From the NCBI GenBank assembly GCA_002633005.1, contig NMRA01000109.1, positions 408,624-472,623 of the forward strand: a stretch of DNA of 64,000 nucleotides. The letters are read 5' to 3'. This document shows positions 1 through 64,000 of this stretch, one piece after another. Source of the stretch: Phoronis australis. Taxonomy: Eukaryota; Animalia; Phoronida. Each line of letters starts with the position of its first letter. The stretch's first letter is position 1. A program made the position numbers and the translations under genes. Under the pieces are notes generated by a model. That model was not told the DNA's origin, did no database searches, and saw only the letters and a list, made by a program, of their open reading frames with translations.

Positions 1-354
1 TTGAAGTATAATCTTTCAAATGGCCTGTAACAATTTTTTTTCTCAGACTTACCGTTTTCGAGTTATTTGACTTTGAATTTCTTAAAAAAACGCAAAATTT
101 AATTTTTTTTCGAAAAATTTACGGAATTAGGCGATACCATTAGTTTAGATAGAATTTTGAATGGGATTTCAGAAGATGTTTTCCATTTTTCGCTAGGACG
201 TCTACTTTTCGAGTTATTTGAGATTTTATGATAACGCTGTTCCTTTGTTGAGCGCTCTTGCTGCATTGATGTTGGTTTATCTTCTATTGAACTAGACTGT
301 AGCCTATTTCTTATTGATTTATGACATCTAAGTTCGTCATATGAATGTTGTGAT

Positions 355-592
355 GTTGTTCATCATCGCCACCACCATCATCATATTCGTCATCATCGTC
401 ATCATCTTCGTCATCATCTCCGTCTTTTCCTTAATTTCGCCAAGTGTCGCTCAAGACTAGCCTTTTTCTTACTGATTTCGGACTCCTACGTTCGTCATGT
501 GTATGTTATTATTACTTCTTTTGTTCATCCTCGCCACCATCTTCGTCATATTCGTCATCATCTTTATCGTCATCTTTTTGGTTAATTTCGCC
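355..592. repeat. (TCA/TCG)n low-complexity tract, internally duplicated
   Basis: Two copies of 'cgccacca...tcatattcgtcatcatc...ttaatttcgccaag'; explains the Ser-rich ORF 444-734. Confidence 0.7.
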
Positions 593-2379
593 AAGGTTCG
601 CTCCTCGGAGCGCTTTCATTATATTTAGCTTCCGTTTTCAATTATTAAGACTAGAAAAATATGTTACAAATTCTCAATATCTTATTAAAGTTATAATTTT
701 AAAAATTTGTACAATCCAAGACATGTGCTTATAGTTTACCTGGCCCCGGTCTCCAGTCTCTGTACTCAGACTCGAAGCATACTCCACTTCACACTACATA
801 CTCACCGCACTTCATTGCCGCCAATTTTTAAAGTCCTTCTTACTACGACTCCTGGCAACTGGCAAATGTTAATCTCAGGTCGACGAGTCATTACAAGGGT
901 CAAAGGCAGCTGTGGGGCTGGGATTGCCGTGATTGAATTGCGTGTGCAACGGTTTGTACGATTTCCTATACAAGGAAAGTTAATGAAAAAAATTTGCTTC
1001 CCTGACAGATTTCACAAAATAGTTTAGACATCGATAATTCCTCAATCCACGAATGATATTCCAGATTTTTTTGCCTTTTTTGTGTAGACGTCTCGTTCCG
1101 TTCACTGGTGAACTCTGAATGCCTGCCGCAGCGTTTTTAACTCACGCGCCAAATGTCAGCTAACTTGATACATCCCGGTAAAACGCAAAGATACAGTATC
1201 AAAGTTTTGACATCAGCATAAGCCTTCACGGCAATGGGTTCTATGCAAGAGAGAAAAGGGGTTGGCCAGTAACCAAACAACTGCGGCCCAAATGTCGACT
1301 CGGGAGTTTCGGGCTGACGTGGACAATCGTTTTACTAGAAAAGAACACCACCGCTGGCAATTAAGGTACAAACTTTTGAAATTCGACCTCTCGTCAAAGA
1401 AAATGTGCAATTCGAATTCTCCCGTAAAAATGTTGGTTGCAGGCCTGTGATATAGTATCCGACTCCCGTACCGGGGTCACCGGCCCACCACTGCGTTAAG
1501 AATGAAAAAGATAATTTGAATATGCCGTCAGTCGTCGGTGTGACCATGCCAATTTTAGGAGTAAGGAGTCAAGTGTAGGCCGGGGAGAATGACCACTGAC
1601 TAAATCAGACACTGAGATTTTGGCTGCTCCACTCCGGCCGACTGACTAATTTCTTTGATAAGCTGTTTCAAATTTCTTGAGACATTTTCCGGCGGGAGAT
1701 AAGGAACTCAAGAATTAAAGCTTAATAATTGGCAAATGCATCAAGAAATGGTCGGAAAACATTGTATTGAACAGTTACAGAACACTCAGCATTCCACGTT
1801 ATACTCCTGTAATTGTAGCGAGAGCTAAGGATAACATAGTTGCTAGGGTAGTCGATGCGAATATAGAGAGCGCTGAATCAGCACGACTTTTCGTGGTTTT
1901 ACATTTCACATCATAACTGAAGAGTTCCATAGCAACTCGAATACGATTCTCAGATTTGAGTACGCGTTTGGAGTCTACTCGAAAGGTGACATTAAACACG
2001 CTTTTTCGAGTAGGCGTACAACTCCAGTGAGCACGATTTTTAGTATGAAATATCGAGTATGAGAATGAGCCTGACGGAGATCGCAGACCGGGTCCCGGAG
2101 TAACAGTCGACGGAGCTGTGGTGCGGCAACGTTGACTTTATTCATTTCTAAAACATTTCTATAATAAAATACTGTTGCATGCTTCCTGCACCAGTTATTC
2201 GTTTAATATTAATTTTGGATAAGAATTCAAATAAAATAACTTTATTGACCGCTTCTGTGCTAAACATTCGTTACAACAACACCCTGCAACAGTGTACACA
2301 ATCGGTTGTCAAGCGATAGAGGCATACATTTCACATAAGGCAATTGCGTCGGCAGATTCAAGATGGCGGATTTGCACAT

Positions 2380-2560
2380 TCGCTATTGTATTACATTAAG
2401 CTATTTTTCTAAAAGTTTGATGATCTAACCGGCTAACGACGTCGAGTCGACATTGACCTACCCTTTGAACCTTCACTGTCAGAGGTCACTGTTGAAGTAG
2501 TGCGGGAGGTGAATACGGAAAACATTATTACATGGCCATACGCGTATGGGATAAAAAGTT
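2380..2560 (+). repeat. Dispersed repeat, second copy at about 11690-11880
   Basis: Shared 'aaaagtttgatgatc...ggctaacg...cgacattgac...tgaagtagtgcgggaggtgaatacggaaa'. Confidence 0.8.
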
Positions 2561-3199
2561 TTACATTTGTTAACGTCTAAATATTCGACACCTGGTGGTA
2601 TTAACGAAGGGGCAATGTAAGTGCTGTAGCGTATGTAATGGTCAGTTCAGTGCAGTTAGGTTGCAAGACACAGGTATATTTTCATTTGAACTTTACTTTG
2701 CATTCAAGCTTGACTCACTTCTTCTCAATTTTCAATGACCAACGGTTAAAGGTCGGGAGACGACCCCTTTTTCCTTCTCTCTCCTTTTGTTGACTTAAGC
2801 AAAATTTCAATTTAGTTGGGGACAACAATCACTTTCATTGCCTGGTGCTGGGGCAAAGACACGAAGAGGATTGAGCAAGAGTGAAAGTTATGATGAGTGC
2901 TGAGGTGCCGGGGAACCATTAGGCACTGACAAACGCGATCATGCTCTTACAGCTACGCCTGCATATGTAGAGTAACATACCAGTCCCTAAAATGCACTTT
3001 ATCCGGATTTAGTACATGTATGTAGCTAGAAAACATATGATATTCACCTTTTCACACGCTAGGATGCAGATTATGAAATCATCTTTCGTTTTTTCTAGGA
3101 ATTGTTTAGTTAGTTCATCGGTATTGCGTTCTGATCTCAAAACGGTAGGTATTGTCTGCTCCAGGAGTCACACGGAAGTAATCTTGATTGCATAAACCT

Positions 3200-4240
3200 A
3201 ATTTTGTGGCCATGCAGGTGTCTGATTTGACTCTGTCCATGACTGGGCCATCGTGGAGCTCATTACTCTAGAACTTAGTGTGATTGCCGACGGTCTTGCC
3301 CCTGATATGGCCATGAACAACCACGATCATACGTTGGGATTTGATGCCACTAAGCAAGAAGGCGTGCCCATCAACACCATCGGTTTTAAAACCAAGAATG
3401 AGGGATAACTGTTGATGAATTACCTGGTGCCTCAGCACTGGGCTATGCTAGTTATATATCAGCAAGCTGACGTTTTGCGAAATCTTTGCTGCCTATTGCA
3501 ACTTGTAAGTTGAGGAATTCCAGCGAACAGATGTGGCCAATCCCATTCCCTGAATCGTGCAACAATTGCTTTGGTAAAGGAAGAGTTGAGCTAAACAACA
3601 ACCACCAACCCCTTGACACCATCGCCAGCTCCAGTTAAAAGAGGATGAATCTGTTCAAGGACAAAAGTTTGGGGAGATTGCAAATATAATCTTGGCAATC
3701 AATAATATGTGGTGTAAGGACGGTAAAGACGATCTCAAGGCTTTCGTTAGTTTTCTAGAAAGCCCAGACTTGGGGAAAGGATTCGTCATTAGATAAAGTG
3801 GCAACTGTTACCATGTGCTTGGTTTGAACTGTGTGCCTGGTACTTTGTACAGCATACTGCATTTCGCGAACGACTCTCTTATCATCAGATTCAACATGCA
3901 GTAAACTTCAAGCAGCGGTTCGCTGCGATTGTGCATCAGCTGTTGCTGCCACAAAACGTCATGTCTTGGGTCTGATGTGGAAGGTGTTGTTAGGACCATG
4001 GATGGGAAAATTTTGCCAGTCACCTGAAGATAACGTCACTCGTGTTGATACACTTGAACCAGTGACTGGAGTGATGGAGTGGATGAAAGCAGCTCTGCAA
4101 GACCATATGGCACCCTGAATGCCTCTTGCGATCACGACTTAATCGCAGGTGCACGTTTGTGCTGTTTGTAACAGAAACCCAGTGAGCCTAAGCTGTTTGT
4201 AGCTATGATAGCCAAGTGCCTTACTGCCGGTATAGCTGTG
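3200..4240 (+). pseudogene. Degenerate transposase-like ORF relic, copy 1
   Basis: Frameshifted peptide blocks TLGFDATKQEGVPINTIGFKTKN, VDELPGA and KDGKDDLKAFVSFLE resemble a repetitive transposase-like family of marine invertebrates (recalled, not searched); paralog at 29690-30690. Confidence 0.6.
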
Positions 4241-4661
4241 TTATATTCTCAGAACGGCCCAATTTCTCTTCGATCAATGCCGCCTATTTTGTTGATCTTC
4301 AAGATGCACATGTACATTCCCGTCGGACTAGATTCTTTTACTTACGTGAACATTTTGGGGAGTATTATCTAAGTGACTTCGTCATGCTGAGGCCACGGGT
4401 ACAGTTGTTTTTTCTTCCCGAACGTTATTTCAATTTCATGGTTTTCACATTCGACATACAGAAGTTTCCAAATGATTTCAGATCATGTGCCTCATTCTGA
4501 AGGGAAGAATGAGTCCACTTCGGTTTCGATATAGATTGTTATTATAATACATATGTTGGAGGAGTTACCTTGTACATGTCATTTTAACAAATGTATTTTG
4601 CTATTATTACATATTTGTCAATGCTAAAAACGACAAGTTTTTTCTTTATCTCTGCTTTCAG

Positions 4662-4685
4662 GTCGATGGTCAAGAATTAAACCAT
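4662..4685 (+). CDS. Micro-exon, type A, 24 nt, phase 1-1 (x-RWSRIKP-x)
   Basis: tttatctctgctttcag|GTCGATGGTCAAGAATTAAACCAT|gtgagtatt; cassette paralogous to 36091 and 48454. Confidence 0.8.
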
Positions 4686-5600
4686 GTGAGTATTCTATAA
4701 GTCACTGTTTCTATATAGAAAATTCATATGGAAAGAGATTCATCAAAATAGCCTTGAATAAAAAGTTCAAATTTCAACTTCACTGCGTTTTAGGCACAAC
4801 TAACATGTCCATCTTTACAAGAAATGTTTTTCATTTTCAAGTAAGTCTAGGTTCTTTCTAGTTTTAGTTAGCAATGTTTAATCAGTGTAACTATAAAACT
4901 CTAGTCCTTGAATGACAAAATCAATCTTGTGCCGTGCTCAGTTTGCGCAGCACGTGTGTGGAATTTGTTTGCATTCAGCTCTTTTAATGGATTACATGCC
5001 ACTAAAACTTTTCGGAAATTCAATGTTTTTCAACCACATTTCAAGAAACGTATACATTATATCTTTATCAAAAATGTAACAGTATTTTAAGGCTCAAAAT
5101 TGTATTGTTCAATAACTCTTGGCATGCAGCTTGATAGCCCGTCTTAAGGAATAATTATAGCTGGAGATTAAAAATACCCGACTCCAGACAATTCTCGACA
5201 TCCAATGGGTTGTTGATTATTTTGTCTGAAATCGTTCCTTAAGAATCTCTCTTGAAAAACAACATGAAAATGGACCAATATAATAGGCTTTTTTGGTAAG
5301 TACAAAAATCAACTCAGTCGAGCAGACAGTCTGAAATTCACAGTACTACAGTAACTCTTACGGTTAGTCTTCGGTTCCCTAGCTCTCATAATACATAGGT
5401 TAAGCTCTGAACTTGGCTTTCCAGGGTGGAATTCAGTGGCGGTCTCGCAGCCAATCACCAAGATCATTCAAAACACACGGTGGTATTTTCCAGTCTTGCT
5501 TGCTTAGAGAGGCCCTTATGTTTTTTTTAACTCTACTTTGGGCTAGAGTTCTATGGTGCAACGTACGTGAAGTTTACCATCATGGCTCAATGTCTACTAA

Positions 5601-5720
5601 TGTCAGACTCGAACTCGAACTCAGACTCGCAATCTCTTGACAACTCGACACGAGTACAAACTTGAAATTTGAACTAAAAACTCCAAATTTCGAGTTTGCT
5701 AAGATAGCGTACTTTAAATC
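5601..5720 (+). repeat. ACTCGA-rich repeat end; inverted relative at about 8830-8960
   Basis: tgtcagactcgaactcgaactcagactcg versus reverse complement tgtcggacccgaactcggactcagactcg; interrupts the cassette at 'tcaatgtctact'. Confidence 0.6.
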
Positions 5721-8700
5721 GCACTCGGAAATAAAAATAGCTGAGTTGAGGCAATATATACGAAATAGAGGAAGACAAAGGGGAGCTGCCGTGATGATAA
5801 GACGACCACTTCAAGATCGACAAAACCCTTTATAGAGCCTGAGTAGCTAGGAAGCATTTCGAAAATACAGCTTCCTCCCCAATACTATTATTTTACTCAA
5901 CCTTCACCAATACCACAGCAACACGTGGTTACCTACGCTTCATAAACTCCTCTTCACACAACGATTCCTTGGCTCTCACTACACCCCTGTCGGTGAAACC
6001 CTGAAGGCCGGCAAGCCCTCGGTAGGACGTGCAATCCGGCAAGTTTACTGTGTTCTGATCAAGACCTCCGGGCTATTTTGTATATGTTCCCTACCGACGG
6101 TTGTAAACACATTTGCAGGGCTGGTCCATTCAATATTATTTTACACCAATATGGCCGACAAATAACACTTTCATCATTCACTATGTACATGTAGAAAGCG
6201 AAACATTTTGGTTATAGACTTAAGAGTCGCTACACGTCAGCCACGAAAAACCTATGGTGAATGAGCAGCTCAGTAGTGTGTACCGGCCCTAGGCTGGCTC
6301 TGTTCCCTTAGGCTTGCCTGATCCCTGCTGTGTGATACACTACATTTGCACTCTCTGCTTTTATGAACCTCTACCTGCTCTTACCATTTATTTCACTGTG
6401 TTTTGCTTCCTTCAAATTTAGATCATCTATTGCCTGATGACGAAACATGTGGTATCAAAATATAGCAACTATTTTACTTATTTGTCCGTTATGTCGCTTA
6501 GTTCATGACAAAATTTAGCTTCTTCAGTTCAGCTGCCTGCTGTCCATTATCAAATGTTCAAGTTCAGCTTCGTCTATTTAACCCTTCCTTATTTTGGTTG
6601 TTTTTGGTTTTCTGTAAACTGAAATGAAAATCACACATTATGAATAAGGATCATGTGAAGTTTTGGTTATTTCCTTTTAGAAAAAATTGGTTCAATCAAT
6701 TATCAACTATTTCTATATTGCAGGTCTATGTTAGTATACTTCAGTTATGTAATGACTTTCGAAAACTGCTCTGAGGTGGTGACGTGTTACAACTACTATT
6801 AAAATATCTCTTTTTATCTATAACGACTTATTGCCTATTTACATTGTCACGAAGTTTCGGTCGGTCTATTCTCCGGCCATTGTCAGCTGTTCCTGCGTTC
6901 AAATGGAAGCCAGGACAGGTTATGAATGTTCAGATTTTGACGACAGGCTGTCTCGCTTTTTGCCAAACTTTGGTAGTCTGATATTTGCAAGTTCGCATAG
7001 GTGCAATGTTTTTATATTTTACAAGTGTCAGGCATTGGAACTTAAACGATAACTTGCATTCTGAGCAAAGCATTAGATGAAAGCAGATAATAAGAGAGCT
7101 AGACTAAGTAAACATTAGTTTGTTGCTGTCAAACTGATAACAACGCGTCTGTATCCCGACTGACCGATACTCATTCCACTGCGTGGGTGCGTAACGAAAT
7201 GCTGGATTACTGGGGAGTAGTAATAACGGAAAGGGAGGGAGTGAATATTGTGAAGCATCAAAACGAATTTGTCTGCTGAGCTACCTGGAAGTGGTGCTAA
7301 CGTAAGGGAGTGGGGGCCATTATTGTGAAGTATGACTAGGAATTGGTGAAATGCATTATAATTATGCATACCGAATAGAGTTGGATAAGAAACAAAAATC
7401 AGTCTGACTTAGACAGGCGTTGACATTTTTACATAAATTATTAAACGTAACAGGAAATCAAGCAACAGACATCAATTATTTTATTGCAAGTTGCTTACAT
7501 TTTTGCTTTGAGCTTTGTAGTTTTTTCTCCCACTCGTCAGTCGACCTTTTCGTCGCGAACTGGCTGAAATGAAAGGAATATAATAATTCAAATTTTGGAT
7601 AAATTGAAACTGATATTGTCATTCAAACTATTTAAAATCATGTCCAGTCATGTGCATTTCGCACTGTGCGCACCGAAGCTCACCTACTGATGTAGTTCGA
7701 CACCATGTACCCTCCTACCCTTTTTGATGATGATTTTACCCCACCCACACCTCGGTGGTCACCAAATATTGTGGTTTCCATGCCAATTACTTTTTCTATT
7801 AGAGCATTGTCTTCCCGTTTTGTTCAATGCAATGGACTGACTGGTGGTTGCTCTTACGATTCCCATGCTATAAGACAGTTGAAATCTGTGATTACCATTC
7901 TAATAAGTTGTTATTGTTTCTATTTCTTATGTAAAAGAAACACGACAATTTTTCGGTTCTCAAATGGACATTACATGTATAAATTGAACGTGAACGGACC
8001 ATTTTCCAAGGTTTTGCATTTAAAACCATGGCAACATAGCACATTTTTCCTAACTGGGTTTTTAACATGTTACGTACCCCACGAAATATGTATTTTGCTT
8101 CCTTTGGAATATATCAACTTTGAAATGGATAATCGGACTCATATGAATTTTTAGACAGTTCGATTTCTGCACTTCTCTATACGATGCAATAGGGAATTAT
8201 AAAATGTTTTTTAAGTTTTCGCCAAGTGATGTTATACGAAAGCTTATGCTTTTTATGAATTTAGATGTCTTTTAGGCAAAAGTAGTTTTGCATGATCCAA
8301 ACCGTCAAAGGAATCAGCAATGTATTTTCAAACCTTTCTATGTAGAGAATACATGACATCGGCAGTTCAAACCGTTTACTTGGCTTTTTTATAGAAGTTG
8401 AAAGCGTTTTGAACAGAATATAAGGACGCTAATCGAACGCTAATCAAAATAACAGTGGCTTTTGGGTTTAATATCGTATATTTTCCGTAATTTTTCAACA
8501 AAATGGTTGTCTTTTGCTCAAAGACTGGCAAGGTGTCCGATGCAAAACTGTTGAGGTAAGGTGAACCTACGTTGCTTTCTGTTTATAACTTTTCACGATT
8601 CACTAATACCACACTGACGCACCATACATAGATTATGGATCAGTGTCAACGGTTTCGCTGCTTTTAAAATGAACTGATTGAATACAATACATGTATCACT

Positions 8701-10047
8701 CAAACACATACGTTTCAGCCTGGTGTCTGTGACGTTTCCACTCAAAAGAAGACGATCACGCAGTAGAGGGTGCACATCTTGCATAAAATGATTTTGTATT
8801 TATTAAACAGCACAGGAGAGTTCCTCGATAACTCGAGTCTGATTCCGCGAGAAAAATTCGATTTCGAGTCCACCTGAAAATTAACGATAGGATTGCAGTT
8901 TCGAGTTTGATTCGACTGTGACAACAATTTTCGAGTCTGAGTCCGAGTTCGGGTCCGACATGAGGCACCCGGCCTTGGTGGGATGCTTATTACTATGTCC
9001 ATTTCACTTCAGCCTGCTCTTGGATTTTTTACGAAACTTTTAAACGCTCGTCTAACAAGATGGCCGGGACCAACGATAATGACTTGTTTAACGAAGCTCA
9101 GAGTGGTTGTAGAAAAGGGTATAGTAAAACAGACCAGATTTTTTACCTTACAAGGATTTGTTCATCAGTACTTGAGTAAGCGCAAGGGCAGATTTTACGC
9201 TAAATTCGTGAATAAAACGCAATTCAATCTACAGAACATCAGTGTGGTGGGAACAGTTACTCAATTTTCTCCCTGAGGTTGAAAAAGGAACGATTACACA
9301 TCGTATACAATTGTGAGAAATTTTACAATAGCTACAAACGTAAGGAAACCCAAGTCCCGCAGACATTTCCGTTCTTCTCAGTCAGCGTACACTCTAAATA
9401 CCAACACTTCTGCGCTTTTCTCGAAACTGTTGACAAGTCTAGAACACTTTATCACAGCAACCTTTGCATAATTGCGATAACAGCTTATTATTTAAAATGA
9501 CTTGCTCTTGTTAAAATGACCGGCAAAAAGTAGAATTTAGAGCCTCAAAAGTCAGGCCCATATATCAAACAATGTATAAACCTGAACGAGGCCAAAGTGC
9601 GGGGCACAGCAACCGGGGCGCTGTTTACAAGGAATAGCGAGCTACCTGGCGATTCTAACGATTCTGCGTTTGGAACAAGCTGTCGTGCACGGGCAAGATT
9701 GAGAAAGGAATGACAACGAAGGCCGAGAGGCACACAATGCCTGTTAACTGTGAGGAGAATTTGCGATTTTAATAACCAAATACCCCTAGTATAATACGGT
9801 TGCTTAGTTTTGAATGTGTATAGTAAACGTAAATTCATGTAATGAATTTAGGATAACCGTGGTTAATGATATTGAAAATTTACAGCCGCAGAAAGTAATT
9901 CTGTTTTTGTCTCGTAAAGATGGTTATATTTACGGTCACGTGACTGCACAATAACCCTTTGCGTTATATAGTAAATGCACAGCCTGATCAAAATGTGTGG
10001 TATAGATACATACAAAAGACTAACCGATAGTGGCGTTGATGTATCGT

Positions 10048-10204
10048 TTATCCCACATACATAGGAATACTACTGCGATATCCTATCTCGAATTCACTTC
10101 ATCTGGGAATGCCCCAACTCGACCTTCGGTCTCGTTGAGACATTCCCAGATGAAATGAATTCTCGATAGGGTATGGCAATAGTATTCCTATGTATGTGGG
10201 ATAA
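10048..10204. mobile_element. Palindromic MITE-like hairpin, about 157 bp
   Basis: ttatcccacatacataggaatacta...tagtattcctatgtatgtgggataa with a central gacc-ttcg-gtc; related remnant near 11190-11290. Confidence 0.8.
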
Positions 10205-13200
10205 CCTATTTATCCCATATATTTGGAATTATTTGCATCATCGTGGCAATACCTTGTTGCCGTGTGATCCGGCTTGTTGTTATATGGCGTCATATGTATG
10301 CCAAGTACCCCGGTACAAAAACTGATTAAGCTACAAGACAATCGGTGAAAGTGTTGAATGACAAGTAAAGTTTTATTTCGTAATAAATTCATCGGAATTT
10401 TTAGATTGTGAAATATAGAAGTTAAATAACGGAACCATTAAATTATATCAAAAGTTTGTAGGAAACTTAAAAACAATCCATCCGGGAATATAAAAATTAA
10501 AACATTCCCTGAATTGAGTTGTCTGCAACAGCTTGTTGTCAGCTTCAATGAATTTCTTAATTTTCTTGGTCTGTTTTTGTGTCTTAGCTTCTGGACTGTA
10601 CATGACAATAGAAACATTTCCTTGTGTTGATCACAACATTGGAAAATAACGGTGCTGATTTGCAGAACTTGAGGCAAGCACTATCGCAAAGCAGAAGATT
10701 TAGCCACGGCCGGTGACGGAGAGTTGAACCCTGACAATTGCTTCAGTAAAAAACACATACTCGTTATTAGGTCTTGATTTCCTATAAAGACCTTAGATCC
10801 CAGGGTAGATATACTGTATGCATCCATAACGAAACGTTTTTGTTTTTACATGTATAACCCAGATTGAAACTTCAGCTACGCCCAAATATAGCCGCCTGAT
10901 CAACGTGCATCGGAATTTTCATCGGTAAATCTTTTCTGTTTCTGTTTCTGTTTTTAGAGCAATAAAACTGCTTTTTCAGGAACGATGCCTTGAATTAATG
11001 ATTTAGGTAACCCAAATGATTCAACCCAATAAAATGTGGCGTTGTACTCCACCACCAGACCGCACACCAACCGTGAAATACGGCTTCTACCGTTAAATAC
11101 AGCTTCTACTGTGATATACGGATTGACTCTACTTTCCCGTATATCACGGTTGAATACGTCACATATACAATGGCAATATTTTCACATAAATGGGATAAGA
11201 TGTGATATCCCATTAGACATTATTTTGCGCATCCACTGAAACCGAAGGTCGAGGTTGATACTCGGAACAATGCCGAGTATTTATCCCATACGCTTCGAAT
11301 TCCTAAGTTTCTTTAATTTTCCCCCCAGATTTTTCAAATACTTCACTCAGACTGTTCACGTGGCGGAACAAAACCGGTATATGTGTACTTGCGCGTTAGG
11401 TTGCAAGTTTTCTCTAGTAAAAGAAACAATTTCAAATGTAACTATTACTTGAAAAGAGATAACAAAGACGAAAGCAACGGTAACTGGGTACTGAACTTGT
11501 AACATCTCCGGAAAGTAGTTAAAGAACAATATTTTGTTCTGTTGATACCGAGTAATCGGCGACTGAGTTGGAGACTATATGATATTTACCAATTGAAAAC
11601 TGAGACAGAACAGTTATATAATTAACGGTCCTGTTCCAGGTTTTACGATTGCGACCCGGTTGCATGTTGAGTGTTGATTACAATGCTGCAATTGTTGTAC
11701 TTTAAACTATTTTCGAAAAGTTTGATGATCGAATCGGCTAACGCAGTCGACTCGACATTGACGTACCTTCGGAACTTTCCATGTCAGAGTTCACTGATGA
11801 AGTAGTGCGGGAGGTGAATACGGAAAGCATTACAACATTGCCGTATTGCACTCAACTGATTCAACGCGTATGGAATAAAGGTTATTGAATTACACTGGCA
11901 GTTTCAAATGTTTTATGAGGAACGAGATGGTTTGAAAAAATAGCACACGAGGACGAAACCGGAGAGTGATATTTATGCTGAACGGGTCTAATGAGAACAA
12001 AGTATAGGAGTATATGTCTTCTGCTCTGTCAAAATTGTATTTTTGCATAATTATGTATTTGACAGTGGTTTACTATTGATCATAAGTGTTAAGAGCCAGT
12101 CCAGTCAAAACCATTAAAGTTTCAAAAAGAAGCAGTCTATACGTCAAAATTTGAAACAAGTTCCTTTTCATGAATGGATAGTGTCCCAAAAAAATCTTAT
12201 TGCCACATTAGGTGGACTCAATGAGCCCTAATTTTGCCGCTGTAGCACTAGACCTCATTTGGTCATTATGTTGGCCATCTCCAAAAGTGTCACTATGTTT
12301 TCAGCAACGAAAATAAGTAACTTACAAAACAGAATGAAAGTTGTTCTTTCGCGGCGGAATAACCATTGTATGTTGTAAATAATCAATTGGCAGTAACTCA
12401 AATTGGACGATGTTGTGCTAGACAGGGGAGATGATCCACAGTTACTATTCTTAGCTAACTTTAGTTATCGTTATGTGACAATCTTTCTGCCATATTGCAC
12501 CTAGTAGGTTTATGTAAGTTTTTGAACGTACAGCTAAGGAGTTAATCCTGATGACTGAGGAAAAATATCTTGCCACAGTTTTACATTTAGTGAAAATTGT
12601 CTTGCACAACTGTCTATCTTGGAAGTGATCAGCAGACTTTAGAGAAGTATTGAACGAAATTTCGAAGAAGAATTTTACTTTAAATTGTTATAAAATCAAG
12701 TTTAAGTTATTTCAGATGTAAACAAGTTGTTGTTTTCTGGATTTATTATACGGTCAGTATCAAAACTAAACCCGATAACCTTTGACAAATAGGTTTGGGG
12801 ATATATAGAGAGATTGTACATGTAACTTTTACTTTTCTTCCATCATCAATTTTTTGACAATTTTAGGCCAATTAAATGGAAATAAATCGCTTTGAAGTTT
12901 GAATTTGTAAGAATTGTTATTTTTAAAAACTGGCTTTGAGGTATTCGTGTACAGAATGAACAACAGATGTCGCTTTTGTTCGTTCAGAGAATTTTCATCA
13001 AGTAGGTGTGATCACAAAAGCTTTGTGCTTTTAGTCAGTTTTACTAGAAACACTTCAAAACATCTGACATGCTGGACATATAAGTCGAGGCCAGCGGTAG
13101 AGCATGGGCTAGTACGTTCTAGCCAAGATAGGTAAAGTTGTAACTGAGCAGGACCAGTCGGTGGAGTCAATCACACGTGATGTTCACCAAAGAGAATTTG

Positions 13201-14492
13201 GTCCCGGTTTTCACCCCAACAGAACGTGTGGGTAACGTGAATACTCATGTCCTTCCAGAAAAAAACTGAACGAGCTATTGATTTCAACATTTCACCTTTG
13301 TTATTGGCTCAGTTTGGACAGGCTCCGAATTGGTACCAGCCGGAATTCTACTTGAAGAGTCACAAGATCAGTTGTGTCACAGTTGAAGTTAAATGACCCA
13401 ACTTTGTGTTCCTTGTGGTCGCCATGGACATGTATTATATTTTATATCATAGTTAATCGTAGTTTGTAGTTGAGGTGGCGTAACCTGCACCTCCTTGCCC
13501 CCCCTCCCCCCCTGCCCCCCGTCGACACCTCACTAGGTGGCAACCTCCATCCCCGGTTAGTAGCTGTGCACATTTTTAACCCGTAACTTAACAGATTCCT
13601 TGTGCTCCTCTTGGACGACCCCTGTTTAGCACCCCCCCTCCTTCAGCAACCGCCCGGCGGCATCTGACCCCCTTGGTAAGGCACAGAATCAGACACACGG
13701 TACCTTTGTAATCAAGTCCAGACCGTTGTGTTGAACTGTGTTGACCTAAATGTCTTTCATGAACTGAGTCATAAATAAAGTGGTCTTGCATGAGCTGTTT
13801 TCTCTTGAACTTGAATGTATGCCTGCCTTTTCATATCATTAATGAACGTACTTTCAGAAATATTCAACGCTGGGGTGACCGGCGACCGGTCTGGAGACTG
13901 AAAGTAGCAGCAATCAGTGGGGAATTACGATATGAATGCAGATTTACAATGTGTTTTGACCAAGTTGAAGTATTTTGCACTAAACAGTGGGCCAAACCCC
14001 CTTAGGTGCCTCCGTTCCTAGGCAAATGGCTCTCACAACGAAGATAAAAAACACTAGTAAGGCAGATAAGGCTGATATTCGCGCCCACAATCTCCATATA
14101 AACAAACGGTGACGCCATTTAACATTTAGACGAAGCATGCATGTGTCGAAGTAGTAACTTTTAAGACCACATCAGAGTAGAACGTTCATGTTATTCTAAT
14201 ATTTTCATCGACTGCTTGCCAAATCGTCCGCATACGAGCAAAGATTTGCTTACATTGATATTTGATCGGTTACTTGTTATTATGTAACATTCGCCAAGTA
14301 GCGAATCGGCACATTTCGGGTTCGTAACACAATCTTATTACAATTGCATGTATTTCATACGTGTATGTTTGTGGAATACTAAACAGCGAACTTGTCTGCA
14401 CATAATAACGAAGTAGCCAGTACTCCTAACCCACATGTCATTAACTTAGTGTCTTTACGAGGTTAAAATATTTCTTAATCTTTACTTTACAG

Positions 14493-14522
14493 CTCCAAAT
14501 GTTAAACAACATCCTGACGGGG
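14493..14522 (+). CDS. Micro-exon, 30 nt, phase 1-1 (x-PNVKQHPDG-x)
   Basis: ttcttaatctttactttacag|CTCCAAATGTTAAACAACATCCTGACGGGG|gtgagtatt. Confidence 0.75.
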
Positions 14523-15748
14523 GTGAGTATTTAAAATACGTATGAACCGGCCTGCCATGGAGCCAGGTTGATTGAATTTATTCTCCAGAAATCACCGGTG
14601 TATGACTGATCGATCAACTTTGGAATGCACGATTGCTTGTAACCATTGCCATCTGCAGAAATAGAGCCAGGAAACTTAACTGTCAATCCAAGACAGCCCC
14701 AAAAGATCGACACTAGGGTCACCGACTCAGATCTGCAACAAATTGTATGTTCAAAATGCTTCTCTGAAATTGTTGGGTCATTGTTTTTAAGTTAAGGCAA
14801 GGCATAAATATTTTGGCCCAAAACGCTCCTTTTTGGTTAAAGAGGTTTCGTAATTTTAGAACAGGTTAATAGAATGAAAAAGAAATAATATTGAGAATGT
14901 TCATTGAGACATTGAACCTACACTGTATCTATAAGCCGACAGTCTTGGAATGTCGGAGCCCATTGCTCAGATTAATCTAATGAAATTTGTATTTCACGCC
15001 ACTGCTCTCAGGGAAAAGCTGCTCAGCGTTATCCTGTAAATTTTATGTAACATGTGGGCCAAAGCCTTAAATGTTTATATACATGAATTTGAATTTGAAC
15101 AGTCTTGGAGTTTTCAAAAAGGTTTTTGTTCACCTTCTATGGAGTACCAAAACTCCGTAAAATTTCCCTTGTTTTGGGTCTTTGATTTTTAGCCAAGTTT
15201 GAGGTGCTCTTGGGACCAGTTTGCGGGGTGCTGGTGATTTCCAATTATATTTTTCATCAGTTTGCTGCCTGAACAGCAGATAGGAAAAACATACCATCGT
15301 GTATTTCCCGGTACCTTACTAAGGACAGTGTGAAGCTGTATCCATAAACCTCATAAAGGGGCTTCAAACATTTTTCCGACTACTTTTTGTGGTAATCAAG
15401 TCAGTCAACGTCAATTTTTCGACTACTGCTGCCCCCCTAGTTTTCAGAGGTGAAGTTTCATGAAATTTGACCAAAACGTTTCCATCGAAAAAACGATGGC
15501 ACATGCATGTTTCAGAAAGTCGTTTCAATATTAATCTAATCATGTTACGATATTTTGTTTTCTGTCTACCATGAGGATGACTTTTCATTAATATCGAGAC
15601 CTCGTTTATATGCTGCACTCTATCGACGTTTTTTTATTCCACGGCTTACTTGTAATTTAGCAAAACTTATTCTTACATGAGTATAACCTGTGCTGCCACA
15701 CCAACGACAGTTTTGTAGCCTTTTGGAAACCGTTCATGAATCTAACCT

Positions 15749-16694
15749 TAGGCAATGACCATCGCCTCTGTTGGCCCTACCAGAGGCGATGCAGCTCCTA
15801 TAGGCGCTCCATACGCCGGAAGCTTTTCGGCGAATTATGCCTCGCACCGACTAAAACATCAAAGTCACGTTGTTATAAATACCTTTTGCGCATAGAGGAA
15901 CACCTTAGACGGTTGTCGATGTGTTTAACTCTTTCCAACTCGAACAAATACTCCCGTTATCAAACTTTTTCTTCGAGCAGTCCCTATTTCAGTTCCCAAA
16001 ATCGTGAACTCACCATTTTCACTCGGCGCACGCCTAGAGATTTGACCTCATTTTTTAATCAGGCCGAAGGTCAGAAGTTGCGGTCCTACCGGCGAACTTT
16101 GAAAGCTGAAGTCCCCGCCCTCTGCGTACATGATGCCGGGAAACAGCCGTGCATTTGCCGTGTTGTTAAACATTAAAATGTCAAATATTTGCACAAAGAC
16201 TATTAAATGTCATTTCAACAGCATTTATTTTTGTCAAATACAAACAACAATTCATTGAAATACAATCAGTTTCAAGTAACGCCAATCAAAGACAAGTAGT
16301 GGTGGCATTTTGGAAACGAACATTTGACTGACAAGACCGCAATGGCTCACCTTTGGCCTATTTAAAGATTGAGGTCATGAAGTCACATCACCTAGCGAGC
16401 GCGGTAAAAACTGGAGCATGCGCAGTATAAAAATGGTGAGTTCACGATTTTAGGAACTGAAACAGGGACTGCTCGAAGTTTGATAACGGGTGTATTTGTT
16501 TGAGTTGGAAGGAATTAAACACATTGGCAACCTCCTAAGGTGTTTCTCTATGCGCAAAAGGTATTTATAACAACGTGACCTTGATGTTTTAGTCGGTGCG
16601 AGGCATAATTCGCCGAAAAGCTTCCGGCGTATGGAGCGCCTATAGGAGCTGCATCGCCTCTGGTCGGGCCAACAGAGGCGATGGTCATTGCCTA
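15749..16694. mobile_element. Non-autonomous MULE-like (foldback) element with about 280-bp TIRs and a 9-bp TSD
   Basis: TAGGCAATGACCATCGCCTCT...AGAGGCGATGGTCATTGCCTA, flanked by ATCTAACCT at 15740-15748 and 16695-16703; diverged relative near 56360-56560. Confidence 0.85.
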
Positions 16695-17819
16695 ATCTAA
16701 CCTGTGCCCCTCTCCGTCGGCAGCAAACTGGTGTCCTAATAACGTACACCTTATTATCTGAGCCTTGTTATTTTTACAAGATGCTAACCGTTGAAGCTAC
16801 TCCACTCCACAGGCGCTCCAATTTCCCGATGACTCATAACCATATAGAAGAAACATAAAGGTTGATGGACACTAAAACTTTTCCAAGCCGAGGCTCCCAA
16901 ATTTAACTGTCCAAAATCCAAATAAAATCTGCGTGCACCTCCCTCAGTATGGTATTGCATAAACCTGCGAAGCCTTATCTTTCCTAGATCCTATTAACTG
17001 TCCTCGTGAGTGGTGAATTGGCAATGGAATTTCCAAAACAATCTCAAAACTCGGAATTCAAGGACCTAAAATATTAAACATGGCTGATTTCAGTTGTGCT
17101 TCAACTTGTACACCTGTAGTAGGCGGAAATTCGAGTTGACCAAGCAACTTATATTTCAAATTCAATAATTCTAATCCAAAACTCAACTAATCGAGAATGT
17201 TAAAGTTAGTATTTTAATGATTATTAGTAACTTTATTCCACCGACAGCTCATTTTAGCCCTTAACTTAGAATTTTATTGCATAAACTGGCGTATCGTGTT
17301 TCTCATCTTGACATCACGCACTTTTTGATTGAAGCACAACACACATTCGGCCAGGAAACGCAGTCCGTGTAAGTATTATTATTAACTCAATGGTTTTGGC
17401 CAAAAGTAAAACCTTCATAAGAAATCACAATACACAAAAAAACTTCGCATATCAATACAGTATCAGGATAATTTATATTTGACACAAATATCTCTGATTA
17501 GTTACATTTATTAGGCAATGATATTTTTAAAGTGCTCTCTGCTTCTCATGATCAAGTAGTCGAGGGATTGACGGCGCGCGAAAATAGACTTTCGGATTTA
17601 GCTCGGGGGTGTCCGCCAAAAACCCACCGTCTGCCATGACATCACGGAATAAGGTCCTTGAATTTGTGATTTTGGCATTCTTTTGGCATTTTTGTCGTCA
17701 AATCGCCACTTGAAAGCAATTATATGTTTCCTTAAACCGTTTTAAAACCAAGTTTCAAACACTTTCGTTTAAAATTGTAGAATACGCAATATTGCCTCAT
17801 TTTTAGGGATAGTTTTAAA

Positions 17820-17970
17820 ACCCCTTCGACCGCCTCGACCCCCATGACCCTCTACCTCTTCGACACACAACCCTCTCGATCAACAACCCCCACTACTCCG
17901 GACCTCACGACCCACGACACCAAACCCCTTCTTCCCAGTCTACACAAGCTCGACTCGATCTGAACATACA
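17820..17970 (+). repeat. CGACCC-rich repeat; inverted copy at about 29520-29630
   Basis: cccagtctacacaagctcgactcgatctgaacata versus tatgttcagatcgattcgagcttgtgtaaagattggg. Confidence 0.7.
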
Positions 17971-18472
17971 ACAAGTCAAGCGCTGACTTGCAGGACTAAT
18001 GAGTTGGGCGCGCCGTGAGGTCGACTGACTTTTCCCATTTTCTTTCGACAGCAATTGTTTGGTCTAAGAGTTGGCTCCCCATCTCTTATAAATTCAAGGC
18101 TGTATGTTGTAAATTAACTTCTGATGAATATGAGCTGTGTGAACAGTGCAAATTAATATACGTGTCTCCAAGTACCGAATTAAAGCGGACTAAGACGTTT
18201 ATTAATGATTCAGCATTTTCCACGATTGTCTGGCAAGAATTATTGATATTAAATGTTTTGCCTCTAATGATTTCCCTTTCTGAAATAAGAAAGACCCCAT
18301 GTCGGGTTTCTTTCAGGTTCTTATTACAAGTCACATGTCGTTGTCATTACTGAACAATGTATGCCGTGGTCAATATGATAAATAAAAACTACATGTACAT
18401 GTACAACTTAGGCGCATGTAACATTAAAAATTCCGTAACACAGCAAATTATTTTGTAATCTTTGTTTTACAG

Positions 18473-18493
18473 TTCTACAAGTGGGCAACAATT
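18473..18493 (+). CDS. Micro-exon, 21 nt, phase 1-1 (x-LQVGNN-x)
   Basis: taatctttgttttacag|TTCTACAAGTGGGCAACAATT|gtgagttt. Confidence 0.75.
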
Positions 18494-18676
18494 GTGAGTT
18501 ATTATTGTACATTGCTGACTGATCATCTGCTTATCCCTTTTAGTCCAATATTCATTTACAGAAATGAATGGAATAGTTATTTAAGAATAATTACCATATC
18601 TTAATGCATGCACATTTCAATCATGTGAGATAAAATTTGAAACGTGTCTCTAAATTAACATATAGACGTCTTACAG

Positions 18677-18691
18677 ATTATGATAAACATG
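18677..18691 (+). CDS. Micro-exon, type D, 15 nt, phase 1-1 (x-YDKH-x)
   Basis: acgtcttacag|ATTATGATAAACATG|gtaagcattt; flanks resemble those of 59382 (acgtcatacag ... gtaagcattt). Confidence 0.6.
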
Positions 18692-18820
18692 GTAAGCATT
18701 TATTGCCTGATAAAATGAAACTTGTGAGTAAGCTTAGCTTCTATGTTATGCTTTCGTTTGGTTTTTAGTTGTTTGGTTGTTTGCTCTTTACTTGTCGCTT
18801 TTCTCATCCAATCAACATAA

Positions 18821-18922
18821 AATAATACACGTGTTCTGCCATTTTCCTTATTAGTTAACCATCCTGTGAGAAAATAATACACGTGTTCTGCCATTTTCCT
18901 TATTAGTTAACCATCCTGTGAG
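18821..18922. repeat. Tandem duplication with a 52-bp period
   Basis: aataatacacgtgttctgccattttccttattagttaaccatcctgtgaga occurs twice. Confidence 0.9.
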
Positions 18923-19405
18923 ACAAGTTGGCTTAATAGGTTTCCGGGAACTTCCCTACATGCAAGTATGATCGATTGATCAATGTTTGAATCCAAAATT
19001 GGTTTTAACTGAGGACAATTACTCTGGAAATATTTATTTTGGTTACATAATAAAAATTGTGCTTGGCCCTTTGCGACCAAAGTATCGAAACCAGTACTTC
19101 GTGAATTCTATCCACTCAGACCAATTACTAAAGAGACAAACCATAAACAATACATGCAGGTGGCCGCGGTATCCCTAATCATACTAATGTCCACCTTTCG
19201 AAATAGCCGCACCAGATTGAAAGTCATAATGCCGCCAGAAGGCAATCAGGTTTGGGTGGAGAAACATTAAGTGGCTCGTACAGATACTATGTAATGCAGA
19301 CGGTAGGTTTTAACCTACTGTTAAAATTTCCTGCTACCATAATATCGGCAAGTTTGCACTGATGTACCGATAGCTTGTAGAAAAGTAGAAACTCTTCAAA
19401 TATCC

Positions 19406-20939
19406 GTGGATGAAAGATATCATGCCCCATACATTTGTCTTAGACTAGGTTATATCCCTAAGACTTGGACTGAAGCTAGGGTAGTCTTCATTCCTAAACC
19501 AGGGAAGAACTCATACCTTTTGGCTGAATCATTTAGGCCTATAACCTTAACATCCTTTCTTCTCAAAGGACTGGAAAGGCTCATTCTGTGGCATCTTGAT
19601 AAAGAAGGAATACAGAACAAACTTCAGAACAATCAGTATGCTTATAGGCCTGGCTTCTCTACGGAGACCGCTCTACATCATCTGGTTGCTAGACTGGAAA
19701 GGGCTGTTTTTAATAAACAATTTGCCCTCTGTGCCTTCATTGATCTTGTTGGTGCTTTCAGCAATATTAAGCATGATGCNNNNNNNNNNNNNNNNNNNNN
19801 NNNNNNNNNNNNNNNNNNNNNNNNNNNNNNNNNNNNNNNNNNNNNNNNNNNNNNNNNNNNNNNNNNNNNNNNNNNNNNNNNNNNNNNNNNNNNNNNNNNN
19901 NNNNNNNNNNNNNNNNNNNNNNNNNNNNNNNNNNNNNNNNNNNNNNNNNNNNNNNNNNNNNNNNNNNNNNNNNNNNNNNNNNNNNNNNNNNNNNNNNNNN
20001 NNNNNNNNNNNNNNNNNNNNNNNNNNNNNNNNNNNNNNNNNNNNNNNNNNNNNNNNNNNNNNNNNNNNNNNNNNNNNNNNNNNNNNNNNNNNNNNNNNNN
20101 NNNNNNNNNNNNNNNNNNNNNNNNNNNNNNNNNNNNNNNNNNNNNNNNNNNNNNNNNNNNNNNNNNNNNNNNNNNNNNNNNNNNNNNNNNNNNNNNNNNN
20201 NNNNNNNNNNNNNNNNNNNNNNNNNNNNNNNNNNNNNNNNNNNNNNNNNNNNNNNNNNNNNNNNNNNNNNNNNNNNNNNNNNNNNNNNNNNNNNNNNNNN
20301 NNNNNNNNNNNNNNNNNNNNNNNNNNNNNNNNNNNNNNNNNNNNNNNNNNNNNNNNNNNNNNNNNNNNNNNNNNNNNNNNNNNNNNNNNNNNNNNNNNNN
20401 NNNNNNNNNNNNNNNNNNNNNNNNNNNNNNNNNNNNNNNNNNNNNNNNNNNNNNNNNNNNNNNNNNNNNNNNNNNNNNNNNNNNNNNNNNNNNNNNNNNN
20501 NNNNNNNNNNNNNNNNNNNNNNNNNNNNNNNNNNNNNNNNNNNNNNNNNNNNNNNNNNNNNNNNNNNNNNNNNNNNNNNNNNNNNNNNNNNNNNNNNNNN
20601 NNNNNNNNNNNNNNNNNNNNNNNNNNNNNNNNNNNNNNNNNNNNNNNNNNNNNNNNNNNNNNNNNNNNNNNNNNNNNNNNNNNNNNNNNNNNNNNNNNNN
20701 NNNNNNNNNNNNNNNNNNNNNNNNNNNNNNNNNNNGTGTGTCCCGAGTGTGGTACTGACGTAGAATCTCCTAAACACCTGGTAGAGTCTTGCCCAGCTTT
20801 TTATAGGCTAAGGAGCAACCTACTGGATGGCATTGTTACATGCCTACAACATATAGTGCATGGCAACAAATGGAAACGTCTGTCCGTTTTCCTAAAGGAG
20901 ACTGGCAGACTTGAAAACTTTCTTCACGAGGAGCCATAA
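19406..20939 (+). mobile_element. 5'-truncated non-LTR retrotransposon ORF2 (RT N-terminus and C-terminal CCHC), LOA/R1-like; middle lies in the assembly gap
   Basis: YIPKTWTEARVVFIPKPGK...FRPITLTSFLLKGLERLI...QYAYRPGFSTETAL...AFIDLVGAF before the gap; CPECGTDVESPKHLVESC after it. Confidence 0.9.
19780..20735. other. Assembly gap (run of N)
   Basis: Continuous n bases. Confidence 1.
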
Positions 20940-21168
20940 TTGGGGTCTCGTGCCTTTGCTCAGGTGTTTTGTGCAATGGGCCCAACCATGAGGCCTGCGC
21001 ACGTCTGATGCACCGCAAATGACATCAGACCACCTGCACTGTTTTTTTTATACATTTGCCACTGCGAAGAAGAACCCGTGACAGCACAGTCAATAGCTGT
21101 GACTGATACAACGGATGAAATTCGATACCAGACGATCTTAAATAGCTTTTATGTTATAGTGATCTTAA

Positions 21169-22833
21169 AGGAGAATGCCACCCAAAAACAACCTAGTTTG
21201 TATCAATTTAGATCGAGTAGTTCTACTCGACAACGGCACGTTCGGTTGCGCTACTTGACACCTGACGGGAGATGGAGGTGTTGAAATTATCCAATGATGT
21301 AGTTGGTTTCACACGGAGTCTGTTCAGCAGTTCACAACATGGGTTACGGGTGTCAGCTTATAGCTTGAATTCATCGGTTAACACCAATGAATCATCAAAA
21401 TTCGGTGAAAAACCCTTGAAAATACACCGAGCTCTTATAAAAACGTGTTGTTTTATTTCGCTGTTACGGATTTATTGGTATTTGGACACACCGTAACCTA
21501 CAAAGTTCGGCAGGCCAATTTACCAAGGTCCGTAGCACTGAGGAGTTTGGGGTCTGTTCGGAGATAAATTCGAGTTATTCTTCCGTGAAATACAGACAGG
21601 AGAATCTAGATCTGTGTCGTTCTACTTGTGATTTTTTGAGTTCTCAGTAAACGCACAAAATGCTTGTTATACCAGCCAGTGGCTCGGAACCCCATCAGGC
21701 CCGGCGTCGCAACCGCCGGGAGTGGCACGAACATCAACCAGCTTGAGTTGGAAACTAAACCTCCACTCACGAAAAGACTATGATAGTGAGCCAAAGAAAT
21801 AATTGTGCATGTAATTATTTATTTGAATTGGCCACGATACTGAAAATCTACTTACTAATTGTCGGGGGTCGCAATGTCGGTATCCCCTTCCACAGACCGT
21901 CAGGGCAAAGATTGTACAGTAACAATGATTTGAATGACGTATTTGTATTTCTAAATAAAGATTCCCCTAACTTGTGACCATAGCATATAAAATCGAGTTA
22001 TTGTTTCACAATAGCTTTCTGTCGGCAAACACTGAATTAGCATGCCTGCACTCACACGGCCTCGGTGCCCGGTCAATTACCTTTGTTGCCGGCATCAAAA
22101 GCCGGTGACGCAGTGGTTTATTCATTGCTGGCTTCTCAAAACATTTGCACTCACGAGCACTTCGGCATTACAAATTGTATCTAATGAGACAGACTTTGTT
22201 TCAATTTCATATAAGCATTGGTTAGGATGAGAATAATTCATTTTAAAAAACGCAGAATAATGAACGTCTACATGGCAACTTGCCCCGCGCCAATCCCGAC
22301 TTTGTCAAGAGCTCAAGCGACGAAGACTTCACGTTAGGTTTCACAGGCTATCAGTTCGAACCGGAATACACTGATCAAGAAATACTAGAGAGGCGCCGTG
22401 AACATGCACAGGCAACGGAACGTATGGATAGTTCTTTGGTAAGCCGGAATTCGCAAGAGAAATCACTGTCGACGAAATGCCGGCCAAAGACACGGAGATG
22501 TTTCACGGCCTCATATTTGCTATTAACAGTGTACTTTTCATTGTTCACTACCGCGAGCCACTTCCTAAGCATTTTTCGGGCTCTCGAGGAAGTCGAAAAA
22601 ACAATATACCCGCTTTCTTCGCAGCTTCGTAGTTCGGACAAGCGGGAACGATGCACCGCAACATAGCGGCATTCACTCTGCAGACGAACCACTGACGTCG
22701 CTGCGTCGTTTCTCACCTTCCTCACAGGTTAACGCGACACCTCGGCAGGGTGAGGTTGACCGTATAAGAGGAAATGTGGATATAAACCGATTAAGGCGGT
22801 AAAAAAGACTAATTAAATCGGCCGGCATTCTCT
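21169..22833 (+). mobile_element. Kolobok-like non-autonomous DNA transposon
   Basis: TTAA|AGGAGAATGCC ... GGCATTCTCT|TTAA; internal relic peptide GFTGYQFEPEYTDQEI. Confidence 0.7.
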
Positions 22834-22922
22834 TTAACTAAATTTTACAATGTTAGGGATTGCCATTTTGACTGTTCTTTTTTAGATGTGTTAACCTATA
22901 GGAAAAGGATTAATGTGTTTAA

Positions 22923-25900
22923 AGAAGAATGCCACCAAAAAAAAAACTATTTTGTATCAATTTAGATCCAGTAGTTCCAATCGATAACCGCAACTTCGGT
23001 TCTTTTACCTGATACCTGACGTTGAAATTAACCAATGACGTCATAGGTTCGATTGCAGTCTGTTAAGCAGTTCACAACATGCTTACTGGTGTCAGCTTAT
23101 CGCTTGAGTTTATGAATGTAAACCGTTACAAATGCATCGAAATCTTGACCAAACCTGCTGTTTTATTTCGCTGTTTTGGATTTATAGGTATTTGAACGTA
23201 CCGTAGCCTACAAAGTTCGGTAGGCCAAGTTACCCAGGTCGGTCACGGCCGAGGTCTGTTCGGTGATAAATTCGAATTATTATTCTGTGAAATACAAACA
23301 GGAGAACATGTGTGCTGTAATTTTAGACTTGCATTTAATTCAGTTATAAAAGCTCAAAACGCTTGTTATCCCGGCCAGTGGCTCGGAACCCAATAGACCC
23401 TTCCCGGCCAGACTGAAGAAGTCACAAACGTAAAAGAAATTTGGAAACTAAACTTCCAGCCACTGAAAGACTATACTATTAGACCAAAGAAATAATGTGC
23501 ACGTAATTATTTTGGTAAATTAGACTCGAAACTGAAAATGTACTTACTTATCAGAGGCCGCTACGTCAGAATTCCCTTCCATACCCGGCCGTCAGAGCAA
23601 AAGTTGTACAATAACAATGATTCGATTAATGTACTATATCTAAGTAAAGAATCCTCTTACATCTGGCTATAGCAAATAAAATAGTGATATTGTTTCATTT
23701 CTGGCTTCTTAAAGTCCTTCTCTCAAACTGCCCATGTGGTTCCAGTATCCGAAAATACTTACTACATAAAATCTTATTTTCGACACCCTTTCTTTATATT
23801 CTTTTCGCCTTTCTTGCCAAAAGCTATTTTTGAACAGTATTTGATCCTTCTCTCTGAGCGTATGATTACCGGTTGTCATCGGTTATTTCCGTACCAACAT
23901 TTCCGGCTCATCAGTTCAGGAACTTGTCCTGAAAGCCGCCATTTTTTCCTTGTAACTGAATGTGCTATCGCTTGTTCGAAAAGTCTTCATTATTTTGTTT
24001 TGTTAGAAACATTTCGTGATTCGTTTGCATATGTAGTGTATTTATACTTTGTAGTTAGTGGTCGTTGATTTTTTGGAATGTTACGCGTACTTAGTATGTT
24101 AAAATGGCATTGGTGTTTAGTTCCTTACGTAGGCCGGTCGCACCTAGGAACCAATATGGGTCGATCAAATTTTTTTCAGTTTTATTTTTTCTCGTTTTGA
24201 AAAAGTACTTTGCTATCATCGGAAAGGTAGTGCATTCTACTCAGTAAAAATCAAAAAAGTATCAAAATCGGGGCAAGCAGTGTAAAGTTATTGTGGCGAA
24301 ATTTGGGTCACTTTGTTTGGATCGCGTCGGCCATATTGGAGGACAGCGGGATAAGTTACGAGTTTAAAACATTGTGTAAATTGATTTTTCGCCAACAAAT
24401 TACGGTGAAATGTAGTTAGACATATCTTTACTTACTATTCTGCACGATTTAACAGTGTTCACCAAATTTCAGCCTCGCAGTTGTTACTCATTAAGTGATA
24501 AATGTGCTCACAATTCCCGTTGGACTTCGTCTCATTTCTGGCGGCACCGACAACATGGCGGCTTTTACTGAACTGAAAGGCATGTTCAATCGGCTACTTT
24601 GTAATTTGTGAAGATTTAACGTTGATACATTTTGACAAATGTTGCTACAAAAAAGAAATTTTGTTCAATTTTCGTGTTTTTTGTGCAAAAATATAAGATG
24701 TATTCGAATTATTTTACTGTAAATTTCCCATTCAGGTGATCTTACACTAAGCTAAAAAACACTTGAAATAATTTTGAAATAGTTTTTTGTTGGACTGTCA
24801 ACTGCTGTTCAAGACTTGACTCGGTGTCACAAAATGATTCATATTTTTCTAAATTTTAAGTCTCAATTGCTTTCAAGTCATGTTTTGTAACTTATTGCTT
24901 CTTAATTCAGGTTATCAAGTCAACAATATGAATAATCTTGATTTGAGAAATAAGCTATGTTGGATTGTGAAGCTTCAAGCCTCTAATTCTTGTTCCTTGC
25001 AACTTCATATTTTTTTAAATGATGCTTGTCAAATTCTGGTGTAAGGAAACACTATTCCGTCACCATGGTAATAGTTACATGTATGTCCACTTTCATATCA
25101 TGGAAACTGTTGCTGTTGAATAGTGTTTGTAATGCTAAATGTNAGAGTCTGCAATTCATAGCTCTGAACATACCCACTGAATCTTATAGTAAAGATAGAC
25201 ATTCCCAAAAATTCCCCCCCCCCCCATTCTTTTAGGCTTGTTGCGCTCATACAAAGTCTGGGAAAATCTCTATTGAAAGCCAACAACTGTGCACAGTTCG
25301 CCAGAAGCACCCAAGTTCTAAATAAACCTCGTTTGAGCGAGCGCTGTGGCCAGCGACCAGTTAGGGCCTAAGGGTAACCTTTGCGCAAAGCTGTATAGGC
25401 ATACTAGCAAGCTGTATTTTGACGATAGTCTTCACTGGTAGCTGGTGACTGAGGCTAACTAAGGTCTGCCGCGGCAGTGTGACACAGGACTAATCAGCCC
25501 GTAAATTGTCTGAAACTACACTTGAATATATGCAGCATTTATGATTTGATCATTTTACTTCGACAAAACAGCTTGCAACCGCATGCATTTACCGTTCACC
25601 AGTGTCTGGTCTCGATCCGCACCGTGTCCGATAGGCTGCGGTCCCGAGTCTGGCAAAATAATTTCTGTCAAAATTTATTCGCCACATTTCTTCAGCAAAT
25701 TCCATAAAATTGTCCGTAGTTTGATTTTATTAAAATTAAGGCGCGCTTATCCTCGTTTGCTGGCTGGTAACAGTACAGGCACTGCTCCAGTCGCACTGAC
25801 GGCGTTTTCTCGGCATGGGTTCCTGAATGAATTGTACTTCCGGGTTCGCGGCAACTTCAAAATGGCGGTGGTTCTTCGGGTGCGAATCGTGAGTGGCGCG

Positions 25901-26655
25901 TTCATTTAAACTTTTTTCGAGTACGGATCGTGTATTAGTTATGGGGTAGGTACTTCTTGGATCCTTATAATATCCTCTAACCATGTAATAAGGGTTAACA
26001 ACGCGTGAGAGAAGGACTTTAAAACATTTGCACCCATGAACACTCCAAAGGCATTACAAATTTTATCAAATGAGCCAGACTCATATTGTTTCAGTTTTAT
26101 ATATAAAAGTATTGTCGGTTAGGGTAAGAATAATACATTTTGAAACAGAAGGCACATTAATTAATGCCAACATGGCAACTTGGAATTTTGACTTACACGA
26201 GTATTCACTGGCATCCGACGAAGACTACACAGGTGGATCGTTAGGTTTCACATGCTATTAGTTCGAACCTCAATAAACTTAATACGCTGATACAGTAGAG
26301 TTCCAAAAACCGTTTGAACGACTTGCCATGATGTCCGTGCGTTAATTGCATGACAATGGGAAACGGTTTTGACGCTTACGTTTGCTGCCACGAAATTCGG
26401 CAATTGAGACACATTTTTGTTGACAAAATGTCTGCCACATACACGGAACGAAGATGTTTCGCAGCTTTATATACTTGGTATTAACGATATACTTTTCATT
26501 CTTCACTGCCGCGAGCCACTTCCGAAGCAGTGGGCTCTCAAGGAAATCGGAAAAACGATATATCCGTTTTCATCGCAGGTTCATATTTCGCGGGCTAGCA
26601 GGAACGATACACTACACCATAGCAGCACTCACTCTGCAGAAGAAAAACCACTGAC
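22923..26655 (+). mobile_element. Second diverged copy of the same Kolobok-like element, split by inserts at about 23710-26030
   Basis: TTAA|AGAAGAATGCC start; 22923-23700 matches 21169-22010 and 26030-26655 matches 22140-22695. Confidence 0.7.
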
Positions 26656-27337
26656 TGGGGTCAAACTTGATATTTAGAAGTGCCTGTAATTTATTTATAC
26701 ATTTTTACCTGATTTATTTATGGCATTCTTACTCTAAATACTCTCCATATTTAGTATCATCTCTGTATTCAATTTCATGTCTCTTAGTGTAACTTCACAT
26801 GCCTTGGTCATTTACGATTCATATAAATTATCATTATTGTTTTAATTGTTGTTTTGTTACCTGTGTTTAATTATTATTTGACTACTTTATATTATTGTAT
26901 TGCACTATAATATGTGTATTTTGGTTTCGAGGTCCTCTAGGTAAGCAGCGCTGACACTGAAGAAGCAAACCTCATCTTGAATATTACAATAAACAAAATC
27001 AAATAAATTTGTACAAGTTCAGCACTTTCTGATATTTTTGCAGATGTACTGGACTGTAAATTTATCCACTGTATTATAGGTTGCGATCATGCTTTGGCCA
27101 CTTACTTGCACTGATGTTTCTTTGTGAACTTTATTGCGATTTGACTGCTTACATCATCATGGACGTGTATCAATTTACATGCATGCCAACTTTTTCAAGT
27201 GGTGCGTCTCAATCTAAAGTGACGAATGAATCCATTCCGGGTCTGATACAGATTGTTATTGCAATTCACAGATAATTGCCATGGGCTTTAGGAACATTGT
27301 ACTTCTCACTATAACAAATAGCCTTGTTACAAAGCTG

Positions 27338-28211
27338 TATACTAAATATACAGCTTTGCGCCGATGTGGGTTAAAAAGTGGTTAGTTAAAATCTGACACA
27401 AAAGTAATGTCATTAAAAACTAAAATCTTCCTTCAGTAGCTAGATTATTTAACAATGTTGGAAAAAATGGCGTTCTACCGTTATTCTGCTGCTAATGTTG
27501 TGGAGCGATCTTTAGCGACAGCTTTCGGCGCCATGAAACATTGCGTCACCTATTGGCCAGTTTCTTTTTTCGCCGATTCTTCAATCAACTGTTGTTCTTT
27601 CACAAGGTTGCGTACTCGTCATAACAAATTATTGGAAATGGTATCACTTAATTATAAGTTTTTAGAGTTTCGACACCGAAAAACCGAATTTCAGAACATT
27701 TTTGCTGCTGCGAAGTTGTCGCAAAAATGTAGGAAATGGCGCGTGCTCTTGACACGAGCGTACTGTTTTCAAAATGATATCATACTTTTCATTGTAACAA
27801 AAGAGTCTAGAATGACGCCAGAAAATGACGTTTGTTGCATTGTTTTCACTTAAACTATTTTAGCGGGCATGGCGAGTGTCGGTTGATTCCCAGATTTTGC
27901 ATGCAGCCCGTCTGGTTTTTAGCTCGGCGAGGTGACGACCAGAACTACTCAGGTTGTGTGCAATTTAGGGATCTACGGAAGAAATACACACTGTGTTACC
28001 TAGCCAGCCAGCTAGCTGTATGACGACTGTCGTCAAAATACAGTTCCACAACTTTAGCAGCAGAATAACGATAGAACGCCATTTTTTCCAACACCGTTAA
28101 ATGATTTAGTTTACTCTAGGAAGACTGTAGTTTTTAATGACACTAATTTCGTGTCAATTTTTTTCTTACCACTTTTTTACCCACGCCGGTGCAAAGCTGA
28201 ATATTTAGTGT
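27338..28211. mobile_element. MITE-like element with about 165-bp inverted arms
   Basis: 27338-27503 (ttggaaaaaatggcgttctaccgttattctgctgctaa) is the reverse complement of 28046-28211. Confidence 0.7.
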
Positions 28212-28819
28212 AAGGCTAAGTGGTACCTAGCTACATTTTGACGACAGTCTTCATATAGCTAGCTGGCTGGCTATATAACAAAGTGCACTACTGTGAATAC
28301 ACATGTCATATTTGCAAAGGTAAACAACAATTTATATCTTAATGTATCACTTATAGGTACCCAAGTAATTTGGTTCAAGAGTGAGTATTTCCTATTTCAA
28401 CGTTTCGAAATAAGAATGGCCGTTGGAACAAGGGCAATAATCAAGAGAAACCTGATTAAATATTGCCAAATTCAACTTACCTCTATATAGTTTTTTCTGA
28501 GCGTATAAATCACAAAAACTAACAAGTATTCTTGATTGTTTAATTTTCTATTGGACGCTAAAACAGGAAATTTGCAATCTTAAGCATATCCCTTGTGCAT
28601 GTAAACATAACGTTTTTGTAGAGTAAGCTAAGTGATAAAACGCTTTTGAATCAACAAAAATGTTTGTCGAAGAGCGTTATTTAATATGGATCCTTGGCTA
28701 TGGAAGCAAAGCAAGGAATTGTACGGCGTTTAAATTGTCACAATTGTAAAACCAAAACTCACTTCCTCTTTTCACCTCTTCTCAGTGGCTGTACACTAGA
28801 CATGCTAACATTTCTTCAG

Positions 28820-28843
28820 CTGTTGACAGGGTTGAAACTGATG
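28820..28843 (+). CDS. Candidate micro-exon, 24 nt (x-VDRVETD-x), weak donor
   Basis: ctaacatttcttcag|CTGTTGACAGGGTTGAAACTGATG|gtgtga; good branch point and acceptor, poor donor. Confidence 0.3.
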
Positions 28844-29128
28844 GTGTGAATCGTTTTTCCCCAACCAACCCATACAATTTGTAAGCCATATAGAGAAAAA
28901 TGAAAAATAACGTAGAACTGTATTACGCTGTATTGTTTCAAACTAACCATTGCTCATGCAAATTTGTAAATTTGATGAGGTCTAAATATGGACGAACTCC
29001 AGTTTGCTGTTAGCGAAGAGAAAATGTACATACTGTAACGTATTTCATGGTGAGTTCATTAAAATTAAGATGCAATCAACAGCTATATATGAATATGTTA
29101 TTAAACTTTAACTTCATGTTTTACACAG

Positions 29129-29152
29129 TTCTTCTCATTTTTCAATGGCCAG
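29129..29152 (+). CDS. Candidate micro-exon, 24 nt, phase 1-1 (x-LLIFQWP-x)
   Basis: cttcatgttttacacag|TTCTTCTCATTTTTCAATGGCCAG|gtaaaa. Confidence 0.5.
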
Positions 29153-30771
29153 GTAAAAACCGTAATGTAACGTAAGTCAAAATCACATTAATCGCTTTTA
29201 AATCACCTGATCAGTCGACCTCTTAAAACAAATACTGTATCTATGATTATTGAAAAAGACAAAATGGTTTCGCACCAAATCACCAAACAGAAACAATCCT
29301 CATGGTGAAGTGGCTAACACAGTGGACTGTATCTATAATATCACTGTGTATGCCAAGTAAACAAACAGCCAACAGTTCAAATCTAGAAATCAAGGAATAC
29401 TTTATACCAGTAAAGGAATCATAAATAAAACTCAAGACAAACACAACACAGAACATACAAGACACAGCTATAAAGTTAAGAGGGTTTAAATGTGATTTTT
29501 TTTTAATTTAGAAGGTTGTTCTATGTTCAGATCGATTCGAGCTTGTGTAAAGATTGGGTCGAGGGGGTTGTGGGCCGTGGGTCGAGAGGGTTGTGGGTCG
29601 TGGGGGTCGTGGGTCGAGGGGGTTTCAGAACAATCCGCATCAGTTTTACAAGCAAGAATGAGGGCTACAGTATGTATTGTCTCTTGATGGATTACCAGGT
29701 AGCACTGTACTGGAAATTCTGGTCATATATCAGCAGGCTGACGTATTGCGTAAATCTATGATGCCTACTACGACATGGATTTTGAGGAATGCTGACGAAC
29801 ATTTTTTATCATTATCATAATCATTTTAACCAACAGGGCTGCCGTGAATCGTGTAATAATTGCTTTGTTGGAGAAAGGATTGGGTTCTCGTTTAAATGAG
29901 CTGAACTGTCACATCCACTCTTTTGACACAATCACCTGCTCATGTCGACCATTGTTTAAGTAGTAAGAGCCAATTAAAGGACAACTATTTGGGAGAGACT
30001 TCAAAACAATGTTATCTTGGCAATCAGTACGTTGGAGTTTAAGGACGGTAAAGACGATCTCAAGGCTTTCATTAGTTTTCTAGAGAGGTCAGGCTTGGAG
30101 AAAGGATTCATACCGTGGCAACTATCGTCATATGCTGGTTGAGTTGTGTGGCCGGTACTTTGAGCAGCATGCTGCATTTCGAAAATTTCTGTGATCATCA
30201 GGGTAAGAATGCAGCAAAATTCGAGCACCAGCTCTGTTCAATTTTGTGTCAGTTGTTGCAGTCACAGAGATTCGTGTCTTGGGTTGAGAAAAAAGAGAAA
30301 AAAGAAGCAGTTGTGGCAAGTCCACTTGGAACCCTGATCGTCACTTGTGACTTCTTTGGTAACAACCTGAGCGTAGTTGCACGTTTAAACTGTTTGCTAC
30401 TGAGCCCAGTGAGCCTCAGTTATTTCTAGGTATGATGACCAAGTGCCTTACTGCCTCTGTAACTGTGTTACAGCTTCATAATGGACGGTACTTTGCAATA
30501 TACATCACGGAACGGCTGTGGTTAGATACAGAAGCAGAGCGATTACATAACATGGACAGCGAATAAATCATTGGCGCTACCGTCATTTTTCACAGCAAAC
30601 ATCTGTGCAAAAAAAACAAATTTATCCACAGCCCGGAGAGCAAAAGGAAAGGTCAAATAGTAAAGTTGGCAATAAACCCTGCAAGAGAACAACGACACCG
30701 ATTTTATGAAGGTGGTTTAACAAACCTGGTATAATTTTAGACCTAACTTGCATTTCACCAACATGGTTTAA

Positions 30772-33700
30772 GAGTCACTGCATGAGAAAGTCAGGCAGAT
30801 GCGGGAACATGACATGTCACGGATTTTTTTAAATGTAGCTTATTTTTACTCTTAGGTGGAATGGTCAACACCTAAAATAATTTTATTTAAAATATCTAAC
30901 TTCTTCACAGATAACTGCTCCCTCGAATTTTTAGCTAGTTTTTGGCTTCGGAAACCATCAAATTTTAGCATTTTTGTTGCATCACTGTGCAACAACGACA
31001 AGTTAACAGAAACTAAGAATGAGATACTGAATAAACACAATTTCTGTCTACATGAAAATGTAAAACTTATAGTTGAAACGTATTCGCAAATTAGCTATTT
31101 TTGTTACTTATTCAACCCACCTGAGTCAAGCAGTCTAACTGGTGGAAATGCCCTTTATTCGATCGTTATTTCTTTTACGGCGCAAAAACACTCAGAAATG
31201 TTACATACTACATGTGTAAGCTGAGCCTTTGTAACATTCGTGGACAGCGACCTGTGTGTCCTGCATGCTTTGATTGAAACCACCCACTTCGCTGATATCG
31301 GTCGTCCTGTTCGCCATTACTGTCACACTCCCATTAACAAACCAACAAAGTTCTAAACATTTGTGAGTAATAAAAAACGATGTCAAGAAGATCGTTAAGA
31401 ATTTTTAAAGCTCGAAATCGGAATTACATTAAAATTCTTGCGGATAGTGCTCAGAACTTTACAATTAAAGCTGAAATTACGGCCTCAAAACGGTCGGTCC
31501 TGTAATGTCTGCTTGACGTCTAGAAACGTTAAGTGCTTCCGAAAAAAATAGGAACGTATATTAACACGAGACAAGCCAAAAATCATACTTGATTGAATGA
31601 TTATTGTTTACCATAGCTTTTAAGTACCGAAGGCCCACGGGGAGCACTGATCCTCTAAAGGTGAAAATCTTCCGGGTAGTAATTTTTCTGCTGCTCATCA
31701 GATGGCGCACCGGTTTATCTTCTGTTGAGCAAGTTGTACTCATTACGCAGTGCAAAGTCTATATTTTCGGGCGCGCCCAAGCGTGTAGCTTTGAAAACTC
31801 ATACATTTTGGCTAACTATTCAATGCACGGAAAATGTATATTGGCTATTGCTATTTCTATAGGAGTGTTTTCGCCAACCTCCACTGAACAGTTCTTGAAG
31901 CAACGTTTCAGCCACTTGTATTTAGAATTATTACCGGGACTTCCATTTTAGTGATGACGATTGCAACGTAGATTCGACGAAGCATTACAGGTTCAGATGA
32001 GAATGGACCAGGAGATTCCAACCGTGATTATAGAGCATCCCTAACACGATATGAATTCGAGATGTACATAAAATACTACATAGGGCTAGCAATTGGTTAA
32101 TCTGGGCACCCGATGTAAACCACTTGCAGATACAGAATTTCAAAAGGGGCGATTGCAGTGGTGCTATAAATTTGAAATGCAGACAGACAACGAAAATGTC
32201 AAGTTATTTTACTTAAGGTATCGGGGAACTTAAGTGTTTTATTATCTAATACTCATGGAAACTCTGACTTGCAACACATAGAAAAACACATCAGTGCAGT
32301 ATTTAATACACAGGAAATTGATACTACGCAGCCTTTGGTCATGGTTGACATCGAGCTATGAATAGGACACTTTAGTTTCCCACCAGTAAATTGATTATAG
32401 TGCATATGTGTATTATACAAGTGCGGGTGTTACAGCTGGTTGTGAACGTTAAGTTTTGGGTATCGAGATCTTTGATCAAAAGAAGAAAAATGAAACCATA
32501 GTCTACATCACACTGCATTTTTTTTCAGCATCACACAAAAACAGGAAAAACGGAAAGTGACGAAGATTGCACCTCTGGCAGCATGCTTTCAGGGATGTTA
32601 ATAATATGTAATGTATAAAATGAAAAACTTCTAGGTGGTGCAGCACACAATGTAACTGTATACAGCCCATACTATGAATTGTTACGTAGCTCACCTTCAA
32701 ATGAGAAGTTATTAAGTTGACGAAGTCCTGAGATTGAGTGGTGAACACCCTTTGCATTCCCGAGGCTGCAAACGTATACCTTTGGCTTTCAACCTGGATA
32801 CTTCCACATACGGTGCTTTGGACAGATGATCTTTTCTTCTAACAGGCTGGCCAGTTCCTTTGTCTCGCACACTCCCATTCGTGCCAGATTGCCAATCAAC
32901 TCCCATTCTTCCAAGTGATCTAGTGCGTTGACACTTTTCGGGTATTTGACAATATATTTATTGTAAGTAACACAGCGAATCGCTGGCTTTGCCATTTTGC
33001 TTCAGAGCGTGACCTATTTTCGTGAACCTCATTCCGCTTCTTAGCTAAATATCAATAACGCAATATTACGGTAAAAGAACGCTCGAAACAATTCTGATTA
33101 TCTTGAATGAAATTTAATATGATTTTTTATTACGATTTACTTCCAATTTAGATCATATTTTTCATATTTTCTGCTTTGCCGCCCTCTATTGGTGGCAGTA
33201 TGAAACTGTTACAGGTGAAAGTGGTGAAAATGCCTTCGCTAAAGTGTAAATTCGAGAATTAAAAAAAGTGCTGTCCACGGAAATAACGATATCTTGTCAA
33301 AGACGAGGGCTGTAGCTATCACAGAACCCATGTGTGGGTGATGTGCGTTTTTCCGCGCTTCAATTACATAGGCCTCTACATAGGTCTAAACTGGTAGCTG
33401 TTTTTGGCCCGTGGAGGCAAGGCATTCAAAAGTTCCTTAAAAATATCAAAATACGTTATTCTGAAATATTTTTGGCATCCTCAATTCCAAAAAGGATAGT
33501 TTTGTATAACTCAATCAATTTTTTATTTTTTAAACGCCCGCAAAGTGGTTTAATTCCTATGGAAACATAGGGCATTTCCAACAGTCGCGCAAAAGGGGTT
33601 AGGCCATTTTTTCACCCGATTTAGTTATTCCTTATATATCTACAAAGTGACGAAAGACAAAACTAATTTTATGTTTTTGTAACTAATTCACCCCAAGAGA

Positions 33701-33786
33701 TATATATATTATATCAAATTTATAATTCATGACATGTCATGTTCCCATAATATTGCAATTTGCCAGACGTTCTCATGCAGTGACTC
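30772..33786. mobile_element. Kolobok-like element nested in the outer element, TTAA TSD
   Basis: TTAA|GAGTCACTGCATGAGAA...atgacatgtca and tgacatgtcat...TTCTCATGCAGTGACTC|TTAA. Confidence 0.8.
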
Positions 33787-34168
33787 TTAAAAGTCTGAAA
33801 GCCTGATTTAGTTAGACCATCATGCGGGTTTAGTAAAACCAGGTTTAAAGTATCCAAGCCACCCTACTGTGTTGATCCGGATTAACGCAACAAAAACATT
33901 GAAATGCTTCAATGAAACCTTGATCACGTGGGTACACAATAGCACACAGCTGTAGAATCAGTGCAGACATTTGCGAAAAAAGGCTAAAAGCTTTTCTCAC
34001 GAAAAATAATTCCTCCCATAACTACTCAGAGAAAAAGCCATGGTCAAGAAAATTCGTGCCAAATCAAGTCAACGTAAGCAGCAGGCTAGGAGAGATAATG
34101 CTCCAGAATAAAGGCCAGAAAGGAAATTTCATCAGTGAAAATTTAGCCAAGAAAAACAGTGAGGGAAT

Positions 34169-34475
34169 CAGTGGCAGATCTAGGATATCATGAGGAGATA
34201 TTTTTCATTTTGTATTGTCCAACACAAGTACACGCATTAAAATTACTTTCTCTCGATTACCCGTATAAGCACTGATTTAGTTCAGTGTCATTTTACTTTT
34301 TGCGGCCAAAGGGGGGCCACAGAGGCAGATCCAGGATTTTGAGTTGGGGGACCAGGGTAGTATATTAGCCAGAATTTTTCCCGTCAGACATTCGCACCTC
34401 CGAACTGCCAAGTGGAATCTAGGAGAATTTTAGGCGGCCATGGCCCCTTTGGCCCCCCTCTAAGTCCGCATATGG
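34169..34475. mobile_element. GGCRGATCYAG-type MITE fragments (hAT-like ends)
   Basis: cagtggcagatctagga, cagaggcagatccagga and ggcccccctctaagtccgc. Confidence 0.5.
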
Positions 34476-36090
34476 GCAAGAAGCCCTGCGCCACAACCTT
34501 AAATTGGGGACCAATTGAGATGGAATTCGGTCAGAACAATCATTATATGCCTTTTTAATCAAACGCGTAGCGCTTGCGACGATAACGCTCTCCTCGAACT
34601 GTCATATTCTGAGGAATCCGAAGGACACCATTCGGTACGTACTGGTCTACGTTTAGACGGATCCAGGGGTTCAAGTGGTCCGGACCCCTTTTTTCTTTGA
34701 TTTTAGTGATGTCAAATCTATAATTTTCAAATTGTTGACCCAGACGCTCCTTTTAAAAATCCAAAAACCTTTAAAAATTCTTGGTCCCACTGTTACGTTT
34801 GATTTTGTGTTGTCCTAAAACTGAATATTGAAAATAGTCCCTTCTCGCTTTAAAACTGCGTTGTAAGTGCACACCAAAGCATCATTCATGTGCACCTATA
34901 TCGTACAAGTATGCAATATTTACTAGTATTAAACATGGGTCTAAGTCTTAAATTAAACCTGGTTTAAGGGTCTTAATACAGATCTAAGTAATAAATGGCT
35001 CGTTGGTGAAATGAATACTGACTTAGACCAGGTCTTAACTGGAGTTATACCAGGTTTTACTAGACTAAAAGTAAAGCAACCTTTATGAAATGCAGATTAT
35101 CTTTAAACCTGGTGTAAATAAAGTTTAAACCAGGTTTAACTTTAAACCACCTTTATGAAATCGGCTGGAAGTGTTCAAAACACTATTGCTGCTAAAGTCA
35201 AGTTCCATTGCAACAACGGTTATCATCCAACGTCCAAAAGAAATTGACATAAGAACGCAAAAACTAATAAAACACTAAAAACTCCAAATCTGGACGTGGA
35301 AAAGGCCTTCCACAATTGACCAGTGACTAACTACAGGGTCTCCAAGACATTTTTAGTCAAAGTTTCTTAGACAGAAAAATTTTCACGTATGTTCCAACCA
35401 AGATTCTCAAAAGAAGATTGTGTGCGATGGTCATATCGAAATTATGAAAACAATGGAAGAGATTCTTACGTAATTAGTTATTGGACTGATGAGGAGTCGC
35501 CAGAGGAGGCGGTGGAGTATGTGTGTCAAATTATGAAATGGCTGTCGACTTCATCAATGGGGATTTGGTCTTGTGCTAGTGCTTTTAACCCTATCTATAG
35601 AATTGAGTGCAACTGCAATAAATACTTCTGAATGATGTATAACACGCTACCTGCATGCATATCTTTACCTGAACTTCATTTTATGGGTGAGGGTGAACAA
35701 AAGTTACGTACGTAAAGTCCACATAAATAACCCATTTTCCCTTTGGTCAATGTCTACTTCGTCGGAGTTCAAGATGCACATGGACTTGATGTTTTAACTT
35801 ATGTAGAATCCGAATGGTGTCGTCAGGCACTGGCCATAGCTACAGTTGTGTTTTCTTCATGAAGTTTATTGCAATATCATGGTTTTTATAATCAACATGC
35901 AGTAATTCCCATATATTCCAACTGATCACAGATCGTTTGCCTCGTTCTGACTAATGAGTCCACTTCGGTTTTGATGTACATTGTTAATACAATTCATGTG
36001 ATGATGGAGTTACCTTGTGCATGTCATTTTAACAAATATATTTTGCTATTTGTGCTAAAAACAACAACGTATTTCATTATCTGTTTTCAG

Positions 36091-36114
36091 ATGGATGGGC
36101 AAAACTTTCCCTGT
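36091..36114 (+). CDS. Micro-exon, type A, 24 nt, phase 1-1 (x-GWAKLSL-x)
   Basis: cattatctgttttcag|ATGGATGGGCAAAACTTTCCCTGT|gtgagtatt. Confidence 0.8.
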
Positions 36115-39100
36115 GTGAGTATTCATTGAGCCACAGTTTCTCAATAATAATATTCATACGGAGAGAGAGGATTCATCAAAACAATTTTGAATATATTGTG
36201 CCAATTTCAACTTCACTGCTTATCAACATGTCTATATTTACAGGAACTGTTTTAAGTTTTCAAGTAAGTCTCGGTTCTTCCCACAATGTAGTTTTAGTGA
36301 GCAATGGTGAATCAGTGTAACCATAAAACTCTTGTCCTTGAATGACAAAATCGATTAGGGGCTGCTTAGGTTGCGGCGTACATGCGTGGAGTTTGTTTGC
36401 ATTTAGTTCTTTTTATGGAATTTATTTCAGTGAAACCTTTCCCAACATCACCGTTTTACAACCATATTGCAAGAAAGTCATATCTTTAGAATACATTTCA
36501 CCAGTTTATTATTGTGCATGATCTTACCAGAAACAAATTTAATTCATAAATAATAATCGTTTCGCATCCCTGACACGTTTAAAAATATGTTTCCTTTTAA
36601 CATCAGCGAGTGTTACGAAAATACGAGAAACAAAAATGATCACTATAAAAATTACAGACGTGTTGCTGATGCCACGGCCGTTGACTTTCGGATCGCTCCA
36701 GCCACTCTGTCCCCACTGGTGGGAATTTTGTTTACCGCTGAATCTGAAATTTGAGAGATGTTACGTTATGGAAAAGTGAACAAACGGAAACGGCTCTTGA
36801 ACTGATAGAGATGCCACTGTGCAAAATGTTTTTTCCAGGTTTGAATTTGTTTCTTCAGATTTGGATCATGTATTTTCAGGAAACTAGGCAAATAGGTTTC
36901 TATCAAACGGGCTACAACACCTTACCATTTTCGGTCAGCTTTGACTTCTTTTGCACCACATGGTGGCCAATCCTTCCTTTTCGCGTCTGTTTCCTGGCGT
37001 CCACTTCCCTATCTGCTATATTGCTTAAAGGATCATGATAATAATTAGCATAATTATGTGTTCTTGACGAGTACGCCATGACTCAAGTTGATTTTCGACG
37101 GTGCAACTACTGTGTCGATCCCTAAGGGAGATTTTGTTTTTTGCGTCTTTGGCAGAATCTCCCTAACCATAAGTTTAAAGAGATTTGTGAAATTTGGAAA
37201 ATGTGCTTCTGTGCAGCTGACAACAAACGATAAAAATCTCGAACTAATCCAATTACCACTCAGCCGAACAGTAGCAACACCTTTTTTACGTTTACCTCTG
37301 CGTTATCGGAGTTCATGCATGACCTTTCATGAAATTCAGCAAATAAGTATCTATTAAGGCAACAATGCCTTCCCATTTTCGGGCAGATTTGATCTTTTTT
37401 GTGCCACCCTTTGGTCATTTTAAAAAATCCACGTTTTTTGTTGCTTCTACCTGTCTATATGCTAAACGACTCAAAGTACCAACATGAAAATTGATTGTTA
37501 TATTCCTGACGTGAGGACTCTGGCTAATGTTGATAATTGGATGTTTTACCATTATGGCACCCCTCAGGGTTGTATTTCCTTAACTCTTTGAAAGGTCTTT
37601 GCGATATTTGACAGATGAGCTCAAACTGAGATGGCAATAGATGACGATGAGTTTCAGAACAATCTGTTTATAGCTTTGCCCCATAGTTTCAATAGATTTT
37701 TTTACATTTGCCTCTGCGTCTGTTTTTACAAAAGCGACACCGCCATCTTAATTCGGTTGGCATTTATATATTCTTTACTATGCAATGGCCATTCTATGAT
37801 ACTAAAATCGCTCATGGAAGCACACAGTTAGCGGTGCTATCGTGGGCCCACTCCAATGCTCTGCGTTGCTCTTGTTTATAACTATATTTCACTACAGAAA
37901 AAATCAAATTTCAGAAATCGAATGATCATAAAACGCCTGAGGAGTGGTAAACATGACATAAACGAATTTGTATAGAAATAACTGAAAACAGTAATAGTAT
38001 ATACATACATACAGTATAAGTACACACACGGGCTCAAATAAAAACACAATGAATTTTAGGGAGTTACATTAGCAAGTGCCATTAGGGCCTAAAATATTAA
38101 TTTATAGTTGCAGAATAGGAATCCAGAAATCAAATACCACTTCTTTCCGTAAAATACTGTAACATAAGTCTAAGGCTCAAAATGTAACGGTCAATACATT
38201 TTGGGCATGCCGTTTGATAGGCCCTTGAAAGTGGTTCCAAGGCTGTAGCTGAAAAAATGCCAGACCTCAGAAAAATCCCAGCATCCAGTTTAGTTTACAT
38301 GTCGCTAAAAATTAACCAAAGCAATTGTCGGGTCTGTAGATTATTCCTGCTGTAAACATTGGTTCAATAAAGAAAAACAACGTGTCCACAACTAGATAAA
38401 TTTATTTCTTTCGTCGGTAGTTATGTCGTACCAGTTCGTAATTTATTGGTTAACTGAAACTTTATAAAACAAAACACTCTAAGTTATGAAGACTGGCTAA
38501 ATTATACCATTACGATGTCGTTGCATCTTGTACAAAATGGATAGCTAACGTCTACTATCAACATAAACAATAGACCAGTCTGCGTGAAATGTTAAATGGT
38601 AACCAAATTCATACTTACAGCCTTTGCCTGAAAAAAACCCTGCCCCGTAATCTACACACGGTGCTGCCCGTACCTGGCAGTACAAGAAGTTTGATTGACA
38701 CAGACACCATTACATCTTAACACAACCATGAAAACAACACCAACGAAAGTTAGGTTGACTATGTAATGAATTATTCCGAGACAACGCCGCAAGACATATA
38801 ACTGACGCCTTATGAGATCAGTAATGCCACCTCTAGGAAAACAGGAAACACGCTGTATGCATTGTCTGCATATACATCTATTGATATTGACAAAAATGAA
38901 CATGGACCAATAAAATTAATATCCATTTGGTAATTAAAACATTACATTTAAACCCAATCCAGCAGGCAGTCTGAAATTCACAATGCAAACTCTTGCATTA
39001 AGTCTCGGAATCCCAAGCTCTCGTAATAGAATGCATAGGGTAAGTGCTAAATTTGGCATTCCAGGATGGATTTCAGTAGCGGCCAGCTAGAAAAATCTCC

Positions 39101-39557
39101 CAAAATCACCCGTCTCCATTCCAAGATCACGGCGGTATTTCCCCGTCTTGCTTTCCAATGATGTTCTAAATGTTCGTGAACACCACTCAATACTATGGTT
39201 CTATGGTGTAACATACCTAAATTTTATCTGCATAACTCATTTTTGTCAATGTCTACTTTGTCCAACGTGAAAATTAACAGTTGTTTCTTCATTTGCAACA
39301 ACTTTATTGCGATTTCATTATTTCCATAACCCACTAGCAGTAATTCCCCTATATGTTAACTGTTTTCCTATATGTGTCTCATTCTGAAATGACGAATGAT
39401 TTCCTGTCAGGTTAAAGATTCTTATTACAATTCGTAGGTGGCTGGAATTACTGAACAGTACAATAGTGACTATAACAAATGTACGCTAATGTTATTAAGT
39501 GTGTAATGTTTATGATTCCTTAACATAGTAATTTCTTTATCACTCTATGACTTACAG

Positions 39558-39581
39558 TTGCTTCAACAGGCACTCCCGAGC
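39558..39581 (+). CDS. Micro-exon, type B, 24 nt, phase 1-1 (x-ASTGTPE-x)
   Basis: ctctatgacttacag|TTGCTTCAACAGGCACTCCCGAGC|gtgagtatt. Confidence 0.8.
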
Positions 39582-39655
39582 GTGAGTATTTATTATACTA
39601 CTTTCCCCCTCCCCTAAAAAGAACGAATGCAAGCAGAGAATTTATCAATGTCAAT

Positions 39656-42600
39656 GGAGCTATTCGGAGAATTCTCCTCGCGGTGTCGCTGCTGTACTAG
39701 TGGTGATTGAATTGCGCATGCGTGGCTGTTTGCATGTAAACAACTGGTAAAAGATGGAATTGTTATCAAAATACGTCGTCGCGCTAAGCCTTATTACTGC
39801 TAATTTCCTTGGTGCAAGTCTTTGACAGGTGGTCACAAATTCCCAAAAGACCTAAGGTTACTATATTCGTGGACAATTGCGGTCAAAAGGGTCAACTAAT
39901 TGGCAAAAAGTGTGTGGATGCTGAAGCCCCGTGTTTACTTTAGGAGTCTATGACTATGCAGTTCCATTCGGAGGCTACACAACATTACTTGGTAAGTTTT
40001 TAGCAATCAATTTTCTATCAACATCGTTTGGTGATTTTATCCCCACCAGTTACCCCACTGAATAACAGGTTTATTGAGTGGAACTAGTGTTTCTTTTAGG
40101 AAACTCACCCGATGCCGGGTAGGCTAGCAGCACTACATATTCATATTGTCCTGGGTGGGAGTGCTCCCAAAATAAGAGATGTATGGAACGTGATGCACAG
40201 AAGTCAAGGGTGACTTTTTCAAAGCAGTTTCTCTTCAAAACTATGCTGTTTCCAATAAAATTCTCTAGATGTGTGAGTTTCCTTATTTTATCGCGGACTC
40301 CACCCCCAGGACTACAAGACCAATTATCGAATGGACATGAATAAGCCTTAATTTAGTAAATGTCGTAACATTGTATTGGAAGAAAAATTGATTCCTAGGA
40401 TGAATTTTACTTGCTGAGATCACATTTTAAGTGTCATGAAAAATACACATTGTTAAATCACTTTTAGCCTGTTTTACATATTTTAATTCAGATATTAAAT
40501 AAGACTTGGGTACAAAGGTTACTAGTTTCTACACATAAACATGAAGATGAAACGTCAAGTATGTTCTGCCTTACAAAAGTCTTGTCTTTTCCTTTACAAT
40601 TTGCTAATATTTCTCTGACTATTCTGTTACAGGTGAGCGAAAACAACTGAAACCAACCGCCCAACCATTTATTTTACCTTTGGACAAAGTGAAAAGCAAT
40701 CCTTCAGCAATAACCTGAGAGAATTGAATATAATTCAGAAATTAGTACTTGATATGGCTGATTATGGACTCCGTCGCATTGTTGTTTCTTTCTGTGCTTT
40801 TTCAGTCTGCCATTTGTTTTTAAATACACTGATAAATGTTCATTCTCGAATCTTGTGCATAGCAGATTCTTATCTAGCTAGCTACAATTGAAAACATACA
40901 ATAAGACAATCGATGCAGTCACTGAATGTCATTTCCCCCATAATGTGTACCAAATTGAAAAGTTTTTACCAATAGTATAAAGCTTTTCCTCTGAAAGGAA
41001 AATTTAATGTCACTCAGCTTTTGGCTTTCATTTCACTGGGATCTCGTTTCAATGGCCTATAGAAGCGCTTGTAAAAAAGGTCCGTCCAGTTTCGACACGT
41101 GGCTTTCTTTCATGTAACCTCATTCAGCCTCAATAACATCCACAATTAGACCCTTGAAGGTAAACACAGCAGCATATCACTTAAATCGTTTTGAGCCCAA
41201 AATCAGACCCTTGAAGTAGACCAGAGTGTCACTAGATATTCTTTAGCTTCAGTCCTTCATGTTTCTTCCAGGAAAGGAAATAAGCTATTGTCCACACATG
41301 ACTCATTGCCTATGAAAGGGCACCCTCACCAACAAGGCTTACTTGTGTGGCAGTCAGATATAGTTCGTCTGAATACACAGACAGTCCACTGGCACATTGT
41401 CTTATGGTAACTTAGTACTGCGATTCACATTTCTCTAGGGCCACTGACTTGTACATTGTGCCATGCAGCACTGGTGGTGTGTGGAAGTGCTGTGGGACGA
41501 GAACGGAGTAACAAAGCTTGTCTATGATACAGCTTGAAGTGGCCTTAAAATGTCACTGAACCTGGAACAAATATTGAAATGTGAATAATTAAGTACTCCA
41601 GATTGTGTCAAAACGTTATCCCTGTTGTTCAAAAATATATGGTGACTGCTCTACAGTTTCACATAAAATTAAATAATTACTATTTTCAGAAACCAAGGGT
41701 GTATATAAAAAGCATTGCATAAAACTCTCTTTATTTTTTATTCGTAGCCATAACAATTCTTTAAACGCATCACTTGTCTGCAAAATATACAAGCTTTTTG
41801 AGACAACTTCAAACCTTTGTTACCCATTTTCAAACCTTTTTAATTTCGATACTTTCAGCAATTTTAAACTCCGATTACAGGTTCATGGGTCTGTCAAGAA
41901 TACTTCTAGTCTAAGGTTGATGGAACCGTTTCTCAGACTTTTAATTTTTCTTGTAATAGAAGATATGAAGACTTAGGTCATTTAAAAATGATGATTAACC
42001 TTTCTGTTGTTTAAGAGTAATTTCAAATCGTAAGGCACCATCAAAAATGCAATTTTCACAAAAAATGGCAGTCATTTGAATTTATAACGACTTGCAACAT
42101 TTCAAGGCATGAGTTAAGACTATTCAGTCACTATGAATTCAGAAAATGTAATATATTTTCATGGGTTTACAGTTGATCCAAGTAGCAAAACAGTTTCAAG
42201 AAATCAACTTGAAGGTACTTCATGAAGGTTAAGAATTACCTCACCATGCTCTTTTCCCCAAACATGTATTACCAGTTATTTCCACGCATTCAGTTTTACC
42301 AAATATTACAACCCCAACCCCCCATGCCAATCCCCCGCTAAGAACTTGAATAAGAAAATTAACAAAATGACTTACATACCTTTCTCTAAAAATAGCTGCT
42401 CCTTTTCAAAGGCTTTGTTCGTTGCCTCCAATATTGAAAGTAGGCTTTGACAAAAGATCTGCACTAGATGGGAAGATCTTGTTGGTTAGCTGCAGTCAAA
42501 GGCTAAAAACCAATTTTTGTCACTCCATTCAGGGACGGTGCAGAAGCGATGCATATCTCCTCTGCACGGTACAAGCCCTCAAACCTAAAAACCAAAAGTT

Positions 42601-43195
42601 ACGTGAAAACAGACTAGATAGATTTCCATTTCAACGTGTACTAGATTTCCAGAAGACATATGATAGGGAGTAAACAAATAGTCTAATGCAATGGATACTT
42701 GTCATGTACCCTTTGCCATTGACCTTGGATTGTAATCTTAACTCATTAACCTGTATCGAGTTGACAGCATAAACATTCAGCATTGATTGATGTAACTGTC
42801 ACTGATAAACTGTTAGAAATCATTCCAAACAATAATAATGCTTTGATGCACGAAAAGATCCCGATTGTTACGTCAAGTATCGTATCACATATCACAACAA
42901 AGATTAACCCGACTGGCGACGGCCGCGAAGTCGACATCGGAGAGTACCTCAGTTAACAGGCATCGGTAGAATAAGCATGGAATAATCGTTAAAATAATCA
43001 CCTACCTTACCTTTGTATAAGGTCGTGCTTACTTCCTCTCATAGAAGCACCCTTTTCACGCAATCTCAGATTCAGTTGGCACAGCTGCAAGCCATTTCAC
43101 CATTTATTTAAAGGGCTCACGAAATCGAGGCTGTTAATCTATCACCACTAGTACACGCGCGCCCTCTAGTTATTGTAGATTTTCCGAATAGCCCC
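39656..43195. mobile_element. Degenerate ISL2EU-like (PIF/Harbinger group) DNA transposon with AT TSD
   Basis: AT|GGAGCTATTCGGAGAAT ... ATTTTCCGAATAGCCCC|AT; THAP-like relic on + (GGHKFPKDLRLLYSWTIAVKR; KQLKPTAQP) and convergent SAP-like relic on - (LREKGASMRGSKHDLIQR). Confidence 0.75.
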
Positions 43196-43617
43196 ATTGG
43201 AATAATTCTAACTAAGCTCACCTTGTTTCTAAATAATACTTACTCAAATAAGGAATTACGAAACAAATCATGTTGTAAATGCGTCTTAATTTTTGTTGCG
43301 TTGAACTTTCAAAAATACTTCAAGGTACAAGTTTATGGAAATGCACGGTACTGCAGACGTCTTTTCTTAACATAAGTAAAGCGTTCTAGTTGCCTAAGTT
43401 CCCTCTATGTCAACTGTTTTTCTATATGTGTCTTAATCTGGATTGATGAATGGTTTCATGTCAGTCATGCTACAGATTATTATTACAATTCTTAGGTGTC
43501 TGCAATTACTGATAATACACTAGTGACAATAACCAATGTACACTTGTATTAATAAGTATGTAATATTTATGATTTCTTAAAAGATTAATTTCTTTATCAA
43601 TCTATGATTTACAACAG

Positions 43618-43638
43618 GTTTAGCAGACACTGCCGCGG
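43618..43638 (+). CDS. Micro-exon, type B, 21 nt via a shifted acceptor (x-LADTAA-x)
   Basis: tctatgatttacaacag|GTTTAGCAGACACTGCCGCGG|gtgagtatt. Confidence 0.65.
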
Positions 43639-44121
43639 GTGAGTATTTGATACATTGCTTTTTTTAAATAAAGTCGAACAAATGCAAACAGAAAATTCAT
43701 CAATATCAATTTGAATAATTCTAATTAAATTCACCTTATTTCTAAATGATAGTTACTGAAATAAGTAATCACAAAAAATTCATGTTGCAAATGTGTTTGA
43801 AATTTTGGTTGCATAGAACTTTTAAAAATACATCAAGCTACAACTATATGGAAATACATGGCACTGCAGACGTCTTTTATAGACAAAAACAAAGCGTTCT
43901 AGTTGCCTAATTTTCCTCTACGTCAACTGTTTTCCTATTTATGTCTCATTCTGAAGTGACGAATGATTTCATGTCAGGCTACAGATTCTTATTACAATTC
44001 GTAGGTGGATGGGATTACTGAACAGTACACTTGCGATTATGACAAATGTACACTAATGTTATTTCTGTAATGTTTGTGATTCGTTAACATAGTAATCTCT
44101 TTATCAATCTATGATTTACAG

Positions 44122-44145
44122 TTATTATGACAGGCCCTCCTACTG
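44122..44145 (+). CDS. Micro-exon, type B, 24 nt, phase 1-1 (x-IMTGPPT-x)
   Basis: tctatgatttacag|TTATTATGACAGGCCCTCCTACTG|gtgagttt. Confidence 0.8.
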
Positions 44146-44871
44146 GTGAGTTTTTAATATACTGTTTTTTCCCAAAAAAACGAATGAATGCAAGTAGAGA
44201 GTTCACCTATATCAATTTAATTAATTCTAACTAAATTCACCTTAGTCCAAAATAATAGTTACTGGCATTAGGAATCACAAAAAATATGCTGCAAATGTGT
44301 TTGAAATTTACGTTGCATTGAACTTTTAGAAAAATATCTCAAGGTACATATTTATGGAAATACATGGTACTGCAGACATCTTTTATGAACTTAAGCAAAG
44401 CGTTCTAGTTGCCACCTGATAAAACACACTTGAATCAAAATAGCATAAGTGTGGCAGAAACACCTACTCAATTTTCTCCCTGACTTTGGAAGAAAAACGC
44501 TTACACACCGTGTGCACTTGTGAAAAAATTCTAAGAACAACAAACGTCAAGGAGCGCGAGTCCGGCAGACAAGTCCTCTTTTCGTTTCGTCTAAATCACT
44601 GTGAACTCTAAATGTCAACACTTCTGCTCTTTTTTCGAATATATTGACAAAACTAGAACACTCTACCAGAGCAATCCGTGCATTTTGTCAATGTATCACT
44701 TACTCCGAAGACTTCCTAGTTAAGTAGTCTTTATACACACCTGTACCTAAGATAAAATCTGAATATGTAAATTTTTCGTTTCTTGGTATTTTAGGCAGTA
44801 AGAGAAGCGTTAACATAACCACCCATAAGGCAGGTTATGAGCAGTATATTATTTATATTTCTTTCAAATAG

Positions 44872-44895
44872 TTTCTACAGTTTTCCGTTCAATGA
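44872..44895 (+). CDS. Candidate micro-exon, 24 nt or 15 nt from 44881 (x-STVFRSM-x)
   Basis: atttctttcaaatag|TTTCTACAG|TTTTCCGTTCAATGA|gttagt; two in-frame acceptors and a weak donor. Confidence 0.35.
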   Translation, partial: FLQFSVQ

Positions 44896-46174
44896 GTTAG
44901 TAAACCGTGTAATGTACATGAATTTCAAAGTAACGACTTATGTTTTTTTTTTATTTTACAATGTCCAGCATGCGCTTGAACTTTCCAGTTGCACTAAATT
45001 CTTTCAAATGTGACGTTATCATGGGTGGGCAACTGGTACATCTATTTCTGTTTTTTTTTTCGTGAATTCATTTGTAATTTCATGGTTCTCATAATCAACT
45101 TGCATGATGGATGTCTCACACTTTCACGATTTGCGAATAAAGGGTTAAGGTCTTATAAAGGTACAGACTGGAGATTGATCATTGTCCTACCGAATGATGC
45201 AGTCAACTATAGGCAAAACTCGTTCTGCACATGTATCTTCATCCGTTGTGACTGCTATATATTTGACAAATGGCTAAGCTCTTCTAAAGGTGGAGGATAC
45301 TTGACCACCTTGTTTTCCTACATTTTTGTATTTGATGCACTATGAATATTAAATCTGGTTAGAAACAAATGCAATGCTCTTTAGCTTTTGTCTTTCTAGT
45401 TTTCACCCTTGTGCTGGAAAATAATTTGCTCTACATAATTATCATTATATTACGGTATGGACAGACTATCAAAAAGCTATGCCACGAAATGTGAAAAAGC
45501 TGAGTTTCTATACGATATTTTTAAACACGGTCTGACTTGTTTGACCTACTTAAATTACTTAGCTAAATAGTCGGACAGTAAAATGACCCACGGCTCAAGT
45601 CACTCAACATCATTGACCTCATCCTTTTTAAACTTAGACATTTGGTTTTAACAAGTGTTTTAAAAAGAACATGGTCTGGAAACCTCTGTGTGCTACAACA
45701 TGTATAAGAGTTAAGTGTTCGAAACCAATTTTGAAATTCAAATAAATATTGCGATGGACGTACAAGATGGGTAAGTACCTAATCTCGACACACGGTCAAG
45801 AATTAGAATATTTCAAACAACCACTATTCACATCAATCTTGGATGTCTGCTAGCGCAATTCCTCATGCCAAATACAAGTTGTGCCACCTGCTGACTCATA
45901 AATGGCATGATCAATTGTTGGTACATTAGATTATCTGGACTCTCCGTGTGGCTCACCTTACCGTAGCTCCACATTCCCCCGCATGCCAACGCTTGACAAA
46001 TATTGTGTCATTGTGAAAGTGAACAATCGGTTCAACTCGGGCTTGGAAATGATTGCCATTACAGTGTACTTGCCACTGTATGAAATACGCACTACTATTA
46101 ATACTCAAGTGATGTTAACAAGACATTAACAGAACAATTTGGATCTTAATCTACGTGTGCGGGTACTCAAACAG

Positions 46175-46186
46175 GTACTGCCAAGG
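46175..46186 (+). CDS. Micro-exon, type D, 12 nt, GC donor (x-TAK-x)
   Basis: actcaaacag|GTACTGCCAAGG|gcgagt; 11/12 identical to the exon at 59382. Confidence 0.45.
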
Positions 46187-46306
46187 GCGAGTGATTAGTT
46201 TACGACTGCTTCTCATGAAGTTCATCCACATGGAATGAGATATTTCATCAATATAAAATTGACTTATTATTACCAAATTCAGCTAATTTCTACATATTTT
46301 CTCTAG

Positions 46307-46326
46307 TTAAGAATCGCAAAAAGTAG
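46307..46326 (+). CDS. Candidate terminal exon (x-KNRKK-stop)
   Basis: ctaatttctacatattttctctag|TT AAG AAT CGC AAA AAG TAG, 120 nt after the type D exon. Confidence 0.25.
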
Positions 46327-47049
46327 TGAGATGTGAAGTCTCTCACGTTTTATGAATGAACTTGCCTGAGAGTACGATACTACACTTATGGTTATCCGAT
46401 TTAAATGTAAACTAGGCATTTTATTAACGTAAGCTAAAAGATAACAAACAGTTTCTCATTCTGCTCCTTGAGCATTAAAAAGAAACAAGAAATGACGTGC
46501 AGTTTATAAGTCTGGCGTATATAAATTTAGCACGAAAAACAGCACAACACTTCTTTTCGTTTTCTTTTCTGTTGCTCTAGCGTGTTAACGCTATCACCTG
46601 CAGTGCATGTTTGAACCTATTGAAAAATTTAAAACTGGAAAGTGAAGCAAAGATGTACTTGGCCACACCAATACTTTTTTTAGCCAATTAGGGAACGAGA
46701 TGAAATGAAACGTACATTTTGCTTGTATAACACTTGTTTTTGTCCGATTAAATTTGAAATTAACCATTGTTTGTACCTTTTTAGCGTAGATAAAGTTTGG
46801 ATATCGACAAATTCGCCTTTTTCTTCAATTATTTTCGTAGTTACCAAGCTTTTTGTGAACTGCTTTAATGGACGCCATGATCAATTCACGCAAACTGCGT
46901 TTCAAATGCAATTACTGTAGTATGTATATTTTTACTTGAAATGAATTTTATATTCAAGTTTGCATCACTTGTTTACAGTTCCCATCGAGCAAGTGCAAAC
47001 CAGTGAAACATACGTGGTATTCAGAATCATAACTCACAGAATGTTTCGA

Positions 47050-47430
47050 TTTTATTAATGTCTATTTTCCCAGCTTGAACATGCGCATGGACATTCCCGT
47101 TTGACTGTATTCTTTGACTTGAGTGACAATATTGGACACAAGAATCAAAATGACTATATCAAGTTTTGGAAAGTGGTACATGAGTTTTTATTCTCCATGA
47201 AATTTGTTTTATTGTCTTCAATTTCCCTACATGGCATATGTTTTGTAAAACACGTCTCATTCTGAAGGTCGAATAGGTCCAACTTGGTCTTCGTAAATAT
47301 TGCTATTACCATTTTAGGTTTCTGGAATTATGGGACAGTGCACTTGCCAGTATAACAAATATGCACTATTATTTATTCTTTACAGAGCAAGTACAACCTT
47401 ATATTTCTTACTTTTACTACCTTCACTATT
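47050..47430 (+). pseudogene. Degenerate micro-exon cassette with no intact exon
   Basis: Upstream block retained (aatgtctatt, gtctcattctgaag, ctggaatta, tataacaaat) but no following GTGAG donor. Confidence 0.55.
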
Positions 47431-47832
47431 GAAATATTATGCATTTGTTTGGATGTTTTTTATTTTGTGATCAGAGACATTTCAGCCTGTTTTTTAAGTT
47501 TCTAAAGCACACATCAAGAAGCAGACTTGTCATTTCTGCTTTTACGGTAGAATTCTAAATTCTCATGAGACACTTTCACTCGAAGTTAAATTCGCTCATT
47601 TCCATAATTTAGTGCTTGTAGTATTTTTAACGGGGAGGATTCAAGTGCCCTACAGTAGATGGCACTGAGGGAGTTTCTGTATACGCCATCTTGTAACACA
47701 TTGATGGACGAGCATTCATTTGTCTAATTTTAACTCCTCAAACTGGTGTGCACGTATCTGAACAAGGCTGTTGTAACGTGATCAATAACGTTAAATAACT
47801 GTAACCTCATTTAAAGCTATACATGTATTACA

Positions 47833-47912
47833 TGTATATATATATATGTGTGTGTGTTTGTGGGTGTTGCTGTGCGTGCGCGTGCGCGTGCGTGTGCGTA
47901 TGTGTGTGAGAG
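47833..47912. repeat. (TA)n/(TG)n/(TGCG)n microsatellite
   Basis: Seen directly in the sequence. Confidence 0.9.
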
Positions 47913-48453
47913 AGGATGTGTAGTTTTAAGCGCATCCCTTGTAGATGTGAATAAACAGTTTTATTAGAGTACGCTACCCACATACGTACATGTATCTTTA
48001 CATGATTTTTAATTATGATTAACGATGAACCAAGATAAATTCCCCATTTTCCCTTTATCAATGCCTACATTGTCAGACCTCAAGATGTACATGTACATTC
48101 CTGTCGGACTAGGTTCCTTAACTGAAGTGGCGATGTTGGACGGTAGAATACAAATGACATCGTCTGGCTTTGGCGACTGGAACAGTTTTTTACTCATGAA
48201 CATCATTGCGATTTCATTGTTTCCATAATCGCCTAGCAGTACTCTCCATACATACCAACTGATTTCAGATCGTGTGCCACATTTTGAAGAGACGAATGAG
48301 CCAACTTCGTTATTGATATAGATTGAAATTACAGTTCATATGCTGGTGGAGATACCTTGCACATGTCGATATAAAAATGTATTTTGCTATTAGTACATAT
48401 CTAATATTTATCAATGTATAAAAGAACCCGGTATTTCTTTTTGTGATTTACAG

Positions 48454-48477
48454 ATAATCGGATGAGTATTTCCAGAT
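48454..48477 (+). CDS. Micro-exon, type A, 24 nt, phase 1-1 (x-NRMSISR-x)
   Basis: tttctttttgtgatttacag|ATAATCGGATGAGTATTTCCAGAT|gtgagtatt; the other two frames contain stops. Confidence 0.8.
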
Positions 48478-49721
48478 GTGAGTATTTGCTAAACCACTTG
48501 TGTTCAATAAGTACGACTAAATGACATCATTCATCAAGAAATAGTGCCAATTTCAACTTCAGCGAGTTTCAGATACAATCAATATGTCTATCTTTACACG
48601 AAGATTTTATATTTTCAGATATGCATCAATTCTTTAGAGTTTTCATTGAGCAAGGCTGAACCAGTATAACCATAAAACTCTAGCTCTTGAATGACAAAAT
48701 CGACCTCGTGCTGCTCAAGTTGCGCCACACGTGCGTGGAATTTGTCTGCATTCTGTTTTACCGGTGTTGGTTTTTGCTGTGAAATTCATTCATACTTTAC
48801 GAAGCTCCAACGTTTTTCAACAAAATTTCAAAAAACATATCGTTACAAAGCATTTCACCAGTTCCTGATAGTGTATGATTATACAAAAAAACAAAAGATA
48901 ACTAATTTAATATAAACATACTTACCATTTTGCACAACGGACAGGTTTAAATAATATGGTTAATTTAAAGATCAAGAGCACCACCAAAATGCTAAAATTG
49001 AAAAGATGTGTTGCTGATGATGTGTTACTGAGGCTGACTTTTGGACAGGCACAGCCACTCTGTCGCCAAGTAGTGGCGTTTTTTGCGCCTGGACCCGACT
49101 CTCTGTAACACGTTGAGGGATATTTGTGAGATTTGACAGTTTAATCGTATGGAGCTGTCGACAAATTGTCACAAGGGTCAAACTGATCCATATCGCCCTC
49201 TTGAGGCAAAATGTTTTTTTACGGTTACCGTGTGCCTTCCGATTTCATTGATGTATTTTCATGAAAGTTGGCAAATAAGTTTCAATTAGGGAACCGACAG
49301 AACCTTCTCATTTTGATGATTCCGTGCCTCTTGGTGGCCATTCTTTTATTTTTGTGTCCGTTTTCTGTCGAGCACTTCTCTATCTACAATACTGCTTAAA
49401 GGAGAAAGCTGAGAATTTGCACGTGTTCCTGGTAAGAACGTCATGATTAAAGTTAATTTCATACGGGTGCAACTACTGTGTCGACTCCTAGTTAAGAATG
49501 TTCCTAGTGACTTTGGCCGAATCTCCTTAACTCCTTGAAAGACCTTTGTTAAATTTGGAAGTTGAGTTCTTGTGGAACTGACAAAAAATGATAACATGAA
49601 GTTCAACAAATCGGTTTTTAGTTATTAGGTAACTACAACGCCTTTTTTTCGGGCAGACTTAATATTTTTTGCGCCAACTAATGGCCATTTAAATTTTCCC
49701 AAATGTTTTTGACATCTGACA

Positions 49722-49822
49722 TCTCTCTCTCTCTCTCTCTCCCTCTCCCTCTCCCTCCCCCTCTCCCTCTCCCTCCCCATCCCCCTCTCCCTCTCCCTCC
49801 CCATCCCTCTCTCCCTCTCCCC
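49722..49822. repeat. (CT)n/(CCCTCT)n pyrimidine tract
   Basis: Seen directly; explains the RE-repeat ORF 49625-49981. Confidence 0.9.
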
Positions 49823-50666
49823 AAATGTCTTGTGTAACGACTTTTTACAGGCAGTTTTATACATGGAGGGCGTCAGAATTGATCGAAGACTGGAGCTAAA
49901 AAAAACAGAGCCCAATAATTCCTGGCATCCATTCTGGTTTACATGTCGCTTCCTACACGTACATGTATAAAGAATGATCAATGCAGTTATCGGGTCTGTT
50001 GATTAATTTTGCCAAAAATATGTTGTCTGGAATTGCTTCTTGTCTCGCTTGACAAAGCAATTGGAAACTGACCAATGATATTAGGTATATACGTTTGATC
50101 GAAACTCAGTCGAGCAGACAGTATGAAATTCGCAGTTAAAACTCTCGCAGTTTTTCTCGGGGTCGCAAGTTTTTATAATGGAATACATTGTTCAAGTGCA
50201 GAACTTAGCATTCCAGGGTGGAGTACTGTAGCAGTCTCGCAGCTAGAAAAATCCCGTGTCTCCATTCAAAACACACGCCACTATTTCTCCGCCATGCTTT
50301 CTTACTGCGACCCTAATGCTTTTGAACTCTACTCAGGCCTAGATTTCTGTGGTGCATAACTTATTTTTTTATTTTGTCAATGTCTACTTTGTCCAACATG
50401 AAAAGTGAGCAGTCGTTTTTTTTGCGATTTCATTATATTCACAATCCACTAGCAGTAATTCACCAACATTTCAACTGTTTTCATGTGATGTGTCTCATTC
50501 TGGCTTGACGAATAGGTCCATTTTGGGCATGGTACAGATTCTTATTACAATTCGCTGGTTGCTGGAATTAATGATCACAACACCGACAAATACACACTAC
50601 TTTAATACTCATGAAATGTTAACAAATCCTTAACATAACAATCTTTTCCTCATCTATGATTTACAG

Positions 50667-50690
50667 TTGGTCGAAAAAGAACTGGCGTGG
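50667..50690 (+). CDS. Micro-exon, type B, 24 nt, phase 1-1 (x-GRKRTGV-x)
   Basis: catctatgatttacag|TTGGTCGAAAAAGAACTGGCGTGG|gtgagtatt. Confidence 0.8.
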
Positions 50691-52643
50691 GTGAGTATTG
50701 AACACACCACTACTACTCAATAAGAACGACCATCAATGCAAAGGGAGAAATAATTAAGTAAAATTCATGGTAACCAAAATGTCAAACCTGTACGACTTAA
50801 TTGCGCATCTTTTCTTTACCCAAACTAAAGATTTCCCCCCTCAAAACCGTATTGAAATATACCCAACCGAGCCGACCTCGTGAAAAATAACCCCGGTTAG
50901 TTTTTTTACAGGGTCTAAATTTAATTTGAAGAATTTTCAACCCATGAAAAATGACCCAACGTCCGTGGAAAATGACCCGTCATTATTCAAGGTTTCCCCC
51001 CAATAGGGGGTTAGAAAAAGCAGACAGTGTGCGTGAGAAAAGAATTTATTTTAAAATTTTCGGCTAAGGGTCGCACAGTAGGTATATCAGAATAAGGGCG
51101 GGGATGGCGGATAGGAACGGTCCGAAATAATATGTTGGAGCGGGGCTGATCGCTTTGTGAGCGCACACTTACACGGTGTGGCAATAATATAAAACGCCAA
51201 CAAATGCTTGGTGCTTGGTGCTTGATCGGGGTACTTCAGATTCGTGAGAGAGGAATATCGTGCGTGAGAGAAGAATATTTGTTCGTCGGCAATTCCGAGC
51301 GATGCCCAGGGACGGAACTGAGTCTGTGTTCTTTGCTTTTTACATAACGGCGTTTTACTGTTGAGTCTAACTTGGTAAGTTGTATATCACAAGTTGGGCG
51401 GATGACCGCCGTAGCCAATATCTTACTCTGACGACTGATTAGCCCATTCTGGCAAATAGGGACGGAGCATAGACATGTCATACTATGATATACTGTGATG
51501 TCTATGGGGTGGAGGGTCAGCTCTCTTTTGTTCCATAATTGCTCCAATCTCCGATAAGATCTTATCTTCTATCCTCACTGGGCTCTGCTGTTAAAAAATA
51601 AATTAAGTTAGTACCACAAAAAAGATTATGCTCGGCAGTTAACAAAGGAGCTAGATATTATCACAAGCTCACAACCCCTGTACTGAACGGGAGAACGCCC
51701 TAATGAACTTTAAAACCTGTCATTAATTTGTATGACCCCAATGAGGTCATTTTTTCACAGTAGTTCACATTAAATTCAGACCCCATTAAAAGCGATCCGG
51801 GTCATATTTTACTTTTACAAAGTTACCCGGGGTCATTGTTTAAAACTGAGTGAACAGGCTTATTGGGGCACAACGAAAGAACGTCCCGAGTGAGCGGCAT
51901 GTCTCCTGGATATAATGTATTTGCATCGAGCGACACGAATTAAATGATAGATTTGGGCGATCTTAGTGGTTTTCTTGAAAAAAAACAAAAATTAAAACGC
52001 TCGCAGTGGATTGACAGGCGTGCTGCCGCTCAGGCCACTCGAGAATTTGTAACTGGTTGCGATCTTCTAATAGTTTGATATTTTCTCTATCGACTGATTA
52101 ACTCTTAAAAACACATTTAAGTGCTACATCACATGTTTTTTGTATGTTTCTGTAAAAGGACAATATTCGGCCTCTTTATTTGTTAGATATCGCGCTTGAA
52201 AAGGACAATTTACCCCTTTTGTTTACACGGCAATTAGCCGTGTCACGTGACTAGTAGCACTCTACAATATGGCTTCAAGTTGTCACCTGCAATAGCGCGT
52301 GCGCCCGGTCTATAGTATTAAGATGTCTACGGGTGTTTTATTCAGATCCCTGTCCAATATACAACTGTTATCCGCCTTTTCTTGCCTGTGACGAGATCTC
52401 GAGATGACGTAACATGGCACGAAAAAGCAGCTTCACCTATCAGTTGACGAGCTTACATTAGGGTGATTGTATTCGCTTTTACTCATATTACTAGGGCTTT
52501 CTGGTTAGACCAATACATCTTAAATAATTAATTTCCGTTGAAGGTAGGCTTTAAGTGGCGGTGTTGGACACTGAAATACAAATGACCTCATAATGTGTAG
52601 CACCATGGTACATTTGTTTATTTTTTCTTCTTGAACTTTATAG

Positions 52644-52664
52644 TGATTTCAAAGCAAGACAACG
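52644..52664 (+). CDS. Micro-exon, type C, 21 nt, phase 1-1 (x-ISKQDN-x)
   Basis: ttttttcttcttgaactttatag|TGATTTCAAAGCAAGACAACG|gtgagtt. Confidence 0.7.
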
Positions 52665-53192
52665 GTGAGTTGAGTCACTTTTTTGTTCATGTTTCACATT
52701 TTCATGGTTTTTAAATAACGTGAAAGGGCCTTATACATGTACTGAAGATTGGTCATTATCCTGCCAAATGATATAGTCAACTGGAGACAAAGCTTGCTCT
52801 GTATTATCATCTGTTGTGGTTGAAATATATTTGTCAATTGGATTAAAGTTCCTGCATGTGGAGGATACTTGTGCACAATGCCAAGGAGAGTTGAACTCGT
52901 GGTTTCGTTCTACTTAGTATTTGGTGCAACATGAGACTTAAAGGGTAGTTATGCCGAGAAAATGCTCCAAGGCTTTTACTTCTCTAGCTTTCACTGTTGT
53001 GACTGTATATAGTTTCTTAGGTATAATGTGAATACCAGGAACAACTTGAAATGTGAAAAGGCTGAGATAGTTTGCGATATCTTTAAACACGGTATAATTC
53101 ATTAAGCTACTTAAATTACTCTCCATGAGTTGTAAGCTGTACAGGAGTTAGGTGTTCAAAACCAGGTTTGGTATCAAAATAACATTTGCCAT

Positions 53193-53977
53193 CATAGACT
53201 GGACCGCCAACTCCGTATACTTTCAATGGACGAAATCTGTGACCTTAGGCACAAGCCCTTACGTCATTATTCACTGGCGACATCTGGCTAAATTTTCTGG
53301 TGCAATTTCCGGCAAGTACGTCGTCTGTTAATCATGGTCGGCTACTGTGTGGCCGGTTGTTCGGTCACACACGCGAAATGCAAAGGAATTAGCTTCTATG
53401 CCATCCGAAGACCCCATAATCGGCTGTGGGAAGAAAACCTTACTTCTTGTGTCAACGTGAATGGCAGTTGTTTCAGCAATAAGACTTTATAGATTTGTTC
53501 AAGGCACTTCGAAGATGAATGTTTTTAAGAGACTCTAATACTTAATCCTGTCTTCACAAATCCATTTTTGTTTTCTCCGTTTTGATGAAAACTATCTGGT
53601 AAACTTTTTGACGAAAATTATCCGCTAAATTTCTTCCAAAGGTAGTGACTCGTAAACTCTTGTCCTTACGAGGAAGTTCAGCCATAGCCTAGCGAGCGAA
53701 TTAACCAAATTACTCTTCGCTGGCCCTGATCAGACGGTTGGTCTCAGCAGAATGCGCACATTTGGCCAGGATTTGGATCAGCGATTTCAACAAATTCACA
53801 TTCGTGTACAAATAAGTAGAACGCTGGAAAAAACCTTTAACATAAATAAAGATTACATTAATACTTCATAAATTACCACCCGGACCAGTCAAAATCTATC
53901 TCACAATTCAACAGCAGGTTACAGACTCATTTCATGTCGAATATATGTCGCACAAAATCTCTCGACTGCAGTCTATG
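53193..53977 (+). mobile_element. P-element-like non-autonomous element with a THAP-domain relic
   Basis: CATAGACTG ... CAGTCTATG termini; MVGYCVAGCS...ICSRHFEDECF at about 53334-53526 with an internal stop; no TSD recognised. Confidence 0.6.
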
Positions 53978-55495
53978 AAAATGCAACCAACTTCTGTGAA
54001 AACTTGGAACAGGAACACCAGAGGGGTGTAAAGGTTGTTTTTATTCTTCAATGTTAAATTTTTTGTAAGCGGCCATATGGTTTTTTAAATTTCCGCCTTA
54101 AGTCCTAACATTTCTAAACTTAAGCCTTTCAAACGAACGTTTATGACGAAAACAAAATTCTTCAACCAGTTTTGTAAAGTCCTATGCCACCTGTAGGATA
54201 CATAATGAGCCAATTCCACTCCTAGTGTAACAAAAGGGTCCCGTGCATAAAGGATACTAAGTATTGCCCTTCTGAAATATTACCGTATGCGCCCTAATAA
54301 GCGGCCAGGGTGCTTAGAAAAATCCGCTTCAGGAAGGGGGCGCTTATTATAGCCCGAAAGTGGTTGAAACCCGGTCTCCGAAACAGGTGAAATCGTAAGC
54401 TAGAATTCATCAAAGCTACGCTCTGTGACGCATCTGTAACGTATGAACAGAGTTTCTACAAAACTGCAGTGCATTGCTATCAAACTTTGTTGTCAACTTA
54501 CGAGCATTTTTTAGAAAATACCACTGCCAAAAATCGCCGTGAATCACGCGAAACATTTCTACCTTACAAATCTGACAATCCCTAATCTCAGAAAATTCGA
54601 GCACCCGGCAAAAGATACTAATGATGAAATTCTGGTGATGATAATCACCCACTTTGTTTATTTACTTCACCTCAATTTGAAATACTTGGTAAAATGAAGC
54701 CCATTCGAGTAAGCATCATGTGGGTCCCAATGCCAACCCAATATATGATAGAACCCAACAAGCTCAAGTTGCTGTCAGGATGGGCATAAATAAGGAAATT
54801 TACTGTATCAACAGATTGGCCAAATAAAAATAAGATACAAAGTGTTGCTACAGTGCACACGTGCACGATACTTGGTCTATTATTTTCCCGTCGTAAATGC
54901 ATGAACCAATCAGATCACCAATGGCGCAAAGTTTTCGAAAACAGCACGATTTTTAGGGAGTCCTGTTTTACTGTTCTATTTATTTTCAAAACTTTATTGT
55001 GTTACATTTAGTTGATTTTCTGTTCAACTCAATGAAGCCACCTAATATGAATGCATTCAACACAATTAATGCATTGTAAAAACCAAAAGTTATGCTCTAT
55101 CAACGTTAGACAAAATCAGAACACCCCTTTCTTAAAAATGGGTTAAAACTTAGAAACAAAGGACACAAGTTTCCATCACTTGTAACGTTGATTTTCTACA
55201 TTGATGCTGGGGAGGAACAACAGTCTGGCGACAGCAACACGTAATCACACGAAGGCGATGATTTTCAAAATTTGATTCGTTTTCGTAGTATGTCTTTTTT
55301 CCCTATGGTTCAGGGCTATTTCTGAATCCAGGAACAATAACTGAAAAAGGCAGGGTTCGTGATAACGTTGGAGAACGGTAATATTTACATAAGGTGATAA
55401 AACTGTCATCGATATTGTCATCTCCTCTGTTTTCATCCAACCTTCCCAGATGAAAACTTGAATGAAGTGGACCTTCAGTACTTGAGTGTAGTCGG

Positions 55496-58400
55496 TAGGC
55501 CAGATCTCAAGCGTTCATCCTTGTGAGTACTTTGGGGGGCAACATAGTTTTTTCTATGTGGCTAGATAATATACCTATAAATCAATTTCCAAAAAGTTCC
55601 CACGTCTACACTTGCACATTTTTTTAAAAAAGGTTTTTTTGTTGCACAAAATATGATGCACATTCCTGCCACTTGGAAGCGCTTTTCTATTGAATTGACC
55701 AATCAGAGAGCCAGATTGTATTGTTGTGCTTAGTTACTTAAATATGGCTGCTCCCATGGAATGTGGTGCCTGTATAATTCAAGGTTTATCAAACAGCACA
55801 AACTTGTGATGCCAGAGCCCTAAAGAAGCTTAGGAAAGCTTCCTGACGAAAGCTGATGGACTCTGGAACTCTGTAGATCAGTAGATAAAAAAGAAGAAGA
55901 GGTGTCACAAACGTTTGTAAAGAAAACAGCTGCGTGTCCTGGTATAGCCTACACAGTATACTGCTGAGTGCTGTAGACTAGAAGACCACGTGTCAGACCA
56001 AAAAATTGAAAGGACATAGAACGACATAGCAACATTTCAAGGCACCAGCAGTAGTACTAAAGCTGAAGTTGGTGAAAGTGATACAGATGTTATCCAAGAT
56101 TTCCCAAGAAAATCAATTATACTTCCAATATCTGAAACACCCAATTAACCTGAACAAGATAGGAACATTCTGAAACATGAGTGCATCATTTGTTAGAAGG
56201 AAAAGTATATTATGGACCATATTTCAAGAAAGAGCAAGAACTATAGCTTTCAAATACAGGTACGTGTTTTTGAAAGGTACATCTTGGTGTTTTCCAGGTG
56301 TGTTTCAGTATTATCACAAGTTGTTTTTTTAAATGTTCAGCACCTTGGCTGCCTAGGCCTTAGACAATACCGCTGACCCAGTAGAGACGGTGATCATACC
56401 ATAGGTACTCCATATGCCGGACGCTTTTCGGCAAATTATGTGCCTATAAGTTTAGAAGTACCGCGTAGAGAGATGCCTCTGAGGAGGTCGTTAACAATTA
56501 AATACTCCTGCAATCCTATTTTTCGAACACTCCATTGTTCAGTTGCCACATTGACACTGCTTGCGCTAAGGGATAATCATATGGCGTTATACTGTGGGTG
56601 TGATTTTAAAGCACTTTGAGTCAAAAATTTTTGAGAAGGTTAAATTGGAGTAGATGGTTGCAAACAACATTCCCAAGTGGCCGTCATCCCCTGCCGTAGT
56701 ACTGGGATAAGGGGAATCTCTTCTCAATTTTTTGTAAACATTAATTACTTAGGTAGCTGCAATGATAATTAAATTAAAGTGCTTAAGTGGCCATCGTCAC
56801 TGTCGTAATTTGAGGACGATGGAAGCCACTGTCCATTTCGTCAAACGTCGATTACTTTCAGTGTAAATCGATTGACTATGGTTTTAGCATCTGATTTAAA
56901 AAAATTAAATTTCAATCACTGCACTGGTATATCAGCTGATTTAATTTCAGTTGCATCAACTAATCTAATTATGAGATGATCAACATTTTTTAGGCGACAG
57001 AACAGACGGCATGCAAATTTGTTAGGCTGGTGGTGGATCAGTTCCTGATAAGTCCGTCTGAAAAAGTTGCATGCCAACTCACTCATAGTTGATGATTAGT
57101 GTTAACAGTTCGGGTTTTTTTCAGTTGGACTTGTATCGCAAGCAACAGCTCAGTCCAGAGCCCTGAATATGCAAATGAAATTCAAAGATAAAGACCTTGT
57201 GTCTTAGAAGCCAAGTACCACAGATCATCATGCTATAAAAAATAGAAAGACAAAGATTGTGAATTGAGTGACAAATCCACAGTTTTCAGAGATGTTTTTC
57301 TACAGTTTTGTTTGGAGTTCATTGAATCAAAGCTTCTAGCACATGGAGATGTCATTTGCCTTTCAAAACTAAAGCAAGACTTTGAAGCTGTTCTTCAGAA
57401 GGCTGGTGTGCATGAAGTTATTTGGACAGGCAATCTTAAGAAATATTGTTGAAGGTACTCACTGTTGTAGTTTGTGCCCGACTAAGAGAAACGAAATTGA
57501 ATTGAGGCTAGTGTTCAATAATTCACTTGCTGACTCTAATGAACACAGCCCATTATAACATATTTTGAATCAAACGTTTGCCCAAATAGTGCCCGCCTCC
57601 AAACAAGGACTTAGTGTTTGACCCTTTATTGCCTTCGGGCCAATCACCAGTGTGCAGTGCTGTACCCTCTCCAATCGACCATAGTTGGCTCCTTGGCGGT
57701 GGAGCTTTGCAGTTAAAATGTATGACAATGCCTGCATCTCCATTGACAGTACTAAACGATGAACGCTGCAAGTGCAAAAAGAACATGTGTGCTGGGAAAC
57801 TGAGTTTGTGCTGCAATGCTGGGTCAAACTGTACAGAAATGTGCAGCTGTGACAACTGTAGTAACATCAGCAACACTGACTGCATAACATTGGATAGTTC
57901 TTTGACAAGTCAACCCTAAATAGACCTCCAACCTCGTTATTTTGTTTTTTTTTGTATTAAAAAGTTAATTTTATTTGTTGATTAAGTCACAGAAAGTACA
58001 TACTTTGATCATTGTCATGTATTTGTCTCATACTGTTTGATAAACGCTGTCAGAATAATCTATTATTTTCATACAGTCTGTGTGCACATTCACAGAGCAC
58101 AGAGATCATTCCACTATATTGTTTTTGTACTATAACGTATTTCTGGTGTATTATGCAAACAAGCTTATTTTACAAAATTAGTCAATGTTTTAGTCATTGG
58201 GGCACAAATTTTGCCCAGTCTCAAGTGTTTTGTTTTATTTTTGTTGTCAGACAATGCCAGAATAACTTCCTAGTAACATCCAGACTTAGTTTGCATTTTT
58301 GCCACTAGGTGTCTCTTTACATTTTTTTAAATTTCACTGTTTACAATTAATCTACAATAGTAAAACATGTAATGTAAGTTTAATATTGTTCAATACAATG

Positions 58401-58646
58401 GCACTGATGGGACCATATTACTTGTTTTACAAAAAAGTCACCAAAACTGTTGTTTTTACAAATATAAGTTTACTAAGCTCTTTTGTGATTATTAGGTAAC
58501 TTCAAACTCAAATTTCTCAAAAATGTGCAACTTTATATATGGAAACTTTTTAGATTTTGAAAACACTCTAATAAATGAATTAAAAAACACCAAAATAAAA
58601 TTGCCCCCCTAAAGTACTCACAAAAACCATTTTTCTATAGGCCCTA
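55496..58646 (+). mobile_element. Degenerate Academ-like DNA transposon
   Basis: TAGG...CCTA ends with subterminal inverted repeat ttgtgagtactttggggggcaa / ttgccccctaaagtactcacaa; C-terminal PSPIDHSW and Cys-rich CKCKKNMC...CCNAGSNCTEMCSCDNCSN (ORF 57614-57919). Confidence 0.65.
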
Positions 58647-59381
58647 CAAATTCTGGCCCACCAACAAATGAGCATGGTATACTGTGCGATTTATGTTGAA
58701 TTATTCAACGGTTCTTTTAAGAACCATTTCACGCTACACCTACAACCAACGGCCCTTTTAAGGGCCACTCAACACTACCCAGAAGAACTGCTCACTTGAG
58801 AATGTTGATTTATAAACATGCCTTCCGTAGTTTTCTCAGTAGGCCTATGTGAACCATAAACAGAGACCGCCATAAATCAAAAACTGTCCGATAACTATGC
58901 TGCTATTGGGCAAGCAGACGACATAATCAGTCGGCACCGAAGTTTGAATTTTGCAATTAATTACCAGTAGCATTGCCAAAAGTATTCACAATACCAACAC
59001 TTCTACTATTGAACGACTTTGAAAGGCGTTTCAATGCCGAAATTAATATTTTTTTCGTTGTTTTGGACAGTAAAGTAGATGCAAGTATTTCTTGTCAAAA
59101 TGCACTAACCGGAAACTGCACCAGAAAGGTCAGGAGAGTTCAGCTCAGCATGTAAGGATATGCCGGAGTTGCGAATCTGTTGTCTATAGTCTATGTTGCA
59201 ATGAAGGCACAAGATGGCTATGTACCTTATATCAACAAATGAACAGAATTAGAAAATTTCGAAAAAATTAACTCGCAAAATTCACCATAGAGTTTGACAA
59301 GTCCCTAACGGGCACATGCTGTAAGACGTAAGGTGTTTCTAAATAAGCAAGGATGTTAACGTCATTGTGTACGTCATACAG

Positions 59382-59393
59382 GTACTGACAAGG
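59382..59393 (+). CDS. Micro-exon, type D, 12 nt, phase 1-1 (x-TDK-x)
   Basis: gtacgtcatacag|GTACTGACAAGG|gtaagcattt. Confidence 0.55.
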
Positions 59394-59488
59394 GTAAGCA
59401 TTTGTTACTAGTCGAAATGCATTTTCTCCAAGTATGTTGTGTTGTCATTTTTATGCTTCTCTTTCTGTTTCTTGTTTGCACGCTACAG

Positions 59489-59508
59489 GTTTCGTTAGGT
59501 CAACATGA
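59489..59508 (+). CDS. Candidate terminal exon (x-FVRST-stop)
   Basis: Strong acceptor ttctctttctgtttcttgtttgcacgctacag|GT TTC GTT AGG TCA ACA TGA, 95 nt after the type D exon. Confidence 0.4.
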
Positions 59509-60119
59509 AATTTTTCAAAACACTTGGGTTGCCGTTTCAATTATTAGCCGACTGCCCTTACATGTATAGGGCAACTGGCTTACTAGGTTTCCTATCTATG
59601 ATCCATATACTCTGGAAAACATTGCAGTTTTCCTCCAATTACGTAATGCAAGTTTTATTTGAACGTTTGAGAAAAATTCGCAAGTCCCGAGCTAAAGATT
59701 CCTGTCCAAAATATCCTAATTCCATCCCGACACTGCAGACTAATGATCTACATGCATAGAGACGAACTCGAGAATCCCGGATAAGCGTCACATTTCACAT
59801 AATTTTCACCCAATGATGTGAAGATTTGTGAACACTCACGAATTTGACATCTGTAGATCAGTGCAATTGGATTCATATTCGATTGAAATTATTATGATTT
59901 GGTTTACACGATTTCCCGAGTCAGTCTGCATTCTCTTTGTCACCGGTGATTGACAGATAAGGTCCATTTTGAAATGCTGTCACACTTATTCACTGGGAAT
60001 TTCTAAGTGAGATTCTTACCTGAATTTGTACATTTTGCAAGGCTCCTACAGTTGCTGGACCATTAAACATGTTTCATCGATTGTGCGTAAACACATGATT
60101 GCATGTTACTGATTGTATT

Positions 60120-61129
60120 CATAGGCGGATTTAGGGGAGCCCAGGGGGCCCGCCCCCCCCCCCCCTTGGCTGCCGCAAAAAAATAAAACAGTAAGAGCGT
60201 AGGGAAATGGTGAGTTTATTAATTAAACCCGGTATTTAAAAATATACGGATGAAAAAAGATTTAAATGTGTGCAGTTTTAGTGTTGGGGGGGGCTCAAAT
60301 CCAATTTCAAGTGTCAAATTCGGAACACGGCGCGTTCATAACGGAACTATGGCTAAGTATAGAATCTCCCGCGATACCCTAGGCGACCGGCAGTAGCGCT
60401 GTGCACTACAACTCCGTTTCCGTTGTCTGCTCCACTGCGGAATGAAGAAAATTTACTTCATTTTTTAAAGAAAATGGAACCTGAGTGACGATGAAAAAAC
60501 AGAAGCTGCTGGAAAGATGTGAATTTTAATCGAAGCCTTAGTGAATCACTCAGAAACTCGCAATACTCTCTTTGTCAAACCTTATCTTAAGACGGTTTCC
60601 AAAGCAATCCCTTCATTATTGCCAACACGAAAAAAGGATTTGGTCTTTTGGGCATTTGAAGACTATTTCAAATACGAGAAATTTGTTAAGAATTGATGGC
60701 ACAAAATATAAAACGTGTGATAAGCATTACAAAAAGAAGTAGGTTTCGCACGCAAACGCTGTGGCCCATAAACAAGTAAGTATTTTAGTATGAAAGTAGT
60801 AGTCAAATCGTGGTGGTGTAGTGGTAACGTACGCGCGCTCTGTCCGCCAGGTCGTGAGTTCGAGTGCTTGATACTTGCATTTTTTTTCCTGTTTGACACG
60901 TTCTCCGTGTTTTTATTTTGCCTTTTTTTCTTGGATAATACTTCAGGAATCAAGGAAAATGCTTGATTTTTAGAGGTAAAAACAGAAAAATTTCCTGGGC
61001 GGGAGGGGGGTTTGCCGACCTCCCCCCATTCGGTACTATGCGCATCTACATTCGTGGTTCAGTTTGCGCAAATGCTTCCAACCGGACAAAATGTTGGGCC
61101 CCCCTTGTGATATCCAAGATCCGCCACTG
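60120..61129. mobile_element. MITE with CA(T/G)(A/T)GGCGGAT inverted ends
   Basis: cataggcggatttagggg ... gatccgccactg; 'gtatt' on both flanks. Confidence 0.6.
60808..60872 (+). repeat. tRNA-derived (SINE-head-like) fragment
   Basis: A-box-like tggtgtagtgg and B-box-like gagttcgagtg; no complete cloverleaf. Confidence 0.45.
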
Positions 61130-61327
61130 GTATTTAGCAGGTTTTGACAACCAATGCTTTTACATTGTACGCAGTAGAAAATTTCAACCTTAAAGTGCAT
61201 TTACGGCGAAAATGGTAAAGCGTTATTACCAAGCAGTGAATATATTTTGGGTTAAAATTTAAGGTGGCGGTCCCGCTGGAAAGAGTATCAATGGCTCTTC
61301 ACCTAATGATGGCGGCCAAACCGGAGG

Positions 61328-61428
61328 CGGTGGTGAGGACAAAAAAGATATTGAAAAAGGTGGTGAGGACAAAACAGACATTGAAGAAGGTGGTGAGGAC
61401 GAACAAGACATTGAAGAAGACGGTGAGA
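61328..61428. repeat. 30-bp minisatellite, about 3.3 copies
   Basis: ggtggtgaggacaaaa(c/a)aga(c/t)attgaa(g/a)aa repeated. Confidence 0.85.
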
Positions 61429-62799
61429 GAAAATTAGTTCTGGAAATTCTTGCAGTTGCCGAACATTAAAAAATCGAGATTCCGCCATTTACTCTGCAAT
61501 TAACACATCAATCATCACCCTGATTCCTAGCAATAGACTTAGTTACGAGATTTCTGTTTTTGAAAACCTACATTTCAATGAGATTGAGCAGGTTTGAAAT
61601 GAGTATTTAAATAATTAAATTTTGATACACGGACAAAATTTTGTAGCAAACCGCAGGTAGTGTAGTTTTCAAATTGAACTGGACACATTTCGACTGAACT
61701 CTCTCAAAATCTACCAAATTTTGACGCACGTTAGCTTCAAGATAGAATTGTTTTGCATGTTCATGTCCTTGACTAAATTGAAGCGAGATTGCTCTTTGTT
61801 AGGTGTCGACCACTTGCCTGCAGTGTATTTTAAACACATTGGTAATTTATTCTCAGTGAGTACTGATAAAGGTTTTCTGTCTTCACGCCAAATGCGATTG
61901 CTCTGAGAAGTATTAGGTCGCTGTTGTAGTCAACTTCTTAAAGAGGACGTATTTGGTGTCATCTAAGTGACTATTGCCTAATCTATTACTAATCTAGAGG
62001 TAGCTGGTATAAGAAAACCCTGGTGAATAATGGTTACGTATCCATATTAGCCGATTCATGAGCAAAATTAATTATGAAGTCCCTGTACGTCGGACTGGTG
62101 TAACCAAAAAAGGTATTTTACAAAAATGTATGTCCCATAATTACCTCCAGGACGAACACGTCATTAAGAAAATCATTAGGGATAATGTTAAAGTTTGAAA
62201 GCGTGATGATAACCTTGATGTTATTATTAATTATAGGAATACGAAGTTCTCCAGATTTTCCTTGAAAAATAACATTTCTAAAGCTTAACTCCACGCCGTG
62301 CTGTTTATGAGTTTGTATGCCCTATGAACGAATGCCTTTGTTCAAACGTCATGGTAGTGTTACATTGGTCAAATGGTTTGCATTTTGTCCCGTCGGTTAT
62401 CTATGCATCTTCAAAATGGCGCTAACCAAGAACATTTTCAGCAATTTCACGAACGTAAAATTACCCGACAAGAAAATGTGGAAAACACGTCATTTCCGTA
62501 CGTACACTGTAAAGCACGATACACTGCTATTGAGTATTGGAGTCCCTTTTGCTTGCATTTGAGAAGCCTGTTATGAATGAGCCGCAAACAAGGTCGCGGC
62601 GCTTGTCTTTTAATCATGTCTCTTGGTCAGGTGTTTCACCAGTGTTCTGTTGAGTTTCAAACTTTGCTCCGAGGATACAAAGGGTCGGAATAAAGATTGT
62701 TAAGAACGATAATGGTCGTGAATTTTCCAATTTTGCATATCGGAAAAGTTGCTCCCGAAGTACAGCCGATGAGTACATTAAACACGCTGCACATTCTAC

Positions 62800-63760
62800 A
62801 GTTCTATAACTCACGAGGCCAGTTTTGGTTGGCCACAGTGAAAACTGTAACTCTCTACCAGCAAGCACTGCATTAGCAAACTGTTTCCACGTCTCCGAGG
62901 CTGCTCTCAAACCTTGTGACTTGAAAACTCGAAGCAGAGCAATATCGCACGAATGGTTGGCTAATTTAGGTGTGACATTTTAAGCACGCAAAGTAAACAA
63001 TGGCCAAAGAAGATAAAATACTGCTCCTGTATCTGCTGCATAGACGACAAGCTGGGCTTTGAGGTGTTTGGGTGCATCCTATCAACAAAGGCAATGAACG
63101 TCGTCCAAAAGGCCGAGCATTGGAATTCTTGTAAGGCATGCCATCCGTCGAGACGTGATTTGTCACACAAAAGACACATGTCTTACCAAACGAATAAGCA
63201 CGCCGTCCCTGTTCAAATGGAGTCCATAAAATTTTCATGGTTAAGTCAAAATTAGTTTGATGCTTGTGATTGGTCATGGGTATTAAGGTGCCTTGAAAAT
63301 TGCCAACATCTTGTGTGGTACACATTAGCATTTCCGTGAAGACACGGTTCAAATAAGAAATACGTGCTCTAAGTCAGAAAACTAAAATGGAAAACTGGTT
63401 GTGTAACGTGATGGCCCAATCTTCCAGAAATGTGACTTAATTCAGGATGCAAATTGTGTATTTCGTTCCCAAATTACGACCAAAAATAAAAATGACGAAA
63501 TTATTTTAACGAACTTGCCTTCAACTTTGCCTCCACCATATTAGCACTAGTGTTTATGCTTTCAATGAACTCAAGTAGATGCGACGAAGTCAATTGAGCG
63601 AACCCGTGGACATTGCTTGTCACACAGGTAAGCGGACAAATTTTGATCACATATTCTTCTTCGGTTAGTAGCAGGTTCAGGGCTTCTTGTGTCCCAAGTG
63701 AACTTCCATGGACTCCGTGATTACCAAATCGTTCATCCCGACGAGTCTAGTCTTTCAAAC
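62800..63760 (-). pseudogene. Possible degenerate transposase-like coding relic
   Basis: Overlapping broken minus-strand ORFs (HVSTDGMPY; TMKILWTP); family not identified. Confidence 0.3.
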
Positions 63761-64000
63761 CATGGTTGGTTTAGTAATAAATGCCACGTGACGGTTTTGT
63801 TAATCTCGTATGTTTGCAATTTGTCGTTTTAAGCAGATTCCCGTTACTGTCACCTGCGACAGACAGGTTCGAACGGTAAATTCGCAGTTTACATCTTCCC
63901 CCACTGCGGATTATTTAACATCCATGAATAATTTGAGGTGGCGCATGCAGGCACCATTTTCTTTGTAGCCTAACTTGCACGACTCCTATGCGTATTGGGG

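Follow-up and report, generated by a model that had tools for sequence, protein, structure and literature searches.

A single expressed protein-coding gene lies on the + strand of the window (the whole stretch of DNA analyzed, 64,000 nucleotides). At least 13 micro-exons, each of which preserves the frame, make up its middle part; 12 were seen in RNA, mostly in one fixed order. In raw RNA reads from two of three runs (X2 and X3), these 12 were spliced in order, in one open phase-1 frame, into a conventional exon at 61264. The chain spans 55 kb and totals 288 nt, with exons of 12–30 nt separated by transposon-rich introns of 183–9807 nt (median 3950). We favor, with a probability of roughly 0.6, the reading that this gene encodes a recognition protein, likely secreted or surface-exposed, and likely diversifies through cassette copying together with rapid amino-acid change.

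Spliced RNA reads

RNA evidence was drawn from three raw-read samples (X2, X3 and X4), all from one study; X1 consisted of repeats only. Two stretches of the window were mapped, neither of which covers exon 39558 or the connection between 36091 and 43618. GT..AG joints, all on a single strand, were found in X2 and X3 and none in X4, an on/off pattern of expression across samples. The micro-exon gene is real and expressed: the initial annotation had proposed a hidden micro-exon gene and RNA mapping as the check, and spliced reads in X2 and X3 do join these exons. All 12 of its main units were correct in position and length; their acceptors read YAG and their donors GTGAGT or GTAAGC. The annotation missed the 24-nt exon 28357–28380 and the downstream exon 61264, and the four weaker candidates it had kept (28820, 29129, 44872 and 46175) were bypassed by reads. 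It had placed the end at 59508, but the joint listed runs from 59393 to 61264. The stretch 59489–59508 is a candidate last exon only, has no joint among those listed, and lies in a bin (59264–59927) with low depth, in X2 and X3 only.

Table 1. Exons of the gene and remnants of its cassettes (paired read counts are for X2 and X3)
Feature	Position	Strand	Evidence
Minor exon	1339..1365	+	Donor 1365 joined to 4662, GT..AG, 7 and 16 reads
Micro-exon, 24 nt, phase 1-1, cassette type A	4662..4685	+	Joint to 14493, 43 and 54 reads
Micro-exon, 30 nt	14493..14522	+	Joints 4685>14493 and 14522>18473 (33 and 54 reads)
Micro-exon, 21 nt, upstream flank B-like	18473..18493	+	Joint from 14522; flank similarity
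Micro-exon, 15 nt, paralogue of 59382	18677..18691	+	Reads mapped to 18694 run on into 28357 (39 and 53); flank alignment
Upstream half-cassette, exon gone	27170..27323	+	nhmmer E 3e-23; alignment
Micro-exon, 24 nt	28357..28380	+	Loose-end consensus, agreement 1.0
Micro-exon, 24 nt, cassette type A	36091..36114	+	First 9 letters follow 28357 in loose-end consensus; paralogy
Micro-exon, 24 nt, cassette type B	39558..39581	+	Intact splice sites, open frame, paralogous flanks
Micro-exon, 21 nt, type B	43618..43638	+	Joint to 44122, 64 and 61 reads
Micro-exon, 24 nt, type B, tandem copy of 43618 unit	44122..44145	+	Joint to 48454, 63 and 56 reads
Dead copy of 52644 cassette	45066..45090 (approximate)	+	Alignment; acceptor and exon decayed; zero depth in bin
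Dead type-B cassette (weak candidate 46175)	46163..46186	+	Original acceptor lost, donor GC; bypassed by joint 44145>48454
Upstream half-cassette, exon gone	47220..47412	+	nhmmer E 1e-19; alignment
Micro-exon, 24 nt, type A	48454..48477	+	Joint to 50667, 69 and 78 reads
Micro-exon, 24 nt, type B	50667..50690	+	Joint to 52644, 72 and 67 reads
Micro-exon, 21 nt	52644..52664	+	Joints in and out
Micro-exon, 12 nt, alternatively skipped	59382..59393	+	57 and 44 reads include it, 4 and 18 skip it
Candidate minor alternative last exon	59489..59508	+	Strong acceptor; stop 59506–59508
Conventional exon	61264..61469	+	Joints into 61264; stranded depth 22 and 18 (X2, X3), 0 (X4)

Reads leaving 18677 agreed completely on 28357 followed by 36091. 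The joint 18493>18677 is absent from the joints listed, and the linkage of those two exons is deduced. Counts at consecutive joints were alike, with 56–78 reads throughout the 3′ half. Exon 59382, whose inclusion was read as letters standing between the two sides of a joint, was skipped in 4 of 61 reads (X2) and 18 of 62 (X3), the sole skip among the joints listed; the remaining micro-exons appear constitutive in X2 and X3 among those joints, and the full joint table of the 5′ stretch held no skip of 14493. An in-frame stop immediately ahead of its donor marks the minor exon 1339 as a poison exon, a truncating exon or an alternative first exon. This exon is without cassette homology, and its 5′ edge is uncertain (use of the acceptor before 1339 would make it 27 nt long).

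Reading frame and splicing pattern

All 13 micro-exons are multiples of three in length, come in five different lengths and are open in phase 1. When the junction codons of all 105 pairs among 15 exons were generated, none was a stop, and the joined chain is open for 96 codons in one frame, with 67 more in the last exon, whereas the other frames contain 5 and 8 stops; phase 1-1 is the only open phase, as had been noticed at the outset. The initial annotation had also proposed comparing the number of such units with the minus strand and with shuffled sequence. An excess appeared in a stricter scan, the criteria of which were set after the exons had been seen (+ strand 18 units, 14 of 3n length; − strand 9, 1 of 3n length; mean of 2.5 3n units in 200 dinucleotide shuffles, sd 1.7, maximum 9), but a looser scan gave no excess (49 versus 43 units).

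The same annotation had taken the locus to generate peptide diversity combinatorially, an idea to which the skipping of 59382 lends weak support and against which stand the fixed order and even counts of the joints listed in X2 and X3. It is unlikely that the locus is spliced combinatorially in the manner of schistosome micro-exon genes (MEGs), with skipping in particular cells or after challenge masked in bulk samples. Such splicing would fit the symmetry of every exon, the 105 stop-free junction codons and the reads that omit 59382, and 45 lower-ranked joints and 69 loose ends exist beyond those listed; cassette duplication, however, also demands symmetry, and the near-equal counts at consecutive joints, the full joint table without a skip of 14493 and the unanimous path 18677>28357>36091 argue against it. 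The diversity visible at this locus is evolutionary, by exon copying and divergence, rather than combinatorial.

Cassette copying

From their alignments, the exons evidently arose via tandem copying of exon-plus-intron cassettes, and dead copies remain visible. The intron duplications are colinear and on the same strand, with 65–82% identity, and matches to a cassette profile had E values of 1e-14 to 1e-53. The 44122 unit aligned to the preceding 43618 unit at 79.5% over 716 nt, and an upstream element of ~220 nt was copied along with each exon. In exon 43618, the alignment indicates that the ancestral acceptor was lost and that a CAG 3 nt downstream is used instead, with the frame kept. The locus holds copies of a single cassette in three states next to one another: live, rescued in frame, and dead. 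At the peptide level, self-similarity among three duplicated blocks was no higher than in shuffles.

Exon divergence

Exon identity was lower than flank identity in 28 of 28 pairs (eight 24-nt exons compared, the pairs not being independent) and, in all 9 close pairs, lower than that of the more distal intron (binomial p from 0.017 to 2e-5); distal intron mismatch was 0.15–0.29. Between exon copies, pN was 0.51–0.62 and pS 0.25–0.33 in four sets of three disjoint pairs, as uncorrected distances with ~18 silent sites per set. Fisher tests gave p = 0.033, 0.079, 0.036 and 0.070 for the four sets, two of which miss 0.05; when one of the sets was simulated under neutrality, P was 0.009. The excess of pN over both pS and intron divergence suggests diversifying selection, over few sites. 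Low flank divergence may alternatively reflect conservation for splicing, or gene conversion homogenizing the flanks. Some residues persist across copies, namely the W-F-K motif and a W after it, and this suggests structural constraint on them.

Ends of the transcript

Exon 4662 was joined upstream mostly to one or more exons beyond the window, as loose ends in 32 and 37 reads with median lengths of 67 and 38 letters. A V-x-W-F-K motif encoded by exon 28357 is also present in these upstream read ends, and a search of the window for the upstream read motif found none. Because the transcript runs on 5′ of 4662 and the read motif is absent from the window, the start of the gene lies upstream of it. 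Neither a start codon nor a signal peptide was seen within the window; scan candidates for a signal-peptide exon there were rejected as unsupported, as were candidate exons at 4149 and 12505, which lack read support. The N-terminus of the gene, beyond the window, could hold ordinary domains. At the other end, exon 61264 is open to a stop at 61467–61469, and a phase-1 donor-like site after 61422 would give an alternative end (159 nt); read depth is about equally compatible with the 159-nt exon and with a last exon.

These ends bear on a rather unlikely alternative, in which the chain forms a variable stalk or loop in a larger protein, and the function resides in conventional domains located upstream and perhaps also beyond 61422. 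The continuation of the transcript beyond 4662 and the donor-like site would suit it, and schistosome VAL-6 offers a precedent (PMC3435950). Against this, 30 upstream letters in the reads resemble, by eye, further micro-exons of the same cassette types, and a spacer is not expected to give pN above pS.

Encoded protein

The 96-residue chain contains 15 K/R and 7 D/E and no Cys, and the 67-residue tail contains 20 D/E and 15 G. Exon 61264 encodes a Gly-rich linker followed by three acidic 10-residue tandem repeats. Its search among longer proteins gave no relatives at E<=0.1, Pfam gave no family and Atlas no usable match; two low-complexity matches from an unfiltered search were rejected. Two exon patterns scanned against metagenomes gave 0 matches. 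Tectonin/tachylectin-1 and hemopexin beta-propeller repeats were not matched in a weak test that used small profiles from 5 and 10 bacterial repeats, in which 496 and 1000 of 1000 shuffles reached equally high scores. The chain may resemble an Ig I-set domain, the profile of which includes a Cys pair and Y-x-C; the chain has no Cys.

Such a composition, with a basic aromatic-bearing core and an acidic Gly-rich tail, and the on/off expression between samples would also fit a structural matrix, adhesive or biomineral protein evolving under relaxed constraint rather than positive selection. We regard this as improbable, since relaxed constraint predicts pN close to pS, versus the roughly twofold difference seen. 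A non-coding transcript or artefactual pattern is very unlikely: the last exon has no homologue found, but every micro-exon is 3n in spite of five lengths, one frame is open through the chain, the acceptor of 43618 shifted by exactly 3 nt, and the joints are canonical and stranded.

Proposed mode of evolution

For the favored reading, a recognition protein diversified by cassette copying, we propose that unequal crossing-over may add cassettes and splice-site mutation may remove them. Neither would break the frame, since all exons are 3n in length and phase 1-1, so the gene would add and remove peptide units of 4–10 residues over evolutionary time. The ~220-nt upstream element likely makes such short exons recognizable. 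The excess of amino-acid changes likely stems from an arms race in which the partner also changes, be it microbes, parasites, gametes or prey. Phase-1 modularity goes with secretion; by this and by analogy with MEGs, the product would be secreted, its first exon being outside the window. More tentatively, and as a possibility with the odds well against it, the locus could be a MEG-like gene, immune or self/non-self, that evolved independently in a non-flatworm animal. Its exons, of 4–10 residues, would then be duplicable cassettes, each diversifying under selection of its own, and skipping regulated in specific cells would yield a peptide repertoire.

Symmetric micro-exons and combinatorial skipping are usually lumped; this locus parts them, and symmetry here seems to serve exon gain, loss and divergence. 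With live, frame-rescued and dead cassettes side by side, it displays the construction of such a gene. For the recognition of a dozen consecutive 12–30-nt exons across introns of up to 10 kb, the locus is likewise a natural test case. Genes of this kind escape ORF scans and are easily overlooked by standard aligners, and they may therefore be common and unannotated.

Comparison with known systems

Dscam1-type arrays are mutually exclusive tandem exons, of which one of a duplicated set enters each mRNA. The present gene shares with them tandemly duplicated cassettes of the same phase inside one gene, but its copies are joined in series rather than chosen singly, its exons are only 12–30 nt, and no Ig domain was shown. 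The initial comparison with a Dscam1-like array of alternative exons was not supported: the close paralogues 43618 and 44122 are joined to each other (64 and 61 reads), and the type-A exons 4662, 36091 and 48454 all occur in the read chain rather than one per mRNA.

In conotoxin genes, exons are reported to diverge more than adjacent introns, 2.9-fold for mature-toxin exons (10.1101/107672). Exons outdiverge introns here roughly 2-fold; conotoxin genes differ in having 1–6 exons and divergence between genes, whereas here it lies between exon copies of one gene, in a chain without cysteine. Schistosome VAL-6 is reported to have a micro-exon-rich region at the transcript end and a conventional 5′ part (PMC3435950). 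The present transcript likewise has a micro-exon-rich end, and its 5′ part, beyond the window, may be conventional, but no SCP/TAPS or other domain was seen.

The closest likeness is to schistosome MEGs, and here the layout proposed at the outset fits. MEGs are reported to have 10–20 short symmetric exons of <36 nt centrally, long introns and a conventional 3′ exon, with raised dN/dS, transposon-rich introns and, in MEG-3, one exon duplication, and are said to be confined to platyhelminths or to Schistosoma (10.1101/2023.06.21.545858; PMC4350168; PMC4671649; PMC3435950); an exon-over-intron divergence signature like that of this locus is reported in one of them (PMC4350168). The gene shares the coding middle made mostly of exons below 36 nt (13 here, 12 in reads), the symmetry of all 13, the conventional 3′ exon (61264, at least 159 nt, joined in reads), a pN about twice pS between paralogous exons over few sites, and long, transposon-rich introns. 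It differs in that its introns are longer, skipping in the samples seen is limited, to one exon among the joints listed, almost every exon is a visibly paralogous cassette and dead copies remain, and its host is apparently not a flatworm; the likeness is one of layout. A search of largely open-access literature found no MEG-like gene in a mollusc or any other non-flatworm animal. Given that MEGs have been described as flatworm-restricted, the same layout demonstrated by RNA in another animal would point to a recurring solution rather than a parasite oddity.

Micro-exon units in the sequence

The window carries an expressed + strand chain of at least 13 micro-exons (12-30 nt, named here by their start positions), which is spliced mostly in series, was built by duplication of cassettes (a micro-exon with copied flanking intron) and has one skipped exon. 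Base composition was animal-like (39% GC, CpG observed/expected 0.84), with a single gap of 957 N. All 12 main units of the initial annotation were found at their coordinates, and scanning picked up a thirteenth, 28357-28380, which was absent from it and, of the two candidate frames considered there, is open solely in phase 1. Lying outside the original set, this unit provided an out-of-sample test of the phase rule, which it upheld. An excess over controls was obtained using strict criteria, fixed post hoc with the exons already seen (18 units on the + strand, 14 with lengths divisible by three (3n), vs 9 and 1 on the - strand; 200 shuffles gave 2.5 ± 1.7 3n units, maximum 9), while loose criteria gave no strand excess (49 + vs 43 -).

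Splicing of the chain

Raw RNA reads from three runs (X2, X3 and X4), bearing the same species label and from a single study, were mapped to 42000-61900 and 1-19770; exon 39558 lies outside both stretches. A contig run found alongside them contained nothing but repeats. A hidden gene had been proposed, and 12 of the 13 exons were present in the reads (main joints in the Table). The joints of the chain among those listed for 42000-61900 were all first-mate-minus, consistent with + strand RNA, and X4 had 0 reads at every one of them. Reads ending at 18694 ran on into exon 28357 and then the start of 36091 with an agreement of 1.0 (39 in X2, 53 in X3); 18493 presumably joins 18677, and 36091 is presumably linked to 43618. 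Most reads entering 4662 came from sequence absent from the window (32 in X2, 37 in X3), of which the 30 visible upstream letters are, by eye, open in the same frame, and a minor joint came from 1365 (7/39 reads in X2, 16/53 in X3), where the exon has an in-frame stop immediately 5′ of its donor. Around 59489-59508, low read depth confined to X2 and X3 may mark a minor last exon, for which no joint was among those listed. As the RNA possibly derives from the assembled individual, it carries little information on allelic diversity.

Splice joints (donor end > acceptor start) with read counts, and exon-like units
Feature	Position	Strand	Properties	X2	X3
Joint	4685>14493		stretch 1-19770	43	54
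Joint	14522>18473		stretch 1-19770	33	54
Joint	43638>44122		GT..AG	64	61
Joint	44145>48454		GT..AG	63	56
Joint	48477>50667		GT..AG	69	78
Joint	50690>52644		GT..AG	72	67
Exon-like unit	4794-4840	+	non-3n length, GTAAGT donor, just 3′ of type-A exon 4662, bypassed by 4685>14493		
Exon-like unit	36244-36263	+	paralogue of the 4794 unit, non-3n length, GTAAGT donor, just 3′ of type-A exon 36091		

The weaker candidates 28820, 29129, 44872 and 46175 were all bypassed by reads, and the suggested Dscam1-like array of alternatives is not supported, neighboring paralogous exons being spliced in series. There is little support for the combinatorial splicing also proposed initially; the alternative splicing observed was the minor joint from 1365 and the skipping of 59382: 52664 reached 61264, the larger 3′ exon, through the letters of 59382 in 57 reads (X2) and 44 (X3), and directly in 4/61 and 18/62. 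Combinatorial splicing hidden from view is unlikely, given near-flat joint counts and no skip of 14493 in the complete joint table for 1-19770 (X2, X3); the picture for 42000-61900 rests on joints among those listed, and rare skips could exist there.

Cassette origin and divergence

Self-comparison gave same-strand, colinear intron duplications of ~65-82% identity, which in our reading would fall into three blocks (~2.5-19, 28-46 and 46-59.5 kb). It also showed that 43618 and 44122 are carried by a 513-nt tandem unit. Flank scores clustered 4662, 36091 and 48454 (type A) and 39558, 43618, 44122 and 50667 (type B), and paired 18677 with 59382. A profile built from the 220-nt sequences preceding 11 exons, which matches those 11 by construction, recovered three extra places (27170-27323, 45975-46153 and 47220-47412). 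A decayed counterpart of exon 52644 lies close to 45070, 46175 is a relic of a 24-nt exon with its acceptor gone and a GC donor, and 43618 uses a replacement 3 nt downstream of its lost original acceptor. From these sequence traces, the cassettes appear to be frame-neutral and to undergo birth and death. A copy (9212-9469) of the intron 3′ of exon 44122 (44419-44683), without exon or upstream element, suggests a further lost cassette in the first block.

Exon identity was below flank identity in 28/28 pairs among eight cassettes with 24-nt exons, the pairs being non-independent and gapping in the flank alignments inflating the contrast; nine close pairs had exon identities of 9-15/24, whereas intron farther from the exon reached 0.76-0.86. 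Four sets, each made up of three disjoint pairs with ~18 silent sites in total, gave amino-acid-changing differences (pN) of 0.51-0.62 and silent differences (pS) of 0.25-0.33 (Fisher p = 0.033, 0.079, 0.036 and 0.070; neutral simulation of the first set, P = 0.009). The pN excess was confined to the open frame, and distal intron mismatch in three blocks (0.15, 0.29 and 0.26) was near pS. Similarity among the peptides of the three blocks was no greater than among shuffles, even though a W-F-K motif with a W after it is recurrent.

Protein product

The chain encodes 96 residues, basic, cysteine-free and rich in Gly/Thr/Ser, followed by an acidic, Gly-rich 67-residue exon. Exon 61264 either runs to the stop at 61467-61469 or finishes earlier, at a donor-like site of phase 1 that follows 61422, and read depth, roughly estimated, fits both; homologue and Pfam searches returned no credible relative of it. 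Tentative likenesses of the product to an Ig I-set domain and to hemopexin or tectonin repeats were considered; the latter two were unsupported by small profiles from bacterial repeats. At 300-620 (-), a duplicated Asp-rich low-complexity stretch loosely resembles the acidic repeats of exon 61264 and, having reads on both strands, is likely a repeat.

Repeat surroundings

In the 18691-28357 intron, beside the N gap, 19343-19774 (+) is a LINE reverse transcriptase fragment (Pfam RVT_1, E = 2e-10), relatives of which bear RNase H. The 52664-59382 intron is repeat-derived over ~52700-59200, with reads on both strands in all runs, an ORF (57590-57916, CXC-like; Pfam TCR match below cut-off) and joints such as 56256>57122 (GT..AG; 13, 18 and 9 reads) and 55340>59110 (CT..AC), probably spliced transcripts from other transposon copies. 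An Rfam Histone3 stem-loop match at 58746-58792 (+; 36 bits vs a cut-off of 34), near which no histone gene was noticed, is probably chance or repeat-borne. The inverted pair 15748-16033/16416-16695 (91.6% over 286 nt) is likely a non-autonomous DNA transposon; further inverted pairs were 17807-17974/29516-29636 and 27338-27521/28027-28212.

Interpretation and known systems

We favor, at a probability of about 0.58, frame-neutral cassettes combined with selection-driven divergence: exon symmetry would keep the frame unaffected by cassette gain or loss, selection would push the copies apart, and the product would likely be secreted or exposed, facing a changing partner. That the chain is the stalk of a larger protein is doubtful, slightly more so than hidden combinatorial splicing. 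A matrix protein under relaxed constraint is improbable.

Mutually exclusive exon choice as in Dscam was not observed. Exons that diverge faster than their introns, as in this chain, also occur in conotoxins (10.1101/107672). A literature search, its coverage lacking most subscription papers, returned no micro-exon gene of this kind outside flatworms. Schistosome micro-exon genes (MEGs) are defined by structure, with micro-exons <36 nt between conventional exons (PMC3435950; PMC4671649), and are described with 10-20 exons and introns of 0.1-5 kb (10.1101/2023.06.21.545858), and with signal peptides, skipping and high dN/dS, seemingly in platyhelminths only (PMC4350168). The present gene is like them in layout and evolution, whereas its skipping is limited; it is not filed as a MEG member and may be called, by analogy of layout and evolution, MEG-like.
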